Shown: piece by piece, positions 1-64,000 of the stretch
Layout: every line of letters starts with the position of its first letter
Numbering within the stretch: the stretch's first letter is position 1
Origin: an uncultured Chloroflexia bacterium
Lineage (GTDB): Bacteria > Chloroflexota > Limnocylindria > Limnocylindrales > CSP1-4
Direction of reading: 5' to 3'
Assembly (NCBI GenBank): GCA_963707215.1
Contig: CAVPPB010000003.1
Coordinates: 1,568,001-1,632,000 of the forward strand
DNA: 64,000 bases
The notes under the pieces: model-generated
Databases searched by the model: none
The model's input: the letters and a program-made list of their open reading frames with translations, nothing else
Told to the model about the DNA's origin: nothing
Program-made: the position numbers and the translations under genes

Positions 1-157
1 GCTCGTCGATGCTGGCTCCGCGCTCAGATAGGGTGACGGGTCCGATCTCGGCCGCCGGGACGCCGTCGACCGTGATGATCAGCCGCTCGCCGGCCCGCGC
101 CCGGCGTACGACCCGGCTGGCCTGGTTCCTGAGCTCCCGGAGCGCGATGCGGTCCAT
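1..157 (-). CDS. Phd/YefM-family type II antitoxin (3' end runs off the window)
   Basis: Not in the ORF track; manual translation from ATG at 157 gives MDRIALRELRNQASRVVRRARAGERLIITVDGVPAAEIGP..., the typical Phd/YefM N-terminal pattern; TACAGT -10 box 6 nt upstream. Confidence 0.85.
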   Translation of the reverse strand, partial: MDRIALRELRNQASRVVRRARAGERLIITVDGVPAAEIGPVTLSERGASIDE

Positions 158-233
158 GGACTGACTGTAGCACATGGCCTACGACGTCCATCTGGCGCTC
201 CCCGCCTCGCTCGACCGACGCTAGCATCTCGTC

Positions 234-1283
234 ATGCACGCGCAGGTACCACTCCTCCTCGACGTCGATACCGGGATCGACGACGCGCTCGCGCTGCTGT
301 ATGCCTGCGCCTCGCCCGAGACCGAGCTGCTCGCTGTCACCTGCACCGCCGGCAACACGACGGCCCGCCAGTCGGCCGAGAACACCCTCGCCGTCCTCGA
401 GCTGGCCGGCCGGGCTGACATCGAGGTCGCCCTCGGTCGCGAGGTGCCGCTCGTTCGACCGCTCGAGACGACGCCCGAGACCCACGGCCCGCGCGGTCTC
501 GGCTACGCCGAGCTGCCGCCGCCGAGCCGGCCGCTATCCGAGCGCTTCGGGCCGGACGTCATCGTGGAGACCGCCCGCGAGCGCCCCGGCGAGGTCACCC
601 TGGTCACCCTCGGCCCGTTGACGAACCTCGCGGTCGCCCTGATGCGCGAGCCCGAGCTGCCGCGCCTGCTGCGGCGCTGGGTCCTGATGGGCGGCAGCTA
701 CCGCTCGCCCGGCAACACCGCCCCGACGACCGAGTGGAACACCCACTGCGACCCGGAGGCGGCCAAGCTGTGCCTCGACGCGTTCGGCCGTTCGAGCGCC
801 GAGCTCGGGACGCCTCGGCCGGTCGCCCTCGGGCTCGACGTGACCGAGCGGGCCAAGCTCGTACCCGACCACATCGTCGCCCTGGCCCGCCGGGCCGGCA
901 GCCGACCCGAGCCGTCGCTCGACCCCGACCACGACCCGGAGAGCCGCTCGATCGCCAGCCACCGGGTGGTCCGCTTCATCGCCGACGCGCTGCGCTTCTA
1001 CATGGAGTTCCACTCCCGCTACGACGGCTTCTACGGCGCCTTCATCCACGATCCGCTGGCGGTCGGGGTAGCGCTCGACCCGTCCCTGGTCCGGACCGAG
1101 GCGCTGACCGTCGACGTGGAGCTGGTCGGCACGCTGACCGCCGGCGAGACGGTCACCGACTGGCGGCGGGTCTGGGGCCGCCCACCGAACCTCGACGTGG
1201 CCGTCGAGGCGGATGCCGCCCGGTTCCTCGACCGCTTCGTGGAGCGGGTCGGCGCCCTGGCAGAGCGGATCGGCGCGGACTGA
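234..1283 (+). CDS. Nucleoside hydrolase (inosine/uridine-preferring family)
   Basis: N-terminal DVDTGIDD (DxDxxxDD), LGPLTN, EWN..DPEAA and HDP motifs. Confidence 0.93.
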   Translation: MHAQVPLLLDVDTGIDDALALLYACASPETELLAVTCTAGNTTARQSAENTLAVLELAGRADIEVALGREVPLVRPLETTPETHGPRGLGYAELPPPSRPLSERFGPDVIVETARERPGEVTLVTLGPLTNLAVALMREPELPRLLRRWVLMGGSYRSPGNTAPTTEWNTHCDPEAAKLCLDAFGRSSAELGTPRPVALGLDVTERAKLVPDHIVALARRAGSRPEPSLDPDHDPESRSIASHRVVRFIADALRFYMEFHSRYDGFYGAFIHDPLAVGVALDPSLVRTEALTVDVELVGTLTAGETVTDWRRVWGRPPNLDVAVEADAARFLDRFVERVGALAERIGAD

Positions 1284-1400
1284 CCGGAAGTCGCGACGGG
1301 CTGGTCTCGCGGCCGCCGGCGTGGCACGCTATCGGCGGGAAGGTCGGCTGACCGGGGCGCCCGTCGCGCCGCGCAGCCATCGGTTCGAGGGAGGGCTCGG

Positions 1401-2267
1401 ATGGACACGGCCATGGCGTGGGTCCGGGGGCAGTTCGACACGCGGACGATCGTGCTCATCCCGATCGCGATCGCGATCAACATCATCCTGGGCCAGACCG
1501 TGGCCTCGGTCCTGAAGATCCCGATCTACCTCGACTCGATCGGCACCGTGCTGGTGGCCGTCCTGGCCGGCCCGATCCCGGGCCTGCTGACGGGCCTGCT
1601 GGCCAACCTCATCTGGACATACGTCCTGCCGGCGCCGCTCAACTCGCCATACGCGGCGCCGTTCGCGGTCGTCGCCGCCGAGATCGGCCTGGTCGCCGGC
1701 ATCGCCGCCAGCCTGGGCTTCTTCCGCAGCCGGCCCATGACGCCGTGGCCGCAGCTCATCGTCGGCGGCACGGTCGTGGGCGCGATCATCCTGATCATCG
1801 GGATCTGGGGCTTCATCCCCTTCTACACCGACGGGACGTTCACGTTCTTCGGCGACACGACCGACGCGAACCCGTTCTTCGTCGCCATGGGCTACCTGAT
1901 CGGGGTCGGCCTGCTGGCGGCGATCGTCGGGCTCTTCGCCCTGCTCTTCTGGCGGCGTGACCTCGGGGTCGCCTACGTGTTCATCGCGGGGCTGGTCTGC
2001 GGGATCATCTCGGCCTTCATGTCGGCGCCGATCTCCGCCGTCGTCTTCGGCGGCGTCACCGGGTCCGGCACAGATCTCCTGGTGGCCGCCTTCCAGCAGG
2101 GCGGGGCCGATCTCCAGACCGCCGTGCTCCAGCAGGGCCTGCTATCCGATCCGATCGACAAGACGGTGACCTTCTTCGTCGTCTTCCTGCTCATCCAGAC
2201 GCTCTCCCGGCGCTTCGTCGCCCGCTTCCCCCAGGGCGAGAAGGCGATCGGGCTGGAGGAGGCGTAA
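1401..2267 (+). CDS. ECF transporter S component (substrate-binding), possibly for nucleosides
   Basis: Hydrophobic protein with AIAINI..LK.PIYLDSIGT..LAGP and DPIDK motifs; followed by T and A components. Confidence 0.85.
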   Translation: MDTAMAWVRGQFDTRTIVLIPIAIAINIILGQTVASVLKIPIYLDSIGTVLVAVLAGPIPGLLTGLLANLIWTYVLPAPLNSPYAAPFAVVAAEIGLVAGIAASLGFFRSRPMTPWPQLIVGGTVVGAIILIIGIWGFIPFYTDGTFTFFGDTTDANPFFVAMGYLIGVGLLAAIVGLFALLFWRRDLGVAYVFIAGLVCGIISAFMSAPISAVVFGGVTGSGTDLLVAAFQQGGADLQTAVLQQGLLSDPIDKTVTFFVVFLLIQTLSRRFVARFPQGEKAIGLEEA

Positions 2268-3097
2268 CCGGCGGGTCGTCGGCCCGGTCCATCCGGGCCG
2301 ACGAACTGGAGCCCGAGGACGCCGCCCTCATCGCCCGGCTCGTCCCCGGGACGCCGACCGTCTACGACCGCCTCAACCCGCTGACGAAGGCGACGATCGC
2401 GACCGTCTCGTCACTCGGGGCGTTCGTCCTGGGCGGCTACATCGGGCCGCTGGCGATCCTCGTCGTCACCCTGCTCCTGGCCGCGACCGCCCACGTCGCC
2501 GGGAAGCTGCTCCGGGTCTCGCTCATCGTGACCCTGCCGCTGGCCGTCTCGGTCGTCCTGGTCTCCGCCCTGACCCGGGCCGGCGCGACCGTCCTCTTCG
2601 TCCTCGGGCCGTTCGACGTGACCCTGGAGGGCGTCGACTTCGCAGCCCAGACGGTCGTTCGCCTCCTGGCCATCTCGACCGCCCTGGGCCTCTTCGCCCT
2701 CACGACCCCGCCGCGGGCCTTCGTCCTCGACCTCGAGCGCCGCGGGGTGTCGCCGCGGCTGGCCTTCGTCGCCATCGCCACCGTCGAGGCCGTCCCGACG
2801 CTCGTCGAGCGCGGCAGCACGATCGCCGAGGCCCAGCGGGCCCGGGGCCTTGACACGGAGGGCGGGATCGTCGCCCGCCTCCGCGGCCTGTTGCCCATCG
2901 TCGGGCCGATGATCCTGGGCTCCCTGACCGACGTCGAGGAGCGCAGCCTGGCCCTCGAGTCGCGAGCCTTCAGCCGGCCCGGCCGACGCCATCTCCTGTG
3001 GGCGATGCCCGACACGTCGTGGGAGCGGCTCGTCCGTTGGCTGCTCGTCGTGGCCCTGGCCGTCGCCGTGGTCGGACGCCTGGCCGGAGCGTACTGA
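2264..3097 (+). CDS. ecfT: ECF transporter transmembrane T component
   Basis: RLNPLTK N-terminal motif, EAQRARG and ESRAF Arg motifs; the frame is open back to 2264 (GTA overlapping the upstream stop), and the first GTG at 2528 would remove the conserved N-terminus. Confidence 0.85.
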   Translation, partial: VTGGSSARSIRADELEPEDAALIARLVPGTPTVYDRLNPLTKATIATVSSLGAFVLGGYIGPLAILVVTLLLAATAHVAGKLLRVSLIVTLPLAVSVVLVSALTRAGATVLFVLGPFDVTLEGVDFAAQTVVRLLAISTALGLFALTTPPRAFVLDLERRGVSPRLAFVAIATVEAVPTLVERGSTIAEAQRARGLDTEGGIVARLRGLLPIVGPMILGSLTDVEERSLALESRAFSRPGRRHLLWAMPDTSWERLVRWLLVVALAVAVVGRLAGAY

Positions 3098-3099
3098 CC

Positions 3100-3909
3100 G
3101 TGCTGGAGCTGCGCGGGGTCGCCTACCGCTACCCGGGCTATGCCCGCCGGGTCCTCGAAGACGTCGACCTCACCCTCGCCGACGGGGAGATCGTCGGGGT
3201 CGTGGGGGCCAACGAGGCCGGCAAGAGCACCCTCTGCCTGGTCGCCTCCGGCCTGGCTCCCGCCTCGATCGGCGGTCAGCTGACCGGCGAGCTCCGGATC
3301 GACGGGGAGTCGATGCCCGGCCGGCCGATCCACGAGCTGGCGACCCGGGTCGGCATCGGCTTCCAGAACCCGGCCACCCAGCTGTCCGGGGTGACCGGCT
3401 CGGTGTTCGAGGAGGTGGCCCTGGGCCCGATGAACCTGGGCCTCGAGGTGCCCGAGACGGTCCGCCGGGCGAAGGAGGCCCTGGCGACCCTCCGGATCGA
3501 GGCGCTGGCCGAGCGTCCCCCGAACCGCCTCTCGGGCGGCCAGGGCCAGCTCGTCGTGCTGGCCTCGCTGCTGGCGATGCGGCCGCCGCACCTGGTCCTC
3601 GACGAGCCGACCGCCCAGCTGGATCCCGAGGGGACGCGGCTCGTCGGCGAGGCGATCCGGGCCCTGGCGGCGGCCGGCACGGCCATGCTCATCGCCGAGC
3701 ACAAGACGGACCTCCTCGACGGGCTGTGCGATCGCGTCGTCGTCGTGGATGGCGGCCGGATCGTGCTCCAGGGCCCGGCGGCGACGGTCCTCGAGGACCC
3801 GCGCCTGGAGGAGCTGGGCGTCGAGCCGCCGGCCCGGGTCCGCCTCGGCCGAGCGCTGGGCGCCCGCGGTCTGGACCCGGCGAGCGTCCTGGCCGGAGCG
3901 ACGTCGTGA
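3100..3909 (+). CDS. ECF transporter ATPase (A component)
   Basis: Walker A GANEAGKST, FQNP Q-loop, LSGGQ, LVLDEPT, EH switch. Confidence 0.9.
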   Translation: MLELRGVAYRYPGYARRVLEDVDLTLADGEIVGVVGANEAGKSTLCLVASGLAPASIGGQLTGELRIDGESMPGRPIHELATRVGIGFQNPATQLSGVTGSVFEEVALGPMNLGLEVPETVRRAKEALATLRIEALAERPPNRLSGGQGQLVVLASLLAMRPPHLVLDEPTAQLDPEGTRLVGEAIRALAAAGTAMLIAEHKTDLLDGLCDRVVVVDGGRIVLQGPAATVLEDPRLEELGVEPPARVRLGRALGARGLDPASVLAGATS

Positions 3910-4739
3910 TCCGCCTGGAGCTCCGTGGCGTCGGCTTCACCTATCCCGGCGGGACCAGGGCGCTCGACGGCGTCGACCTCGTCGTTGGGCCCGGGGAGCG
4001 GGTGGCGATCATCGGCCAGAACGGTAGCGGCAAGTCCACGCTCGTCCGCCATCTCGACGGCCTGCTCCGGCCGTCGGAGGGCGAGGTCCTCCACGACGGT
4101 ACCGACATCCGCGACCAGCGCGTCGCCCGGCTGGCGGCCCGAGTCGGCGTCGTCTTCCAGAACCCGGACCGCCAGATCTTCAGCGGGCGCGTCCGGTCGG
4201 AGGTGGCCTTCGGACCCCGGATGCTCGGTCGGCGCGACCCGGAGCTGTCGTCGGCCGTCGCCGCGGCGCTCGAGGCGGTCGGTCTGGCCGACCAGGCGGA
4301 CGCCAACCCGTACGACCTGGGCTACTCCCGGCGCAAGCTCCTGGCGCTGGCATCGGTCCTGGCGATGGGGACGCCGGTCCTCGTGCTGGACGAGCCGACG
4401 ACGGGCCAGGACCTGCGCGGGATCCGGCGCGTCCAGGGGATCGTCGGGGCGGTCGCGGGCGAGGGCCGGACGGTGATCGCCGTGAGCCACGACATGCGCT
4501 TCGTGGCCGAGACCTTCGAGCGGGTCGTCGTCATGGGTGGCGGTCGGGTCGTCCTCGACGGCACACCGGGCGAGGTCTTCGCCGGGCCGGCATGGCCGAC
4601 GCTCGCGGCGACCTACGTCGAGCCGCCGCTGCCGGCACGGGTCGGGGCAGGTCTCGGACTCGGCTCGACGCCCACGGAGGCCGCCCTCGTCGAGGCACTC
4701 GCCGGACGGCTCGACGACGCGGGTCCCGGGCCTGCTTAG
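3906..4739 (+). CDS. ECF transporter ATPase (A' component)
   Basis: GQNGSGKST, FQNPD, LVLDEPTTGQD, SHD; GTGA overlap with the upstream stop. Confidence 0.9.
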   Translation: MIRLELRGVGFTYPGGTRALDGVDLVVGPGERVAIIGQNGSGKSTLVRHLDGLLRPSEGEVLHDGTDIRDQRVARLAARVGVVFQNPDRQIFSGRVRSEVAFGPRMLGRRDPELSSAVAAALEAVGLADQADANPYDLGYSRRKLLALASVLAMGTPVLVLDEPTTGQDLRGIRRVQGIVGAVAGEGRTVIAVSHDMRFVAETFERVVVMGGGRVVLDGTPGEVFAGPAWPTLAATYVEPPLPARVGAGLGLGSTPTEAALVEALAGRLDDAGPGPA

Positions 4740-4829
4740 GCCCGGGCCGATGCGCCCGACCGTTCGGTCCGCACGGACGGGCCCGTCTAGGCCCCCAGCC
4801 GCCATCATGGACGGTGCAAGGAGGTGACC

Positions 4830-5750
4830 ATGCGCATCCTGCTGGCCCTCGACGGGTCCGAGCACGCTGGTCGGGCACGCGATCTCGTCGACGGCATCGA
4901 CTGGCCGGATGGGACCGTCATCCGGGTCGTCGCGGCTGTCGAACGAGGGGGCGATCTCGTCGGGATGCCGGGCACACCGATCGGCAAGGGCGACCCCCGC
5001 GAGATCGAGACATCCACCGTCCGGCGGCTGCAGGACACGATCGATCTTGCCGTCCTCAACCTGGAGCGGCCCGGCCGCGTCGTCGAGCGGATGCTGCTCC
5101 GCGGCAGGCCGGCCTCCGCCATCGTCAAGGAGGCCCGGGGCTTCGAGGCCGACCTCGTGGTCCTCGGCAGCCGCGGCCACGGCCAGATCCGGACGATGCT
5201 CCTGGGGTCGGTCTCGGGCGAGGTCGTCGACCAGGCACCGTGCCCGGTCCTGGTGGCCCGCGGATCGCGGATCGGCTCGATCCTGTTCGCGACCGACGGC
5301 TCGGGGACGGCCGAGCACGCCGAGCACGTCCTGACCGACTGGCCGATCCTGGCCGACCGGCCGGTGACCGTCGTCTCGGTCGCCGAGGTGGGCATGCCCT
5401 GGAGCACGGGTATGTCCCCGGGCATCTACGACCAGGTCCTGGAGTCGTACACCGAGGCCGTCGACGAGGCCCGTTCCCAGTGCCAGTCCATCGCCGAAGC
5501 GACGGCCGACCGGATCCAGGGGGCCGGCTTCGAGACGACGCCGCTGATCCGCGAGGGCCCGTCGGCCGAGGAGATCGTGGCCGCGGCCCAGTCCCTCGAG
5601 GTGGATCTCGTCGTCATCGCCTCGCGTGGCCACACCGGCCTGACCCGGCTGGTCCTGGGCAGCGTCGCCCGGAGCGTGCTGACCCACGCCCCGTGCTCGG
5701 TGCTCGTCGTCCGCGAGAAGGCTCGGGTGGAACCGGTCGAAGAGACCTAG
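4830..5750 (+). CDS. Universal stress protein (tandem USP domains)
   Basis: Two repeats: ILLALDGS..GSRGHG..LLGSVS..APCPVLV and ILFATDGS..SRGHTG..LGSVA..APCSVLVV; SD AAGGAGG. Confidence 0.92.
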   Translation: MRILLALDGSEHAGRARDLVDGIDWPDGTVIRVVAAVERGGDLVGMPGTPIGKGDPREIETSTVRRLQDTIDLAVLNLERPGRVVERMLLRGRPASAIVKEARGFEADLVVLGSRGHGQIRTMLLGSVSGEVVDQAPCPVLVARGSRIGSILFATDGSGTAEHAEHVLTDWPILADRPVTVVSVAEVGMPWSTGMSPGIYDQVLESYTEAVDEARSQCQSIAEATADRIQGAGFETTPLIREGPSAEEIVAAAQSLEVDLVVIASRGHTGLTRLVLGSVARSVLTHAPCSVLVVREKARVEPVEET

Positions 5751-6208
5751 GGCTCGGGCTCCGGGCCACCCCTCGAGCCCACCCGGTCCGCGTCCCCGCC
5801 ACTGCGCCCGCCCGCGACGAGGAGCAGTAGCGACGTCTCGGCAACATCCACGGCCGCGATGACCGCGGCCACGACGAGCGGCAGCGGGTGTCCGAGGAGC
5901 CAGCCGATGCCAGCGACCACCGCCGCGAGGGCCAGGAAGGCGAGCCGGATCCCCCGCAGCATCACGATCGCGTCGACCTCGGCGAGTGGCCCGACGTCGG
6001 CCCCGGCGGCCCGGAAACGGTCGATCGAGGCGCGGAGGAGGGCGACGGACAGCACGAGCATGGCACCGACGAGGCCGGCCCGGACGAGGGCCGGTGGCGT
6101 GACGATGGCCTCGAGCAGGTCGGACCGACCCAGCAGCGCTGCGGCGCCGATGCCGGCCAGCCCGAGGACGAGGAGAACGACGGTCCCGATCCTGCCGCGG
6201 GTGCCCAC
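5747..6208 (-). CDS. Hypothetical integral membrane protein (last gene of the cys operon)
   Basis: About four hydrophobic segments; in frame with a CTG at 6220 overlapping the mec stop. Confidence 0.65.
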   Translation of the reverse strand: MGTRGRIGTVVLLVLGLAGIGAAALLGRSDLLEAIVTPPALVRAGLVGAMLVLSVALLRASIDRFRAAGADVGPLAEVDAIVMLRGIRLAFLALAAVVAGIGWLLGHPLPLVVAAVIAAVDVAETSLLLLVAGGRSGGDADRVGSRGGPEPEP

Positions 6209-6216
6209 CCGGCCGG

Positions 6217-6675
6217 TCAGGCGCCGACCCGCAGGTCGACCTCGTGGATGGTCCCGTCGACGATCCGCCAGGCGCGGATCGACGGCCGGCCCGTGGCAGC
6301 GTCCGCCTCGTCCTCGCTGAGCGACACCAGGACGTACAGGGCGTCGGGATAGAAGGCCAGGCCCACGTCGGTCGGCGAGGGACGGGCGGGCGATCGCACG
6401 TGGGAGTGGACGATGGCCCAGAAGACCTCGTCGGCATCCTCGGTCTCGAGGGTCAGGCGGAGGAGGTCGGCCGGGTCGATCTCGTAGCGGTAGGGCGAGG
6501 CGGCCTTGTTGCGCGCCGGTTCCCAGCGGAGCGGTCGACCACCCTCGGCGGCGGCGCGGTCACCGACGATGAGACCGCACATCTCGTTCGGGTACTCGGC
6601 GCGGGCGTGAGCGACGAGCGCGTCGGCGAGCACCGGAGGCAGCTCGACCGAGGAAGGGCCGGGGTGGCCGGTCAC
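6217..6675 (-). CDS. mec: JAMM/MPN+ metalloprotease, CysO-cysteine peptidase (Mec-like)
   Basis: E.CG and HSH.xSPARPSPTD (HxH-x7-S-x2-D) JAMM motif; GTGA overlap with cysM. Confidence 0.88.
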   Translation of the reverse strand: MTGHPGPSSVELPPVLADALVAHARAEYPNEMCGLIVGDRAAAEGGRPLRWEPARNKAASPYRYEIDPADLLRLTLETEDADEVFWAIVHSHVRSPARPSPTDVGLAFYPDALYVLVSLSEDEADAATGRPSIRAWRIVDGTIHEVDLRVGA

Positions 6676-7736
6676 CACCAGTTGACTCCGCCCTCCAGGT
6701 CCTCCTCCATCTCGTCGAGGTCGCGGCTGAAGGTGCCGGCCGACAGGTACTTCCAGCCGCCGTCCGGGAGGAGGGCGACGATCGTCCCTCGCTCCATGGT
6801 CTTCGCCACCCGGGCCGCTGCGACCAGGACCGCTCCGCACGACGGCCCGGCGAAGATGCCCTCCTTGAAGACGAGGTCACGCAGCGCAGCGATCGCATCG
6901 CGGTTGCTGACCAGGAACTTGCCATCGAGGAGCGTCTCGTCGTAGATCTCCGGGACGAAGCCCTCGTCGAGCGAGCGGAGACCCTGGACGTTCTCACCGG
7001 GGAGCGGTTCGGCGGCGTAGACCTTGACCCGCGGCTTGCGCTCGCGCAGGTACCGTGCCACGCCCATCAGGGTCCCACCGGTCCCGAGCCCGGCCACGAA
7101 GGCATCGATCTCCGGGCAATCCGCCAGGATCTCGGGGCCGGTCGTCTCGTAGTGGGCCAGGGGGTTGGCCGGGTTGCCGTACTGGTACGGCATGACGAAG
7201 CGGGGATCCTTGGCGACCAGGTGCTTGGCCAGCGCGATGGCGCCATTGGAGCCAAGGCGCCCCGGGGAGTCGATGATCTCCGCCCCGTACAGGGCGGCCA
7301 TCTGGCGGCGCTCGGCGGTCACGTTGTCGGGCATCACCAGGGCGACCCGGTAGCCCTTCCGGCGACCGATCATCGCCAGGGCGATGCCGGTGTTGCCCGA
7401 CGTGGGCTCGAGGATGATCGACTCGTCGGTCAGCAGGCCCCGGCGCTCCAGGTCCTCGACGAGGTACTTCGCCGCCCGATCCTTCACCGACCCGGTCGGG
7501 TTGTACATCTCGAGCTTGGCGTAGATCCGCACCTCCGGCGTCGGGCTCATCCTCGGGATGGCCACCAGGGGCGTATGCCCGACGGCGTCGAGGATGGACT
7601 CGTGCCGGCCGCCGTGGCGGGGCAGGTCCTCGTGACCGTGGAGGTGAGGGAAGGCCGGATCGTGCCCGTGACCCGGCGCGGGAGCGACGTCCCCGGCCGG
7701 GGACGTCCGCGAGGCCCGGGGTGTCGCCACGGTCAT
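6672..7736 (-). CDS. cysM: PLP-dependent cysteine synthase, CysO-dependent CysM type
   Basis: KLE.YNPTGSVKDR, PTSGNTG, GLGTGGT, DGGWKYLS; flanked by cysO and mec. Confidence 0.9.
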   Translation of the reverse strand: MTVATPRASRTSPAGDVAPAPGHGHDPAFPHLHGHEDLPRHGGRHESILDAVGHTPLVAIPRMSPTPEVRIYAKLEMYNPTGSVKDRAAKYLVEDLERRGLLTDESIILEPTSGNTGIALAMIGRRKGYRVALVMPDNVTAERRQMAALYGAEIIDSPGRLGSNGAIALAKHLVAKDPRFVMPYQYGNPANPLAHYETTGPEILADCPEIDAFVAGLGTGGTLMGVARYLRERKPRVKVYAAEPLPGENVQGLRSLDEGFVPEIYDETLLDGKFLVSNRDAIAALRDLVFKEGIFAGPSCGAVLVAAARVAKTMERGTIVALLPDGGWKYLSAGTFSRDLDEMEEDLEGGVNWW

Positions 7737-8005
7737 CCGCCGGCCATGGCGGGCAGGATGATCACCGTGTCGGTCGGACCGACCGGCGTGGCCCGCTCCT
7801 GGAGGAAGCGGACGTCCTGCCCATCCACGTAGACATTGACGAAGCGGTTCAGCTCCCCGTCGGGCGTCAGGAGCTGGCCCTCCAGCGTCGGATAGCGGGC
7901 GATCAGGGCGGCGATGACCTCGCCGACCGTCGTCGCCTCGACCTCGACCTGTTTGTCGCCGCCGGCCGAGGCCCGCAGGACCGGCGGGATCCTCACCGTG
8001 GTCAT
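7733..8005 (-). CDS. cysO: Ubiquitin-like sulfur carrier (MoaD/ThiS/CysO family)
   Basis: MTTVRIPPVLR...FVNVYVDGQDVRFL...PAMAGG ending in di-Gly; ATGA overlaps on both sides. Confidence 0.9.
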   Translation of the reverse strand: MTTVRIPPVLRASAGGDKQVEVEATTVGEVIAALIARYPTLEGQLLTPDGELNRFVNVYVDGQDVRFLQERATPVGPTDTVIILPAMAGG

Positions 8006-9279
8006 GCCCGGGACTCCGGGTCGGAGGCCACGGGCTCCGGGTCGTACGCGAGGCCCGCCGCCGCCCCGAAGCCGCCGCCGAGGACGAACGTCTCGGTCGC
8101 GCCGGTGGCAGCGGTCGCGACGGTCGCCGTCTCCAGCGGGCGGCCGGCCTTCCGTGCCTCGACCGCCGCGTCGGAGCAGGTCGGGCAGGCTGGGTCCCGC
8201 CTGAGCTTCAGCTCGGTGAACGACGCGTCGAGCGCGTCGAAGAGGAGCAGTCGCCCGGCCAGGGAGTCGCCGATGCCGAGGATGAGCTTGAGCGCCTCGT
8301 TCGCCTGGAGCATGCCCATGATCCCGGGCACGACGCCCAGGACGCCTGCCACGGAGCAGCCCGGGGCGAGCTCGGGCGGCGGCGGCGTCGGGTAGAGGCA
8401 GCGGTAGCACGGACCCTCGAACGGCTTGAAGACCGTCAGCTGGCCCTCGAACCGGAAGACCGAGGCATGGACCACCGGGATCCCGGCGGCGACCGCGGCG
8501 TCGTTGAGCAGGTAGCGGGTCTCGAAGGTGTCGGTTCCGTCGAGGATGACGTCGTAGCCGGCGATGATCCGCTCGACGTTGTCGGCGACCAGCATCTCCT
8601 CGTGACCGACCACGGTCACCTCGGGGTTGATGGCGTTGATCGTCTGCCGCGCCGACTCGACCTTCTGGGTGCCCACGCGATCCGTCGTGTGGAGGATCTG
8701 GCGCTGGAGGTTGGAGACGTCGACGACGTCGAAGTCGACGATGCCGACCGTGCCGACCCCGGCCGCGGCCAGGTACAGGGCCGCCGGCGACCCGAGCCCC
8801 CCGGCACCGACGAGCAGGACCTTGGCGTCGAGCAGCCTGCCCTGGCCCTCGAGACCCACCTCGGGGATGAGCAGGTGGCGGCTGTAACGCCGCTTCTGGG
8901 CGTCGGTCAGGATCCGCGGCACGTCCCAGTCGAGGCCCTGGGCCTTCCATGACTGGAAGCCGCCGGCCATCGAGGCGACGTTCGTGTAGCCGAGCTGCTG
9001 GAGCGTCTGGCCGGCGAAGAGCGAGCGGATCCCACCGGCGCAGTAGATGACGACGGGACGGTCGCGGTCGGGGATGGCGGCCTCGATGTCCTGCTCGAGG
9101 TAGCTCTTGGAGACGTGGAGAGCACCGGGCGCGTGTCCGGCCTCCCACTCGATCTCCTCGCGGACGTCGAGCAGGACGGTCCGCGGATCGGCGGCCCGGG
9201 CGGCATCGGCCTCGAGCGCGCTGACCTCGCGGACCTGCTCGCGGGCCTCGCGAAGGAGATCGGCGTACGACTTGGGCAT
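8002..9279 (-). CDS. moeB: Rhodanese + ThiF/E1 sulfur-carrier adenylyltransferase/sulfurtransferase (MoeB/MoeZ)
   Basis: N-terminal rhodanese domain (CAGGIRS), RYSRH, GAGGLG, SNLQRQ, CYRC and CPTC Zn motifs. Confidence 0.92.
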   Translation of the reverse strand: MPKSYADLLREAREQVREVSALEADAARAADPRTVLLDVREEIEWEAGHAPGALHVSKSYLEQDIEAAIPDRDRPVVIYCAGGIRSLFAGQTLQQLGYTNVASMAGGFQSWKAQGLDWDVPRILTDAQKRRYSRHLLIPEVGLEGQGRLLDAKVLLVGAGGLGSPAALYLAAAGVGTVGIVDFDVVDVSNLQRQILHTTDRVGTQKVESARQTINAINPEVTVVGHEEMLVADNVERIIAGYDVILDGTDTFETRYLLNDAAVAAGIPVVHASVFRFEGQLTVFKPFEGPCYRCLYPTPPPPELAPGCSVAGVLGVVPGIMGMLQANEALKLILGIGDSLAGRLLLFDALDASFTELKLRRDPACPTCSDAAVEARKAGRPLETATVATAATGATETFVLGGGFGAAAGLAYDPEPVASDPESRA

Positions 9280-9431
9280 CTGGTTGGTGGCTCCGATGGG
9301 GCGACGGGCTGCCGCCGGAGCGGCAGGGCGGTGGTGATCGACGCGTCCGTGGCGTGTCCGCTAGGAGTTCGGGCGGGGTGGGGCCACGGTTTCCCGCTGC
9401 CGGTCGCCGGGGCGGCGGGGGCTCCGCCGGC

Positions 9432-9482
9432 TCAGCGATCCGGCCGCCGACACCTGCAGCGGCCCAGGCGGTCCATCGTCAT
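9432..9482 (-). CDS. Putative Cys-containing leader peptide MTMDRLGRCRCRRPDR
   Basis: ATGA overlap with the sufU stop; GRCxC motif shared with the sORF at 31226-31309; precedes moeB-cysO-cysM. Confidence 0.55.
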   Translation of the reverse strand: MTMDRLGRCRCRRPDR

Positions 9483-9916
9483 GCCCCGCGCTCGGCAGGG
9501 TGGGCATCCGGGGCCACGCCGGCGGCAGCTTCGTCCTGGGTCGGCTGGATGCCTGCCTCGACGAGGGCCTTCTTGAGGGTGTCGTAACTGAGCATCGCGC
9601 ACTTGAGCCGGGCCGGGCTGATCTCGATCCCCAGCAGGTCGAGGAGATCGTCGGCCCGGAAGGCGGCCACGTCGGCGACCGGCTTGCCCTTGATCTCGTC
9701 GGTCAGAAGGGAGGCGCTGGCCTGGCTGATGGCACAGCCGCGCCCGGTGAAGCCGACCTGGTCGACGACCCCGTCGGTGACGTGGATCTGGAGGGTGATC
9801 CGGTCACCGCAGAGCGGGTTGTTGCCCTCGATGCTCGCCGACGGCTCCTCCAGCACCCCGAAGTTGTGGGGCCGCCGGTAGTGCTCCAGGATGTAGTCGC
9901 GGTAGAGGTCGTCCAC
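9479..9916 (-). CDS. sufU: SufU/IscU-type Fe-S assembly / sulfur acceptor protein
   Basis: LY..ILEHY..P.NFG, NPLCGD, GCAISQAS, RLKCA motifs. Confidence 0.92.
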   Translation of the reverse strand: MDDLYRDYILEHYRRPHNFGVLEEPSASIEGNNPLCGDRITLQIHVTDGVVDQVGFTGRGCAISQASASLLTDEIKGKPVADVAAFRADDLLDLLGIEISPARLKCAMLSYDTLKKALVEAGIQPTQDEAAAGVAPDAHPAERGA

Positions 9917-9954
9917 GGTTCCCTGTGCTGTCGATCCGGCCGCTGTGGCCAGGG

Positions 9955-9981
9955 TAATCCCGACCGAATGCGTCGGGATTA
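9955..9981. promoter_or_regulatory. Rrf2 (IscR/CymR-like) operator upstream of sufU
   Basis: Perfect inverted repeat TAATCCCGAC-N7-GTCGGGATTA directly downstream of a minus-strand TAGCAT -10 box (9984-9989); near-identical copy upstream of the Rrf2 gene. Confidence 0.8.
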
Positions 9982-12900
9982 GGATGCTAGTCCCGGGGGC
10001 GGGGTCGCGTCAACGGCAGAGGACCCGACCGGTGCCGCACGTCTCGGATCCTCCAGCGCGGCCGCAGGTCCGGCCACAGGCGGCCCGGCCATCGCCATGT
10101 CGAGGCGATCGAGCCATGGCCGGGCCTCGACCCGCTCGAAGACAGCGTGCGCCTCCTCGGCGATCGCCCGGACGGCCGGATCACCGGCGCCGACGAGTGT
10201 GACGAGCGTCGTCGACTCCAGCGCCGCTTCGAAGTCCTCGCCTCGCTCGAGCATCCGACGGATAGCATCGCGATAGGCGGCGACGGCCTCCTGCCCGCGC
10301 CCCTCGAGCGCGGCGACCCCGCCGTTCGCGGCGGCCCGATAGAGCTGCAGGTCCGTGCTGCTCCCCGGGAGCTGGTCGAAGCGAGCCGCCACCCGGCGGG
10401 CACGGTCGATATCGCCCGCCCAGAGCGCCGCCCGGCCGGCGACGCGCAGGCAGACGTGGGCGAACGCTGAGAACAGATCGACAGCGCCGAAGGCCTCGTC
10501 GAAGGCCTTGTCGAGATCACCGGCCTCGATCAGCCGGAGGGCTCGAAGGATGAGGAGGACCTGTGCATCACCCGGGTCGGTGGCGTCCTGGAGCAGCGCC
10601 TCGAGCCGGTCCATGGACTCGCCGACCGGGTCGCCTCGATGGATGCGCAGGAGGGTGACGTAGGTCAGGATCCGCTGCTCGTCACTGGGGTCGCTGATCG
10701 CCGAGAGTGCTTCCTCGCCGGCAGCGATCGCGCCATCCCAGTCGTCGCCGGCCGCGAACGACGCGACCATGACGTTCGATACGAGCCAGTTGGCCATCAT
10801 CCGGTGGCCGACCCTGCGAGCGAGGGCGAGAGCGTCGATCCCGACCTGCTGCGACCGCCGCGGGTCATCGCCGCTCACGATCGAGCCGAGATTGGCCAGG
10901 GCGCGGAGCTCGGCCCCGACGAATCCTCCTTCCCGGGCGGCCCGGACCGCCGCCTCCAGCAGCGCGGCGGCTTCCCGCCGACGCCCGAGATATCCCAGGG
11001 CCGAGCCCTTGTTGTTGAACGTCTCGGCCACGACCAGCTCGAGATCGAGCCGCTCCGCGATGGCGAGCGCCCGGTCGGCGACCTCGATGGCTCGAGCCGA
11101 CTCGTCCGCCCGCATCAGCGCCCGCGACAAATTCGAGAGCACCTCCGCGCGGACCACCGGGTCGGCGTCCTCGGTCAGGTCCCCGAGGGTCGCTTCGAGC
11201 ATGACCCTCGCCTCGGCGATCCGCGACGCGTCGAGCAGGATCGCGCCATGCAGCGCCCGGGCCCGGGCGGCATCCATCTGATTGCCGGCGGCTTCGTAGG
11301 TCGCGGCCGCACCCTCGGCGAAGGCCATGGCCTCGGCGTAGCTCGAGCCGGCATCAGCGGAACGGGCGGCCCGGAGCATGAGCTTGGCCCGCTCAAGCCC
11401 TTCCGGGGTCACCTCGAGCGCCTGCTGGAGATGGGCGACGGCCTGCTGGTGGGCGCCCAGCGTGGCCGCTCGCTCGGCGGCTGCCCGGAGGGCGATCCGG
11501 GCCTGGCCTGCGACGGCATCGGCCTCGGGTCCGGGACTCGAGGCCCGGTGCGCGTCGAGATAGTGCGAGGCCAGCGCCCCGGCGAACTCCTCGTCGCCGA
11601 GCGTCTCGTACCAACGGGCCACGGCCAGGTGTCGGTCGCGGCGGTCGCGCCTGGCGAGGGTCCCGTACGCCACCTCGCGGATGAGCGATTGGACGAAGGC
11701 GTACTGGCCGCGCTCGGGCGAGCGCGGATCGGCCTCCAGCGAGAGCAGCTCGCGGCGGACGAGGGTGGCCAGCCGCGGCTCGAGATCGGCGACGTCGTCG
11801 CCGGTCGTGGAGGCCAGGCCCTCGAGCGTGAAGGTCTGCCCGAGCACCGACGCCGCCTGGACGAGCGCTCGGTCGGCTGCCTCCAGCGCATCGAGCCGGG
11901 AGGCGATGAGCGATCGGAGGGTGTCCGGGATCGCCAGGTTCGCCAGGTCGCCGACCGGCCGGTATGCCCCGTCGGTCATGGCCAGGCGTCCGTCGGCGAC
12001 GAGCGAGCGGACCGTCTCGACCGCGTACAGGGGGATCCCGTCGGCACGGTCGAGGATGGCGTCGGCGGCCGAGTCCGGGAGGCCTGGGACGAAGCCGTCG
12101 AGGAGCTCGTGCATCGCCTCATGCGAGAGCGGCTCCAGAGCCAGCGTCGTCAGGTTGCGCGCCGCCGAGCCCCAGCCGGCCCGACGTTCGAGCAGCTCCG
12201 GGCGAGCGAGCGTCACGACCAGGATCGGCGCGTTCCGCGACCAGGTCAGCAAGTGCTCGATGAAGTCGAGGAGTCCGGTGTCGGCCCACTGGAGGTCCTC
12301 GAACAGGAGGATCGTCGTGCCCTGGTCGGCGATCCGCTCGAAGAAGATGCGCCAGGCGGCGAACAGGACGTCGCGACCACCGGCCGGCGCCGGCTCCAGG
12401 CCCAGGAGCGTCAACAGGGCCGGCTCGACCCAGCGGCGGTCCTCGTCGGTCTGGACGTGATCGGCGACCGTCGCCGCGATCCGCTCTCGGGTCGTCGCCT
12501 CGTCGTCGGTCTCGGCCAGGCCCGCCCGGCGGCGGACCATCTCGCCCAGGGCCCAGAAGCTGATCCCCTCGCCGTATGACGGGGAGCGGCCGCGGTGCCA
12601 CCAGAGCGTCTCCGACACCCCGTCGGCGTACTTCTCGAACTCCCAGGCCAGCCGGCTCTTGCCGATGCCGCCGGGGCCGGTGATCGAGACGAGCCGGGCC
12701 TTGCGATCGCGGCCGGTGGCCGTGAGCTGGTCCTTGAGGAGCCGGAGCTCCTCATCACGACCGACGAAGGGCGGCTCCGGGAGGTCCGAGCGGCCGCGGC
12801 CGCCGCGCTCGGCGACGACCCGGAGCGCCCGCCAGGCCGGCACCGGCGCGGCCTTGCCCTTGAGGAGCTGCTCGCCGGCCTCCTCGAAGGCGATGGCCGA

Positions 12901-13575
12901 GCTCGCCGCCCGCTGGGTCGTCTCGCCGACCAGGACCGTGCCCGGCGGTGCGACAGACTGGAGACGGGCGGCCGTGTTGACGAGATCCCCGGCGACGAGG
13001 CCCTGGTTCGTCGCCCCGATCGTCACCGCGGCCTCCCCGGTCAGGACGCCGCAGCGGGCCTGGATCGTGGGGCCGAGGGCGCGGACGGCATCGGCAAGCT
13101 CGAGCGCGGCCCGGACGGCCCGCTCGGCATCATCCTCCTGGGCGACCGGGGCACCCCAGACTGCCATGACCGCGTCGCCGATGAACTTCTCGACCGTCCC
13201 GCCGTAGCGCTCGATGGTCTCGCGGCCGAGGTCGAAGTAGCGGGTCAGGAGCTCGCGGACCTCCTCGGGGTCCTTCTCCTCGGCAAACGGGGTGAACCCG
13301 ACCAGGTCGGCGAAGAGGACGCTGACGAGACGGCGCTCGGCGACGGGCGCGGTCCCGGAGGTCCGCCCGGTGCCCGCTCCGCCGGCCGTTCCCGCGCCGC
13401 CGGCCGTCGCCGGTGCGTCGGCACCCGGGAGCAGCGTGGCGCACTCGCCACAGAACTTCTCGCCGGGCTGGTTGGCGGCCCCGCAGGTCGGGCAGGTGAC
13501 CGCGAGCGGCGCGGCGCACTCGGAGCAGAACTTCCGCCCCGCTCGGTTCGCCATGCCGCAGTTGCCACAGATCAT
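9979..13575 (-). CDS. Double zinc-ribbon + class III adenylate/guanylate cyclase + AAA/STAND ATPase + TPR protein
   Basis: Four CxxC pairs, [51 protein letters not shown], helical C-terminus. Confidence 0.92.
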   Translation of the reverse strand: MICGNCGMANRAGRKFCSECAAPLAVTCPTCGAANQPGEKFCGECATLLPGADAPATAGGAGTAGGAGTGRTSGTAPVAERRLVSVLFADLVGFTPFAEEKDPEEVRELLTRYFDLGRETIERYGGTVEKFIGDAVMAVWGAPVAQEDDAERAVRAALELADAVRALGPTIQARCGVLTGEAAVTIGATNQGLVAGDLVNTAARLQSVAPPGTVLVGETTQRAASSAIAFEEAGEQLLKGKAAPVPAWRALRVVAERGGRGRSDLPEPPFVGRDEELRLLKDQLTATGRDRKARLVSITGPGGIGKSRLAWEFEKYADGVSETLWWHRGRSPSYGEGISFWALGEMVRRRAGLAETDDEATTRERIAATVADHVQTDEDRRWVEPALLTLLGLEPAPAGGRDVLFAAWRIFFERIADQGTTILLFEDLQWADTGLLDFIEHLLTWSRNAPILVVTLARPELLERRAGWGSAARNLTTLALEPLSHEAMHELLDGFVPGLPDSAADAILDRADGIPLYAVETVRSLVADGRLAMTDGAYRPVGDLANLAIPDTLRSLIASRLDALEAADRALVQAASVLGQTFTLEGLASTTGDDVADLEPRLATLVRRELLSLEADPRSPERGQYAFVQSLIREVAYGTLARRDRRDRHLAVARWYETLGDEEFAGALASHYLDAHRASSPGPEADAVAGQARIALRAAAERAATLGAHQQAVAHLQQALEVTPEGLERAKLMLRAARSADAGSSYAEAMAFAEGAAATYEAAGNQMDAARARALHGAILLDASRIAEARVMLEATLGDLTEDADPVVRAEVLSNLSRALMRADESARAIEVADRALAIAERLDLELVVAETFNNKGSALGYLGRRREAAALLEAAVRAAREGGFVGAELRALANLGSIVSGDDPRRSQQVGIDALALARRVGHRMMANWLVSNVMVASFAAGDDWDGAIAAGEEALSAISDPSDEQRILTYVTLLRIHRGDPVGESMDRLEALLQDATDPGDAQVLLILRALRLIEAGDLDKAFDEAFGAVDLFSAFAHVCLRVAGRAALWAGDIDRARRVAARFDQLPGSSTDLQLYRAAANGGVAALEGRGQEAVAAYRDAIRRMLERGEDFEAALESTTLVTLVGAGDPAVRAIAEEAHAVFERVEARPWLDRLDMAMAGPPVAGPAAALEDPRRAAPVGSSAVDATPPPGLAS

Positions 13576-13713
13576 CTGGCCCCTCCCGTGGAGTGCGAAG
13601 GGTAGCGGCTGAGGGCGGGCCGGGCCAGCCCGGGTGATCCGGCCACCCGGCCGCGTGGTCCGGCGAACCGCTCGACGGGCAGAGGGCAGGGCGGCGGGCA
13701 GCTCCTTGGCGGG

Positions 13714-14034
13714 GTTGCCCGTCTACGCATGCCGCCGGGGCGGTCACGGTGGCGTCCCGCGCTGACGTCCAAGGCGCTCAGCGCGACATCTGTCGGGTAC
13801 CAGTCACGCTGGTGCTATCGCGGATCGGTGACGGTCCCCCGGTGAAAGCACCGCGGTGCCAGCGTGGGCGTCCCGCATGGCACCAGCTCCACTGGTGCCG
13901 CACAAGGATCGCCGCCCGGGGACGGCATAGCACCAGCCCCGCTGGTACGGCACAGGAGCCACCGCCTCGAGCGACCGCCACGGACGGGTGACCGTCAAGG
14001 ACGGGTGACCCCCAGTGTTGCGCAGACGGGCAAC
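13714..14034. repeat. ~320-bp intergenic element with nested inverted repeats and three 28-bp motif copies (candidate structured ncRNA or DNA site array)
   Basis: Terminal IR 13714-13729/14019-14034 (15/16), inner IR 13829-13841/13985-13997 (12/13), motif ATRGCACCAGC-N4-CTGGTRC-N3-ACA at 13791-13818(-), 13877-13904(+) and 13927-13954(+). Confidence 0.6.
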
Positions 14035-14085
14035 GGCGATGGACGTGCACCTCGGGCAGCGGCCGCTCGCCGACCATCCCCGACC

Positions 14086-15384
14086 CTATCCCCCGAAGAG
14101 GCGCTGGACCTCCTGCAGCCCGGCGACGAGGGCGTCGACGTCCTCGCGGGTCGAGTAGACGTTGAACGAGGCGCGGACCGTCGCGGAGAGGTCCAGTCGC
14201 TCGTGGAGGGGCATCGTGCAGTGGTGTCCCGCCCGGACGCACACCCCGGAGCGGTCCAGGACCTGGGCCACGTCGTGCGGATGGACGCCGGGGACGTTGA
14301 ACGGGATGACCCCGCTCCGGAGGTCGGGGTCCAGCGGGCCGTACAGCTCGATCCCGGGCACGTCGCGCGCCAGCACGTCGAGCGCATAGGCGACGAGCTC
14401 TCGCTCGTGCTCGCGGACCCTGTCCATGCCGACCGCCATCAGGTACTCCGCGGCCGCCCCCAGCCCGATCGCCGCTGCGATATCCGGCGTCCCGGCCTCG
14501 AACTTCCAGGGCACGTCGTGCCACTCGGACCGCCGGAGGTGGACCTCGCGGATCATCTCACCGCCACCCATGAATGGCGGCATCGTCTCGAGCAGTTCCT
14601 TCCGTGCCCAGAGGGCACCGGAGCCGGTCGGCCCGAGCATCTTGTGGCCGCTGAACACGTAGAAGTCGGCCCCCAGGGCCTGGACGTCGACCGGCAGGTG
14701 GGGAACGGCCTGGGCGCCGTCAACGAGGACGAGCGCCCCGGCGGCGTGGGCCCGATCGACGATCTCGCGAACCGGGTTGATCGTCCCCAGCGTGTTGCTG
14801 ACCTGGACGAAGGCCACGAGCTTGGGCTTGAGCCGCAGCAGGACGTCGAGGACGTCGAGCCGCAGGATCCCGTCGTCGGTCATCGGGATGAACTCGAGAT
14901 CGCCGTCCTGCTCCTGGACCAGGAGCTGCCAGGGCACCAGGTTGGCGTGGTGCTCCATCTCGGTCAGGACGATCGCGTCGCCGCGCCCGATGTTCCGACG
15001 ACCCCAGCTATGGGCGACCAGGTTGACCGCCTCGGTCGCGTTGCGGACCCAGACGATCTCGTGGGGATCCGGGGCGTTGACGAACCGGGCGACGGACGCT
15101 CGGGCCGACTCGTAGGCCGCGGTCGCCCGCTCGCCGATCGCGTAGATGCCGCGGTGGACGTTCGCGTTGTACTCGCGATAGTAGGTGTCCATCGCCTCGA
15201 TGACCGCCAGCGGCTTCTGGCTGGTCGCGGCCGAGTCGAGGTACACGAGCGGCTTCCCGTGGGCCGTCGTCCCGAGGATCGGGAAATCGGCCCGCAGGGC
15301 ATGGGGATCGAGTCGGGCTCCGGGCCCGGCGGGCTGCGCCGGTGTCGGGGTCGGGGAGTTCGCGGCTCGGGCCTCGACGGTCAT
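14086..15384 (-). CDS. sufS: Cysteine desulfurase, SufS family
   Basis: YLDSAATSQKP, EHHAN, DGAQ, SGHKM (PLP Lys), RAGHHC active site. Confidence 0.95.
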   Translation of the reverse strand: MTVEARAANSPTPTPAQPAGPGARLDPHALRADFPILGTTAHGKPLVYLDSAATSQKPLAVIEAMDTYYREYNANVHRGIYAIGERATAAYESARASVARFVNAPDPHEIVWVRNATEAVNLVAHSWGRRNIGRGDAIVLTEMEHHANLVPWQLLVQEQDGDLEFIPMTDDGILRLDVLDVLLRLKPKLVAFVQVSNTLGTINPVREIVDRAHAAGALVLVDGAQAVPHLPVDVQALGADFYVFSGHKMLGPTGSGALWARKELLETMPPFMGGGEMIREVHLRRSEWHDVPWKFEAGTPDIAAAIGLGAAAEYLMAVGMDRVREHERELVAYALDVLARDVPGIELYGPLDPDLRSGVIPFNVPGVHPHDVAQVLDRSGVCVRAGHHCTMPLHERLDLSATVRASFNVYSTREDVDALVAGLQEVQRLFGG

Positions 15385-15417
15385 GGGACGGCGTAGCCTA
15401 GCGTGACCGGGCGGCCC

Positions 15418-16290
15418 TCAGCGGGCCACCTCGACCGGCTCCGGTGCGTGAGCGCTCAGCGCCTCGTCCGAGACGTCGGCCGCCAGCCCGTGCTCGTGGA
15501 GGACCGGGCCGTAGCCCTCGTCCTCGAGCCGCAGCGCGAGATCCCGTCCGCCGCTGGTGACGATCCGGCCCTGAGCCAGGACGTGGACCACGTCCGGCTT
15601 GATGTGGTTCAGCAGGCGCTGGTAGTGGGTGATGAGCAGGACGCCCATGTCCGGGTTGAGCATCGCGTTGACGCCCTCGGCGACGATCCGCAGGGCGTCG
15701 ATGTCGAGCCCCGAGTCGGTCTCGTCGAGGATCGCCATCTCGGGCTCGAGGACGGCCATCTGGAGCATCTCCAGGCGCTTCTTCTCGCCGCCCGAGAAGC
15801 CCTCGTTGACATACCGGGCGGCGAAGGCCTCGTCCATCTTGAGGAGGGCGAACTTGTCCCGGACCTTGCGCCGGAACTCGCCCATCGTGATCCCGCCGCG
15901 GGTCGGGTCGGTCGGGTCCACGTCGGGGTCCTTGTCGACGCCCTGGAGCTTGGCGTTGAGCGCCGAGCGCAGGAAGCTGGCGACGGAGAGGCCCGGGATC
16001 GCCGTCGGGTACTGGAAGGCCAGGAAGAGCCCCATCCGGGCCCGCTTGTCGGCCGAGAGGGCCAGGATGTCGACGCCCTTCCAGAGGACCTCGCCGCCCT
16101 GGACCTGGTAGGCCGGGTGGCCCATGAGGGCATACGCCAGCGTCGTCTTGCCCGAGCCGTTGGGGCCCATGATCGCGTGGACCTCGCCCTTGCGGACGGT
16201 CAGGTCGATGCCCTGGAGGATCGCCCGCTCGGGCTGGCCGGCGGGAGCGACCCGGAGGCCGCGGATGACGAGGTGCTGGTCGTTGCTCAC
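15418..16290 (-). CDS. sufC: Fe-S cluster assembly ATPase SufC
   Basis: HAIMGPNGSGK, FLAFQYP, VNEGFSGGEKKR, LDETDSGLDIDAL, ITHYQRLL. Confidence 0.95.
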   Translation of the reverse strand: MSNDQHLVIRGLRVAPAGQPERAILQGIDLTVRKGEVHAIMGPNGSGKTTLAYALMGHPAYQVQGGEVLWKGVDILALSADKRARMGLFLAFQYPTAIPGLSVASFLRSALNAKLQGVDKDPDVDPTDPTRGGITMGEFRRKVRDKFALLKMDEAFAARYVNEGFSGGEKKRLEMLQMAVLEPEMAILDETDSGLDIDALRIVAEGVNAMLNPDMGVLLITHYQRLLNHIKPDVVHVLAQGRIVTSGGRDLALRLEDEGYGPVLHEHGLAADVSDEALSAHAPEPVEVAR

Positions 16291-16319
16291 GGTCGGTCGG
16301 TTCTCCTGGTGGCGGGGCG

Positions 16320-16853
16320 TCAGGCGGTGACCGCCTCACGGGGAGTGGTCGGATGCTGGCCGTTGTCGGACGTCCGGTTGGCGAGGCCCTCAAGGGCGAT
16401 CGCCCGGGACGGGACGAGGTCGGCCAGGGTGATGGAATCGAGCGATTCGGCGATCGCGTCACGGATCCTGATCCATAGCAGGTTGACCGTGCAGCGCGAC
16501 GTCCGGTCGCAGCCGGGCAGGTGGTCCGGCTCCTCGGAGGCGCAGACCATCGGGGCGATGGGGCCCTCCAGGGCCCGGAGGACATCAGCCATCGGGATGT
16601 CGCCCGGTGGTCGCGAAAGCTGGTAGCCGCCGCGCGCGCCCCTCGTGCTTGCGACCAGACCAGCGTCGCGGAGGGCGATGGCCAGCTGCTCGAGGTACGG
16701 GCGTGGCAGGTCCTCGTCGCCGGCGATCTCGGTCAGGGATGCCGGACCGGATCCGTAGCGACGGCCGAGCTGGACCATGAGCCGCACGCCGTACTCGCCC
16801 TTCGTGCTGAAGGCGAGTGCTCCGGTGCCGTGGTACGTCTGGCGCTGGCTCAA
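16320..16853 (-). CDS. Rrf2-family transcriptional regulator (IscR/CymR-like, three C-terminal Cys)
   Basis: STKGEYG, YLEQL, STRGARGGYQL, LEG, C-x10-C-x5-C; start uncertain (TTG 16853 with GGAG SD, or TTG 16883). Confidence 0.9.
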   Translation of the reverse strand: MSQRQTYHGTGALAFSTKGEYGVRLMVQLGRRYGSGPASLTEIAGDEDLPRPYLEQLAIALRDAGLVASTRGARGGYQLSRPPGDIPMADVLRALEGPIAPMVCASEEPDHLPGCDRTSRCTVNLLWIRIRDAIAESLDSITLADLVPSRAIALEGLANRTSDNGQHPTTPREAVTA

Positions 16854-16893
16854 GGACCGGGATCTCCAGGACAGGGTGACCAAGACGCTCGGT

Positions 16894-16920
16894 CAATCCC
16901 GACGGATCTTGTCGGGATTA
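16894..16920. promoter_or_regulatory. Rrf2 autoregulatory operator
   Basis: CAATCCCGAC-N7-GTCGGGATTA adjacent to a minus-strand TAGACT -10 box (16921-16926). Confidence 0.8.
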
Positions 16921-17050
16921 AGTCTAGGGCGGGTCCGGCGGTGCGTCAATCAAGGCACGCCCGAAGGGATGGCCCGGGCAGGGACTTCCGTACCGGGGGC
17001 GGGAGGTGGTCGGAGAGGTACACAGAGGGTCGTTGGGAGGATGTCCCGCC

Positions 17051-18667
17051 ATGTCGACATCGCAGCGCCGTCGTCTTGACCAGCACGACGCGCGCGCCAT
17101 CGAGCGACCCGCGATCCTCGGGCTGCTGATCGCCTACGTCACCGGCTTTGGTGCCTTGGCGGCAGTCGGCGCCTGGGTCGCCCTGAGCACGACCCAGGAT
17201 CGGGCCCAGGTCGCACCGATGGTCGCCGGCGGGCTCGGCGCCCTGGCCGGCATCGTGGGCCTCACGCTCGTCATCGTGGCCTGGCGGATCCACCGACGGT
17301 CGTCTGCCCTCGCGGGCGAGCTCGCCGACATGCGCGCGGCGTACGACCGCGCGCGTCTGGACGCGCTCATCGATGGACTGACCGGGCTGGGCAACCATCG
17401 CGGATTCCAGGAGGAGCTGGATGCCCGGATCGCGGTGGCCCGGGACGAGGGGACGCCGGTCGCCCTGCTGATGCTCGACGTGGATGACCTGAAGAGGACG
17501 AACGAGCGTCGAGGTCACACGGCCGGCGACGAGGTGCTACAGACCGTCTCGCTGATCCTCCGGGCCAGCGCGCGACGGGGCGATCGGGCCTTCCGGATCG
17601 GCGGTGACGAGTTCGCCATGTTGCTGCCGAACACGGATCTCGCGGCCGCCGACCTGCAGGCCCGCCAGATCCTGGCGGCCGCCCTGAGCGGCAACCACGG
17701 CAGTGGCGGGCCGGTCTCGCTGACCATCGGGGTGAGCGCCTTCCCCGAACCGAGCGGCGGGCGCCAGCCGCTGATGATCCATGCCGAGGCAGCGCTGCAC
17801 TCGGGCAAGCGGCACGGCCGGACGATCGTCGAGCGGTTCGACCCGGGACGCCATGGCATCGCCGACGACACGCGTTCCCTGGTCGAGCTGGAAGAGTCGG
17901 TCGCCCGGGTCGCCGAGGGCGACCTGCTCCGGCCCGTCTACCAGCCCATCGTCTCGCTCGCCACCGGCCACGTCATCGGCTTCGAGGGCCTCGTCCGCCT
18001 CTCGGCCGACGCGCCGTTCAGCGACCCGTCGAGCCTCTTCGTTGCCGCCGAGGCGACGCGCCGGACGATCGAGATCGACATCGTCGCCGCGAGCACCGTG
18101 CTCGCCGGCGCGACCGGGCTGCGGCCGACGGACTACCTCGCTGTCAACCTCTCGCCCCGGACCCTCGAGGCTGATGCCTTCAGCCCGCTCGAGATCCTGG
18201 CCCTGGCCCGCCGCCACGGCATCGCCCCGACGCAGCTCGTCGTGGAGCTCACCGAACGCGAAGCCGTGGAGGACCTGGAGCGCCTGCGGGCGGCCGTCGG
18301 GACGCTCCGGCGCCACGGCGTCCAGGTGGCGATCGACGACGTCGGAGCGGGCAACGCCGGGCTCCGGCTCATGAGTTCGATCGACTTCGACATCATGAAG
18401 ATCGACCTGTCGCTCGTGCGGGCCGCAGCCAGCAACGAGCCCTCGGAGGCCGTCCTGCGGGCCCTCGGGCGGATGGCCGAGGAGCGCGGCCGGCGGATCG
18501 TCGCCGAGGGCATCGAGACGACCGACCACCTCGAGGCCGTCCTCGAGCTCCGCTACCACGCGGGCCAGGGCTACCTCCTTGGACGGCCCGGCCCGGCACT
18601 GGTGACCGACCGGGTGCCGCTCTTCGACCTGGTCGCGGACGAGACCGGAGCGGTCCCCGCCGCCTGA
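17051..18667 (+). CDS. Membrane-anchored GGDEF-EAL diguanylate cyclase/phosphodiesterase
   Basis: Two TM helices, DGLTGLGN, GGDEF, YQP, EGLVR, ELTE, DDVGAG, KID, AEGIE, QGY. Confidence 0.92.
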   Translation: MSTSQRRRLDQHDARAIERPAILGLLIAYVTGFGALAAVGAWVALSTTQDRAQVAPMVAGGLGALAGIVGLTLVIVAWRIHRRSSALAGELADMRAAYDRARLDALIDGLTGLGNHRGFQEELDARIAVARDEGTPVALLMLDVDDLKRTNERRGHTAGDEVLQTVSLILRASARRGDRAFRIGGDEFAMLLPNTDLAAADLQARQILAAALSGNHGSGGPVSLTIGVSAFPEPSGGRQPLMIHAEAALHSGKRHGRTIVERFDPGRHGIADDTRSLVELEESVARVAEGDLLRPVYQPIVSLATGHVIGFEGLVRLSADAPFSDPSSLFVAAEATRRTIEIDIVAASTVLAGATGLRPTDYLAVNLSPRTLEADAFSPLEILALARRHGIAPTQLVVELTEREAVEDLERLRAAVGTLRRHGVQVAIDDVGAGNAGLRLMSSIDFDIMKIDLSLVRAAASNEPSEAVLRALGRMAEERGRRIVAEGIETTDHLEAVLELRYHAGQGYLLGRPGPALVTDRVPLFDLVADETGAVPAA

Positions 18668-18720
18668 GGCCCCGGGGGCCGCGACTCCGGCCCCGGGCCG
18701 GGCCCGTACCAGGCATGCGA

Positions 18721-18747
18721 ACGGCCCCGGCGATGCGCCGGGGCCGT
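18721..18747. terminator. Perfect 12-bp hairpin between convergent genes (probable bidirectional terminator)
   Basis: ACGGCCCCGGCG-ATG-CGCCGGGGCCGT; no U-tract. Confidence 0.6.
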
Positions 18748-18767
18748 CGAGCGCGGGTCGCGCGCCG

Positions 18768-19469
18768 CTAGCGCTGGTTGCCGAAGAGGCGGAGCAGCAT
18801 CAGGAACAGGTTCACGAAGTCGAGGTAGAGGATGAAGGCACCCATCACGGCGCCCTTCTCCATCGACTCGGTGAAGGCGGCGATCTGGCCCCGCTGGATG
18901 CGCTGGACGTCATACGCCGTCAGGCCGGTGAAGATCAGCACGCCGACCACGGAGATGATGAAGTTCAGCGTCTCCCAGCCGACGAAGAGGTTCACGACCA
19001 TCGCGACCAGCAGGCCGATCAGGGCCATGAAGAGGTAGCCGCCGAGCGAGGCCAGGTTCCGCTTCGTCACGGCCCCGTAGATGGCGGCCCCGGCGAAGAT
19101 CGAGGCAGCGCTGACGCCGGCCGTCAGGATCGAACCGAGCTCGTAGGTCCAGAGGATCAGCCCGAGCGTGACACCCATCGACGCCGCGTAGACGAAGAAC
19201 AGCAGCAGGGCGACGGTGGCGCTGAGCCGCTTGATGGCCAGGCTCAGGGTGAAGGCGAGGGCGAGCTGCCCGATCAGGATGAAGATCCAGACACCGGACA
19301 GCGTCATCAGCGACTCTTCCGGCAGCGTCCAGAGGAGCGTCCCGACGCCGGTCGTCACGAGGAGGGCGATGAACATCCAGGCGAAGGCCTGGCTGAGGAA
19401 GGCCGTCGACAGCTGGACCGACGGGCGGACCCCCAGCTGCTCCGGGTTCGCGTAGGGTGAGTTCATCAT
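18768..19469 (-). CDS. Bax inhibitor-1/YccA family membrane protein
   Basis: Seven TM segments; GLTAYDVQRI and LYLDFVNLFL motifs. Confidence 0.92.
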   Translation of the reverse strand: MMNSPYANPEQLGVRPSVQLSTAFLSQAFAWMFIALLVTTGVGTLLWTLPEESLMTLSGVWIFILIGQLALAFTLSLAIKRLSATVALLLFFVYAASMGVTLGLILWTYELGSILTAGVSAASIFAGAAIYGAVTKRNLASLGGYLFMALIGLLVAMVVNLFVGWETLNFIISVVGVLIFTGLTAYDVQRIQRGQIAAFTESMEKGAVMGAFILYLDFVNLFLMLLRLFGNQR

Positions 19470-19533
19470 CGGTGGTGTGGTCTCCGTGTCGTGGTGCCCG
19501 GCCGAAGCCTGCGCCCGGGCGTGCGGGGAAATC

Positions 19534-20175
19534 CTAGCCGGTCGGGGCGGGCTCGCCCAGCCGGGTGGCCGGCGGAGCGTGACGCTCCTCGGCCTGTTCG
19601 GCGGCCCGGGCCATGACCCACAGCAGGTCGGCGGCCCGGTTCAGGTACGGGACGATCAACGAGTCGGCGGGCAGGTCGCCGGATCGCAGCAGGGTCACCG
19701 AGCGACGCTCGGCGCGCCGCAGCGTGGTCCGGGCCAGCTCCAGGCCGGCGCTGGTCCGCGTCTCGCCGGGGACGACGAACTCGCGGGGCATCTCGATGCG
19801 GGCCTCCAGGTCAGCCAGGACGCGGCCGATCCCATCGACCATGGCCTCGCTGACCCGGGTCCGCTCCTCGACCAGGCGGTCCCGGGCTTCGGACGTGGTC
19901 GCCAGCTCGGCGCCCACCACGAACAGCTCTCGCTGGAGCCGCAGGACGAGGCCCTCGAGGCCCTCGAAGGCCGGAGCCAGCAGCCCATAGCGCTCGCGCA
20001 GCCCCAGCTCCGCCCTCACGAGGCCTAGGGCGGCGACAGCCTCGTCGACGGTGCCGTACGCCTCGGTCCTGGGATCGTCCTTGGGGATCCGGTCGCCGCC
20101 GTAGAGCAGGCCGGTCGTGCCGTCGTCGCCGCGACCGGTCGCGACGGCCGAGTCGAATGGCAGGCGGTCGTTCAT
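19534..20175 (-). CDS. pduO: ATP:cob(I)alamin adenosyltransferase, PduO type
   Basis: TGRGDDGTT, R.EAYGTVDE, LQ..LF..GAELA, ART..RRAER, YLNR..D.L. Confidence 0.9.
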   Translation of the reverse strand: MNDRLPFDSAVATGRGDDGTTGLLYGGDRIPKDDPRTEAYGTVDEAVAALGLVRAELGLRERYGLLAPAFEGLEGLVLRLQRELFVVGAELATTSEARDRLVEERTRVSEAMVDGIGRVLADLEARIEMPREFVVPGETRTSAGLELARTTLRRAERRSVTLLRSGDLPADSLIVPYLNRAADLLWVMARAAEQAEERHAPPATRLGEPAPTG

Positions 20176-20537
20176 CACCACATCAGGCCGGCGTCGCGGG
20201 GATCCCAGCGCTCGGCCAGCAGCGTCACCTTGACGTCATGGTCGACGACGGACTCGGCCTGCTCCTTGACCTGCTGGATCATCGACCCGGCGTAGGGGCA
20301 GAACGGCGTCGTCAGGATCATCTTGATCTCGGTCGACCCGGGGCCGAGGACGATCTGCTTGATGAGGGCGAGCTCGACGACGTTCATCCCGATCTCCGGG
20401 TCGACGACGGCCCGCAGGGCATCGAGGATCGCCAGCTCGGTCGCCCGGCGCTCGGGGTCGAAGGCGGGCGCGATTCCCGGCTCCGGGGACCCGGCGGTCC
20501 CGGACGCGGTCGCGGTCTCGGTTGAGGGATCGGTCAT
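20175..20537 (-). CDS. DUF59/SufT-PaaD metal-sulfur cluster assembly factor
   Basis: LRAVVDPEIGMNVVELAL and LTTPFCP motifs. Confidence 0.88.
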   Translation of the reverse strand: MTDPSTETATASGTAGSPEPGIAPAFDPERRATELAILDALRAVVDPEIGMNVVELALIKQIVLGPGSTEIKMILTTPFCPYAGSMIQQVKEQAESVVDHDVKVTLLAERWDPRDAGLMW

Positions 20538-20636
20538 CGAGGCGTCTCCAGGTTGCCCCGAAATCATAGCATCGAGGTCGGGATTAGCCGTCCGCGCATC
20601 GGGCAGGGCCGTCGGCCGAGGGACGGCGAGGCCGGC

Positions 20637-20963
20637 TCAGGCCGGGACGGCCGCCTTGACCACGATGCCGGGCGGGCGGAGCGCCTCGGGCAGCGGGGCG
20701 ACCTCATCCGGGCCGAAGCCCGGGCCGGCGAGCGAGCCATCCGGTTCGAAGAACCCCTCATACCGCTCTGGGTGCTCGGCGGCGTAGACGAAGGCCGAGG
20801 CGATCCCCAGGACCCGGAGCTCCGGGTGATCCTTGAGGATGTCGGCCGGAGCCTGCCCGCTCGCTCGCATCTCGAGCAGCTGGCGTACGGTGAGCCGGCT
20901 GTTGTAGAGGAACGGCTCGCCGTTCAGGACGAGCGGATCGACCTTCACCCACTTGATCGTCAT
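20637..20963 (-). CDS. DUF433 domain protein (HTH, antitoxin-like)
   Basis: VDP.VLNGEP....R.TV..LL....G....I...HP.L....I..A..YA pattern. Confidence 0.8.
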   Translation of the reverse strand: MTIKWVKVDPLVLNGEPFLYNSRLTVRQLLEMRASGQAPADILKDHPELRVLGIASAFVYAAEHPERYEGFFEPDGSLAGPGFGPDEVAPLPEALRPPGIVVKAAVPA

Positions 20964-20965
20964 CT

Positions 20966-21448
20966 TCAGGCGCCCTTGTAGATCGCGGCCAGGAGCGGGT
21001 TCCGCTTCCGGGCGTCGCCGGCGAGGCGCCGGTAGTCGCGGAACACGGCGATCCCGGCATCGATCGCGCGATCGGCGGGTTCGCGTTCCGCGGGCGACAG
21101 GACCGCGGCCGAGGCGGCCCGGATCCCTTCGAGGAGCCGGGCAGCGTCATCGACCGAGACCTGTCGGCGGCGCAGCAGCGGGCTGACCTGGTCGGCGAAG
21201 GTGCTCATGAAGGTCGGATCGTCGGAGGCGACCGAACGAGCCAGCCGGTCGATGAAGATCTCGCTGTCCCGGAGCAGCCTGCGCAGGCCGATCTCGTCGA
21301 GGCGATCGCGGATGGTCGGATCCCGCTGGATGGCGATCTCCAGCGCTCGAGCCCCGATCGTCGTGCGGTTCGCCATGAGCCGGGCGGCGGCCTCGGGGTA
21401 CCCGGCTGTCAGGTCCGGTGGCGGGGCGCCAAGGTTGGGGTGCTTCAC
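20966..21448 (-). CDS. Hypothetical protein with a phycobiliprotein/globin-like sequence pattern
   Basis: All-helical 160 aa; L..NR..I...A......DP, LLRD...I..L...V.S.D; leaderless GTG 7 nt after TAGACT. Confidence 0.6.
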   Translation of the reverse strand: MKHPNLGAPPPDLTAGYPEAAARLMANRTTIGARALEIAIQRDPTIRDRLDEIGLRRLLRDSEIFIDRLARSVASDDPTFMSTFADQVSPLLRRRQVSVDDAARLLEGIRAASAAVLSPAEREPADRAIDAGIAVFRDYRRLAGDARKRNPLLAAIYKGA

Positions 21449-21513
21449 GCTCCGAAGTCTAGCGCCCGCTCGGGGCCGCTGCCACGAACGCGGGCGCCGT
21501 CTACGATGGGTCC

Positions 21514-22041
21514 ATGGACGCATCGCGACCACCCGAGCCGACCGAGGACCAGCCGCCGACCCGGACAGCGGAGCCGGGCGATGGCCGGCCTGGGCGTCTC
21601 GCCACGCCACCGTCACAGCGCTACGTCCAGGCGGCCCGCGGATCTGCGGAGGATGGGGCACCGGACGGTGCGTCGTCGGGGCGCGCGGTCGTCATCGGCG
21701 GGTTCGTGGCCGCGTTCATCGCCGTCCTCATGATCGCCCTGGGCGTCGTCTTCTCGATGACCTCCGGGCTCCTGGTCGCGGCGTTCTTCCTGGGCCGGCT
21801 GACGGCCATCGGGGTGCGAGCGGGCGGCGGGTCCGCCGTGTCCTCGACGCTTCGGGTCGTCCTGTCGATCGGGCTCTCGCTGGCCGCGGTCGCGCTCGTC
21901 CAGGTCGGCCTGTGGCTCGTGGCCGGGGTCCAGGGGGGCAGCCTGGGGTTCGCCGCGTTCCTCGACCAGACGTACGGGCCGCTCGTCCTCCTGGAAGCCA
22001 GCGTGGCGACCCTGGCCGCGTGGTGGGGAGCGGCCCGCTGA
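21514..22041 (+). CDS. Hypothetical membrane protein
   Basis: About four hydrophobic helices; TACGAT -10 box 6 nt before ATG. Confidence 0.7.
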   Translation: MDASRPPEPTEDQPPTRTAEPGDGRPGRLATPPSQRYVQAARGSAEDGAPDGASSGRAVVIGGFVAAFIAVLMIALGVVFSMTSGLLVAAFFLGRLTAIGVRAGGGSAVSSTLRVVLSIGLSLAAVALVQVGLWLVAGVQGGSLGFAAFLDQTYGPLVLLEASVATLAAWWGAAR

Positions 22042-22562
22042 ACGGCCCGGAGACGATCCGCCTCCGCCGCCCCGTCGAGGCCGATCACGCCTTCGTCGTC
22101 GGGCGGGTCGACGCTTGGTGGGGCGGACGACGACTGCACGACCTGCTCCCGCGCCTCTGGTTCCAGCACTTCACCGGCACGTCGTGGATCGCCGAGGCCG
22201 AGGACGGCCGGATCGTCGGCTTCCTGGTCGGCTTCGTCTCGCCCGACCACCCCCAGCTTGGGTACGTCCACATGACCGCCATCGCGCCCGGCCTCCGACG
22301 CCGGGGCGTCGCTCGCGAGCTGTACGAGCGCTTCTTCGCCGACGTCGCCGCCCGCGGGGTGAGGACGATCCGGGCGGTCACCTGGCCTGGCAACCGGGTC
22401 TCGATCGACTTCCACCGGGCGATCGGGTTCAAGGCGGTGGACGGTCCCGGGACGGTACCGGCCTGGGGATCGCCGGCCTTCCTCGACTACGACGCCCCGG
22501 ACGAGGACCGGACGGTCTTCGAGCTGACCCTCGACGAGCAGGGCCGAGCGGTCCCCGAGTAG
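22038..22562 (+). CDS. GNAT-family N-acetyltransferase
   Basis: IVGFLVGF, YVH, P.LRRRGVA, N..S..FH..IGF; probable CTG start in a CTGA overlap. Confidence 0.85.
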   Translation: MNGPETIRLRRPVEADHAFVVGRVDAWWGGRRLHDLLPRLWFQHFTGTSWIAEAEDGRIVGFLVGFVSPDHPQLGYVHMTAIAPGLRRRGVARELYERFFADVAARGVRTIRAVTWPGNRVSIDFHRAIGFKAVDGPGTVPAWGSPAFLDYDAPDEDRTVFELTLDEQGRAVPE

Positions 22563-22588
22563 CGTCGGGCCGCCGCGCGGCGCGGGGC

Positions 22589-23905
22589 CTAGCGGTGGCG
22601 CTCGGCGCCAGCCAGGTCCTCGGCGATGCCGGACGGCGTCAGCGGCTCGCTGAGCAGGCGCCGGAACCGGCCCACGGGGTCGCCGTCCGGGGCGGTCCCG
22701 ACCCAGCGCTCGAGGAGCGGTCGGCCCTCGTGGTAGACGTGGACGTAGGTCCGCCAGCGCGGATCCTCGATGAAGCGCAGGCTCGCCGCGGCGCGCTCCC
22801 TCGAGAGCCGCCCGACGCCGACGAGGAGCTCGAGCGAGTCGTCGTGATCGCGTCCGTCCACCCAGCGGGCCAGGGCTGCGTCGACGGCGACCTCCCGGAG
22901 GCGCTCGCGCTGCCGTGAGACGGCCACGGCGAGCTCGGCGGTCTCGCGGGTCGGTGGGACCCCGCCCCCCTCCGGCACCGAGACCCGCCCCAGCAGCTCG
23001 ACCAGCAGCTCGACCTGATCGGTACCTGGCAGGAGCAGGTCGGGGCCCAGGTCGGCCAAGCCTTCCGAGATGACGGCCGCCGGCGTCAGCAAGACGGCCG
23101 CCGCCGTCTCGAGCCAGCCGCGACGCTCCACCAGCTCGGCCTCCTTGGTGACGGCCTCGAGATGGTGACCGGCGTACGTCTCGTGGGCGAGTGTGCGGAC
23201 CAGGGCCGGCGCGCGGATCGGCAGGTCGACGTTGAGATCGACGCGCGAGCGCCCGCCCCCGTCGAACCAGTGGTAGCCGGACCAGGGCTGGTCGCGGACG
23301 AGGCCGATCCTGACGCGCTCGCCCTCGGGGACCCCGAACGCCGCCGCGGCCCGTCCGCGGAGCGCCGCCATGACGAGGTCGACGGCCTCGCCGACCCGGA
23401 CGTCCGGGATGGTGATCCGCTCGTCCCAGGCCTCCAGGCGCTCGAGGATGGAGCCGTCGCCCGGCAGGAGCCGCTCCAGCTCGGCCGCCGCCTCGTCGAA
23501 GTACGAGCTGCCCCGCGGCCGCGGCTCGATGCCGAACGACCGTCGGACCTGCTCGAGGTACGGGACCGGCGTCCCGTCGAGCACCTCGATCCGGGCCGCC
23601 ATGGCCAGGACCTGGCTCGCCAGCCAGGCCCGCCGGTCGGGGTGGTCGACCTCACGCCCGATCCTCTCGCTGAGGCCCGCGGCGTCGTCCCGGAGGCGAC
23701 CGAGCGAGCGGGGTTGCTCGATGTCGACGGCGGCCTTGAGGTCGGCCGGTCCGGTGTACGAGTCGAGGATCCCCGGGTCGTGCTGGTCGAGACGCAGGGC
23801 GAGCAGGAGGAACTCGCGGGCGACCGGGTCGGGCTCGGGGACGGTGCGCTCGCCGCCGATGGCCGGGACGCGAGAGCCGCGCCAGGCGATGGGCTCCTGG
23901 GTCAT
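22589..23905 (-). CDS. DUF885-like putative zinc metallopeptidase
   Basis: AHETYAGHH motif, downstream SEGLA, Y.H.Y..G. Confidence 0.7.
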   Translation of the reverse strand: MTQEPIAWRGSRVPAIGGERTVPEPDPVAREFLLLALRLDQHDPGILDSYTGPADLKAAVDIEQPRSLGRLRDDAAGLSERIGREVDHPDRRAWLASQVLAMAARIEVLDGTPVPYLEQVRRSFGIEPRPRGSSYFDEAAAELERLLPGDGSILERLEAWDERITIPDVRVGEAVDLVMAALRGRAAAAFGVPEGERVRIGLVRDQPWSGYHWFDGGGRSRVDLNVDLPIRAPALVRTLAHETYAGHHLEAVTKEAELVERRGWLETAAAVLLTPAAVISEGLADLGPDLLLPGTDQVELLVELLGRVSVPEGGGVPPTRETAELAVAVSRQRERLREVAVDAALARWVDGRDHDDSLELLVGVGRLSRERAAASLRFIEDPRWRTYVHVYHEGRPLLERWVGTAPDGDPVGRFRRLLSEPLTPSGIAEDLAGAERHR

Positions 23906-24444
23906 CGCTCCATCCGCTCCGGGCGCGGTGCCCGGGGGACGCCGTGGTCGGGGTGCTCGGCCGCCTGGCGGCGGGCCTCGCGCAGGCGCGCTTCCATCGC
24001 GGGGTCGAGCGGGATCGACCCGGTCGAGCCCGTCGCCGTGTGGGCATCGGAGCCGCTGCCGACGCCGGGGCCGGCCGCCGAGGACGGGACGGCGCCCATC
24101 CCCTGCCCCGGCCCGATGCCGCCGTCCTCCCCTCGGAAGGGCATCCCCTGGCGCTCGACGGCATCGAGGCTCATCCGCAGGGCCGAGGTCTTCCGTTCGG
24201 CGACCTCGCGAACGTAGGCCGCCTCCTCGTCGGCGGTCATCCGTCGCCCCCGGATGATGTCCGTGGGCTTGCCGACCATCAGCCAGGCGAGGTGGTAGCG
24301 GTCCATCGTTCCCCAGGCCTGTGACAGGAGGTCGTCGGACAGTTGGAGCCACGTCCGCAGCGCGCCCAGGTCGGGGCGGGCCTGCAGTCGCTCGCCCTCC
24401 TCGACGAGCTGGCGGGTCCGGACGATGAGCTCGTCGCGGGTCAT
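23902..24444 (-). CDS. Hypothetical protein
   Basis: ATGA overlaps on both sides; helical N-terminal domain with a low-complexity tail. Confidence 0.7.
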   Translation of the reverse strand: MTRDELIVRTRQLVEEGERLQARPDLGALRTWLQLSDDLLSQAWGTMDRYHLAWLMVGKPTDIIRGRRMTADEEAAYVREVAERKTSALRMSLDAVERQGMPFRGEDGGIGPGQGMGAVPSSAAGPGVGSGSDAHTATGSTGSIPLDPAMEARLREARRQAAEHPDHGVPRAPRPERMER

Positions 24445-25376
24445 CGCGGGAGGGCCGCCCGCTCGGCGAGCGAGACCTCGTCGATCCAGCGCTCGCGGGC
24501 CTGGCGCAGGGCGAGGGTCCGGCTGCCGGGCTCGCCCGAGCCGATCGCCCGGCCGTCGAGCGCCACGAGCGGCACGATCCCGGCAACGGTGCTCGAGAGG
24601 AACGCCTCGTCGGCGGCCACGAGGTCGTCCGGGATCAGGTCCGTCGCCGCCGGCGCAAGGCCCAGTTCGCGGACGCTCGGATGCTCGAGCAGCCAGGTCC
24701 GCGTCGTGCCGGCAAGGATCGCCGCACCCGCCGTCGGCGTCAGGAGGCGATCGCCGGTGATGGCGAACACGTTGGCGCTCGTCGCCTCGCTGACGCGACC
24801 GTCGGTCGTCATGAAGAGCGCGTCGTCGACGCCGGCCCGCTCGGCCTCCAGCCGGGCGTAGACGTAATCGGCCCGGGACGTCGCCTTGATCCCGGCGAGC
24901 GGCGAGGCCGGATCCCGGTGTACCCGGCTCGCCACCGCCCGGATGCCCCGGGCCAGGACCGTCGGCGGCGTCGGCAGGTAGGCCCAGGCCTGGATCACCA
25001 CGGTCGCATGGGCGACCTCCCAGCCGGGCGGCAGCGTCCCGCGCCGGTCCAGCGACCCGCGGCTGGCGGTGATCCGGACCGCGGCGTCACCGGGTGCCAG
25101 CCGATCGTCGCCCGGGCCGCCCAGGTGCTCGACGTCGAGCAGTTCCAGGAGGCCGGCCAGGATCGCCTCGTCCGGCGGGAGGTGGATCGCCAGGGCCACC
25201 GCACCCTCGTGGAGTCGCTCCACGTGCTCAGCCCACTCGATCGGCACGCCACGGCGGGCCCGGAGCGTCTCGAACAAGCCGTCGCCCAGCTGGAAGCCGC
25301 GGTCGGTGACCGGGAGGTGCGGGCCGTGGGCATCCAGCAGGTGACCGTCCAGCCAGACGTGGGCAGGGAGTGTCAT
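24441..25376 (-). CDS. Class IV aminotransferase (4-amino-4-deoxychorismate lyase / IlvE-like)
   Basis: DRGFQLGDGLFET, H.ERL, IK, E...ANVF, ILAGTTR, ADEAFLSST. Confidence 0.88.
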   Translation of the reverse strand: MTLPAHVWLDGHLLDAHGPHLPVTDRGFQLGDGLFETLRARRGVPIEWAEHVERLHEGAVALAIHLPPDEAILAGLLELLDVEHLGGPGDDRLAPGDAAVRITASRGSLDRRGTLPPGWEVAHATVVIQAWAYLPTPPTVLARGIRAVASRVHRDPASPLAGIKATSRADYVYARLEAERAGVDDALFMTTDGRVSEATSANVFAITGDRLLTPTAGAAILAGTTRTWLLEHPSVRELGLAPAATDLIPDDLVAADEAFLSSTVAGIVPLVALDGRAIGSGEPGSRTLALRQARERWIDEVSLAERAALPR

Positions 25377-25469
25377 CACGCGGACCGTTCGGCGGTGGGC
25401 GGGCGGCCGGATGGGCCGGCGCAACGGGGCGCCGATCGGATGATCGCCGGCTCGGGCATCATGGGGACG

Positions 25470-26582
25470 ATGGTAGCCGAGCCGCCCACGAGCCCCGGGC
25501 CCCCACCGAACGCCGCCCGCCTGGACGCCACGCGTCTCGAGCGAGCCTTCCGGGCGATCGCCGAGGCCGTGGCCGCGGGCGAGCCGCCGGCAGCGGTCCT
25601 CGCGGTAGCCGGCCCGGGCGGCCCGGTCCAGGCCCGCGGCTTCGGGACCGACGGCCGCGCGCGCGTCGGCGTGGGCCACCGCTTCCGGGTCGCCTCGATC
25701 ACCAAGCCCATCGTGGCAACGGCCGTGATGCAGCTGGTCGAGGAGGGCCGGCTGACCCTGTCCGATCCCGTCCGCCGGCACGTCCCCGAGTTCGATCCGC
25801 CGGCCGTTGCGGCGGGCCGCCCCGGGGCGGAGGCCGTGACCGTCTGGCACCTCCTCACCCACACTTCCGGCGCGATCGACCTGGACTGGCACGGCCAGGG
25901 GATGGCGCCGCCGAGCGCGGACGAGATCGTCGCCAGCGTCTGCAGCCGGCCGCTGGCCTTCGCCCCGGGCAGCGCCTACACGTACGCCTCGGACACCTTC
26001 TTCCTGCTCGGGCTGATCCTCCAGCGGGTCGGCGGCCACTCGTCGATCGGCGCGGCCCTGGGCGCGCGGATCCTCGAGCCCCTGGGCATGACGGCCACCG
26101 GCTTCGAGATGCGGACCGAGGGCCACGCCAACGCCCCGGTCTCGATCGCCGGTGGGGACGGGGTCGACACCGAGCGCTTCTCCGAGTGGATCAGCGCGGT
26201 CGAGCACCCGGGCGGCGGGCTCTGGTCGACGGCCCACGACCTCGTGGCCTTCGGGCGGGCTTCGATGGCGGCTCCGTCGGTCCCGAGGATCCTCGGCCGA
26301 CCGTTCCTCGAGCTGATGCGTCGCGAGCAGACGGCCGGCGTCTTCGAGCCCGGCGAGCCGCCGCGTCGCCCCACCTACGGCCTGGGCTGGGCCAAGCCGA
26401 CCCTGGACGGCCGGATGCCAGGTCCGCCATCGGTCGTCGAGCACGCCGGTGCCACCGGGAGCCGGCTCTGGGTCGACCCGCAGAACGGCCTGGTCATCGC
26501 CCTCCTGGTGGGCAGGTGGGGCGCGGATCGGGCGCTGGCCGACACGGCGATCGCGGCGGTCTACGGGGCGCTGGAGGCCTGA
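25470..26582 (+). CDS. Serine hydrolase, beta-lactamase/class C family
   Basis: F.VASITK (SxxK), LLTHTSG, F.PG...Y.YAS, I..PLGM, GGGLWST, H.G.TG. Confidence 0.9.
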   Translation: MVAEPPTSPGPPPNAARLDATRLERAFRAIAEAVAAGEPPAAVLAVAGPGGPVQARGFGTDGRARVGVGHRFRVASITKPIVATAVMQLVEEGRLTLSDPVRRHVPEFDPPAVAAGRPGAEAVTVWHLLTHTSGAIDLDWHGQGMAPPSADEIVASVCSRPLAFAPGSAYTYASDTFFLLGLILQRVGGHSSIGAALGARILEPLGMTATGFEMRTEGHANAPVSIAGGDGVDTERFSEWISAVEHPGGGLWSTAHDLVAFGRASMAAPSVPRILGRPFLELMRREQTAGVFEPGEPPRRPTYGLGWAKPTLDGRMPGPPSVVEHAGATGSRLWVDPQNGLVIALLVGRWGADRALADTAIAAVYGALEA

Positions 26583-26643
26583 CGGCCCCGGGTCCCGGCC
26601 TCGGCCGCGGCGGCGCGTCGCGCCCCTGATGGCGCGTGGTGGC

Positions 26644-28149
26644 CTACCCGACCTCCCGGGAGCCGATCGCACCGAGCGGGCCATGGGCCTTGGCCACGGT
26701 CTCCTCCCACTCCGCGTCGGGGTCGCTTCGCCAGGTGATGCCGCCACCGACGTGGAGGGTCAGGCGCCGCCCGTCGGCGACCAGGGTGCGGATGAGGATG
26801 CTGGTCCCCATCGTCCCGTCGGGGGAGACCCAGCCCAGGGCCCCGGTGTACGGCCCACGCCGGACGGGCTCCAGGTCCTCGAGGAGCTCGATGGCCCGCA
26901 GCTTCGGGGCGCCGGTGATCGAGCCGCCGGGGAAGCTCGCCGCCAGCAGGTCGAACGGGTCGCGACCCGGTGCCAGCCGGCCGGTCACCGTGGAGACCAG
27001 GTGCTGGACGGTCGCCGTCCGCTCGAGCCGGCACAGCCGGGGTACCCGGACGGTCCCCGGCTCGCAGACCCGGCCGAGGTCGTTGCGGAGGACGTCGACG
27101 ATCATCACGTTCTCGGCTCGGTCCTTGGCCGAGGCGAGCAGCTCGAAGGCGAGAGCCCGCTCCTCCGCCCGGTCGCGACCCCTGGGCCGGGTCCCCTTGA
27201 TCGGGTCGGTCGAGACGAGCCCGCCCGACCGGACCGCCAGGAACGGCTCCGGTGAGGCCGAAAGGATCGCTCGCCTGACGCGGGTCTCCGGGTGGATGCC
27301 CAGGTCCAGGAAGGCCGCGAAGCGAGCCGGATCGCCGCCACGAAGCCGCCGGTAGACGGCCCACGGATCGCCGGTGAAGGGCGCCTCCAGGCGTCGCGCC
27401 AGGTTGGCCTGGTAGATCTCGCCGGCCGCGATCGAGGCACGGATCGACTCGACCGAGCGACGATGCGTCAGCCGGTCCATGGAGGACCGGAAGGCCGCTG
27501 GCGCAAGCGTCACCGCGGGGGGGCCGCCGCCACGGACCTGATCGTCGACCCTGGATCGGCCGCCCGCCAGCGCCGCTGCGATCCCGGCCCGGAGCTCGCC
27601 GGCCCGTCGACCCAGGCGTGGTACGTCGCCGTCGAGCGCCCTGCCACCAAGCCACGCCCGTCCCGTGGTCCCGTCCCAGGCGAGGACGAGGTCGTGGAGC
27701 GCCAGCCGCAGGATCGGCAGTCCCTGGTCGTCGGGCGCCCGGTGCGGGAGGCGCTCCAGGCGACCGCCGAGGTCGTAGCCGAGGTAGCCGAGGAGGCCAC
27801 CGAGGAACGGCGGCACGGCCCCTTCGGCAGCGCCCGCGCCCCCCGTGCTCGGCATCCCGCTCGCCAGTCGGGCCAGGAGCCGGCGAGCTTCGGCGAACGG
27901 ATCGGGACCGCCGGCCGGCGCCTCGAGTACGACGATGGGATCTGCCGCGAGGAAGGTCCAGCGGTCACGCCGTCCGCGCCGGGCCGTCTCGAGCAGCGCC
28001 AGGCCGGTCCGCGCCGGCAGGGCCTCGGCGACATCGAGCGGCGCCAGGCCGTCGAGGGCCGGCCAGCGCTCCAGCAACACGCCGCCAGGGACCGACCCCA
28101 CAGGAGGCTCGGGGTCGATCATGGAACGGACGGGCGCGAGCCGGGCCAT
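26644..28149 (-). CDS. pabB: Aminodeoxychorismate synthase component I / anthranilate synthase component I family
   Basis: GYLGYD, GEIYQANL, SASPE, PIKGTRPR, KDRAENVMIVD..RNDL, SFPGGSITGAPK. Confidence 0.88.
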   Translation of the reverse strand: MARLAPVRSMIDPEPPVGSVPGGVLLERWPALDGLAPLDVAEALPARTGLALLETARRGRRDRWTFLAADPIVVLEAPAGGPDPFAEARRLLARLASGMPSTGGAGAAEGAVPPFLGGLLGYLGYDLGGRLERLPHRAPDDQGLPILRLALHDLVLAWDGTTGRAWLGGRALDGDVPRLGRRAGELRAGIAAALAGGRSRVDDQVRGGGPPAVTLAPAAFRSSMDRLTHRRSVESIRASIAAGEIYQANLARRLEAPFTGDPWAVYRRLRGGDPARFAAFLDLGIHPETRVRRAILSASPEPFLAVRSGGLVSTDPIKGTRPRGRDRAEERALAFELLASAKDRAENVMIVDVLRNDLGRVCEPGTVRVPRLCRLERTATVQHLVSTVTGRLAPGRDPFDLLAASFPGGSITGAPKLRAIELLEDLEPVRRGPYTGALGWVSPDGTMGTSILIRTLVADGRRLTLHVGGGITWRSDPDAEWEETVAKAHGPLGAIGSREVG

Positions 28150-28245
28150 GGCGGGCATTATCGTGGCGCCGGGCCCGAGGCGGATGGAGCCGAAAGACCC
28201 GCCGACAGCAGCCGGCATGCGATCCGGACCAGGAGGAGGGCATCG

Positions 28246-29406
28246 ATGCGGGCAGGCGACCTCGACCTCCGGATCGGGACGCTCGATCCGGGACCCCTCG
28301 ACGCCATCACCGACGTCCCGGGGCTCCGGGTCGGCCACGCCACGATCGTCCGCGGCGACGGCCCCCTCGTCCCCGGTGAGGGGCCGGTGCGGACGGGCGT
28401 CACGGTGCTCATCCCCCACGACGGCGATCCCTGGCTGGAGCCGGTCTTCGCCGGCTGCCACCGCCTCAACGGCGACGGCGAGCTGACCGGGCTGGAGTGG
28501 ATCCGCGAGGCCGGCCTGCTGAGCGGCCCGATCGGGCTGACGAACACCCACAGCGTCGGCGTCGTCCGGGACGCGCTCATCGTCGATGCCGTGGCGTCGC
28601 ATGAGCAGGGCGCCCCGATCTGGTCGCTGCCGGTCGTCGGCGAGACCTACGACGGTGCCCTCAACGACATCGACGGCTTCCACGTCACCCCGGCCCACGT
28701 CGCCGAGGCCCTCCGGGCGGCCTCGTCCGGACCGGTGGCCGAGGGCGGGGTCGGTGGCGGGACCGGCATGGTCTGCCACGGCTTCAAGGGCGGCATCGGG
28801 ACGGCGTCGCGGCTGGCGCCCGGCCCCGACGGACCGTGGGTCGTCGGGGTCCTGGTCCAGGCCAACTACGGCAGCCGCGAGCAGCTCCGGATCGACGGCG
28901 TGCCGGTCGGGCGGGAGATCCCCCGGTCCGAGCTGCCGAGCCCCTGGGACCAGGCGACCGAGGTCCGGCGCCGGCTTCGCGGCCGCGAGGGGGCGGGCTC
29001 GATCATCGTCATCGTGGCGACGGACGCTCCGCTGCTCCCGCACCAGTGCGCGCGCCTGGCCCAGCGGCCGTCGCTGGCCCTCGGCCGGATGGGCAGCATC
29101 GCCTCGACCGGTTCCGGGGACCTGTTCCTGGCCTTCGCGACCGGCAACCGGCTGCGGGCCGGGGACGGGGCACCCGGCGACCCGGACGACGAAACCCCTA
29201 CCGTCACGGACGTCCGGATGGTCGGCGAGGGAGCGATCGACGGGCTCTTCGCCGCCACGGTCGAAGCCACCGAGGCGGCCATCGTCAACGCCCTGGTCGC
29301 CGCCGAGACGATGGAGGGTCGGGACGGCATCACCGCCCACGCACTCCCCCACGACCGGCTGGCGCAGGTCATGGCGGCCCACGGGCGCCCGCTCGGCGGC
29401 GGCTGA
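28246..29406 (+). CDS. dmpA: DmpA/P1 (S58) family aminopeptidase
   Basis: AITDVPG..VGH, RTGVT, EG.VGGGTGM, KGGIGTASR, GSIIVIVATDAP cleavage site, SGD..LAF.T. Confidence 0.9.
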   Translation: MRAGDLDLRIGTLDPGPLDAITDVPGLRVGHATIVRGDGPLVPGEGPVRTGVTVLIPHDGDPWLEPVFAGCHRLNGDGELTGLEWIREAGLLSGPIGLTNTHSVGVVRDALIVDAVASHEQGAPIWSLPVVGETYDGALNDIDGFHVTPAHVAEALRAASSGPVAEGGVGGGTGMVCHGFKGGIGTASRLAPGPDGPWVVGVLVQANYGSREQLRIDGVPVGREIPRSELPSPWDQATEVRRRLRGREGAGSIIVIVATDAPLLPHQCARLAQRPSLALGRMGSIASTGSGDLFLAFATGNRLRAGDGAPGDPDDETPTVTDVRMVGEGAIDGLFAATVEATEAAIVNALVAAETMEGRDGITAHALPHDRLAQVMAAHGRPLGGG

Positions 29407-29415
29407 GGTCCGCCT

Positions 29416-30261
29416 GTGGCGGTGCCGACCATCCGGCCGCTGACGCCGGACGACTTCGGGTCGGTCGACCGGATCCTCGCGGCCAGCGGGGAGGGGGTCG
29501 CGGACGCGAGCGGGCAGTGGCCGTACCTGGAGCTGATCGAGGCCTGCGGTCGGGCGCTGGTGGCCGAGCTCGACGACCGCATCGTCGGGTTCGCGGCGAC
29601 CGTGCCGTCCGGCCGGATCACCCATGTCAGCGACCTGTTCGTCGACCCCGGTCACCAGGGGACCGGAATCGGAAGCCGGCTGCTGGCCGAGGTCCTGGGC
29701 GACGCCTGGCCGCGGACCACGTTCAGCTCCGCCGACCCGCGAGCCCTGCCGCTCTACGTCCGCAACGGCCTGCGACCCGGTTGGCCCGGCTGCTACGTCG
29801 TCGGGTCGGCCGAGGCACTGCCGCAGCCGGCTGCCGGGCTGACGACGGAGCCGTTGGTCGCTTCCGCGATGACCGAGGTCGAGCGGCGGATCGCCGGCGT
29901 CGACCGGGCGGTCCTCCACGCCCACGAGGCCCGCGAGGCCGGCTCGCTCCACCTCGCGGTCCGCGCCGGCGACCGGATCGTCGCGGCCGGGCACGCCCGG
30001 GATGCCCGCAAGGACCCGGGTCGCTGGCTCGATCGCCTCGTCGTCGACCCGGCCGCCGACCCGGTGGAGGCTGTCGTGGCGGCGCTGGCCGCTGCCGCCG
30101 TCCCCGGCCGCCAGGTGGGGACCTGCGTGCCCGGCCCCCATCCGGCGCTCGCGGTCCTGCTGGAAGCCGGCTTCCGGATCATCGATCGCGACGTCTATTG
30201 CGAAAGCGAGCCGGGCCTCGTCGACCCGGCTCGCTCGCTGCCGGACCCGGCGCTGCTCTAG
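29416..30261 (+). CDS. GNAT-family acetyltransferase (two-domain)
   Basis: LFVDP.HQGTGIGSRLL acetyl-CoA motif, ALPLY.R.G. Confidence 0.82.
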   Translation: MAVPTIRPLTPDDFGSVDRILAASGEGVADASGQWPYLELIEACGRALVAELDDRIVGFAATVPSGRITHVSDLFVDPGHQGTGIGSRLLAEVLGDAWPRTTFSSADPRALPLYVRNGLRPGWPGCYVVGSAEALPQPAAGLTTEPLVASAMTEVERRIAGVDRAVLHAHEAREAGSLHLAVRAGDRIVAAGHARDARKDPGRWLDRLVVDPAADPVEAVVAALAAAAVPGRQVGTCVPGPHPALAVLLEAGFRIIDRDVYCESEPGLVDPARSLPDPALL

Positions 30262-30304
30262 GCGCGCCGGCCCGCGGCGCCCGCAGCTCGGCGCCCGCGG
30301 CGCG

Positions 30305-31162
30305 TCATCCGCCGGCGGACCGCTCGATCGGCACGCCGACCATGCTCCCCCACTCGGTCCAGCTTCCGTCGTAGTTGCGGACCCGCGGGTAGCCGAGCAG
30401 CTCGTGGAGGACGAACCAGGTGTGCGACGAGCGCTCGCCGATGCGGCAGTACGCGATGACGTCCCTGTCCGCCTTGACGCCCTTCGCCCCGTAGAGATCG
30501 CGGAGCTCGTCGGCGCTCTTGAAGCGACCATCCTCCGCGACGGCCTGGGCCCACGGGATCGAGGCTGCGCCCGGGATGTGGCCGGCCCGCTGGGCCGTCT
30601 CGCTCATGCCGGGTGGGGCGATGACCTCGCCGGCGAACTCGGCCGGGCTGCGGACGTCGACGAGGACGAGGTTGGGATCGCCGAGTCTCGGCAGGATGTC
30701 GTCGCGGAAGGCCCGCGTCGAGAAGTCGGCCGGCGGCAGCTCGTAGGCGGTCTCCGGGTAGGTCGGGGCATCGACCGAGAGCGCGAGCCCGCGGTCAAGC
30801 CAGTAGCGGCGCCCGCCATCGAGGATGCGCACGTCCTTGTGCCCGTAGAGTCGCAGCTGCCAGTACGCCCAGGCGGCGAACCAGTTGTTGTTGTCGCCGT
30901 ACAGGACGACGGTCGTCTCCGGCCCGATGCCACTCTTCGACAGGAGCCGGCCCAGGTCCTCGCGGCTGGCGATGTCGCGACGGATCCCGTCCGACAGCTG
31001 GCTCGTCCAGTCCCAGCCGATGGCGCCGGGGATGTGGCTCTGGTCATAGGCCGTCGTGTCGACATCGACCTCGACGAAGCGGACCGAGGGATGGTCGAGA
31101 TGCTCGAGCGCCCAGTCGGCGCTGACGAGGGCCCGATCGTGGCCGGTGATCTTGGCGGTCAT
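30305..31162 (-). CDS. Thiosulfate sulfurtransferase (tandem rhodanese, CysA/SseA type)
   Basis: HIPGA twice, LDGG, CRIGER active loop, NYDGSWTEWG. Confidence 0.93.
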   Translation of the reverse strand: MTAKITGHDRALVSADWALEHLDHPSVRFVEVDVDTTAYDQSHIPGAIGWDWTSQLSDGIRRDIASREDLGRLLSKSGIGPETTVVLYGDNNNWFAAWAYWQLRLYGHKDVRILDGGRRYWLDRGLALSVDAPTYPETAYELPPADFSTRAFRDDILPRLGDPNLVLVDVRSPAEFAGEVIAPPGMSETAQRAGHIPGAASIPWAQAVAEDGRFKSADELRDLYGAKGVKADRDVIAYCRIGERSSHTWFVLHELLGYPRVRNYDGSWTEWGSMVGVPIERSAGG

Positions 31163-31225
31163 GGGATCTCCTTCGCGGGTGGTGGCCGTGCGCCACCGGT
31201 GCGGGGACGTCGAGGGGATCGGGGG

Positions 31226-31309
31226 TCAGGGGCGTCGGCGGGTCCTGCGAGCGGGGTCGCGGACCCGCCAGGGACACGCGCAGCGGCCCACCGGACGTCG
31301 CTCAACCAT
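31226..31309 (-). CDS. Putative Cys-containing leader peptide MVERRPVGRCACPWRVRDPARRTRRRP
   Basis: ATG overlaps the end of the upstream gene; GRCxC motif shared with the sORF at 9432-9482; precedes the sulfurtransferase. Confidence 0.55.
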   Translation of the reverse strand: MVERRPVGRCACPWRVRDPARRTRRRP

Positions 31310-31757
31310 CGCCGGTCGGTCGGTCCCGGCGGCTGAAATCCAGGAGCACTTCCCGGCAGGCGTCCTCGGCGCGCCGGGCCTGGCCGACGATCCAGGGATC
31401 CACTCGCGAGCTGTCCTCGATGGCGACCGTGGCCCCGTACGGGCCATCCTCGACGACGATCCCGGAGGCGTTCCGGTAGTCGGCCATCCAGTTCGCCTGG
31501 AGCTGGAGCACGACGTCGGTGACGACGGCTACCGGGAAGTGCCAGTCGAGCCAGGCCGCGTCCAGGCGGGCCGCGACGTCGGCCAACCGCACCGGGTCGC
31601 CCCGCTCGAGACGGGCCAGGAGGTCGATGACCCGGAGGGTCGTGAACGGGTCCCCCGACTCGGCGACCGTCGGCGGCTGGATGGACGGGTCCGGCAGGCC
31701 GGCCGGCGCCTCTCGAAGGACGAGACGACCGATCTCCAGAGGCGGGACGTCGGTCAC
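31302..31757 (-). CDS. Hypothetical protein (possible winged-helix fold)
   Basis: GC3-rich protein-like ORF; first gene downstream of a degenerate Rrf2 operator. Confidence 0.7.
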   Translation of the reverse strand: MTDVPPLEIGRLVLREAPAGLPDPSIQPPTVAESGDPFTTLRVIDLLARLERGDPVRLADVAARLDAAWLDWHFPVAVVTDVVLQLQANWMADYRNASGIVVEDGPYGATVAIEDSSRVDPWIVGQARRAEDACREVLLDFSRRDRPTGDG

Positions 31758-31765
31758 GGCGGCTG

Positions 31766-31790
31766 AACTCCTACTAATCCGATAGGGATA
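31766..31790. promoter_or_regulatory. Degenerate Rrf2-type operator
   Basis: Minus strand TATCCCTAT-N7-GTAGGAGTT, 6/9 match per half-site to AATCCCGAC-N7-GTCGGGATT; just downstream of a TATCCT -10 box in a locally AT-rich patch. Confidence 0.6.
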
Positions 31791-31859
31791 GGTGAGGATA
31801 GCACGGGCCCCGGGATCCGCCCGAACGGCCCGCCCCTGATCGCCGGGTCCGGGTCATCG

Positions 31860-32786
31860 CTATGGCAGGAGCTGACGAAGGGCGAAGACGACGTTGGCCG
31901 GACGCTCGGCCAGCCGACGCATGTACCAGGGGTACCAGGCGTCGCCGTAGGCGATCAGATCGAGGACCCGGTAGCCGTCCCGGGCGAGGCGCCGCTGCTG
32001 GTCGACCCGGATGCCGTAGAGCATCTGGATCTCGAAGCTCGTCCGGGGCAGGCCCAGGGCGCGGGCGTGAGCGGCGACCTGCTCGATGAGGCCGACGTCG
32101 TGGGTCCCCAGGGCGACGCGGACCCGCTGCGTGCGCGCCGCCTCGAGCATCGTCACGGCCAGGGCCAGGTAGTTGGCATCGACGGCCCGGCGATCCCGGT
32201 AGGCGATCGTCGCCGGCTCGTCATAGGCGCCCTTCACCAGACGGATCGACGGCTCGATCGGCAGGAGCCGCTGAACGTCATCGGCGGTCCGCCGGAGGTA
32301 GGCCTGGAGGCAGAGGCCGACGTTGGGATGGGCACGCTTGAGGCGCTCGTAGAAGGCGATCGTCCGCTCGACGTAGGCGCTGCCCTCCATGTCGATCCAG
32401 AGCTCACGACCGAGCTCCGCCGACCGGGCTGCCAGCCCGGCCGAGTGCTCGAAGGCTCGCTCCTCGTCGAGGTCGAAGCCGAGCTGGGTCAGCTTCACCG
32501 AGGCCTCCCCGTCGATCCGCCGGGCCGACAGATCGTCCAGGAGCCCGAGGTAGTGGGCGGCCACACCGTCGGCATCGCCGATCGACTCCAGGTTCTCGCC
32601 GAGCCGGGTGAACAGGGTCTGGATGCCGTCCCGTCCGAACGCTTCGGCCGCCACGAGGGCGGCCTCCACGTCCTCGCCGGGCATGAACCGCCGGACGGCG
32701 CGGCGGACGAAGACCAACCGAGGCAGGCGCTCCTGGAGCCAGGGGTTCCGGGCGGCCCACAGGAGGACGGTTCGCATCGGTCGCAT
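31860..32786 (-). CDS. Monofunctional proline dehydrogenase
   Basis: RRF..GE, LGE, SVKLTQLG, IDME, LQAYL.RT, RLVKGAY.E, THD, QMLYG, WYPWYMRRLAERPAN. Confidence 0.93.
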   Translation of the reverse strand: MRPMRTVLLWAARNPWLQERLPRLVFVRRAVRRFMPGEDVEAALVAAEAFGRDGIQTLFTRLGENLESIGDADGVAAHYLGLLDDLSARRIDGEASVKLTQLGFDLDEERAFEHSAGLAARSAELGRELWIDMEGSAYVERTIAFYERLKRAHPNVGLCLQAYLRRTADDVQRLLPIEPSIRLVKGAYDEPATIAYRDRRAVDANYLALAVTMLEAARTQRVRVALGTHDVGLIEQVAAHARALGLPRTSFEIQMLYGIRVDQQRRLARDGYRVLDLIAYGDAWYPWYMRRLAERPANVVFALRQLLP

Positions 32787-32849
32787 GGACGGCATCGTAG
32801 CGCCGGCCGGACCGTCGGGAGGGCGCCGGGCGAGCGCTACCATCGTCCG

Positions 32850-33686
32850 ATGGACGACCGTGACGAGGCCCGCGCCGCGATCCGGGCCCGCTTCGCCCGG
32901 GAGCTGGCGGCCCCCGAGCCGGAGATCGCCCTGGCCCGGACCGTCCTGCTCATCGCCGCCCACGAGCGCCCGGAGCTCGACCCGGCACCGTCGCTCACCG
33001 CGCTCGACACCTACGCCGAGCGGGCGCGCGTCCATGGCGATGAGACCGACCCGCCGGAACGACGCCTGGCGACGCTTCATGACGTCCTCTACCGGGACAT
33101 CGGGTTCCGTGCGCCCACGGCGACCGAGTCGGGCGATCCCGACCACAGCCTCCTCGACCGGGTCATCGAGCGACGGATCGGCCTCCCGATCAGCCTGGCC
33201 GTGGTCGAGCTCGAGGTCGCCGACCGCGTCGGGCTGACGCTCTGGGGCGTCGGCCTGCCGGGCCACTTCGTCCTGGGCGGACCCGAAGGGCTGCTGGTCG
33301 ATCCCGCGGGAGGTGGCCGGCGGCTGACCCCGGACGACTGCCAGGCGCTGATCCGCCGGGCGCTCGGTGAGCGCGTCCTGTTCCACTCGGGGATGCTGCG
33401 CCCCGTCGGGTCCCGGGGGATCGTCGCCAGGATCCTGCGGAACCTGCGCGCGGCCTGCCTCGCTCGGCGCGACTGGCCTGCGGCGCTGGCGGCGCTCGAC
33501 CTGCTGGCGATAGCGGAGCCCACCGACCCCGCCCACGGGCGCGACCGGGGCCTGCTCCTGGGTCGGCTGGGACGCCTGACCGAGGGGATCGAGCTCCTCC
33601 GCCGCTATCTCGACGAGCAGCCCGACGCGGCAGACGCCGACGAGGTCGGCCAGGTCGTCGCCATCTTCGTCGGCCGTCGCAACTGA
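32850..33686 (+). CDS. SirB1/transglutaminase-like protein with C-terminal TPR
   Basis: SLLDRVIERRIGLPISL, GVGLPGHF, VDP..GG, RILRNL, RDRGLL. Confidence 0.88.
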   Translation: MDDRDEARAAIRARFARELAAPEPEIALARTVLLIAAHERPELDPAPSLTALDTYAERARVHGDETDPPERRLATLHDVLYRDIGFRAPTATESGDPDHSLLDRVIERRIGLPISLAVVELEVADRVGLTLWGVGLPGHFVLGGPEGLLVDPAGGGRRLTPDDCQALIRRALGERVLFHSGMLRPVGSRGIVARILRNLRAACLARRDWPAALAALDLLAIAEPTDPAHGRDRGLLLGRLGRLTEGIELLRRYLDEQPDAADADEVGQVVAIFVGRRN

Positions 33687-33729
33687 ACCGCGGCCGAGGC
33701 CCGTCCCCGACGGACGCGACCGGGGGCCG

Positions 33730-35427
33730 TCAGCGCGCTCGACCGGGCCACTGGATGGAGCCGACGACACGTCCCAGCAGGCGCCGGATCCCCCGTCGGT
33801 CGGCGCGGGCGGCGGCGAGCCGACGGGTCGCCCGGGTTCCGTAGAGGACGCGCAGGGCGGCCCGGAAGCCGTCGCCCAGGTCACGGTCGTAGGGATGCCA
33901 CCACGCCGGCCGGTACCACCCCGGCGCCACGCCGATGGACTTCGGCCGGACGCACTCCAGGAGCCCGTAGCGGGAGCGCCCGACGCCGAACCCGGACGCC
34001 TTGCGACCGGTCCAGCCGACCTGGCTGATCCCGTACGTGGAGAGGTGGTCGTTGACCAGGACCGATCCGACGTCGAGACACTCGGCGATCCGGGATGCGC
34101 GGGCCGCATCGCGACTCCAGACCGACGCTGACAGGCCGAACGGCGAGTCGTCGACCAGGCGGGGCACGTCGGCCTCGTCCTCGAAGCGCTCGACGACGAT
34201 GACCGGGCCGAACAGCTCCTCGTGCCAGAGGCGGGCGGCGGGCGGGACGTCGGCGAGGACCGTGGCCGGCAGGTACCCGACGGCCGTCGGCTCGGCGCCA
34301 TCGAGGCGGCCCGTGTCGGCCCCGCCGGTGACCACTCGGGCCCCCCGGTCGACCGCGTCGGCCACGAGCTCGACGACCGTGTCGCGACTTACCGCGTTGG
34401 CCATCGCGCCCAACTGGGTCGATGGGTCAAGGGGGTCGCCCGGCCTCAGGGCGCGGGTGCGTTCCGCCAGTCGTTCCTCGAAGCGGTCGGCGATCCGGGC
34501 ATCGACGTAGACCCGCTTGATGGAACCGCAGGTCTGGCCGGCATGCCCGAAGCCGGCCCAGGCGGCGCCAGCGGCCGCGCGATCGATGTCAGCGTCGCGC
34601 AGCACGACCATGGCGTCCTTGCCGCCGAGCTCCAGGACGACCGGCTTGGGGTAGCCGGGCGCCCGGGCGGCTAGCTCCATGACCCGGCGGCCGACCGGCT
34701 CGGAGCCGGTGAAGAAGACCTTCTCGATGCCGTGGGCCTGGACGAGTGCCTCGCCGACCGCGGCGCCACCGTGGACGATGCCGACGGCCTCCTCCGGCAC
34801 GCCGGCTTCGACGAGCAGGTCGCGGAAGGCCTGGCCGAGCAACGGGGTGTGGGAGCTGGGCTTGTAGACGATGGCGTTGCCGGCGGCCAGCCCGAACAGG
34901 ACGGGCCCCGAGGCTACCGAGAGCGGGTAGTTCCAGGGCGCGATGACCCCCAGCACGCCGTACGGCTCCAGGACGATCCGATGCCGCCGACCCAGCAGCA
35001 GGATCCGCTGTGGGGTCCCCGGGTCGATCGATCGCAGGTGGCGCTCGGCGTGGCCCTCCAGCCACTGGCAGGTGTCGAGGACGACGGCAAGCTCCATCGG
35101 GACCGCCTCGACGATCGTCTTGCCGGTCTCGAGTGACGAGAGCCGGGCGAGCTCGTCGATCCGCTCGACGAGGAGCTCCCGGACCCGCCGGATGACGCGG
35201 AGGCGATCCCGGATCGGGCGGGCGGCCCAGGCCGGCCAGGCGGCCACGGCCCGGTCGACGACGGTCTGGACACCCTCCGGAGCGTCGGCAGGCACCGAGC
35301 CGACGACGCGCCCGAAGGCCTTGTCGCGGCTGACCAGGACCGCCGGATCCGGGCCAGCGCGGCCGTCAAGGATCGTCAGGTCGGGCTCGGGATCGTGGGG
35401 CGGCGGGATGGGGGCGCTGGCGACCAT
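33730..35427 (-). CDS. Aldehyde dehydrogenase family protein
   Basis: PWNYP, FTGS, LELGGKD, GQTC, EELFGP, GLSASVW. Confidence 0.93.
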   Translation of the reverse strand: MVASAPIPPPHDPEPDLTILDGRAGPDPAVLVSRDKAFGRVVGSVPADAPEGVQTVVDRAVAAWPAWAARPIRDRLRVIRRVRELLVERIDELARLSSLETGKTIVEAVPMELAVVLDTCQWLEGHAERHLRSIDPGTPQRILLLGRRHRIVLEPYGVLGVIAPWNYPLSVASGPVLFGLAAGNAIVYKPSSHTPLLGQAFRDLLVEAGVPEEAVGIVHGGAAVGEALVQAHGIEKVFFTGSEPVGRRVMELAARAPGYPKPVVLELGGKDAMVVLRDADIDRAAAGAAWAGFGHAGQTCGSIKRVYVDARIADRFEERLAERTRALRPGDPLDPSTQLGAMANAVSRDTVVELVADAVDRGARVVTGGADTGRLDGAEPTAVGYLPATVLADVPPAARLWHEELFGPVIVVERFEDEADVPRLVDDSPFGLSASVWSRDAARASRIAECLDVGSVLVNDHLSTYGISQVGWTGRKASGFGVGRSRYGLLECVRPKSIGVAPGWYRPAWWHPYDRDLGDGFRAALRVLYGTRATRRLAAARADRRGIRRLLGRVVGSIQWPGRAR

Positions 35428-35549
35428 GGGGCCACAGCGTAGCCGACCGCGAGCGACCGCTTCGTCCCGGACCCGACCCGGGTTCGTGACGACTTCTTCA
35501 TCGACCGGCCACGGTCCCTGAACGTCGGTCCGTCAGGATCGACGACACC

Positions 35550-36911
35550 ATGGACCCGCACGCCGACACCGACCTCGCCGCCGATCGTGGCGCCGGACCG
35601 ACCGACGCTCCCACGCCGCCGCCTGCCGCGACCGATCGCAGCCGGCCCGGCGCCAGGCCCGTGGTGCGACGCCTGGCCTCCGGCGCCCTGGTGGTCGTCC
35701 TCGTGGCCGGGATCTTCGGCGCCGGGGTCGCGGTCGATCGGACGGGCGTCCTGGGCGGGCCCGCATCCGACGCCGTCCCGGTGGACGCCACCGACTTCGC
35801 CCTCATCCGCGAGGCCTGGGACGATCTCCACGCGAAGTACGTCGGTGCGGCGGACCTGCGATCGCGCTACCTCGCCTACGCGGCGATCGAGGGCCTGACC
35901 GAGGCCGTCGACGACCCCGGCCATACCGGGTTCCTGACGCCCGAGGAACGCGAACAGCGGCGCCAGGCCCTGTCCGGTTCCTTCGTGGGTGTCGGCATCC
36001 AGGTGGACACGCGACCCGACGGCGTCACGGTCGTCGGCGTCTTCCGGGGCAGTCCGGCTGAGGCGGCCGGACTGCGGCGTGGCGATCGGATCACGGCGGT
36101 CGATGGCACGACGATCGAGGCTGATGCGATCGACCGCGTGGTCGAGCTCGTCCGCGGCGAGGCGGGATCGGACGTCACCCTGACCCTGGAGCGTGCCGGG
36201 GCGAGCGAGCCGCTGGTGACCACGGTGGAGCGAGCGGAGATCGACCTGCCCGCCGTCTCGTGGGCGCCCGTTCCCGGGACGTCGATCGCCATGCTCCGGC
36301 TCGAGCAGTTCTCATCGGGCTCGGCCGGACAGCTGAAGGACGCCCTCGGCGAGATCCTGTCGACCGAGCCGGGCGGGATCGTCCTGGACCTTCGGGGCAA
36401 CCCCGGCGGCTACATCAACGAGGCTGTGGCGGTCGCGAGCCAGTTCCTCGACGATGGCGTGGTCCACCTGTCCCGCGATGCGGCCGGCGGCGTGACACCG
36501 ACCGCGGTCGAGCCCGGCGGCGTCGCGGCGGACGTCCCGGTCATCGTCCTCGTCGACGAGGGATCCGCCAGCTCGGCCGAGATCGTCACCGGTGCCCTGC
36601 AGGACGCCGGGCGGGCCACGGTCGTCGGTCGTCGCACCTTCGGGACCGGGACGGTCGTCTCGGAGGTCCCGCTGGCGGACGGCTCGGCGCTCCGCATCGG
36701 GGTCATCGAATGGCTGACCCCGGACGGCCGGTCGATCTGGCGGACGGGTCTTGCGCCCGACCGCTCGGTGGCCCTGCCCGCCGGCGCCGCCCCGCTCGTT
36801 CCCGAAGACCTGGCCGCGATGGGCCCGCACGCGCTCATCCGCAGCGGCGACACCCAGCTCCTGACGGCGCTCGAGCTGCTGGGCGCCGATCTGCCCGAGC
36901 CGGCTTCCTAG
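35550..36911 (+). CDS. S41 C-terminal processing peptidase with PDZ domain
   Basis: N-terminal TM, GVGI PDZ motif, LDLRGNPGG, SASSAEI, TFGTG (usually TFGKG). Confidence 0.9.
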   Translation: MDPHADTDLAADRGAGPTDAPTPPPAATDRSRPGARPVVRRLASGALVVVLVAGIFGAGVAVDRTGVLGGPASDAVPVDATDFALIREAWDDLHAKYVGAADLRSRYLAYAAIEGLTEAVDDPGHTGFLTPEEREQRRQALSGSFVGVGIQVDTRPDGVTVVGVFRGSPAEAAGLRRGDRITAVDGTTIEADAIDRVVELVRGEAGSDVTLTLERAGASEPLVTTVERAEIDLPAVSWAPVPGTSIAMLRLEQFSSGSAGQLKDALGEILSTEPGGIVLDLRGNPGGYINEAVAVASQFLDDGVVHLSRDAAGGVTPTAVEPGGVAADVPVIVLVDEGSASSAEIVTGALQDAGRATVVGRRTFGTGTVVSEVPLADGSALRIGVIEWLTPDGRSIWRTGLAPDRSVALPAGAAPLVPEDLAAMGPHALIRSGDTQLLTALELLGADLPEPAS

Positions 36912-36963
36912 GCCGGCCGGCGCGAAGAGCCGGGTTCGCGAGTCGCCGGCCGATGCGGTCCGC

Positions 36964-38532
36964 CTAGAGCAGCTCGTCGTCGGCGGTCGCGGTCGGCCCG
37001 CCCTCCGCCGGCCGGGGTTCCTCGCCCGGGCCGTATCCCTGGGACGGTCGGTCGGTCGAGGTTCCGCCGTTTCCCTCACGGAGGACCGGCAGCGGCGAGC
37101 CGGCCCTGCCCTCGATGGCCCCGACCCCGTAGGGCACCCACTTCGACGGGTCCTGGAGGCGGTGCTGCTCGACGTTGCCGCGGCTGTGGGTCTCGAGGAA
37201 GCCGGCCGGCTCGATCCACATCCGCTTGCCGTCCAGCAGACCGGTGATGCCCTCCTGGCCGGGCTCCGGACGCGGGTTCTGACACCACTCGCAGGCCGAG
37301 GAGTCGTGCGGCGTGTAGGCGGCTGGCTCCTCGTAGGTCGTGATGTAGCCCTCGTAGTTGCGAAGGACGACCTTGTGGTCCGAGTAGCTGACCAGGTAGT
37401 TCGGCATGACCGGGATCTTCCCGCCGCCACCCGGGGCGTCGACGATGTACTGCGGCACCGCGTAGCCGGAGGTGTGGCCGCGGAGGCCCTCGATGATCTC
37501 GAGGCCCTTGCCGACCGGGGTCCGGAAGTGGCCGGCGCCCTCGACAAGGTCGCACTGGTAGAGGTAGTAGGGCCGGACCCGGAACTCGACCAGCCGCTGG
37601 ACCAGGTCGCGCTGGATGTGGACGCAGTCGTTGACCCCGGCCAGGAGGACCGACTGGTTGCCCAGCGGGACACCGGCCTTGGCGAGCTTGTCGCAGGCGC
37701 GGGCCAGCTCCGGCGTCATCTCCTGGGGATGGTTGACGTGGATGTTCAACCAGAGCGGGTGGTACCTCTCGAGCATCTCGCAGAGCTCGTCGTCGATCCG
37801 CTGGGGCATGAACACAGGGACCCGGGAGCCGATCCGGATGATCTCGACGTGAGGGATCTCGCGGAGGCCGCGGAGCGCCGACTCGAGGAGCTTCGGCGCC
37901 AGCGTCAGGCCGTCGCCACCTGAGATGAGGACGTCACGGATCTGCGGGGTCCGCCGGATGTAGTCCAGCTGGGCCTCGAGCTCGCGGCGGTTGAAGTTCT
38001 GCTTGGGGTCGCCGACGATCCGGCTCCGGGTGCAGTAGCGGCAGTAGCTGGCGCACTGCGTCGTGATCAGCAGGAGGACCCGGTCCGGATAGCGATGGAC
38101 CAGGCCGGGGACCGGGCTGTGGCGGTCCTCGGCGAGCGAGTCCTCCATCATCCCGGTGAAGGCCCGTAGCTCCGAGCCGACCGGGATCACCTGGCGACGG
38201 ATCGGGTCGTTCGGGTCGTCGGGGTCGATGAGGCTGACGAAGTACGGCGTGATGTCGACCCGGAACTTGTCCGGTGCGGACAGGCCCTCGCGCTCGTCGT
38301 CGGTCAGGTTGAGGACCTGCTCGAGCTCCTCGAGCGAGTTGAGCCGATTCGACAGCTGCCAGCGCCAGTCGTTCCACTTCTCGTCGGGCACCTCCTCGAA
38401 GATCCGGGCACGCCGGCTCACCGCCGGCAGGCCATCCGGCCCGAGCTGGCGGGCCGGGTCGCGGCGGTTCACGAACGGGGTCGACTCGATGGCCGTCCCG
38501 CCGCTCGTCTCCCGGGTCTCGTTGACGTCCAC
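36964..38532 (-). CDS. kamA: Lysine 2,3-aminomutase (KamA-family radical SAM)
   Basis: W.DWRWQ, DPIRRQ, LVHRYPDRVL, CASYCRYCTR, NQSVLL.GVND, PYYLYQCD, DAPGGGGK; GTG with AGGAGG SD. Confidence 0.92.
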   Translation of the reverse strand: MDVNETRETSGGTAIESTPFVNRRDPARQLGPDGLPAVSRRARIFEEVPDEKWNDWRWQLSNRLNSLEELEQVLNLTDDEREGLSAPDKFRVDITPYFVSLIDPDDPNDPIRRQVIPVGSELRAFTGMMEDSLAEDRHSPVPGLVHRYPDRVLLLITTQCASYCRYCTRSRIVGDPKQNFNRRELEAQLDYIRRTPQIRDVLISGGDGLTLAPKLLESALRGLREIPHVEIIRIGSRVPVFMPQRIDDELCEMLERYHPLWLNIHVNHPQEMTPELARACDKLAKAGVPLGNQSVLLAGVNDCVHIQRDLVQRLVEFRVRPYYLYQCDLVEGAGHFRTPVGKGLEIIEGLRGHTSGYAVPQYIVDAPGGGGKIPVMPNYLVSYSDHKVVLRNYEGYITTYEEPAAYTPHDSSACEWCQNPRPEPGQEGITGLLDGKRMWIEPAGFLETHSRGNVEQHRLQDPSKWVPYGVGAIEGRAGSPLPVLREGNGGTSTDRPSQGYGPGEEPRPAEGGPTATADDELL

Positions 38533-38575
38533 GCTGGCGCCTCCTGGCGGCGCCGCCGGTCGCGGGACCGGCAAC

Positions 38576-38590
38576 GCATAAAGTCTATGC
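38576..38590. promoter_or_regulatory. Palindromic putative operator upstream of kamA
   Basis: GCATA-AAGTC-TATGC in an AT-rich patch containing minus-strand TANNNT boxes (38582-38587, 38608-38613). Confidence 0.45.
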
Positions 38591-38748
38591 AGTGTGAATG
38601 GAGCACGATGATACCGGCAGGAGGACTCCCGGGTCCAGCCCGGGTCGTGATCCGCCCTCGCGCGGGGCCCTGCGCCTGGCGCCGGGGCCTGGACGACTGC
38701 GACCCGGCCTCGTGGGCCGGGTCCGGGAAACGGCGAGGTGGCCCCGGC

Positions 38749-39081
38749 TCAGTCCCGGACGACGGCCCAGATGAACGACATGAAGGCGAAGAAGCCCGTG
38801 AAGAGGGCGATCAGGCCGATCGCCCCGTAGGGCGAGTTGGCGCCGGTCCGGGGCACGATCGCGAGGATCGCCCCGAAGGTCACGGCCCAGGCGACGACGA
38901 TCGCGAATGTCGCGTAGCGGGCGTTGATCGAGGTGATCATGCGGACCCAGCGGGGCTGGCGCCCCTCGGTCGAGAGGGCGGCCGCGAGGGCCGGGATGAT
39001 GATGATCGCCCCGAGACCGATCGCCAGGGTGAAGATCACGAAGGTGAGCGGGCTCGCGAAGGGGGCCAGGAGCAGCTGCAC
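38749..39081 (-). CDS. Hypothetical three-TM membrane protein
   Basis: Hydrophobic GC3-rich ORF; GTG with GAGG SD. Confidence 0.7.
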   Translation of the reverse strand: MQLLLAPFASPLTFVIFTLAIGLGAIIIIPALAAALSTEGRQPRWVRMITSINARYATFAIVVAWAVTFGAILAIVPRTGANSPYGAIGLIALFTGFFAFMSFIWAVVRD

Positions 39082-39133
39082 GGTCGTCCTCGATGTGCTG
39101 GACCGGAGGCGCGGCGATGGTAGCAGACGGCCG

Positions 39134-40795
39134 CTAGGCCTCGCGGGCCGCCACGACCGAGATGCGGGCGAGGCCGGTGGCACCTGACGGCAGGGGCGGA
39201 CGGACGACGGGGTCCTGGACGTTGCCCGCCAGGTCAGTCGCCCGGGCGACCACGACCCGGCGCCCCGGATCCGGGATCGTGACGGTCGCTCGCCAGCGCC
39301 GCCAGGTCTGCTCGTTCGTGTCGGCGGTCGAGGGCTCGAGCTCCGCTTCGGCCCAGCTGGCCCCCTCGTCGAGGCTGATCTCGACGCGCCCGATGCCGCG
39401 GTCGCCGGACGACGCGACGCCGAAGACCTCGAACGGCTGGCCGGCGGGCACGACGTCGGCATCGCGGGGGTCGTCGATCCTCGACCAGACCCGCACCGCC
39501 GCCGTGTCGTCCCAGCCTCGCTTCACCCAGTAGCCGGGCTCGTCCGTCTCGGACAGCTCGATGCCGACGAGGTGCTTGGGCTGCTTCATGCCATAGCGGC
39601 CGGCGATGAGGACCCGCAGCGGGTAGCCGTGCTCCGGGGTCAGGGCCGTCCCCGGCTCACCCATCTCGTCGACCAGCCAGGTCCACTCGTCGCGGGCCAC
39701 GGCGATGGGCAGCGATTCGGTGAAGCCGTCGGCCGCGCGCCAGAGGACCCAGCGAGCCTCGGGCCGGACCCCGACCTGATCGAGCAGGTCGGCCAGTCGC
39801 AGGCCAGCCCAGCGCTGGTTGCCGATCAGGCCGCCCCAGGTGACGACCTCGTTGCTGATGCACTGCATCGCCCGGTGGCCCTCGACCCGGGGGAAGGCCC
39901 GCAGCTCGTCCAGGCCGACCGACGTCGGTCGCTCGACGAGGCCTCCGACCTCGAGGCGCCAGGACGCCTCGTCGATGGTCGGCGGCACCAGGTCCTTGCC
40001 GACCGTGTAGAACTCCCCGATCGGGGTCGTCCTGGGTGTGGGCCCGTAACCCTCGATCGACGGACGGAGGGTCCGACCTCCTGCCGGCCGGAGGGCCGCC
40101 CCGGAGACGCGGCCGATGACGGCGATCCCGGCGCCGATCACGGAGACCGCTCCCAGCCCAAGGACCCCCCGCCGCAGCACCTCGCGCCGGCCGAGCCCGC
40201 CGCCAGCCAGAGACGCGGGTGCCGGCTCCCCCGACACGCCGTCCATCGCAGGAGCGGTCGTCAGCGGCTCCTCCGCCTGCGTCCGGCGCAGCAGGACGAC
40301 CACGACGCCGTAGGCGATCGCCGCCGCCACGAGGGGTCCATGCAGGGCGAGCGGGTCGCCGCGCCAGCCCGAACCCAGCACGCCGACGCCTGCGAGGGGC
40401 AGGACGAGCAGCTCGGCCGCGACGAGGGCGACGACGGCCAGCATCGCGGCGGCTCCCGGGCCCGGGCGATCGTCAAGGGCCCGGCCGAAGAGCACGGCCA
40501 GGAGGGCCCCTGCCAGCGGGAGCGCCAGGGCGACGGCGGCGAAGACGAGCCCCTTGGCCAGCGGGCCGAGCGCCGCCAGGACGGCATCGAAGACCGGCAC
40601 GGGGACGTAGAGGGTGACGCCGTTGGCGACCGCCTCGACGAAGCCGCCCTGGCCGAACAGGGTCGAGCCGAGCAGCAGCGTCGCCAGCGCGACCGCACCG
40701 GCCAGCGCCCCGTCTCGGGCAAGGGCATGGCGGGTCGCTGGGGGGCTGGGGGTCGCGGGCATGGGAGGGAGGGTCGTCGACATGTCCTGGGACAT
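39134..40795 (-). CDS. Sulfite oxidase-family molybdopterin oxidoreductase with N-terminal membrane domain
   Basis: TP...FY, W.L.V.GLV, CISN (Mo-ligand Cys), W.G..L..LL, HGYPLR..I.GRYGMK..K, GYW..RGW, Ig-like dimerisation domain. Confidence 0.88.
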   Translation of the reverse strand: MSQDMSTTLPPMPATPSPPATRHALARDGALAGAVALATLLLGSTLFGQGGFVEAVANGVTLYVPVPVFDAVLAALGPLAKGLVFAAVALALPLAGALLAVLFGRALDDRPGPGAAAMLAVVALVAAELLVLPLAGVGVLGSGWRGDPLALHGPLVAAAIAYGVVVVLLRRTQAEEPLTTAPAMDGVSGEPAPASLAGGGLGRREVLRRGVLGLGAVSVIGAGIAVIGRVSGAALRPAGGRTLRPSIEGYGPTPRTTPIGEFYTVGKDLVPPTIDEASWRLEVGGLVERPTSVGLDELRAFPRVEGHRAMQCISNEVVTWGGLIGNQRWAGLRLADLLDQVGVRPEARWVLWRAADGFTESLPIAVARDEWTWLVDEMGEPGTALTPEHGYPLRVLIAGRYGMKQPKHLVGIELSETDEPGYWVKRGWDDTAAVRVWSRIDDPRDADVVPAGQPFEVFGVASSGDRGIGRVEISLDEGASWAEAELEPSTADTNEQTWRRWRATVTIPDPGRRVVVARATDLAGNVQDPVVRPPLPSGATGLARISVVAAREA

Positions 40796-40886
40796 CCTTC
40801 GGGACGGACGGGACGGCCGGATGACGCCCCCGGCGCTACGATCGACCCTCTCCATCCGGCACTCGGCCGGACCCGAACCCGAGGCG

Positions 40887-43181
40887 ATGACCATCTTCGA
40901 GTGGCTGGGCCGCTTCGTCCACCGGCGGCGCTGGTGGGTGATCGGGGCCTGGGCCGTCCTGCTTCTGCTCGCGCTGCCCCTCGCTCCGCAGGCACCCGGT
41001 GCCCTGCGGGCGGGCGGCTTCACCAGCGAGGACCTGGAGTCGGCGCGGGCACGCTCGCTTCTTGAGGACGAGCTTGGTCTGCCGCCGTCGGCGGTCGTCG
41101 TCGTCATCGACAGCGAGACGATGCGGGCCGGGACGCCGGAGTTCGAGACGGCGGCCGCGGCGGCGGTCCGCGACGTCGCCACGGCCCCGCACGTGACCGG
41201 CCTGGTCTCGCACCTCGTGGCGCCGCGCCAGGTGTCGACGGACGGGCGGACCGTCTATGACGTCGTCCTCCTCGACCTCGAGCCCGACGTGTCCCCGGAG
41301 GCGCTGCCCGGCATCGAGGAGCGGATCCGCCCGCAGGCGGGCATCGATGTCTCGCTGGCGGGCGGACCTGCCTTCTACGGCGACATCCAGACGGTCTCGG
41401 AGGCGGACCTCCGACGTAGCGAGCTGGTCTCGCTGCCGCTCGCGGCGGTCGCGCTCGTGCTCGTCTTCGCCTCGGTCGTGGCAGCCGGGGTGCCATTGGT
41501 GGTCGGCGGCGCGGCGGTCCTCGTCGCCCTCGCGGCCATCTTCGTGCTCGCCAGCCTCACCCCGATGAGCGTCTTCGTCCTCAACCTCGCCACGCTCCTG
41601 GGCCTGGGCCTGGGCGTCGACTACTCCCTGCTGATGACGAGTCGCTTCCGCGAGGAGCTGGCGCACCGACCCGGCGGCCGGGCGCGTGGACCCGAGCGCG
41701 ACGCCGCGATCGAGGCAGCGGTCCGCATCTCGGTGGCGACCGCCGGCCGGGCCGTCTTCTTCAGCGGCCTGACCGTGCTCCTGGGCCTGCTCGGCCTCGT
41801 TCTCTTCGAGTTCATGGTCCTGCGCTCGGTCGGCATCGCCGGGGCGATCGTCGTGGGGCTCGCCGTGCTGGCGGCCCTCACCCTGCTCCCGGCAGTCCTG
41901 TCGGTCCTGGGCCCGCGGGTCGATGCCCTGACGATCCGGCGACTCCGGCCGACCCCCAATTCAGCCGGTCGCTGGGCCCGCCTGGCCCGCTGGGTCATGG
42001 CCCGGCCGGTCGCCGTGTTCGTCCCGACGCTCGCCTTCCTCCTGCTCCTGGGCCTGCCCTTCCTGTCGGTCCGCTTCAACGCCCCCGACGCGTCGATCCT
42101 GCCGCCATCGGTACCCTCGCGGGCTGCCTTCGACCGTCTCGTGGAGCAGTTCGGCGAGGGCGCCTTCGCCCCGCTCCAGCTGGCGGTCCGGACGACCGGG
42201 CCGGCTACCGACCCCGCCAACCTCGAGTCGCTCTACGACTACTCGCGACGCCTGGCGGCCGATCCCAGGGTCGCCCGGGTCGAAGGCATCGTCGACATCG
42301 ATCCGCGGCTGGAGCTCGAGCAGTACCAGCTCCTGTACGGGGCGCCGGAGGGTCCGCCTGATCGCTTCGTCCAGGCCGCCGTGGGATCGACGACGAAGGG
42401 CGACCTCACGGTCTTCACGCTGACGACGCCGTACGGGCCGAACCGCGACGAGGCCCGCGAGCTGGTCCGGGACCTCCGCTCATCCGATGGACCACTGGCA
42501 CCGCCGGCCGGCACGACGGTCCTGGTCGCCGGAGGCGCTGCCGACGTGGCCGACGTCGTCGGGCGGATCGGGGCCGACTTCCCGCGGACGGCCCTCTTCA
42601 TCCTCGTCGCCACCTACGCGGTCCTGTTCGTCCTCCTTCGCTCGGTCATCCTGCCGCTCAAGGCGATCCTGATGAACACGCTGTCCATCGTGGCCGCCTT
42701 CGGGGCCCTGGTCTGGATCTTCCAGGAGGGCAACCTCTCGGCCATCCTCGGCTTCCAGCCGCTGGGCTTCGTGGAGACGACCCTGCCGGTCATCCTCTTC
42801 TGCGTCCTCTTCGGGCTCTCGATGGACTACGAGGTCTTCCTGCTGTCCCGGATGAAGGAAGCCTGGGACCAGACCGGCGACAACCGCGAGGCGGTCGCCC
42901 GGGGCCTGGAGCGCAGCGGCAGGATCGTCACCTCGGCCGCCCTGATCGTGGTCGTCGTCGCCGGGTCGTTCGCCTTCGCCGACATCGTCCTCATCAAGGC
43001 CCTCGGGCTCGGCGTCGCCATCTCGGTGGCCCTCGACGCGACGGTGGTCCGGGCGCTCCTGGTCCCGGCCACGATGCGGCTGCTGGGGCGCTGGAACTGG
43101 TGGCTGCCCGAGCGTCTGGAGCGGCTCGTCTCGACCCGCCTGCCGCGCTCGGAGGCCGAGGTGGAGGCGGCCTTCCGATGA
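40887..43181 (+). CDS. MMPL-family RND transporter
   Basis: GLGVDYSL...RFREE, TAGRAV.FSG, FGLSMDYEVFLLSR, DATVVR.LLVPA.M.LLG.WNWW. Confidence 0.93.
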   Translation: MTIFEWLGRFVHRRRWWVIGAWAVLLLLALPLAPQAPGALRAGGFTSEDLESARARSLLEDELGLPPSAVVVVIDSETMRAGTPEFETAAAAAVRDVATAPHVTGLVSHLVAPRQVSTDGRTVYDVVLLDLEPDVSPEALPGIEERIRPQAGIDVSLAGGPAFYGDIQTVSEADLRRSELVSLPLAAVALVLVFASVVAAGVPLVVGGAAVLVALAAIFVLASLTPMSVFVLNLATLLGLGLGVDYSLLMTSRFREELAHRPGGRARGPERDAAIEAAVRISVATAGRAVFFSGLTVLLGLLGLVLFEFMVLRSVGIAGAIVVGLAVLAALTLLPAVLSVLGPRVDALTIRRLRPTPNSAGRWARLARWVMARPVAVFVPTLAFLLLLGLPFLSVRFNAPDASILPPSVPSRAAFDRLVEQFGEGAFAPLQLAVRTTGPATDPANLESLYDYSRRLAADPRVARVEGIVDIDPRLELEQYQLLYGAPEGPPDRFVQAAVGSTTKGDLTVFTLTTPYGPNRDEARELVRDLRSSDGPLAPPAGTTVLVAGGAADVADVVGRIGADFPRTALFILVATYAVLFVLLRSVILPLKAILMNTLSIVAAFGALVWIFQEGNLSAILGFQPLGFVETTLPVILFCVLFGLSMDYEVFLLSRMKEAWDQTGDNREAVARGLERSGRIVTSAALIVVVVAGSFAFADIVLIKALGLGVAISVALDATVVRALLVPATMRLLGRWNWWLPERLERLVSTRLPRSEAEVEAAFR

Positions 43182-44404
43182 GCCGACGCCCGGCCGCCGT
43201 CGCCTGCCTCGCCACCCGCCTCGGCCGCGGGGCCGCCCTCATCGCCCTGGCCGCGGTCCTGGCTGCCTGCGCCGGGGGGCCGATCCTTGCTGTTCCGCCG
43301 GCCCCGCGGCCGTCGATCACCCCCGAGACCCCGCCGGCGATCCCGTTGAGCGACCCGCAGCCCGTGGTGCTGCCGCGCGACGACGGCCCGCACAGCCGGC
43401 TGACGGAGTGGTGGTACTACACCGGCCATCTCCAGGACGAGGCCGGCGCCTGGTACGGCTTCGAGTACGTCATCTTCCGGGCCGAGCGCGGCGACTTCCC
43501 CGTGTCCTGGGCGTCGCATCTGGCCGTCACCGATGTCGAGGGCGACACGTTCCGCTACGCCGAGCGGGCCGAGATCGGGGCCCAGGTGGATCGCTCGCCG
43601 CGGAGCCCGGACGGCAGGCCCACCGGCTTCGATCTCGCCCTGAGCGGGGCCGACCCGACCCGACCCGAGACGTTCGGGCTGCCGGCCTGGACGATGACCG
43701 GGAGCGGCGGGAACGACCGCCTCGCCGCCTCCCTCGGGCCGGACGAGGCCGCCGGGCGGGGCTCACCGGGCGGGATGGGCCTGGACCTCCGGCTGGAGAC
43801 GACCAAGCCGCCGGCCCTCCACGACACCGACGGCTGGATCGACTTCGGCCCGGCGGGGGGCTCGTACTACTACTCGCGCACCTCGATGGCGGCCGAGGGG
43901 ACATTGACGCTCGACGGACGAACGCGGCAGGTGACCGGGGTCGCCTGGTTCGACCACCAGTGGGGCGACTTCATCGCCGTCGGCGGCGGAGGCTGGGACT
44001 GGTTCGCGGCGAACCTCGACGACGGCACCGAGCTGACCGTCTCGCTCGTCAGGGACCGCGATGGCTCCTACCCGCTCAGCTACGGGACGCTCGTGGACGC
44101 TGAGGGCGGGACCCGCCACCTGCCCGCCGATGCCATCTCGGTGCAGCCGCTGGGCAGCTGGACGAGCGAGCGCAGCGGGGCCACCTACCCATCCGGATGG
44201 CACGTCGCGGTCCCCTCCGAGGAGCTGGACCTCGTCCTCGAGCCGGTGGTCCTCGACCAGGAGCTCGACACCCGGGCGACGACCGGTGTCGTCTACTGGG
44301 AGGGCGCCCAGGTCGTGTCCGGGACGCGGGCCGGGGAGCCGATCGCCGGTCGCGCCTACGTCGAGCTGACCGGCTACGCCCCCGCCGAGCCGGCTGCCCG
44401 CTGA
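43178..44404 (+). CDS. AttH/CrtC-like lipocalin-fold lipoprotein
   Basis: Lipobox LAAC, H...EWWYYTG, SYYYS, W.DHQWG, GWDWF, YP.GW, YWEG, YVELTGY. Confidence 0.88.
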   Translation: MSRRPAAVACLATRLGRGAALIALAAVLAACAGGPILAVPPAPRPSITPETPPAIPLSDPQPVVLPRDDGPHSRLTEWWYYTGHLQDEAGAWYGFEYVIFRAERGDFPVSWASHLAVTDVEGDTFRYAERAEIGAQVDRSPRSPDGRPTGFDLALSGADPTRPETFGLPAWTMTGSGGNDRLAASLGPDEAAGRGSPGGMGLDLRLETTKPPALHDTDGWIDFGPAGGSYYYSRTSMAAEGTLTLDGRTRQVTGVAWFDHQWGDFIAVGGGGWDWFAANLDDGTELTVSLVRDRDGSYPLSYGTLVDAEGGTRHLPADAISVQPLGSWTSERSGATYPSGWHVAVPSEELDLVLEPVVLDQELDTRATTGVVYWEGAQVVSGTRAGEPIAGRAYVELTGYAPAEPAAR

Positions 44405-44470
44405 GCGAGCCCTCCGGGGCCGCCGAGTCTTGGCGAGCCGGCCGCGTCCGCGAGCGCGACCGGGCATTCA

Positions 44471-44487
44471 CGCACCTCGCAGGTACG
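44471..44487. promoter_or_regulatory. Imperfect palindrome, possible autoregulatory site of the second Rrf2
   Basis: CGCACCT-CGC-AGGTACG directly before a CATACT -10 box and a leaderless ATG. Confidence 0.35.
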
Positions 44488-44502
44488 CCATACTCAGGCA
44501 CC

Positions 44503-44955
44503 ATGCGACTCGAGCTGACCCGCCGGGCCGACTACGCCGTCCGGGCGATGCTGGCCCTGTCCGTCCCCGACGGCCCGCGGCCCCAGAGCGTCCGGCGGAT
44601 CGCCGAGCGGATGGGGATCCCGCCTCGCTTCCTGCCGCAGGTCATGCACGACCTGTCAGCGGCCGATCTGGTCGAGGCCTTCGCCGGCCGACATGGTGGC
44701 TACCGGCTCCGCCGGCCGGCCGGGGAGATCTCGCTGCTCGACGTGATCGAGGCCGTCGAGGGCGACACCCGCCGCCAATCGTGCGTGCTGCGTGGCGGCC
44801 CGTGCGGGGTCGAGGGCTTCTGCGCGGTCCACGACGTGTTCGCCGGGGCCCAGGACGACGTCCTCGCCCGACTCGAGCAGGCACGCCTGGCCGACGTCGC
44901 GGACGTCTTCGAGCGCTTCGGGCGGGACGCCATCGACCGAGTGCCCGGCCGCTGA
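44503..44955 (+). CDS. Rrf2-family transcriptional regulator (Fe-S type)
   Basis: T..ADYAVRA, G..GGYRL, DVIEAVEG, C-x5-C-x5-C-x2-H. Confidence 0.92.
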   Translation: MRLELTRRADYAVRAMLALSVPDGPRPQSVRRIAERMGIPPRFLPQVMHDLSAADLVEAFAGRHGGYRLRRPAGEISLLDVIEAVEGDTRRQSCVLRGGPCGVEGFCAVHDVFAGAQDDVLARLEQARLADVADVFERFGRDAIDRVPGR

Positions 44956-45094
44956 CGCGATCGGAGCGCCGGATGGCGGCCGACCGTCGTCCGGATGGCC
45001 CCACCAGCCGTGACGTCCGACCCAGCGGGTCCCGGCCGCTTCTCGGGTAGCATCGTGCCGCGCCGATCCGGCTACGGTCGGCCCGGAGGTCCCC

Positions 45095-45778
45095 ATGCAG
45101 CACGCAGCACCCGACGCCGCCGTCGAGCGCCGCTGGGCCGTCGTCGGCCTGGTGGGCGTCGGCTTGGTATTCGTGGCGCTCGTCGCGCTCATCGCCTGGG
45201 TGGCCCTGGAGCGGGCCTCCGGCTCGGCGGACGTCGCCGGCGGCGCCGACGGTGACGAGATCGCCGGTGGCCCTTCGCCCTTCGCCTACCCCACGATCGA
45301 GCCGGCCCCGCCCCTCGACCTCGTCGACCACACGGGGCAGCCATTCGACCTGAGCGGCCTGCAGGGCCACCCGGTCCTCGTCTTCTTCGGCTACACGCAC
45401 TGCCCCGACGTCTGCCCGACCACGATCGGCACGGTCAACCGCGTCCTCGGCGACGTCGGCGATGGCCCGCGGGTCCTGTTCGTCTCGATCGACCCCGAGC
45501 GCGACACGCCCGAGGCGATGGCGGAGTACGTCCGGTTCCTGCCCGAGGGCTACATCGGCCTGAGCGGCGACGACATCCAGGTCCGGGCCGCGGCCGACGG
45601 CTACCGGGTCAGCTACGCCAAGGTGGAGACGGGTTCGGCATCCGGCTACGCCATGGCCCACACGGCCGAGCTCTACCTCATCGACCCGGAGGGCCGGCTG
45701 CGCTACCACTACCCGTTCGGGACCGACGAGGAGGTCGTCGCCGCGGACGTGGCCGCCCTCCTCGCGGAGCGCTCATGA
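45095..45778 (+). CDS. SCO1/SenC copper chaperone
   Basis: TM anchor, FFGYTHCPDVCP, SIDPERDT, conserved His (AHT). Confidence 0.92.
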   Translation: MQHAAPDAAVERRWAVVGLVGVGLVFVALVALIAWVALERASGSADVAGGADGDEIAGGPSPFAYPTIEPAPPLDLVDHTGQPFDLSGLQGHPVLVFFGYTHCPDVCPTTIGTVNRVLGDVGDGPRVLFVSIDPERDTPEAMAEYVRFLPEGYIGLSGDDIQVRAAADGYRVSYAKVETGSASGYAMAHTAELYLIDPEGRLRYHYPFGTDEEVVAADVAALLAERS

Positions 45779-45789
45779 AGGGAGCACCG

Positions 45790-46233
45790 ATGTCTCGTCT
45801 CGCGACGCTCGCGCTGGCGATCATCAGCGTCATCGCCATGGTCGGCCTGGCCGGCTGCGGATCGGCTGGCTCGATCAAGGTGTCCGACGCCTGGGCCCGT
45901 CCCTCGATGGGCATGGACCGGGCCGGGGCTGCCTACATGGTCGTCGAGAACACCGGCGAAGAGGGCGACGTGCTGCTCGGCGCCGCCAGCCCGGCGGCGG
46001 CCACGGTCGAGGTCCACGAGACCATCGAAGGCGGCGACGGCACGATGTCGATGCAGCCGATCGGGTCGCTGGACATCGCGGCCGGGGAGACGGTCCGCCT
46101 GGAGCCAGGCGGCTACCACATCATGCTGATCGAGCTGACCGGCGAGCTGGTCGTCGGCGACACGATCGAGATCACCCTGACCTTCGAGACCGCCGGCGAG
46201 GTCAAGGTCAGCGCCGAGGTCAGGGAGGGCTGA
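45790..46233 (+). CDS. PCu(A)C copper chaperone lipoprotein
   Basis: Lipobox LAGC, DAWAR, AAYM, VHET..M.M, PGGYHIML. Confidence 0.92.
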   Translation: MSRLATLALAIISVIAMVGLAGCGSAGSIKVSDAWARPSMGMDRAGAAYMVVENTGEEGDVLLGAASPAAATVEVHETIEGGDGTMSMQPIGSLDIAAGETVRLEPGGYHIMLIELTGELVVGDTIEITLTFETAGEVKVSAEVREG

Positions 46234-46240
46234 CCCGCCG

Positions 46241-47290
46241 ATGCGTCCCGATCGACTGCCTCGTCTCTCCCGCCTCGCCGCCCTCGGCCTCACCGTGGTC
46301 ACGACGCTGGCCGCCTGCAGCGGACCGGCCGGACCCGCGACCCCGGCGGGTGATGCCGGCTGGGAGTTCTCGCCGGTACCCGGTGGCAGCGCAGCGCCAA
46401 GCCAGGCCGCCCCGTCTGCCGTGCCGTCCCCCGAGGGCAGCGGGACGAGCGGGCCCGCCCCGGAGGGCGAGACCGCGTCCGTGCTGATGGTCTCCACGGC
46501 TGTGTGGGCCGATGGAGGCCCGGTCATGGTCGCCCTCGTCGGCGATGGTGGCGGCTCGTTGATCGGGCCCGGAGCGAGCGCCTCGGTCTCGATGACCCCC
46601 CTTGACGGCAGCGGCCCGCCCGTCCGCGCCGGGGCGGTCGTCGTGGCCTCGGAGGGATCGGACCGGGAGGTCCTCTACGCCGAGCTCACGCCGGGCCGGA
46701 CGGGCCGCTGGCGGCTCGACGTCGAAGCCGTGGACGAGGGCCGGACGATCCGGGCCTCGACCGAGGTGGACGTCCTGGGCTCCGGGGCGACGCCGCGGAT
46801 CGGGACCCGCGCCCCGGACGTCACCACGCCCACCCTGGCCGACGTGGGTGGCACGATCGCCCTCGTCACCACGGATCCGCAGCCCGACCCCAGGCTCTCC
46901 ACACGCTCGACCGCCGAGGCCCGGTCGTCGCGGCTGCCGTACGTCCTGGTCATCGACTCGTGGCGCTTCCGGGTCTCGACGGCATGCGGCCTCGCCATCC
47001 CGCTGGCCCGCTACCTGGCCGACAAGTGGGGCGATGACGTCGTCTTCGTCCACCTGGAGCCGTTCCACTACTCGCTGGTCTCGACGACCCCGGTCCTCGA
47101 CACGCCGGACGGCACGCCCCGCCTCAACCCGACGAGCAAGGCCTGGGGGATGGGCGAGGGTCCGTGGCCCCTCGAGGCGATGCCCTGGGCGTTCGTCGTC
47201 GACGGGGACGGGATCGTCCGCTCCAAGGTCACCGGTGTCTTCGGGACGGACGAGATCGACCTGGTCCTGACACGGATCGCCGCCACCTGA
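46241..47290 (+). CDS. Lipoprotein with C-terminal thioredoxin-like domain
   Basis: Lipobox LAAC; V.FVHLE, W...., P.AFVVD.DG.V pattern of Trx-like folds; single Cys in the active-site region. Confidence 0.6.
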   Translation: MRPDRLPRLSRLAALGLTVVTTLAACSGPAGPATPAGDAGWEFSPVPGGSAAPSQAAPSAVPSPEGSGTSGPAPEGETASVLMVSTAVWADGGPVMVALVGDGGGSLIGPGASASVSMTPLDGSGPPVRAGAVVVASEGSDREVLYAELTPGRTGRWRLDVEAVDEGRTIRASTEVDVLGSGATPRIGTRAPDVTTPTLADVGGTIALVTTDPQPDPRLSTRSTAEARSSRLPYVLVIDSWRFRVSTACGLAIPLARYLADKWGDDVVFVHLEPFHYSLVSTTPVLDTPDGTPRLNPTSKAWGMGEGPWPLEAMPWAFVVDGDGIVRSKVTGVFGTDEIDLVLTRIAAT

Positions 47291-47323
47291 GCGACGGACG
47301 GACGGCTCAGGGAGGGACGGCCC

Positions 47324-47755
47324 CTACGCGGGGGACCGGCGGAGGGCCAGGACCGCGACGACCAGCCCCGCGACCACGGTCGTGCCGTAGGCCACGCACC
47401 AGGCGCAGATCGCCTCGATGACGAAGAGCTCCAGGTAGGTCAGGTAGGCCACGCCGAGCGAGCCGAGGATGCCGAGGCCGTAGGCGACCAGGAGCGCTCG
47501 GCGATCCCTCGTGGCCAGCCAGCGCAGCCCCGCCCCGAGGACGACGACGGAGTAGGCCACCCCGTACAGCGCGACCGGCAGACCGAACAACTCGCTGTAC
47601 TCGCTGCCCTGGACGAGCTCGCAGCCACCATCCGGGCCGCAGGCCGGCAGGCCGCCTGCCAGCCGGACGGCAAGGAGATAGGTGGCGATGACCAGGCCGA
47701 CGAGTGGCAGGACGACGAGCAGCAGCCCCAGGGGATCGCGTCGGACGGCGCTCAA
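47324..47755 (-). CDS. Vitamin K epoxide reductase family protein
   Basis: Loop Cys pair (AC....GC..V..S.YS), G.PV...G, CAWC. Confidence 0.9.
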   Translation of the reverse strand: MSAVRRDPLGLLLVVLPLVGLVIATYLLAVRLAGGLPACGPDGGCELVQGSEYSELFGLPVALYGVAYSVVVLGAGLRWLATRDRRALLVAYGLGILGSLGVAYLTYLELFVIEAICAWCVAYGTTVVAGLVVAVLALRRSPA

Positions 47756-47775
47756 TGGAACGGGACGTGGGCCGG

Positions 47776-48582
47776 TTATGGGGCCGACCAGGCGCTCGCC
47801 GCGGCGTCACGGATGAGGGTCGCGAGCTGCTCGTACGGCACGGCGCCCTCGTAGCGCTCGCCGTTCACGGCGATCGTCGGGGTCAGCCGGATGCCGTCGG
47901 CCGCGCCGGCGTCGGTGTCGGCGACGACCTGGTCCTGGACGTCCCCGCGATCCATGCAGGCATTCCAGGCGTCGACGTCGAGGCCCGTCCGCTCGGCGAT
48001 GGCCTCGAGGCGGTCCCTGGCGAACGCACCCTCGTTCTCGCCGCTCTGGTTGGCGAAGAGCCAGTCGTGGAACTGCCAGAACGATCCCTGCTCGCCGGCA
48101 CAGTGCGCTCCGGCCGACGCCTCGACCGATTCGTCATAGGACGAGGCCGAGCGCCGGCCCTGGAAGGCGGCGTCATGGTGGAAGATGCGCAGGGTGCCGT
48201 CGACCACGAACGTCTCGCGGATGAGCGTCTCGGTGTCCCGGGCGAAGACCCCGCAGGCCGGGCACTGGAAGTCGGACCAGACGTCGAGGGTGACCGGGGC
48301 GTCGGCCTGGCCCATGGTGGCGCCGTCGACGACGGCACCGGCCGGGACCGGGCGCTCCGGGGCCAGCAGATCCCCGCCGGCGTTGCCGCCGCCGCCCTGG
48401 GTGAGGACGGCGAAGGCGATGACGACTGCCCCGACGAGCAGGGCGCCGCCGGTGATGAGGACGGTCGGTGACGCCCAGGCCGGCCGGGTCGACGTCTGCT
48501 CCTGGCGGACCCGGCGCTCGCGTCGACCGGCTTGTCGGCGCTCGCGTCGCGTCTGGTAGCTGGGCGGCTGCTTCTGGCTCAG
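47776..48582 (-). CDS. dsbA: Membrane-anchored DsbA-family thiol-disulfide oxidoreductase
   Basis: G..DAPVT....SDFQCPAC, cis-Pro TPT..VNG; the frame extends through a TM helix to a CTG at 48582 with GGAGG SD. Confidence 0.88.
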   Translation of the reverse strand: MSQKQPPSYQTRRERRQAGRRERRVRQEQTSTRPAWASPTVLITGGALLVGAVVIAFAVLTQGGGGNAGGDLLAPERPVPAGAVVDGATMGQADAPVTLDVWSDFQCPACGVFARDTETLIRETFVVDGTLRIFHHDAAFQGRRSASSYDESVEASAGAHCAGEQGSFWQFHDWLFANQSGENEGAFARDRLEAIAERTGLDVDAWNACMDRGDVQDQVVADTDAGAADGIRLTPTIAVNGERYEGAVPYEQLATLIRDAAASAWSAP

Positions 48583-48718
48583 GGTCGGATCCTCCGTGGC
48601 TCGCGGTATGGGCGGGCGCCCGCCATCCTACCGTGCCTGGGCCGGAGCCTCATCGCGCGCGCTTCGCGAGTCGTCAGCGTGGCAGCGGCGCGTGCTCTCG
48701 TGCCCACTCGACAGCATC

Positions 48719-48739
48719 AACTGAGACTGGGTATCATTC
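48719..48739. promoter_or_regulatory. Zur/Fur-type box overlapping the znu promoter
   Basis: TGAGAC-TGG-GTATCA resembles TGAnAA-N3-TTnTCA; overlaps a TATCAT -10 box 8 nt before ATG. Confidence 0.65.
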
Positions 48740-48745
48740 GCCCCC

Positions 48746-49672
48746 ATGTCCCAGCCACCCGTACCGCCCCACCACGCTCCCCCATCCGGCACCCAGACGC
48801 GACGATCGCTGCCCAACGTCAGCGCGGCGATGGACCCAGCCCACGCCCGGGCGCACGCCGATGTCTGGCTCGCCGAGGTGACGGCCGGGTATGAGGACCG
48901 GCCCGTCCTGGAAGGGATCTCGGTGGCCGTCGAGTCGGGAACGCTGCTGGCGGTCGTAGGACCGAACGGGTCCGGCAAGAGCACGCTCCTCAAGGTCATC
49001 GCGGGGCTGCTCCGTCCATGGAGCGGCCGAGTGGAGACCCTGGGCCATCCGCCCGGCCAGCAGGCCCGCCGGGTCGCCTATGTACCCCAGGCCGAGCTCG
49101 TGGACTGGGGCTTTCCCGTGACGGTCGGCGACGTCGTGATGATGGGCCGCTATCCGCGCCTTGGCCCGCTCCGGCGGCCCGGCCCGGAAGATCGGCGAGC
49201 CGTGGCCGAGGCCCTCCGCCAGGTCGGCATGAGCCAGCACACCGGCACCCAGATCGGTCGCCTGTCCGGTGGCCAGCGGCGACGGGTCTTCCTGGCCCGG
49301 GCCCTCGCTGGGCAGCCGGACCTCTACCTGCTCGACGAGCCGGTGACCGGCATCGACGCGACGACCGAGGCCGAGCTGATGGACATCCTGGAGGCCGAGA
49401 CACGTCGGGGCCGAACGGTCATCGCCACGACCCACGACCTTGCCGGCGTCGCCGATCGCTTCCAGCACGTGTTGGCCATCAACCGGCGGGTGATCGCCCA
49501 CGGTCCCGCCTCGCTCATCCTGGACCGGGCGGTCCTGGCCGAGATCTACGGCAGCCACCTGCTGGTCCTCGAGGGAGGGCGGGTCGCCCTCGACGACGCG
49601 CATCACCACGACGAAGCGGCACCCGGCGAGGTCCACTTCCACGACGACCGGCCGAGGGGGGCAGGTCGCTGA
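48746..49672 (+). CDS. znuC: Zn/Mn ABC transporter ATPase
   Basis: GPNGSGKST, YVPQ...DW.FP.TV, LSGGQ, LDEP, THD; His-rich tail. Confidence 0.88.
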   Translation: MSQPPVPPHHAPPSGTQTRRSLPNVSAAMDPAHARAHADVWLAEVTAGYEDRPVLEGISVAVESGTLLAVVGPNGSGKSTLLKVIAGLLRPWSGRVETLGHPPGQQARRVAYVPQAELVDWGFPVTVGDVVMMGRYPRLGPLRRPGPEDRRAVAEALRQVGMSQHTGTQIGRLSGGQRRRVFLARALAGQPDLYLLDEPVTGIDATTEAELMDILEAETRRGRTVIATTHDLAGVADRFQHVLAINRRVIAHGPASLILDRAVLAEIYGSHLLVLEGGRVALDDAHHHDEAAPGEVHFHDDRPRGAGR

Positions 49673-50523
49673 TGGACGCGATCCTCGAGCCGTTGGCGCT
49701 CGCCTTCTTCGTTCGCGCACTGATCGCCTCGGCCATGGTCGGGGTCGTGTGTGCGGTGGTCGGCACCTACGTCGTGCTCCGCGGGATCGCCTTCATGGGC
49801 GATGCCATCAGCCACGCGGCATTTCCCGGTCTCGTGGCGGCCTACCTTCTCCAGGCCCCCTTCTATCTCGGGGCCGGGGTCGCCGCGGTGGCCACGGCGG
49901 TCGGCATCGGCTGGGTCACCCGCCGGGCCCGCATCCGCCAGGAGACCGCGATCGGGGTGCTCTTCGCCGGCACCTTCGCCCTCGGCATCTTCATGTTCAG
50001 CACGATCGAGGGCTACGTCGCCGATCTGTTCAGCTTCCTGTTCGGCAACGTCCTGGCGATCGGGGCCGACGACCTCATGGGACTCCTGGTCCTGGCAGGG
50101 CTCGTCCTGGTGACCGTGGCCGCCCTGTGGAAGGAGCTGCTCTACGCCACCTTCGACCCGCTCGGCGCGGGGGCCTCGGGGTTCCGCGTCGAGTGGCTCG
50201 AGTACATCTTCCTCGGGCTCGTGGCGTTGACGATCGTGGTCAGCCTCCAGGCGGTCGGCATCATCCTGGTCGTGGCGATGCTGGTGACGCCGGCCGCCAC
50301 CGCCCAGCTGCTGACGCTCCGGTTCGGCCGGATGATGTCGCTGGCGATCCTGGTTGGGATCGGCTCGGCGGTCGTGGGTCTGTACCTGTCCTACTGGCTC
50401 GACGTGGCCAGCGGCGCGACCATCGTCCTCGTGGAGACGGCGGCCTTCCTGGTCGCGCTCGGGCTCGGGCCCCGGACCGGTCTCGTCGCGAGGCTTCGCC
50501 GCAACGGTGGGGCAGGCGCATGA
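49672..50523 (+). CDS. znuB: Zn/Mn ABC transporter permease
   Basis: GDAISHAAFPG, LFG..L, FDP, VG.ILV.AMLV.PAATA. Confidence 0.88.
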   Translation: MDAILEPLALAFFVRALIASAMVGVVCAVVGTYVVLRGIAFMGDAISHAAFPGLVAAYLLQAPFYLGAGVAAVATAVGIGWVTRRARIRQETAIGVLFAGTFALGIFMFSTIEGYVADLFSFLFGNVLAIGADDLMGLLVLAGLVLVTVAALWKELLYATFDPLGAGASGFRVEWLEYIFLGLVALTIVVSLQAVGIILVVAMLVTPAATAQLLTLRFGRMMSLAILVGIGSAVVGLYLSYWLDVASGATIVLVETAAFLVALGLGPRTGLVARLRRNGGAGA

Positions 50524-50963
50524 CCGAGCGCGCCGTCCTCATCGACGCCCTCGACCGGGCCGGCTATCGGCTGACCGCGCCGCGCCGCGGGGTCGCCGAG
50601 CTGGTCGCCCGACGGGACGGCCACTTCACGGCGGCCGATATCGTGGGCGACGCGCGTCGTCGTCGTCCGGGCATCGGCCGGGCCACGGTGTTCCGGACGC
50701 TCGACCTGCTCACCGAGGTGGGGGTGGTCGAGCGGGTCGACCTGCCCGACGGGGGACACGCCTACGTCGGATGCGAGCCGAGCCACCACCATCACGTGAT
50801 CTGCACGAACTGCGGGCGGACGGCCGAGGTCGCCGACTGCGGGATGCGGGAGGTGGCCCGCGAGGTCGAGCGGGTCTCCGGCTACCGGGTCGCCAGCCAT
50901 CGCCTGGAGCTCTTCGGGACCTGCCCCGACTGCGGTCCGGACCCGTCGCCCGCCGGCGGCTGA
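50520..50963 (+). CDS. zur: Fur-family regulator, probably Zur
   Basis: RLT..R, H.TA, ATVFRTL, HHHH..CxxC and CxxC; embedded in the metal ABC operon. Confidence 0.85.
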   Translation: MTERAVLIDALDRAGYRLTAPRRGVAELVARRDGHFTAADIVGDARRRRPGIGRATVFRTLDLLTEVGVVERVDLPDGGHAYVGCEPSHHHHVICTNCGRTAEVADCGMREVAREVERVSGYRVASHRLELFGTCPDCGPDPSPAGG

Positions 50964-50999
50964 GCCCGCGCCCCACCCGATCCAGGAGGACCCGTCCCG

Positions 51000-51929
51000 A
51001 TGAACCCCGACCCCACTCGGCGAGCCCGTCGCCCGATCGCGCTCCTGGCCGTCGTCCTGGCCGCGGTCGTCGCCGCCTGCGGCCAGGACTCCACCCCCAG
51101 CGACGACGGCGGCGCCGTCCGTGTCGTCGCCACGACGACCGTCCTGGCCGACCTCGTCCGGCAGGTGGGCGGGGATCGGGTCGAGGTCGCCTCGCTCGTG
51201 CCGGCCGGCGGCGAGGTCCACACCTTCGACCCGACGCCCGGCGATGCCCGGCGCCTCTCCGAAGCCGACCTGATCGTCGTCAACGGACTCGGCCTCGACG
51301 ACTGGGCGGCGGACCTCGCCGAGGACGTCGATGCCGAAGCCTCGATCGTCCACCTGGCCGAGGACCTCGACGGCGTCGAGCTCATCTCCGGCGGTGACGA
51401 GGACCACGGCGGCGTCAATCCGCACCTCTGGCTCGACGTGTCCCTCGCGGTGCGCTACCTGGACCGCATCGCGACCGCCCTTGCCGAGGTCGATCCCGAC
51501 GGGTCCGACGGCTACGAGCGAGGAGCGGCCGACCATGCCTCCCGCCTGGCCGACCTCGACGGCTGGATCCGCGAGCAGCTCGGCGCCATCCCCGCGGCGA
51601 ACCGCCGGGTCGTCTCGTTCCACGACGCCTTCCCGTACTACGCCCGTGCCTACGGACTGGAGATCGTGGGGACGATCGTCGACGCGCCGGGCCAGGATCC
51701 GAGCGCCGGGACGGTCGCCGACCTGATCCGGGCGATCCGGGCCAGCGGGGTGACCGCGATCCTGGCCGAGGCGCAGTTCGACCCGGATCTCGCCGAGACG
51801 ATCGCCGCGGAGACGGATGCGACGGTCGTGACCGACCTCTACACGGATTCCGTCGGCGATCCACCGCTCGACACGTACGCAGCCGCGATGCGCTGGGACA
51901 CCGAGCGGATCATCGAGGCCCTGGAGTAG
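51000..51929 (+). CDS. znuA: Zn/Mn ABC transporter substrate-binding lipoprotein
   Basis: Lipobox VAAC, H.F.PTP, NG.GL, NPHLWLD, HDAF.Y. Confidence 0.88.
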   Translation: MNPDPTRRARRPIALLAVVLAAVVAACGQDSTPSDDGGAVRVVATTTVLADLVRQVGGDRVEVASLVPAGGEVHTFDPTPGDARRLSEADLIVVNGLGLDDWAADLAEDVDAEASIVHLAEDLDGVELISGGDEDHGGVNPHLWLDVSLAVRYLDRIATALAEVDPDGSDGYERGAADHASRLADLDGWIREQLGAIPAANRRVVSFHDAFPYYARAYGLEIVGTIVDAPGQDPSAGTVADLIRAIRASGVTAILAEAQFDPDLAETIAAETDATVVTDLYTDSVGDPPLDTYAAAMRWDTERIIEALE

Positions 51930-52120
51930 GGCGAGCGGCCGACGCGACGGGCACCGAAGTCGCCCGGACCATCGAGCCAGCCCTGCCGATCGAAGGTCCG
52001 GGGCCCAGCTTGAAACCTCGGCGGCCAACCATGCCTCTAGGTAGGCAAGGACCACGACCGCCGGGGGTTTCGAATGTCCAATCCATCAAGGCCGCCCATC
52101 GACGCCGCGCCGGTACGGCC

Positions 52121-52888
52121 ATGAGACTGAGCGGCCGGACTTTCCTCGTCCTCCTCGCGGTGATCGGCCTGGTCGTCATCGCGGCCACCGACCAGGTCGT
52201 CCCGGCGTCCTCGGACCGCCAGGCATCGCTACGGATCTGGCTGGCCGCCCGGGCCGCCGGCATCACGGCCTACCTCCTCCTGACCCTCCAGGTCGTTCTC
52301 GGCCTCCTCCTGTCGCACCCGACGAACCAGGCCAGGTGGAAGCAGGGCAAGCGGGTCTTCCCGTGGCACGAGAACGCCTGGGTCTTCGTCCTCGCCTTCC
52401 TGGGCGCCCATGTCGTCGCGATCGTCGCCGATCCGTGGGCCGGCGTCGGGATCGGCGGGGCGGTCGTTCCCGGCCTGTCCGAGTACCGCAGCTCGGCCGT
52501 GGCCCTCGGGACGATGGCGCTCTACGCCATGCTCGTGACCGGCCTGACCGCCCGCTACACGAAGCGGCTCCCGGCCGGCTGGTGGCTCCGGATCCACCGC
52601 CTCAGCCTGGGCATCTTCGTCCTTGCCTGGCTGCACGGCGTGCTGGCCGGGACCGACAGCACGGCGCTCCTGCCGATGTACCTGGTGACCGGCGGCCTCG
52701 TCCTGGGCAGCGCCGCCTACCGCCACTGGGTCGTCCGACGAGCCCGCGTCGCCGCCCCGGCGGACGCGGCCCGCCCCGCCGCGGCGCCCGGGTCGATCCC
52801 TCCGCTCCGCCACGAGCCGGCCCGACGGGACCCGAGGCCGACCACCCCACAGCTCGAGCCCGTCCCCGTAGAGGTGAGCATCCGATGA
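52121..52888 (+). CDS. Ferric reductase-like transmembrane (heme b) protein
   Basis: ARAAG..AY, His pairs WHE..GAH and W..IH.L....W.HG...GTD. Confidence 0.82.
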   Translation: MRLSGRTFLVLLAVIGLVVIAATDQVVPASSDRQASLRIWLAARAAGITAYLLLTLQVVLGLLLSHPTNQARWKQGKRVFPWHENAWVFVLAFLGAHVVAIVADPWAGVGIGGAVVPGLSEYRSSAVALGTMALYAMLVTGLTARYTKRLPAGWWLRIHRLSLGIFVLAWLHGVLAGTDSTALLPMYLVTGGLVLGSAAYRHWVVRRARVAAPADAARPAAAPGSIPPLRHEPARRDPRPTTPQLEPVPVEVSIR

Positions 52889-53367
52889 ACCGCTTCTCCC
52901 TGGTCATCCGCCGCGGTGGCGTCATCCTCGGTGTCGTCGCCGCCATCGTGCTGGGCGCCGCCTCGATCCGGGCCGCGTCGGCCTGGGCCGAGGCGTCGGC
53001 GCCGTTGACGGTCGAACCGGTGGGAGTCCAGGCGCTTGAAGCCCAGCTGGGGGACGAGCAAGCTCGCTCCGATGCGCTCATGCAGGACCTTGCCAACCTG
53101 GAGGCCGAGACGGAAGCGCTCCGGGCCGCGCTCGCCTCCGCCGACGAGCAGGTCGGGATCGACACGGGCACGGCCGCCGAGCTCGAGGCGAAGCTCGCCG
53201 AGGCGAAGACCCGACTGGCCGATCTCGAGACTCTGGTGGCCCGGGCTGAGCGGCAGCTCCGGGCGACGCTCGCGGCCAGCCAGGCCCGGCCGGCCGCCGC
53301 GCCGGCCAGCGGTGGCGGTGAGCGTGAGGACGACGACGATGATGACGACGAGCACGACGATGACTGA
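52885..53367 (+). CDS. Membrane-anchored or secreted coiled-coil protein with acidic tail
   Basis: N-terminal hydrophobic helix, heptad pattern, C-terminal EREDDDDDDDEHDDD; ATGA overlap. Confidence 0.72.
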   Translation: MNRFSLVIRRGGVILGVVAAIVLGAASIRAASAWAEASAPLTVEPVGVQALEAQLGDEQARSDALMQDLANLEAETEALRAALASADEQVGIDTGTAAELEAKLAEAKTRLADLETLVARAERQLRATLAASQARPAAAPASGGGEREDDDDDDDEHDDD

Positions 53368-53875
53368 CGCCCTGCGCCCTCGCCCCGGCCTGGCGGGCTG
53401 GCCGGCAGGGGATCGGGCCGCGGAGTCGGCGAGACCGGCGAAGGCTGGTGCGCAGACGAAGGAGGCGCGGCGACCGCACCATGTCGGCGTCCTCCTCGGC
53501 CTGTCGGCCGGGGCGTACGCGATCGCCCTGGCCGGCGTGACGGGGCTCCAGTCGGCCACCGACCAGGCCACCATCGCCGTCCGCCAGCCGGCACTGTCGA
53601 CCCTGGAGGCCGTGGCGATCGAGCACGACCGGCTCGAGCGGGAGCTGGAGACGGCTCGCGCCGGCCTGGCCGACGCCGGCGAAGGGTACGAGGCAGCGGC
53701 GGCGCAGGTGGCGGGGCTCCAGGCTCGCCTGGAGTCGCTCGCGGCGACGGTCGGGGAGCTGGAAGGCCAGACGCTGGCCCTGCCGACCAGGATCGGCCTG
53801 CCGACGGCGCCACGGGTCCCGGCGGCGGTGAGCCGGCCGCCCACGCAGGCGACCTCCGGCGCCTCGGGCGGCTAG
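53360..53875 (+). CDS. Membrane-anchored coiled-coil protein with C-terminal SGAS putative flavinylation motif
   Basis: One TM, heptads, Pro-rich linker, ends TQATSGASGG; directly upstream of apbE. Confidence 0.7.
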   Translation: MTDALRPRPGLAGWPAGDRAAESARPAKAGAQTKEARRPHHVGVLLGLSAGAYAIALAGVTGLQSATDQATIAVRQPALSTLEAVAIEHDRLERELETARAGLADAGEGYEAAAAQVAGLQARLESLAATVGELEGQTLALPTRIGLPTAPRVPAAVSRPPTQATSGASGG

Positions 53876-53884
53876 GGGCGATCC

Positions 53885-54992
53885 GTGACGACGGCGGTCG
53901 AGCGAGGGGCAGGAGCCATGAGGGCGGCGGGGACCGAGGCCAGCCGGTCGAGCGTCGCCGCGGACCGGGTCGTCACCGAGTCGCTCGACCGGTCCGGACG
54001 CGGCGTCGGGGTCGGCGATGGCCTGCTCCGGTTCGAGGCCCGGGCGATGGCGTCGCCTCTGCGGCTCACGGTCCCGGCAAGCATCCCGGCCGGGACCGCG
54101 CTGGCCGCCTGGACCGAGGTCCGCGTCGAGTTCGAGGCCGCCGAGCAGGCGATGTCGCGCTTCCGCGAGACGAGCGACCTCAGCGCGGCGAACCGCGCCG
54201 CCCGGCGTGGGCCGATGCTCGCCGTCGACCCGCGGCTCCGGCGGGCCCTGGTCACCGCGGACCGCGCCCACCGCGTCACGGACGGGCGGTTCGACGCCCG
54301 CGTCATCGGGGACCTCGAGCGGCTCGGCTACCGGGGCGCCTGGATCGGGGCCGACGACGGGTCCGCTGGGGCCCGCGTGCCGGGGCGACTGCTGGCCGTC
54401 GAGCGGCCGGCCAGGATCCGCCTGTCCGCACCCGCGGACCTCGGTGGGATCGGCAAGGGTCTCGCCCTTCGGTGGGCGGCCCGGCGGGTCGAGCGCCTGC
54501 TCCCGGCCGGCGTCGGCGCCCTCATCGAGGCCGGCGGAGACCTCGTCGTGACCGGCCAACGGCCACGACCCGGCCCGACCGGAGGCGATGAGCCCGAATT
54601 CGCCGTGGCTGGTGGCGATCGAGGATCCCACGGGACGGGATGATGGCCCGGCCGTCCTGGCCGTCTCGTCCGGCGCGGTGGCGACGTCATCGGTCCGCCT
54701 GCGACGTTGGCAGGCCCCCGACGGAGCCCCGGCCCACCACCTCATCGACCCGACGACCGGCCGTCCCGGCGGCGAGGGCCTCCTGGCCGTCACCGTCGCG
54801 ACGTGGGACCCGGCCTGGGCCGAGGTCCGATCGAAGGAGCTGTTCCTCTCGGGGTACCGGCGCATCGGGTCGCTGGCCCGCTCGCTGGGGCTGGCCGCCT
54901 GGTGGATCGACGTCGACGGACGGCTCGAGATGACACCGGCGGCTCGTCAGCGGACCGCCTGGGTGGCCGGAGAGACGGCAGGAGGCGACTGA
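53885..54992 (+). CDS. apbE: FAD:protein FMN transferase ApbE (apparent +1 frameshift near 54570-54600)
   Basis: AM.S, SRFR..S.L, T.G.FD, DLGGIGKG, AGGD in frame 1; W.VAIEDP, VATS, HHLIDP.TG.P in frame 2. Confidence 0.85.
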
Positions 54993-55012
54993 GCCGCGGA
55001 CCGAGGAGGCGG

Positions 55013-56077
55013 TCAGTCGGCCCCGGCGCCCGGCTCGGCCGCGGTGGCTGGTTCCGGGGCCGTCGGCTCAGGGATGGTCGCCGGCTCCGGGGCCGGGATG
55101 CCCAGGAACGACCGCAGGGTCGCCGCCGTCGGCATCCCCTCCCTCGCTCCGATCCTTACGGTGGCGAGCGCGCCGGCAGCGACGGCCCTGGTGACCGCGA
55201 CCTCCAGCGAGCGGCCCTCGGCGAGGGCGACGGCGAGCGCCCCGTTGAAGGCATCCCCGGCCCCGGTCGAGTCCACCGTGTCGACGGTCGGGGCGGGCCG
55301 AGCCACCGTGGTCACCCCGCCGGCGGCGCTCTCGTCGAGGCGGACGATGACCGCGCCGGCCCGCCCGAGCGTGACGACGACCGCGGGCACCGATCCGCCC
55401 CGCGCGGCGACGCGCTGGAGGAGCCAGACGGCGGCCTTGACCGGGTCTCCCGGCGGTGGCTCGTGCGAGCCGCCCCTGGCGGACTCGGCCGCCACAAGCA
55501 TGGCCAGCTCGGTCCGGTTCGGGGTCACGACGTCGGCCAGGGCGAGGTCATCGGGCCCCAGGCCCGGCGCCGGGGCGGGGTTGAGGACGGTCGTGGCGCC
55601 GGCTGCCCGCCCCACGCGCAGGCCCTCCCGGACCGCCTCGGTCGGGATCTCGTTGCTGGCCATGACGATGTCGCCGTCGAGCGGACCCAGGCGCTCGATC
55701 GCCTCCGCGACCATCGCCGGCTCCAGGCGAGCGTTCGCCCCGGAGGCGACCCCGATCAGGTTCTCGCCACGGGCGTCGACCATGATGATCGCCACGCCGG
55801 TCGCGGCCTCGGGGATCGTCAGGAGTCGCGAGGTGTCGACATGCTCCGCTGCCAGCGCGGCCCGAGCGTCGGACGCGAAGGCATCGTCGCCGACCGCCGC
55901 GACGAACAGCGTGGGGCGTCCCAGTCGGGCGACGGCGACGGCCTGGTTGCCGCCCTTGCCGCCATGGTGCTGCTCGAACACCCCGCCGGTCACGGTCTCG
56001 CCCGGCGACGGCAGGTGCTCCGCCCGGACGACCAGATCGACGTTGACCGAGCCGACGACGATGACGCGTCCGCTCAT
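55013..56077 (-). CDS. rbsK: Ribokinase (PfkB family)
   Basis: GSVNVD, GGKGGNQA, NPAPA, PN..E, DSTGAGDAF. Confidence 0.9.
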   Translation of the reverse strand: MSGRVIVVGSVNVDLVVRAEHLPSPGETVTGGVFEQHHGGKGGNQAVAVARLGRPTLFVAAVGDDAFASDARAALAAEHVDTSRLLTIPEAATGVAIIMVDARGENLIGVASGANARLEPAMVAEAIERLGPLDGDIVMASNEIPTEAVREGLRVGRAAGATTVLNPAPAPGLGPDDLALADVVTPNRTELAMLVAAESARGGSHEPPPGDPVKAAVWLLQRVAARGGSVPAVVVTLGRAGAVIVRLDESAAGGVTTVARPAPTVDTVDSTGAGDAFNGALAVALAEGRSLEVAVTRAVAAGALATVRIGAREGMPTAATLRSFLGIPAPEPATIPEPTAPEPATAAEPGAGAD

Positions 56078-56140
56078 GAGCGTGCTCCCTTCCGCGGTTC
56101 GGGCCGCCCGTGGGTCGAGCCCTCGCCGCGCCTTCGCTGC

Positions 56141-56962
56141 CTAGGAGCCGGTGACGTACTCGCCGCCATCGACGCCGATGATCTCGCCGTTGATGAAATC
56201 GGTGCCCTCGCCGGAGAGCGCCACGATCGCGCCGGCGACGTCCTGGGGCGTCGTCATCCGGCCGGTCGGGTTGCGCCGGGTGGCCGCCTTGATGATCTCG
56301 TCGTGCTCCGGGATCTTCATCAGGGCCGGCGTCAGCGTGACCCCGGCCCGGATGGCATTCACGGTGATGCCGCTGTCGCTCCGGGCGAGCTCCATGGCCA
56401 GCTGTCGGACGTGGGACTCCAGGGCCGCCTTGGCGGACGAGACGACCCCGTACGACGGGACCACCCGAGTCGAGCCCTCGGAGGTCATCGCGAAGACGCG
56501 CGAGCCCCGTCCCAGCAGGCCGGCCGCGTAGAGTTCCTGGACCCAGTAGACGAGGCTGTTGGCCATGACGTCCTGGGTCATCTCCATCTTCTTGCGGTCG
56601 ACCGCCTCCTTGGGATCGTCGGCGATGAACGGGACGAGCGACCCGAACGCCAGCGAGTGCATCACGACCCGGATGTACGGGTCGGCGCCCTCGGCGCGGC
56701 GCTCCTCGAACCTGGCCTGGATCGTCTCGATCGCCGAGCGGCGCTTGCCGTCGTCGGCGGCGTTCATGTTGAGGAAGACGGCCTCGCTGCCGGCCGCCTC
56801 GATCCCGGCCTTGACCTCCTCGACGTGCTGGAGGGCGGCCCGGAAGTCGAGGTGGACCCCCACGATGCGATAGCCCGCCGAGGCGAGGGCCAGGCTCGTG
56901 GCCTCGCCCATGCCGCTCGAGGCGCCGAGGATGAGCGCCCAGCGCTCGCGGGTGTCGGTCAT
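56141..56962 (-). CDS. SDR-family oxidoreductase (enoyl-ACP reductase-like)
   Basis: GASSGMG, Y-x6-K (YGVVSSAK), VNAI..G, VDGG. Confidence 0.85.
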   Translation of the reverse strand: MTDTRERWALILGASSGMGEATSLALASAGYRIVGVHLDFRAALQHVEEVKAGIEAAGSEAVFLNMNAADDGKRRSAIETIQARFEERRAEGADPYIRVVMHSLAFGSLVPFIADDPKEAVDRKKMEMTQDVMANSLVYWVQELYAAGLLGRGSRVFAMTSEGSTRVVPSYGVVSSAKAALESHVRQLAMELARSDSGITVNAIRAGVTLTPALMKIPEHDEIIKAATRRNPTGRMTTPQDVAGAIVALSGEGTDFINGEIIGVDGGEYVTGS

Positions 56963-57292
56963 GGGTCCCTCCGGGGCATCCGGGCCGCCAGGCGGCCGGA
57001 GCAGGTCGATGGCATGGGTGGCAGGTGGATCGCAGCGAATTTAGCAGCGCCTCGGCGCGGGAGCGTCGGGCGAAGCGCTGCGTGGGCGTCGAGCGACCGC
57101 TGGCGGTCGTTCCGTGACCCCTGCGAGGGCCGCTCGGCCGGGCCCCGGGTCGGCCGGTCGGCACGGCGGCGGCGGCCCGGACGGCCCTGTCCGGGCGACC
57201 CGGCAACGCGGTGAATCGGAACCTGCGGTCAGGGGCCGCGCGCCGCGGCTACCCTTGCCGGACGCTCCAGGCAGTCGCACGCAGGACACCGG

Positions 57293-58688
57293 ATGACCAT
57301 CGGCGACCAGACCATCCCGTCCGAGCTGCTCCTCGTCCTGGTCCCGCTCGCCATCGTCCAGATCGGCCTGATCGTCTGGGCGCTCTGGGACCTGACCCGG
57401 CCCGGTCGACGCGTCCGCGGCGACAGTCGCCTGCTCTGGGCGATCGTGATCCTGCTGGTCAACCTCTTCGGTCCCCTGCTCTACATCTTCTTCGGCCGCC
57501 TCGAGAGCGTCGAGGGCGAGGAGCCCGCGGCACCTCCACCGGGCCCGGGCGCCGTCGCGGGCTGGCAGGCGCCGACGAGCGCCGGGACGGCGACGTCCCC
57601 CTCGGCCCCTCCGGCGCCGTCCCCGCCCACCGAGGGCCCCGCCGCCGAGGCGACCGCGACGACCCCCGGCCCGACAGGCGACACGCCTCGACGCGACCGG
57701 GTCCGTCCCGGCGCCCCGGCCGCCGTCGCGACCCAGGGCCTCACCAAGCGGTACCAGGGCGGCGTCGGCGGGATCCTGGCCCTGGACCACCTGGACCTCG
57801 AGGTCCCGGCCGGCTCGGTCTTCGGCCTCCTGGGACCGAACGGGGCCGGCAAGACGACGACCCTGCGGATCCTCTCCGGCCTGGCTCACCCGACCGCCGG
57901 GACGGCGACCGTGGCCGGCGTCCCGATCGACGGCGGCGGTCCCGTGCCTGACCCGCAACATCGGCTACCTGGACCAGGACCCGCGCTACTACGGCTACCT
58001 CTCCGGCCGCGAGCTGGTCGGCCTGGCCGGCCGACTCCATGGGCTCGACGGGCCCGACCTGCGGAGGCGAGCGGACGAGGTCCTCGAGCGGGTCGGGCTC
58101 GACCCGGCCGCGGACCGGCGGGTCTCGACCTATTCCGGCGGGATGCGCCAGCGGCTCGGCATCGCCCAGGCCCTGGTGAACCGTCCGTCGCTGGTGATCC
58201 TCGACGAGCCCGTCGCCTCCCTCGACCCGGAGGGTCGCCGCGATCTCCTGGGCCTCATCGGCGAGCTGGGCGAGACGTCGACGGTCTTCTTCTCGACCCA
58301 CGTGCTGTCCGACGTCGAGCGCGTCTGCGACCGGGTCGCGATCCTCGACCAGGGTCGTCTCGTCACCGCCGGACCGCTCGACGAGCTCCTCGACCAGTAC
58401 GCCCTGCCGGTCTACCGCCTCGATCCGGAGCCCGGCCAGGCCGAGGCGGTCGAGCGCCTGATGGACCGGTTGCGCCAGCAGCCGTGGGCGACCGACGTCC
58501 GGATGGAGCACGAGTGGATCGTCCTCGGGGTCACCGACCCGGCCGTCGCGGCCCGGGAGCTCCTCCCGATCATCGTCGCCGAGGGAGTGGCCCTGACCGG
58601 CTTCGAGCGGGCCCGGCCGACCCTGGAGGACGTCTTCCTGCGCCTGGTCGGACGGGCGAGCAGCGAGCCGACGGCGGTGACGGCATGA
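57293..58688 (+). CDS. PLDc_N-type membrane domain fused to an ABC-2 ATPase (apparent +1 frameshift near 57940)
   Basis: AL.DL...W..VILLVN.FGPLLY..FGR; GPNGAGKTT; continues as [21 protein letters not shown] in the next frame. Confidence 0.8.
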
Positions 58689-59454
58689 GCGCGTTCATGA
58701 CCCTGCTCCGCAAGGAGCTCCGCGAGTCGTGGCGGACCCGCCGGTTGCCCGTGGTCCTCGTACTCTTCGCGATCGTCGGCCTGATCTCGCCGCTGACCGC
58801 CCGCTACCTGCCGGAGATCCTCGAGCTCGCGTTCCGTGACGAGCTCGAGGTGCCGATCCCGCCCTCGACCATCGCCGACGCCGTCTATCAGCTGCAGAAC
58901 AACCTGGCCCAGTTCGGGGGCCTCACCGCGATCGTGCTCGCGATGGGCCTCGTCGCCACCGAGAAGGAGCGCGGGACGGCGGCCTTCGTCCTCGTCAAGC
59001 CGGCGTCCCGGGGCGCCTTCCTCGCCGCCAAGCTGGCTTCGCTCGGGATCGTGATGGCGATGGCCGTCGCGCTGGCGACAGTCCTCGCCTGGGCGTACAC
59101 GGCCGTCCTGTTCGAGCCGCTCCCGGCACCCGGCTGGGCGGCCCTGGCGGTCCTCGCCTGGCTCGCCCTGATGGCCTGGGGCTCGATCACCTTCCTCGCC
59201 TCGACGGTCACCGGGTCGGCGATGGCCGCGGCGGGAGTCGGGATCGCGGCCATCCTCGGCCTCTCGATCGTGGCGGCGATCCCTCAGCTGGGGCGCTGGC
59301 TGCCGTCCGGGCTCGATCCCGCCGTCGCTGGCCCTGGCGACCGGGGCGCCGGTCGTGACCGAGGACCTCGCGACGGCGATCGTCGGAACGGTGGCTCTCA
59401 TCGCGGTCGAGTGGGATCGGCGCCCTGCTGGCCTTCCGTCGGCAGGAGCTCTGA
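58685..59454 (+). CDS. ABC-2 type permease (two apparent +1 frameshifts near the 3' end)
   Basis: LLRKE.RE, E.ERGT...LVKP.SR..F..AK; canonical FRRQEL-stop ending at 59454 in another frame. Confidence 0.8.
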
Positions 59455-59493
59455 TCGGGTCGTCGGGCCGATGGCCCCCGGCGCCGACCGGCC

Positions 59494-60761
59494 CTAGACG
59501 ACCCCCGAAGCCCGCAGCTGCTCGACCTCGGCCGGCCCGTAGCCGAGCTCGGCGAGGATGTCGTCCGTCTGCTCGCCCAGGAGCGGCGGCGCCGAGCGGA
59601 TCGAGGCCGGCGTGGCCGAGAGCTCGAACGGGATCCCGACCTGGCGGATCGGCCCGAGGGCCGGGTGCTCGACGTCGACGGTCATGCCACGAGCCACGGC
59701 CTGGGGGTGTTCGAAGGCCGCCAGGAGGTCGTTGATCGGCGCCACCGGGACCTCGGCGGCGGCGAGCGCGGCCAGCCAGTCGGCGGTCGGCCGGGAGACC
59801 AGGCGCTCGGCCAGGATCGGGCGCAGCGCGTCGCGATGGTCGACCCGGACACCGTTCGTCGCGAAGCGGGGATCGGCGGCCAGACCGTCGAGTCCGAGAG
59901 CGGCACAGAACCGGGGCCACTGGCGCTCGCTGCCGACGGCTACCGCGATCTCCCCGTCGGCGGTGGAGAAGGTCTCGTAGGGGACGATGTTCGGATGGGC
60001 GTTGCCCCGCCGGACCGGGGCCCGCCCGGTCACGAACGCGTTCTGAGCCTGGTTGACCAGGACCGCCAGGGTCGACTCCAGGAGCGAGAGATCGATCCGC
60101 TGGCCCGCGCCCGTCGGCCGGCGACCCGGCCCGCTCGCGCCCGACGAGGGCCGAGAGGGCCGAGACGGCCCCGAGCAGCCCGGTCACGACGTCGGCGATG
60201 GCGACCCCGACCTTGGTCGGGCCCGCCGCCCGCCTCGTCCGGGAACCCGGTGATCGACATCAGCCCGGCCTCGGCCTGGAGGATGAAGTCGTAGCCCGGC
60301 CGGTCGCGGTCGGGTCCGGTCGGGCCGTAGCCGCTGATCGCCAGGTGGACGAGGCGGGGGTTGATCCGCTCGAGCTCGACATCGTCGAAGCCGAGTCGAT
60401 CGAGCCCACCGACCCGGAAGTTCTCGACCAGGAGATCGGCCCGGGCCAGCAACCGGCGGAGGACCTCGGCGCCCTCGGGCCGCTTGAGGTCGAGCCGGAT
60501 CGATCGCTTGTTCCGGTTGACGGCGAGGTAGTAGGCCGCGGTGCCCGGGTCGTCCGGACCGGCGCGCCCGGCGCCGACCCACGGTGGACCCCAGCCGCGC
60601 GTCGCATCTCCCTCGGGTGGCTCGACCTTGACGACGTCCGCTCCGAGGTCGGCGAGGAGCATCGTGCAGTAGGGCCCGGCGAGGACCGTCGAGCAGTCGG
60701 CGACGAGCAGACCGGCGAGGGGGCCGGGGATCGCGGACGGTGGGGGGGTGGGGTCGGCCAT
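59494..60761 (-). CDS. CaiB/BaiF family III CoA-transferase (two apparent +1 frameshifts near 60230 and 60110)
   Basis: [43 protein letters not shown], then D..TG, ID.SL, PY..F...DG, P.LGE.T. Confidence 0.85.
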
Positions 60762-60835
60762 CGGAGCGATGGTATCGACCATGGCGACCCGCGGCGGGTC
60801 GGGCCGGTGAAGGGGCGCCTCGCCGAGCCGCCGGA

Positions 60836-61333
60836 TCAGGCCGGTGCCGGCTCCGGCTGGGTCACGTCGACGACCGCGGCCCCGGTCGCCGCGACGAGGT
60901 CGGGCGGCGCGAGGTGGAGATTCACGCCCCGCTTGCCGCCGCCGATGGCGACCCGCTCGAGCCCCATGATCGAGGCGTCCGCGACGACCGGCCAGGCCCG
61001 CTCGGAGCCGAACGGGGTGATGGCCCCGCGCTCGTAGCCGGTGACGGCCTTCGCCTCCTCGGCGTCGGGCAGCGAGAGCCGGTTGGTGCCCAGGTGCGCC
61101 CGCAGCTTCGGCCAGTCGAAGCGCCGGCCGCCCGGGACCAGGACGAAGACGTAGTCGTCCTCGGCCCGTCGGACGACGATCGTCCGCAGCAGCGCGCCGA
61201 GCTCGATGCCCTGCCACTCGGCGCTCTCCTCGGCGCTGCGGGCGGGTTGGGTGACGACGACCCGGTGGGGGGTGCCGGCCGCCACGACGGCGCGCAGGGC
61301 GGGCGTGTCGGGCGCGTCGGTCTCGCCCGTCAT
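60836..61333 (-). CDS. YbaK/EbsC aminoacyl-tRNA deacylase family protein
   Basis: LVPG....[22 protein letters not shown]. Confidence 0.85.
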
Positions 61334-64000
61334 CCGGCTTCCGCCGCGGCCGCAGCGCGCCGGGAGCCACCGGAGGCGGTGGGGCGGCCACGATCGGCCT
61401 CGAGGGCATCCAGCTGGGCCAGGTAGCCACTGGCGCCATGGCGTTCGAGCAACTCCCTCGCCTCGGCGGCACCCTCCTCGGCCAGCCGATCCCCGGCCGG
61501 GGCGACCGCGAGGCAGTCGATGACGCTGATCGCGAGGGCCACGTCGAGCCCGAGCTCCCGGTACCGACGCCAGGCTTCGCGGAACGCGGCCGAGGCCTCC
61601 GTCCAGCGGCCCTCGAGCCCGTCGACCGCAGCCCCCAGCGTCGCTCGCTCGACCCGACCGGCGGCACCTCGCGCCCCGAGATCGTCGAGCTGACGGAGGG
61701 CGTCGGTCGCGCGGGTGGCGTCGCCCAGGCGGATGGCGACCCGGGCGGCGATGAGCAGCGCGAACGGGGCGTTCAGCGGGTCCTGGACGGCCGACATCGC
61801 CTCCTGGTACGCCTCCTCGAACGCACCGGCGGCCTGCGCGTGATAGGCCAGGGCGAGGGAGGCGGCTGCGTGCGTCTGCGGGTCCTTGGACGTGGCCAGG
61901 AACGCCCGCAGCTCGGCCATCTCGTCGCTCGCATCGCGGCCGCGGCTGCCGGCGAGCTCGATGGTCGAGACGAGCACCTGGGCACGGTCGCTCGGCTCGA
62001 GCTCGTCGAGCCGGATCTCGGCCTGCTCGGCCTCGATCCACGACCAGTCGCCGACACCCAACGACGCCTCCGTGACGTTGGCGAGCGCGCTCCGCCAGAG
62101 CGGCCCGAGACCGTATCGCCGGCCCCGCTCGATCGCGTCCCGGCCGACGCGGACGGCGGCCCGCGGATCGTCCTCCATGAGCGAGAGGCAGAGGGTGTGC
62201 GAGGCGCGGGCGCCGGCCGGCCCGTCGCCCCTGGCGTCGGCCAGCTCCAGGGATGCGGAGAGCAGTGCTCGACCCTCGAGGGGGCGGCCGGCCGTGATCA
62301 GGATCCCGCCCTTGACCGTCATGCCCGTGATGACCAGGTCGACGCGCTCGAGCCGCTCGGCGTCGGCCAGGCCACGGTCGGCCCAGTCGAGGGCCGCGTC
62401 GTTGTCGCCGAGCTGGCTGTAGCTCCCCGCCAGTCCCAGTCGGATCTCGGTCAGGACCGGGTCCGGCGCCAGATCGGCGATCTCCGCCTCGGCGGCCGTC
62501 AGCAGGGGGACGGACTCGACGAGCCGACCGGAGAAGGCCATGGATCGGGACAGCGCCTCAATCGCCCGTGCCGTCGAGCGTCGGTCGCCCAGGTCCCGGA
62601 ACCGCTCGACGGCCGACTCCAGGGTCCGGACGGAGGCCTCGAGACGCCCGAGGTTGCGCGAGGCGACGCCGATCCGCTCCAGGAGGCCCGCCTCCTCCGA
62701 GGGATCGGAGGTGACGGCGCGTGCCCGTTCGAGATAGGCGATCGCGCTCTCGTGCGACCCGAGCTCGGTCGCCCGGTCCGCGGCGGCCCGGAGGGCGATC
62801 CGGGCCTGGGCCGCGACCGCCTCACCCTCGGCACCTTCCGGTGCCGCCTCGTAGGCATCGACGTAGTGGGTGGCCAGGACACCGGCGGAAGCCTCGTCGC
62901 CCAGGGATTCGTAGTACCGGGCCGCGGCCAGGTGGCGGGTCCGCCGATCGCGCTTCGCCAGGGTCGAATACGCGACCTCGCGGACGAGGGCCTGGGTGAA
63001 GCCGTACTGGCCACGCTCCGGCGAGCGAGGGTCGGTGTCCAGCTGGAGGATCTCCCGGTGGACGAGGGCCCGGAGCCGGGGCTCCAGCGACGCCTCCGGC
63101 TCGCCCGTGAGCGCCGAGAGGGCGGCGACGCTGAAGGTCTGGCCCAGGACGGCGCCGTCCTGGAGCAGTGCCCGGTCGGCCGGGTCCACGGCGTCCAGGC
63201 GCGCGGCGATCAGCGCGTGCAGCGTGTCGGGGATCTGCAGCTCCCCAAGATCCCCGGTCACCCGGTAGCTGCCGTCCGCCTCCGCCAGCTTGCCGTCCTC
63301 CACGAGCATCCGGATCGTCTCGACCGCGTAGAGGGGGATGCCGTCCGCGCGCTGGAGGATCGCTCGGACGGCGGGCGTCGGGAGCCCGGGGACGAGGCCC
63401 GCGAGGAGCTCGCGCATCGCATCGTCCGACAGCGGTTGGAGGGCGAGCGCGACGAAGTTCCGGCGACCGGCGCCCCAGCCGGGTCGTCGCTCCAGGAGGT
63501 CCGGACGGGCCAGGGCGATGACGAGGATCGGGTAGCCGATCGACCACTCCAGGAGGTGATCGATGAAGTCGAGGAGGCCCGCGTCGGCCCACTGCAGATC
63601 CTCGAAGACGAGGACCGTCGTGCCCTGGAGCGAGATCCGCTCGAAGAACGTCCGCCAGGCGGCGAACAGCTCCTCTCGCCCGCCGGGCGGGGCCTCGCCG
63701 ACCCCCAGCAGGCTTCGAAGGGCCGGCTCGATCCGCCGTCGCTCGGCCTCGTCCGCGACGTACTCGGCGACCGTCGCGGCGATCCGATCGATGGTCGTGG
63801 CTTCGTCGTCCGTCTCGGCGAGCCCGGCTCGGCGCCGGACCATCTCGCCGAGGGCCCAGAACGTGACGCCCTCGCCGAAGGAGGGCGAGCGGCCCTGGTG
63901 CCAGAAGATGTCCTCGCTGACCCCGTCGATGTACTTGAGGAACTCCCAGGCGAGCCGGCTCTTCCCGATGCCGCCCTGACCGGTGACCGAGAGCAACCGG
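61330..64000 (-). CDS. AAA/STAND ATPase + TPR protein, paralog of 9979-13575 (5' part outside the window)
   Basis: [45 protein letters not shown] blocks near-identical to the first copy. Confidence 0.9.

Follow-up and report, generated by a model that had tools for sequence, protein, structure and literature searches.

In the classical leader-peptide attenuators of Enterobacteria (trpL, hisL and leuL), the regulatory codons come immediately ahead of segment 1, which the leader's stop codon separates from segment 2; in leuL, rare CUA codons occupy the sensing position. The closest described relatives of the element reported here are the polycysteine leaderless short ORFs (sORFs) of mycobacteria, the “Cys ribulon”, of which Ms5788A is an example (Canestrari et al., Mol Microbiol 2020; bioRxiv 10.1101/834739). 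The criterion for such sORFs is at least two consecutive Cys codons, with runs of 2 to 8, and in M. smegmatis an operon for thiosulfate sulfurtransferase is governed by short ORFs that respond to cysteine (bioRxiv 10.1101/834739). Rho-dependent control has been proposed for actinobacterial cys leaders (Seliverstov et al. 2005, PMC1262725). Here, we analyse two sORFs in a 64,000-nucleotide stretch of the genome of an uncultured Chloroflexia bacterium (the window), which resemble the mycobacterial ones in their position before sulfur genes and differ from them in the arrangement of their Cys codons and in the way they are started.

Two sORFs coupled to the stop codons of preceding genes

A preliminary description of the window had proposed that two sORFs share a DNA core, start at the end of the preceding gene and precede sulfur-transfer genes, and each of these points was borne out. 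Both sORFs are found on the minus strand where that description had placed them (Table 1). The core TGGGCCGCTGC-N3-TGTC has two matches in the 3,257,968-base assembly, both at these loci, and the reversed control pattern has none in the whole assembly; at up to one mismatch the window contains 2 matches, where 100 shuffles predict 0.01. Scanning the whole genome brought up no other copy of the element. The ATG of sORF1 and the TGA of the upstream sufU share an ATGA overlap, while the ATG of sORF2 lies 8 nt ahead of the end of the 151-aa gene (p151), i.e. within its last codons. On the 3’ side follow moeZ-cysO-cysM-mec for sORF1 and a two-domain rhodanese for sORF2. In both sORFs the Cys codons form a C-x-C and are not adjacent. 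The sORF peptides and the 151-aa protein have no family match in Pfam or NCBIfam, and no Rfam family matches the conserved stretch. A search of RNA runs for the sequence gave no match.

An Rrf2-type operator had also been assigned to the head of both operons. This holds on the sufU side, where the inverted repeat has a single other perfect copy genome-wide, preceding the Rrf2/CymR-like gene, but not on the side of the 151-aa gene, before which a different short palindrome is found. Nor can sufU be called the first gene of its operon in relatives, because there sufS sits directly upstream.

Table 1. Positions of the sORFs, RNA elements, genes and operator sites in the window
Feature	Position	Strand	Remarks
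sORF1	9432..9482	-	16 codons, MTMDRLGRCRCRRPDR and stop; conserved in frame in relatives
sORF1 Cys codons	TGC 9458-9456; TGT 9452-9450	-	rare Arg codon AGG in between
sORF1 stop TGA	9434-9432	-	inside H1 loop
Hairpin H1 of sORF1	9426..9444	-	GCCGG / CCGGC; starts 5 nt past TGT codon
C-rich, G-poor untranslated spacer, H1 to second hairpin	9327..9425	-	C 0.49, G 0.30 (over 9283-9431)
Second hairpin	9302..9326	-	CUGCCG-loop-CGGCAG with CCCGUCG flank; about 8 nt before moeZ Shine-Dalgarno
moeZ Shine-Dalgarno GGAG	9294-9291	-	
sORF2	31226..31309	-	27 codons, MVERRPVGRCACPWRVRDPARRTRRRP and stop; conserved in relatives
sORF2 Cys codons	TGC 31282-31280; TGT 31276-31274	-	
Hairpin H1 of sORF2	31236..31270	-	10-bp stem UGGCGGGUCC / GGACCCGCCG
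sufU, Fe-S cluster sulfur-transfer protein	9479..9916	-	TIGR01994; stop codon overlaps sORF1 start
moeZ/moeB-like E1 enzyme	8002..9279	-	N-terminal rhodanese domain; ThiF; NCBIfam MoeB/MoeZ models
cysO, ThiS family	7733..8005	-	C-terminal AMAGG; start overlaps moeZ stop
cysM-like PLP enzyme (PALP)	6672..7736	-	
mec-like JAB/JAMM peptidase	6217..6675	-	start approximate
151-aa gene (p151)	31302..31757	-	winged-helix-like model; upstream of sORF2
Two-domain rhodanese sulfurtransferase	30305..31162	-	Shine-Dalgarno AAGGAG 31173-31168
Promoter-like TTGACG-18-TAGCAT	10013-9984	-	upstream of sufU
Perfect inverted repeat TAATCCCGAC-N7-GTCGGGATTA	9981-9955	-	after promoter-like site, before sufU
Rrf2-family (CymR/IscR-like) regulator gene	16320-16883	-	
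Inverted repeat TAATCCCGAC-N7-GTCGGGATTA before Rrf2-family gene	16920-16895	-	promoter-like site 16949-16921

Conservation of frame, start and Cys codons

Relatives yielded 29 distinct copies at sufU-moeZ junctions and 19 at junctions of the 151-aa gene with the rhodanese gene. When one relative per genus was taken, a start codon (ATG or GTG) at position -4, -1 or +2 relative to the end of sufU opened the frame of the CxC in 17 of the 19 distinct sufU-moeZ junctions, at start-to-CxC distances of 9 to 54 nt that were always a multiple of 3. A larger catalogue of 41 sORFs gave the same picture, with starts at -4/-1/+2 in 24 of the 25 moeZ-type sORFs and at -8/-4/+1 in all 16 rhodanese-type ones. 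A Shine-Dalgarno-like 4-mer precedes 19/29 moeZ-type starts versus 28% (677/2430) at the equivalent position in other genes. Examining orthologous junctions for a missing sORF or an out-of-frame motif did not refute the proposal, and the single kind of mid-operon CxC element envisaged in the preliminary description, coupled to the preceding stop codon, is kept in frame across many genera. Judging from these comparisons, translation of the sORF is under selection.

The rhodanese-type sORF is patchy, being present in 5/76 p151-rhodanese junctions of one large sample. In eight such junctions an ATG falls within the final 12 nt of the 151-aa gene, and these eight hold 4 intact sORFs and 3 remnants; the 68 junctions lacking this ATG hold one sORF. 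The element is gained and lost between close relatives, as regulatory inserts are. It also occurs in a third sulfur-linked context, before a beta-carbonic-anhydrase gene adjoining a metY-like gene (3 loci).

Within the sORFs, which are 10-47 aa long, the N-terminal part of 3 to 18 codons shows no sequence conservation and only the R/G-C-x-C stretch is kept in the window’s family. The second Cys codon is TGT in 41/41 sORFs and the first is TGC in 39/41. TGT accounts for 12.7% of this genome’s Cys codons and AGG for 4.8% of its Arg codons, and the sole tRNA-Cys found has anticodon GCA. One relative reads GGT CGT TGT AGG TGT, i.e. three synonymous changes. The residue preceding the first Cys is also Cys in 3/17, adjacent Cys codons (CCRC, CCMC) occur in a minority of relatives, and three or four Cys are present in 5/25 moeZ-type and 6/16 rhodanese-type sORFs, for example MCRCACRRPA. 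Overall, the sORFs contain 2-4 Cys per 10-47 codons versus 0.63% Cys codons genome-wide.

A hairpin at a fixed distance and a C-rich spacer

GCSGG, the 5’ arm of hairpin H1, lies 5 nt past the second Cys codon in 27/27 sequences, and the offset of the arm is invariant in alignment A1. In sORF2, the core arm GCGGG likewise begins 5 nt past TGT and the stop codon follows 8 nt 3’ of the hairpin. The 3’ arm compensates for changes in the 5’ arm (GCCGG/CCGGC versus GCGGG/CCCGC, other stem variants and one G-U pair), and folding z-scores against shuffles were negative in 27/27, from -0.6 to -4.7. The stop codon falls within the loop in 23/25 moeZ-type and 11/16 rhodanese-type sORFs. After the CxC, the residues RRPA or PxRAR track the sequence of the hairpin arm and its compensating 3’ arm. 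The stretch around the Cys codons, GCTGCAGGTGT and GCCGG, is nearly invariant in nucleotides, third positions included, so that an RNA-level role there is inseparable from coding.

Beyond H1, the C-G skew of the spacers amounts to +0.27 to +0.31, versus +0.04 in 349 other co-directional spacers; it is not tied to the sORF, as 72 p151-rhodanese junctions without one likewise give +0.31. The second hairpin, before moeZ, has undergone compensatory changes among relatives and occurs even where the sORF is absent. Neither leader contains a terminator-like site, and U-tract terminators are at or below chance in the 40 kb of the window that were scanned. No conserved antiterminator/terminator pair could be defined downstream of H1, and no boxA or rut motif was defined. 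The genome has a rho gene (611 bits, above cut-off).

Pairing between Cys codons and Shine-Dalgarno sequence, as in mycobacteria, found no support in folding: predicted duplexes were no better than cross-paired or shuffled controls (moeZ-type Cys core/Shine-Dalgarno duplex, -14.0 versus -13.6 and -15.1 kcal/mol, respectively). Constrained folding of the free, stalled and terminating states revealed no consistent change in accessibility of the Shine-Dalgarno sequence and spacer (0.44/0.42/0.40 and 0.41/0.43/0.45).

A candidate cysteine-sensing leader and its alternatives

We consider it moderately probable that the two sORFs are copies of a single cis-regulatory leader, read by the ribosome, that senses cysteine supply. 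Starting from the observed sORFs with their frame, coupled starts, Cys codons, hairpin geometry and gene association, we infer that the signal is cysteine, which way the response goes and all that follows the stall. Ribosomes ending sufU or the 151-aa gene would restart at the overlapping start codon, translate a few arbitrary codons and meet Cys-x-Cys, whose second codon is in every case UGU, a rare codon read by wobble. With Cys-tRNA in good supply, the ribosome would reach the stop codon and leave, the hairpin would reform, and the exposed long C-rich spacer would lead to premature termination or decay, so that little moeZ-cysO-cysM-mec or rhodanese is made. Rho is the most likely terminator in this scheme because U-tract terminators are lacking. 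When Cys-tRNA is scarce, the ribosome would pause on the Cys codons, up against the 5’ arm; the RNA would take a different course and the sulfur genes would be expressed. On the sufU side, this would add a cysteine-specific layer to an operon headed by an Rrf2-type operator. Two features sit less easily with such a sensor. Firstly, there are only two, non-consecutive Cys codons, fewer than in most known attenuators. Secondly, with UGU in the A site, the base of the hairpin would lie at the mRNA entrance and not clearly inside the ribosome, and it is therefore uncertain that a stall would melt it.

An unlikely alternative is that the sORFs encode functional micropeptides, whose free Cys-x-Cys thiols would aid the sulfur-transfer enzymes, for instance as persulfide acceptor, or bind metal, the hairpin being a by-product or stabiliser. 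Both main downstream proteins, moeZ-type and rhodanese, indeed open with a rhodanese domain. Moreover, a sister family (f4) has at the same position a sORF whose peptide, MS(R/K)SFxGRRVSCLQSTGRC, keeps its amino-acid sequence in 7 genera, and its codons show synonymous changes that include Ser TCN to AGC switches; this sORF is present in 20/161 genomes, with 0 hits in controls. A pure codon sensor does not need such conservation, which leaves some room for a functional or an arrest peptide. However, the window’s family keeps R/G-C-x-C alone within peptides of widely varying length, the residues after it follow the hairpin arms, and a peptide does not explain the constant TGT. The sORF is also patchy among close relatives that retain the enzymes (5/76 and 5/30), the carbonic-anhydrase context involves no rhodanese, and the peptides match no Pfam or NCBIfam family.

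It is improbable, in our estimation, that the nascent peptide itself arrests the ribosome, sensing free cysteine, sulfide or persulfide or acting at termination like TnaC, such that a ribosome stalled on or close to the stop codon within the loop would protect the beginning of the C-rich spacer against Rho. That stop codon does adjoin the spacer, a C-terminal P-A-stop is retained in moeZ-type sORFs, rho is present and the f4 peptide is conserved. But the P-A codons double as the hairpin arm GCCGG and call for no peptide-level selection, and rhodanese-type sORFs have variable ends, with the stop after the hairpin in 5/16. A metabolite-induced stall, as at tnaC, usually turns genes on when the metabolite is abundant, a response ill-suited to a cysteine-synthesis operon.

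Finally, an element recognised by a protein as RNA or DNA, such as a target of a hairpin-binding regulator or a processing site that would cut the suf portion of the transcript from the cys portion, with translation incidental, would accommodate the near-invariant nucleotides including third codon positions, the compensated hairpin and the second structured element present without the sORF, but is quite improbable given that frame and start codon survive many independent length changes, that one lineage has synonymous changes only, that extra Cys codons are gained, that the ATG co-occurs with the sORF and that no Rfam family matches.

Comparison with known systems

Viewed as a cysteine-sensing leader, the element can be placed beside three described types. 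Like the classical trpL, hisL and leuL, it is a translated short ORF enriched in codons for the regulating amino acid, its Cys codons adjoin the first arm and its stop usually lies between the arms (after the hairpin in sORF2); as in leuL, a rare codon occupies the sensing position. Unlike them, it has no U-tract terminator, no definable antiterminator/terminator pair and two regulatory codons only, and its place is inside an operon, between genes, where it relies on translational coupling. With the Rho-dependent leader peptides, tnaC of E. coli and mgtL of Salmonella, it has in common a short ORF, a long untranslated spacer rich in C, the lack of an intrinsic terminator and a host with rho. 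In contrast to that type, the C-rich skew persists in relatives without the sORF and no boxA or rut is defined, and the role of Rho is putative.

The mycobacterial Cys sORFs come nearest. Both are unannotated short ORFs with Cys codons that lie in cis before cysteine or sulfur genes, a sulfurtransferase gene included; both occur at several loci per genome with the same sensor idea, and in both the non-Cys positions are perhaps constrained as nucleotides. Yet the mycobacterial sORFs are leaderless and 5’-most, whereas those described here restart where an upstream gene stops, with a promoter-like site before sufU; the former have runs of consecutive Cys codons and the latter two non-adjacent ones, and the conserved RNA feature here is a hairpin at a fixed 5 nt with the stop codon in its loop. 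The host phylum, Chloroflexota, differs too. On sequence grounds, the best reading would be a mycobacterial-style Cys short-ORF sensor in another phylum, wired differently.

Two short ORFs with a common Cys-x-Cys core in sulfur gene clusters

Two short ORFs with a Cys-x-Cys (CxC) motif lie in the window (73% G+C), sORF1 between sufU and moeZ, and sORF2, its counterpart, between a gene for a 151-residue protein (p151) and a rhodanese gene. The preliminary description had paired them by a common core, and this pairing was confirmed far beyond chance: TGGGCCGCTGC-N3-TGTC has exactly two matches in the 3.26-Mb assembly (85% complete), which are the sORF1 and sORF2 loci, while the reversed control has none and 0.01 matches are expected by chance within the window.

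Features of the two loci in the window, in the order of transcription where it is known from strand
Feature	Position	Strand	Details
Promoter-like site with repeat	16895-16949		
Rrf2/CymR-like regulator gene	16320-16883	minus	followed by sufC, sufS
1198-aa zinc-ribbon, adenylate/guanylate cyclase, AAA_16 and TPR gene	9979-13575	minus	between sufS and sufU
Promoter-like site with repeat	9955-10013		
sufU	9479-9916	minus	followed by sORF1
sORF1	9482..9432	minus	MTMDRLGRCRCRRPDR, then stop; start and upstream stop codon form ATGA
Second hairpin	9302-9326		moeZ Shine-Dalgarno sequence follows after about 8 nt
moeZ-like E1 enzyme gene, N-terminal rhodanese domain	8002-9279	minus	after sORF1
cysO (ThiS family, GG C-terminal end), cysM, mec		minus	after the moeZ-like gene
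151-aa gene (p151)	31302-31757	minus	followed by sORF2
sORF2	31309..31226	minus	MVERRPVGRCACPWRVRDPARRTRRRP, then stop; start 8 nt before the end of the upstream gene
Two-domain rhodanese gene		minus	after sORF2

Because sufS directly precedes sufU in relatives, the sORF is truly mid-operon, as had been claimed. For the same reason, the 1198-aa gene that separates sufS from sufU in the window looks like an insertion which brought the promoter and operator along in a second copy. The operator is a perfect repeat, TAATCCCGAC-N7-GTCGGGATTA (also given as TAATCCCGAC-N7-GTCGGGATT), found right after promoter-like sites (TTGACG-17/18-TAG(C/A)(A/C)T) both upstream of sufU and upstream of the Rrf2-family gene. 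The genome has no other perfect copy, and a copy with one mismatch is located at G000:C1:525531 (G000 being the window's own genome). An Rrf2-type operator had been proposed for both operons: it stands before sufU, but what precedes the 151-aa gene is unlike the operator region on the sufU side.

Public genomes contain 508 relatives of the p151 protein, which belongs to no Pfam or NCBIfam family. AlphaFold modelled it with confidence (pLDDT 88), one Cys is invariant, and Foldseek returned weak matches only, all to PadR/MarR-type winged-helix regulators (E 0.025 or worse). The protein may regulate the rhodanese operon.

The CxC is conserved in frame at orthologous junctions

Among 24 genomes of the same family, mostly one per genus, 17 of the 19 distinct sufU-moeZ junctions have an in-frame CxC or CCxC with an ATG or GTG start at -4, -1 or +2, counted from the end of the sufU stop codon. 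All three offsets belong to a single reading frame, and the distance from start to CxC, 9-54 nt, is a multiple of three every time. The remaining two are a 63-nt junction without a sORF (genome G022) and one that has a sORF (locus L083). At the p151-rhodanese junctions, an in-frame CxC with its start at -8 or -4 was found in 10 of 14 usable cases (two further loci were left out), one junction has a variant with a single Cys, and in three there is none. In-frame conservation was thus upheld in both contexts. In the best 80 of the 508 p151 loci in public genomes, a rhodanese gene lies downstream in 76; most of these 76 junctions span 52-90 nt without a sORF, and 5 contain one. An ATG falls within the final 12 nt of the 151-aa gene at 8 of the 76, where four sORFs and three remnants were seen, and the other 68 junctions include one sORF.

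Extra loci bring the catalogue to 29 distinct moeZ-type sORFs (at sufU-moeZ junctions) and 19 distinct rhodanese-type sORFs (at p151-rhodanese junctions). Detailed examination covered 25 and 16 of the two types, drawn from 32 and 93 distinct junction strings, respectively; start offsets are -4, -1 or +2 in 24/25 moeZ-type and -8, -4 or +1 in 16/16 rhodanese-type sORFs. In their N-terminal part, sequence and length are both free to differ (whole sORFs have 10-47 codons); what stays constant is (G)-(R/C)-C-x-C, written in one lineage as GGT CGT TGT AGG TGT, which amounts to three synonymous changes. In 3/17 sORFs, the first Cys is preceded by another Cys, and three or four Cys occur in 5/25 moeZ-type and 6/16 rhodanese-type sORFs (for example MCRCACRRPA and MKRTIPWCGCACSTPA). 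The second Cys codon of the motif (Cys2) is TGT in 41/41 and the first (Cys1) is TGC in 39/41, TGT making up 12.7% of Cys codons in the window's genome. The sole tRNA-Cys found in the genome has the anticodon GCA, so that UGU must be wobble-read. The middle codon is AGG, 4.8% of Arg codons in this genome, in 18/25 moeZ-type sORFs.

A hairpin begins at a fixed distance from the second Cys codon

A GC hairpin, H1, follows the CxC in all 27 sORFs first examined, with z-scores against shuffles that are all negative (-0.6 to -4.7). The core of its 5' arm, GCSGG, starts exactly 5 nt past the TGT codon. The arms are GCCGG/CCGGC before moeZ and GCGGG/CCCGC before the rhodanese gene, relatives show further compensated stems and a G-U pair, and the residues after the CxC (RRPA or PxRAR) track the arm sequence. 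The sORF stop codon lies inside the H1 loop in 23/25 moeZ-type and 11/16 rhodanese-type sORFs; the window's sORF2 has it after the hairpin. Hairpins were scored sequence by sequence, RNAalifold on MAFFT alignments being uninformative as the 3' arms were unaligned. Folds of the two whole leaders are not unusually stable (z of -1.1 and -0.7), and Rfam gave no meaningful match across the whole window at gathering thresholds or for either leader in E-value mode.

A second hairpin, separate from H1, is formed by (CCGCC)CUGCCG-loop-CGGCAG(CCCGUCG). It is conserved at L004, L008, L013, L016, L025, L026, L028, L084, L088, L092 and L254-L257, with compensatory changes (one pair is C-G, A-U or U-A, and one genus has CCGCCG/CGGCGG), and is also found at junctions without a sORF.

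U-tract terminators are not above chance in either leader or in positions 1-40000 of the window, where the hairpin-plus-U-tract kind numbered 3 when shuffled sequence gave 2.0, and 0 when it gave 1.8. This suggests that the organism relies on termination signals other than a hairpin plus U-tract. A rho gene is present in the genome. The spacer downstream of the sORF is C-rich, with a C-G skew of +0.27 to +0.31 as opposed to +0.04 ± 0.10 in 349 co-directional spacers of the same genome; 72 junctions without a sORF have the same C-rich skew as the sORF-bearing spacers.

Further copies and sister families

The own-genome scan for a CxC plus arm gave 43 matches, 14 of them outside called genes. 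A scan of this genome for more GRCxC sORFs had been suggested; only sORF1 and sORF2 combine a downstream gene close by with a 3' arm that matches, and no third was found. The candidate at C1:100896, which is next to a tRNA gene and precedes a sigma-factor gene, has no start codon and was rejected. The class-wide pattern search was noisy, most of the 30 fetched loci being coding-region matches; we discarded L068, L069, L258, L261, L265-267, L269, L270 and L273-275, which are coding or antisense. The same type of Cys sORF precedes a beta-carbonic-anhydrase gene at three loci in two other genera (L064, L065 and L264; they include M-CCCAC-LERV..., ...RCLC... and ...RRCGCRGRV...), and at L264 a metY-like gene stands beside this gene. 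No beta-carbonic-anhydrase homologue was matched by tblastn in the window's own assembly (85% complete).

In the sister family f4, sufU adjoins moeZ, in most cases with direct coupling, and 5/30 loci have a sORF instead. This sORF encodes 21-28 aa, MS(R/K)SFxGRRVSCLQSTGRC..., and starts on the sufU stop codon (L094, L102, L114, L115, L118, L233-L253). Its motif occurs in 20/161 f4 genomes, at the sufU-moeZ position every time, with no control matches; among these, G270 and G187 are unpublished. A conserved GACCGAUG after the sORF can pair with the last sORF codons, again placing the stop codon in the loop. By comparison with f4, the CxC may be a shortened C-x6-C. The f4 peptide is conserved at the amino-acid level, its genes differing by synonymous changes and by TCN/AGC serine changes, and a role for the sORF product as a peptide is therefore possible; the 28-aa form matches no Pfam or NCBIfam family.

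In the sister family f3, moeZ lies apart from sufU and there is no sORF. By eye, GGAATTTCCGAC-N6-8-GTCGGTTTAGA is seen before f3 moeZ (L123-L149), near a -10-like box and the start codon. It is a palindrome of the CCGAC..GTCGG type, to which the window's Rrf2-linked repeat also belongs.

Discussion

We lean towards reading this element as a new variant of the cysteine-sensing leader sORF. The lone wobble-read UGU would stand one spacer length (5 nt) ahead of the hairpin that holds the sORF stop codon, and ribosome dwell time at UGU would decide the expression of the operon's distal sulfur genes, probably by way of Rho or RNA decay and not through an intrinsic terminator or Shine-Dalgarno masking. 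The element may have reached at least three sulfur-linked gene contexts that are unrelated to one another and, in f4, may have evolved into a sequence-specific, arrest-type peptide. That all of this holds jointly, as an intra-operonic, coupled sensor family in Chloroflexota with UGU before the hairpin, is a more tentative proposition, and one we consider rather unlikely.

We infer the step from stalled ribosome to gene expression, since pairing, folding, skew and the RNA search gave it no support; all 21 runs in the sequencing-run search were DNA (word share at most 0.12), with no RNA run. Masking of the Shine-Dalgarno sequence was rejected, as its pairing with the Cys core is no better than in controls. 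Likewise, when a ribosome footprint was masked at the Cys or stop codons, folding showed no consistent change in accessibility of the Shine-Dalgarno sequence or the spacer. Mid-operon cysteine-sensing attenuation on top of Rrf2 repression, as first proposed, is supported in part, by the in-frame conservation before sulfur genes across relatives. The idea that the sORF core pairs with the second hairpin was dropped, no covariation being seen by eye. A programmed frameshift at the Cys codons, suggested by the 5-nt spacing, was likewise dropped, given the lack of a slippery sequence and a variable P-site codon in rhodanese-type sORFs.

If the cysteine-sensing reading is true, Fe-S assembly genes and cysteine synthesis would be separable within one transcript, and ribosome-read cysteine sensing would extend to an uncultured, environmentally abundant Chloroflexota lineage. 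The geometry would offer a precise model of how few codons suffice for amino-acid sensing in GC-rich bacteria without canonical terminators. For annotation, dozens of conserved unannotated sORFs are flagged.

Classical attenuators are laid out as regulatory codons, segment 1, stop codon and segment 2, and the sORFs described here have the same order. In the main texts of the literature searched (including Canestrari et al., bioRxiv 10.1101/834739; Seliverstov et al., PMC1262725; and PMC13236596; supplementary tables may list moeZ/cysO-like loci), we found no CxC, translationally coupled or Chloroflexota cysteine leader. Within the same texts, experimental ribosome-read cysteine sensing is confined to mycobacteria (bioRxiv 10.1101/834739). 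Unlike the mycobacterial sensors, the element described here is intra-operonic and would be fed by the ribosomes of the upstream gene, and it has two codons, one of them rare and invariant, at a fixed distance from a hairpin.
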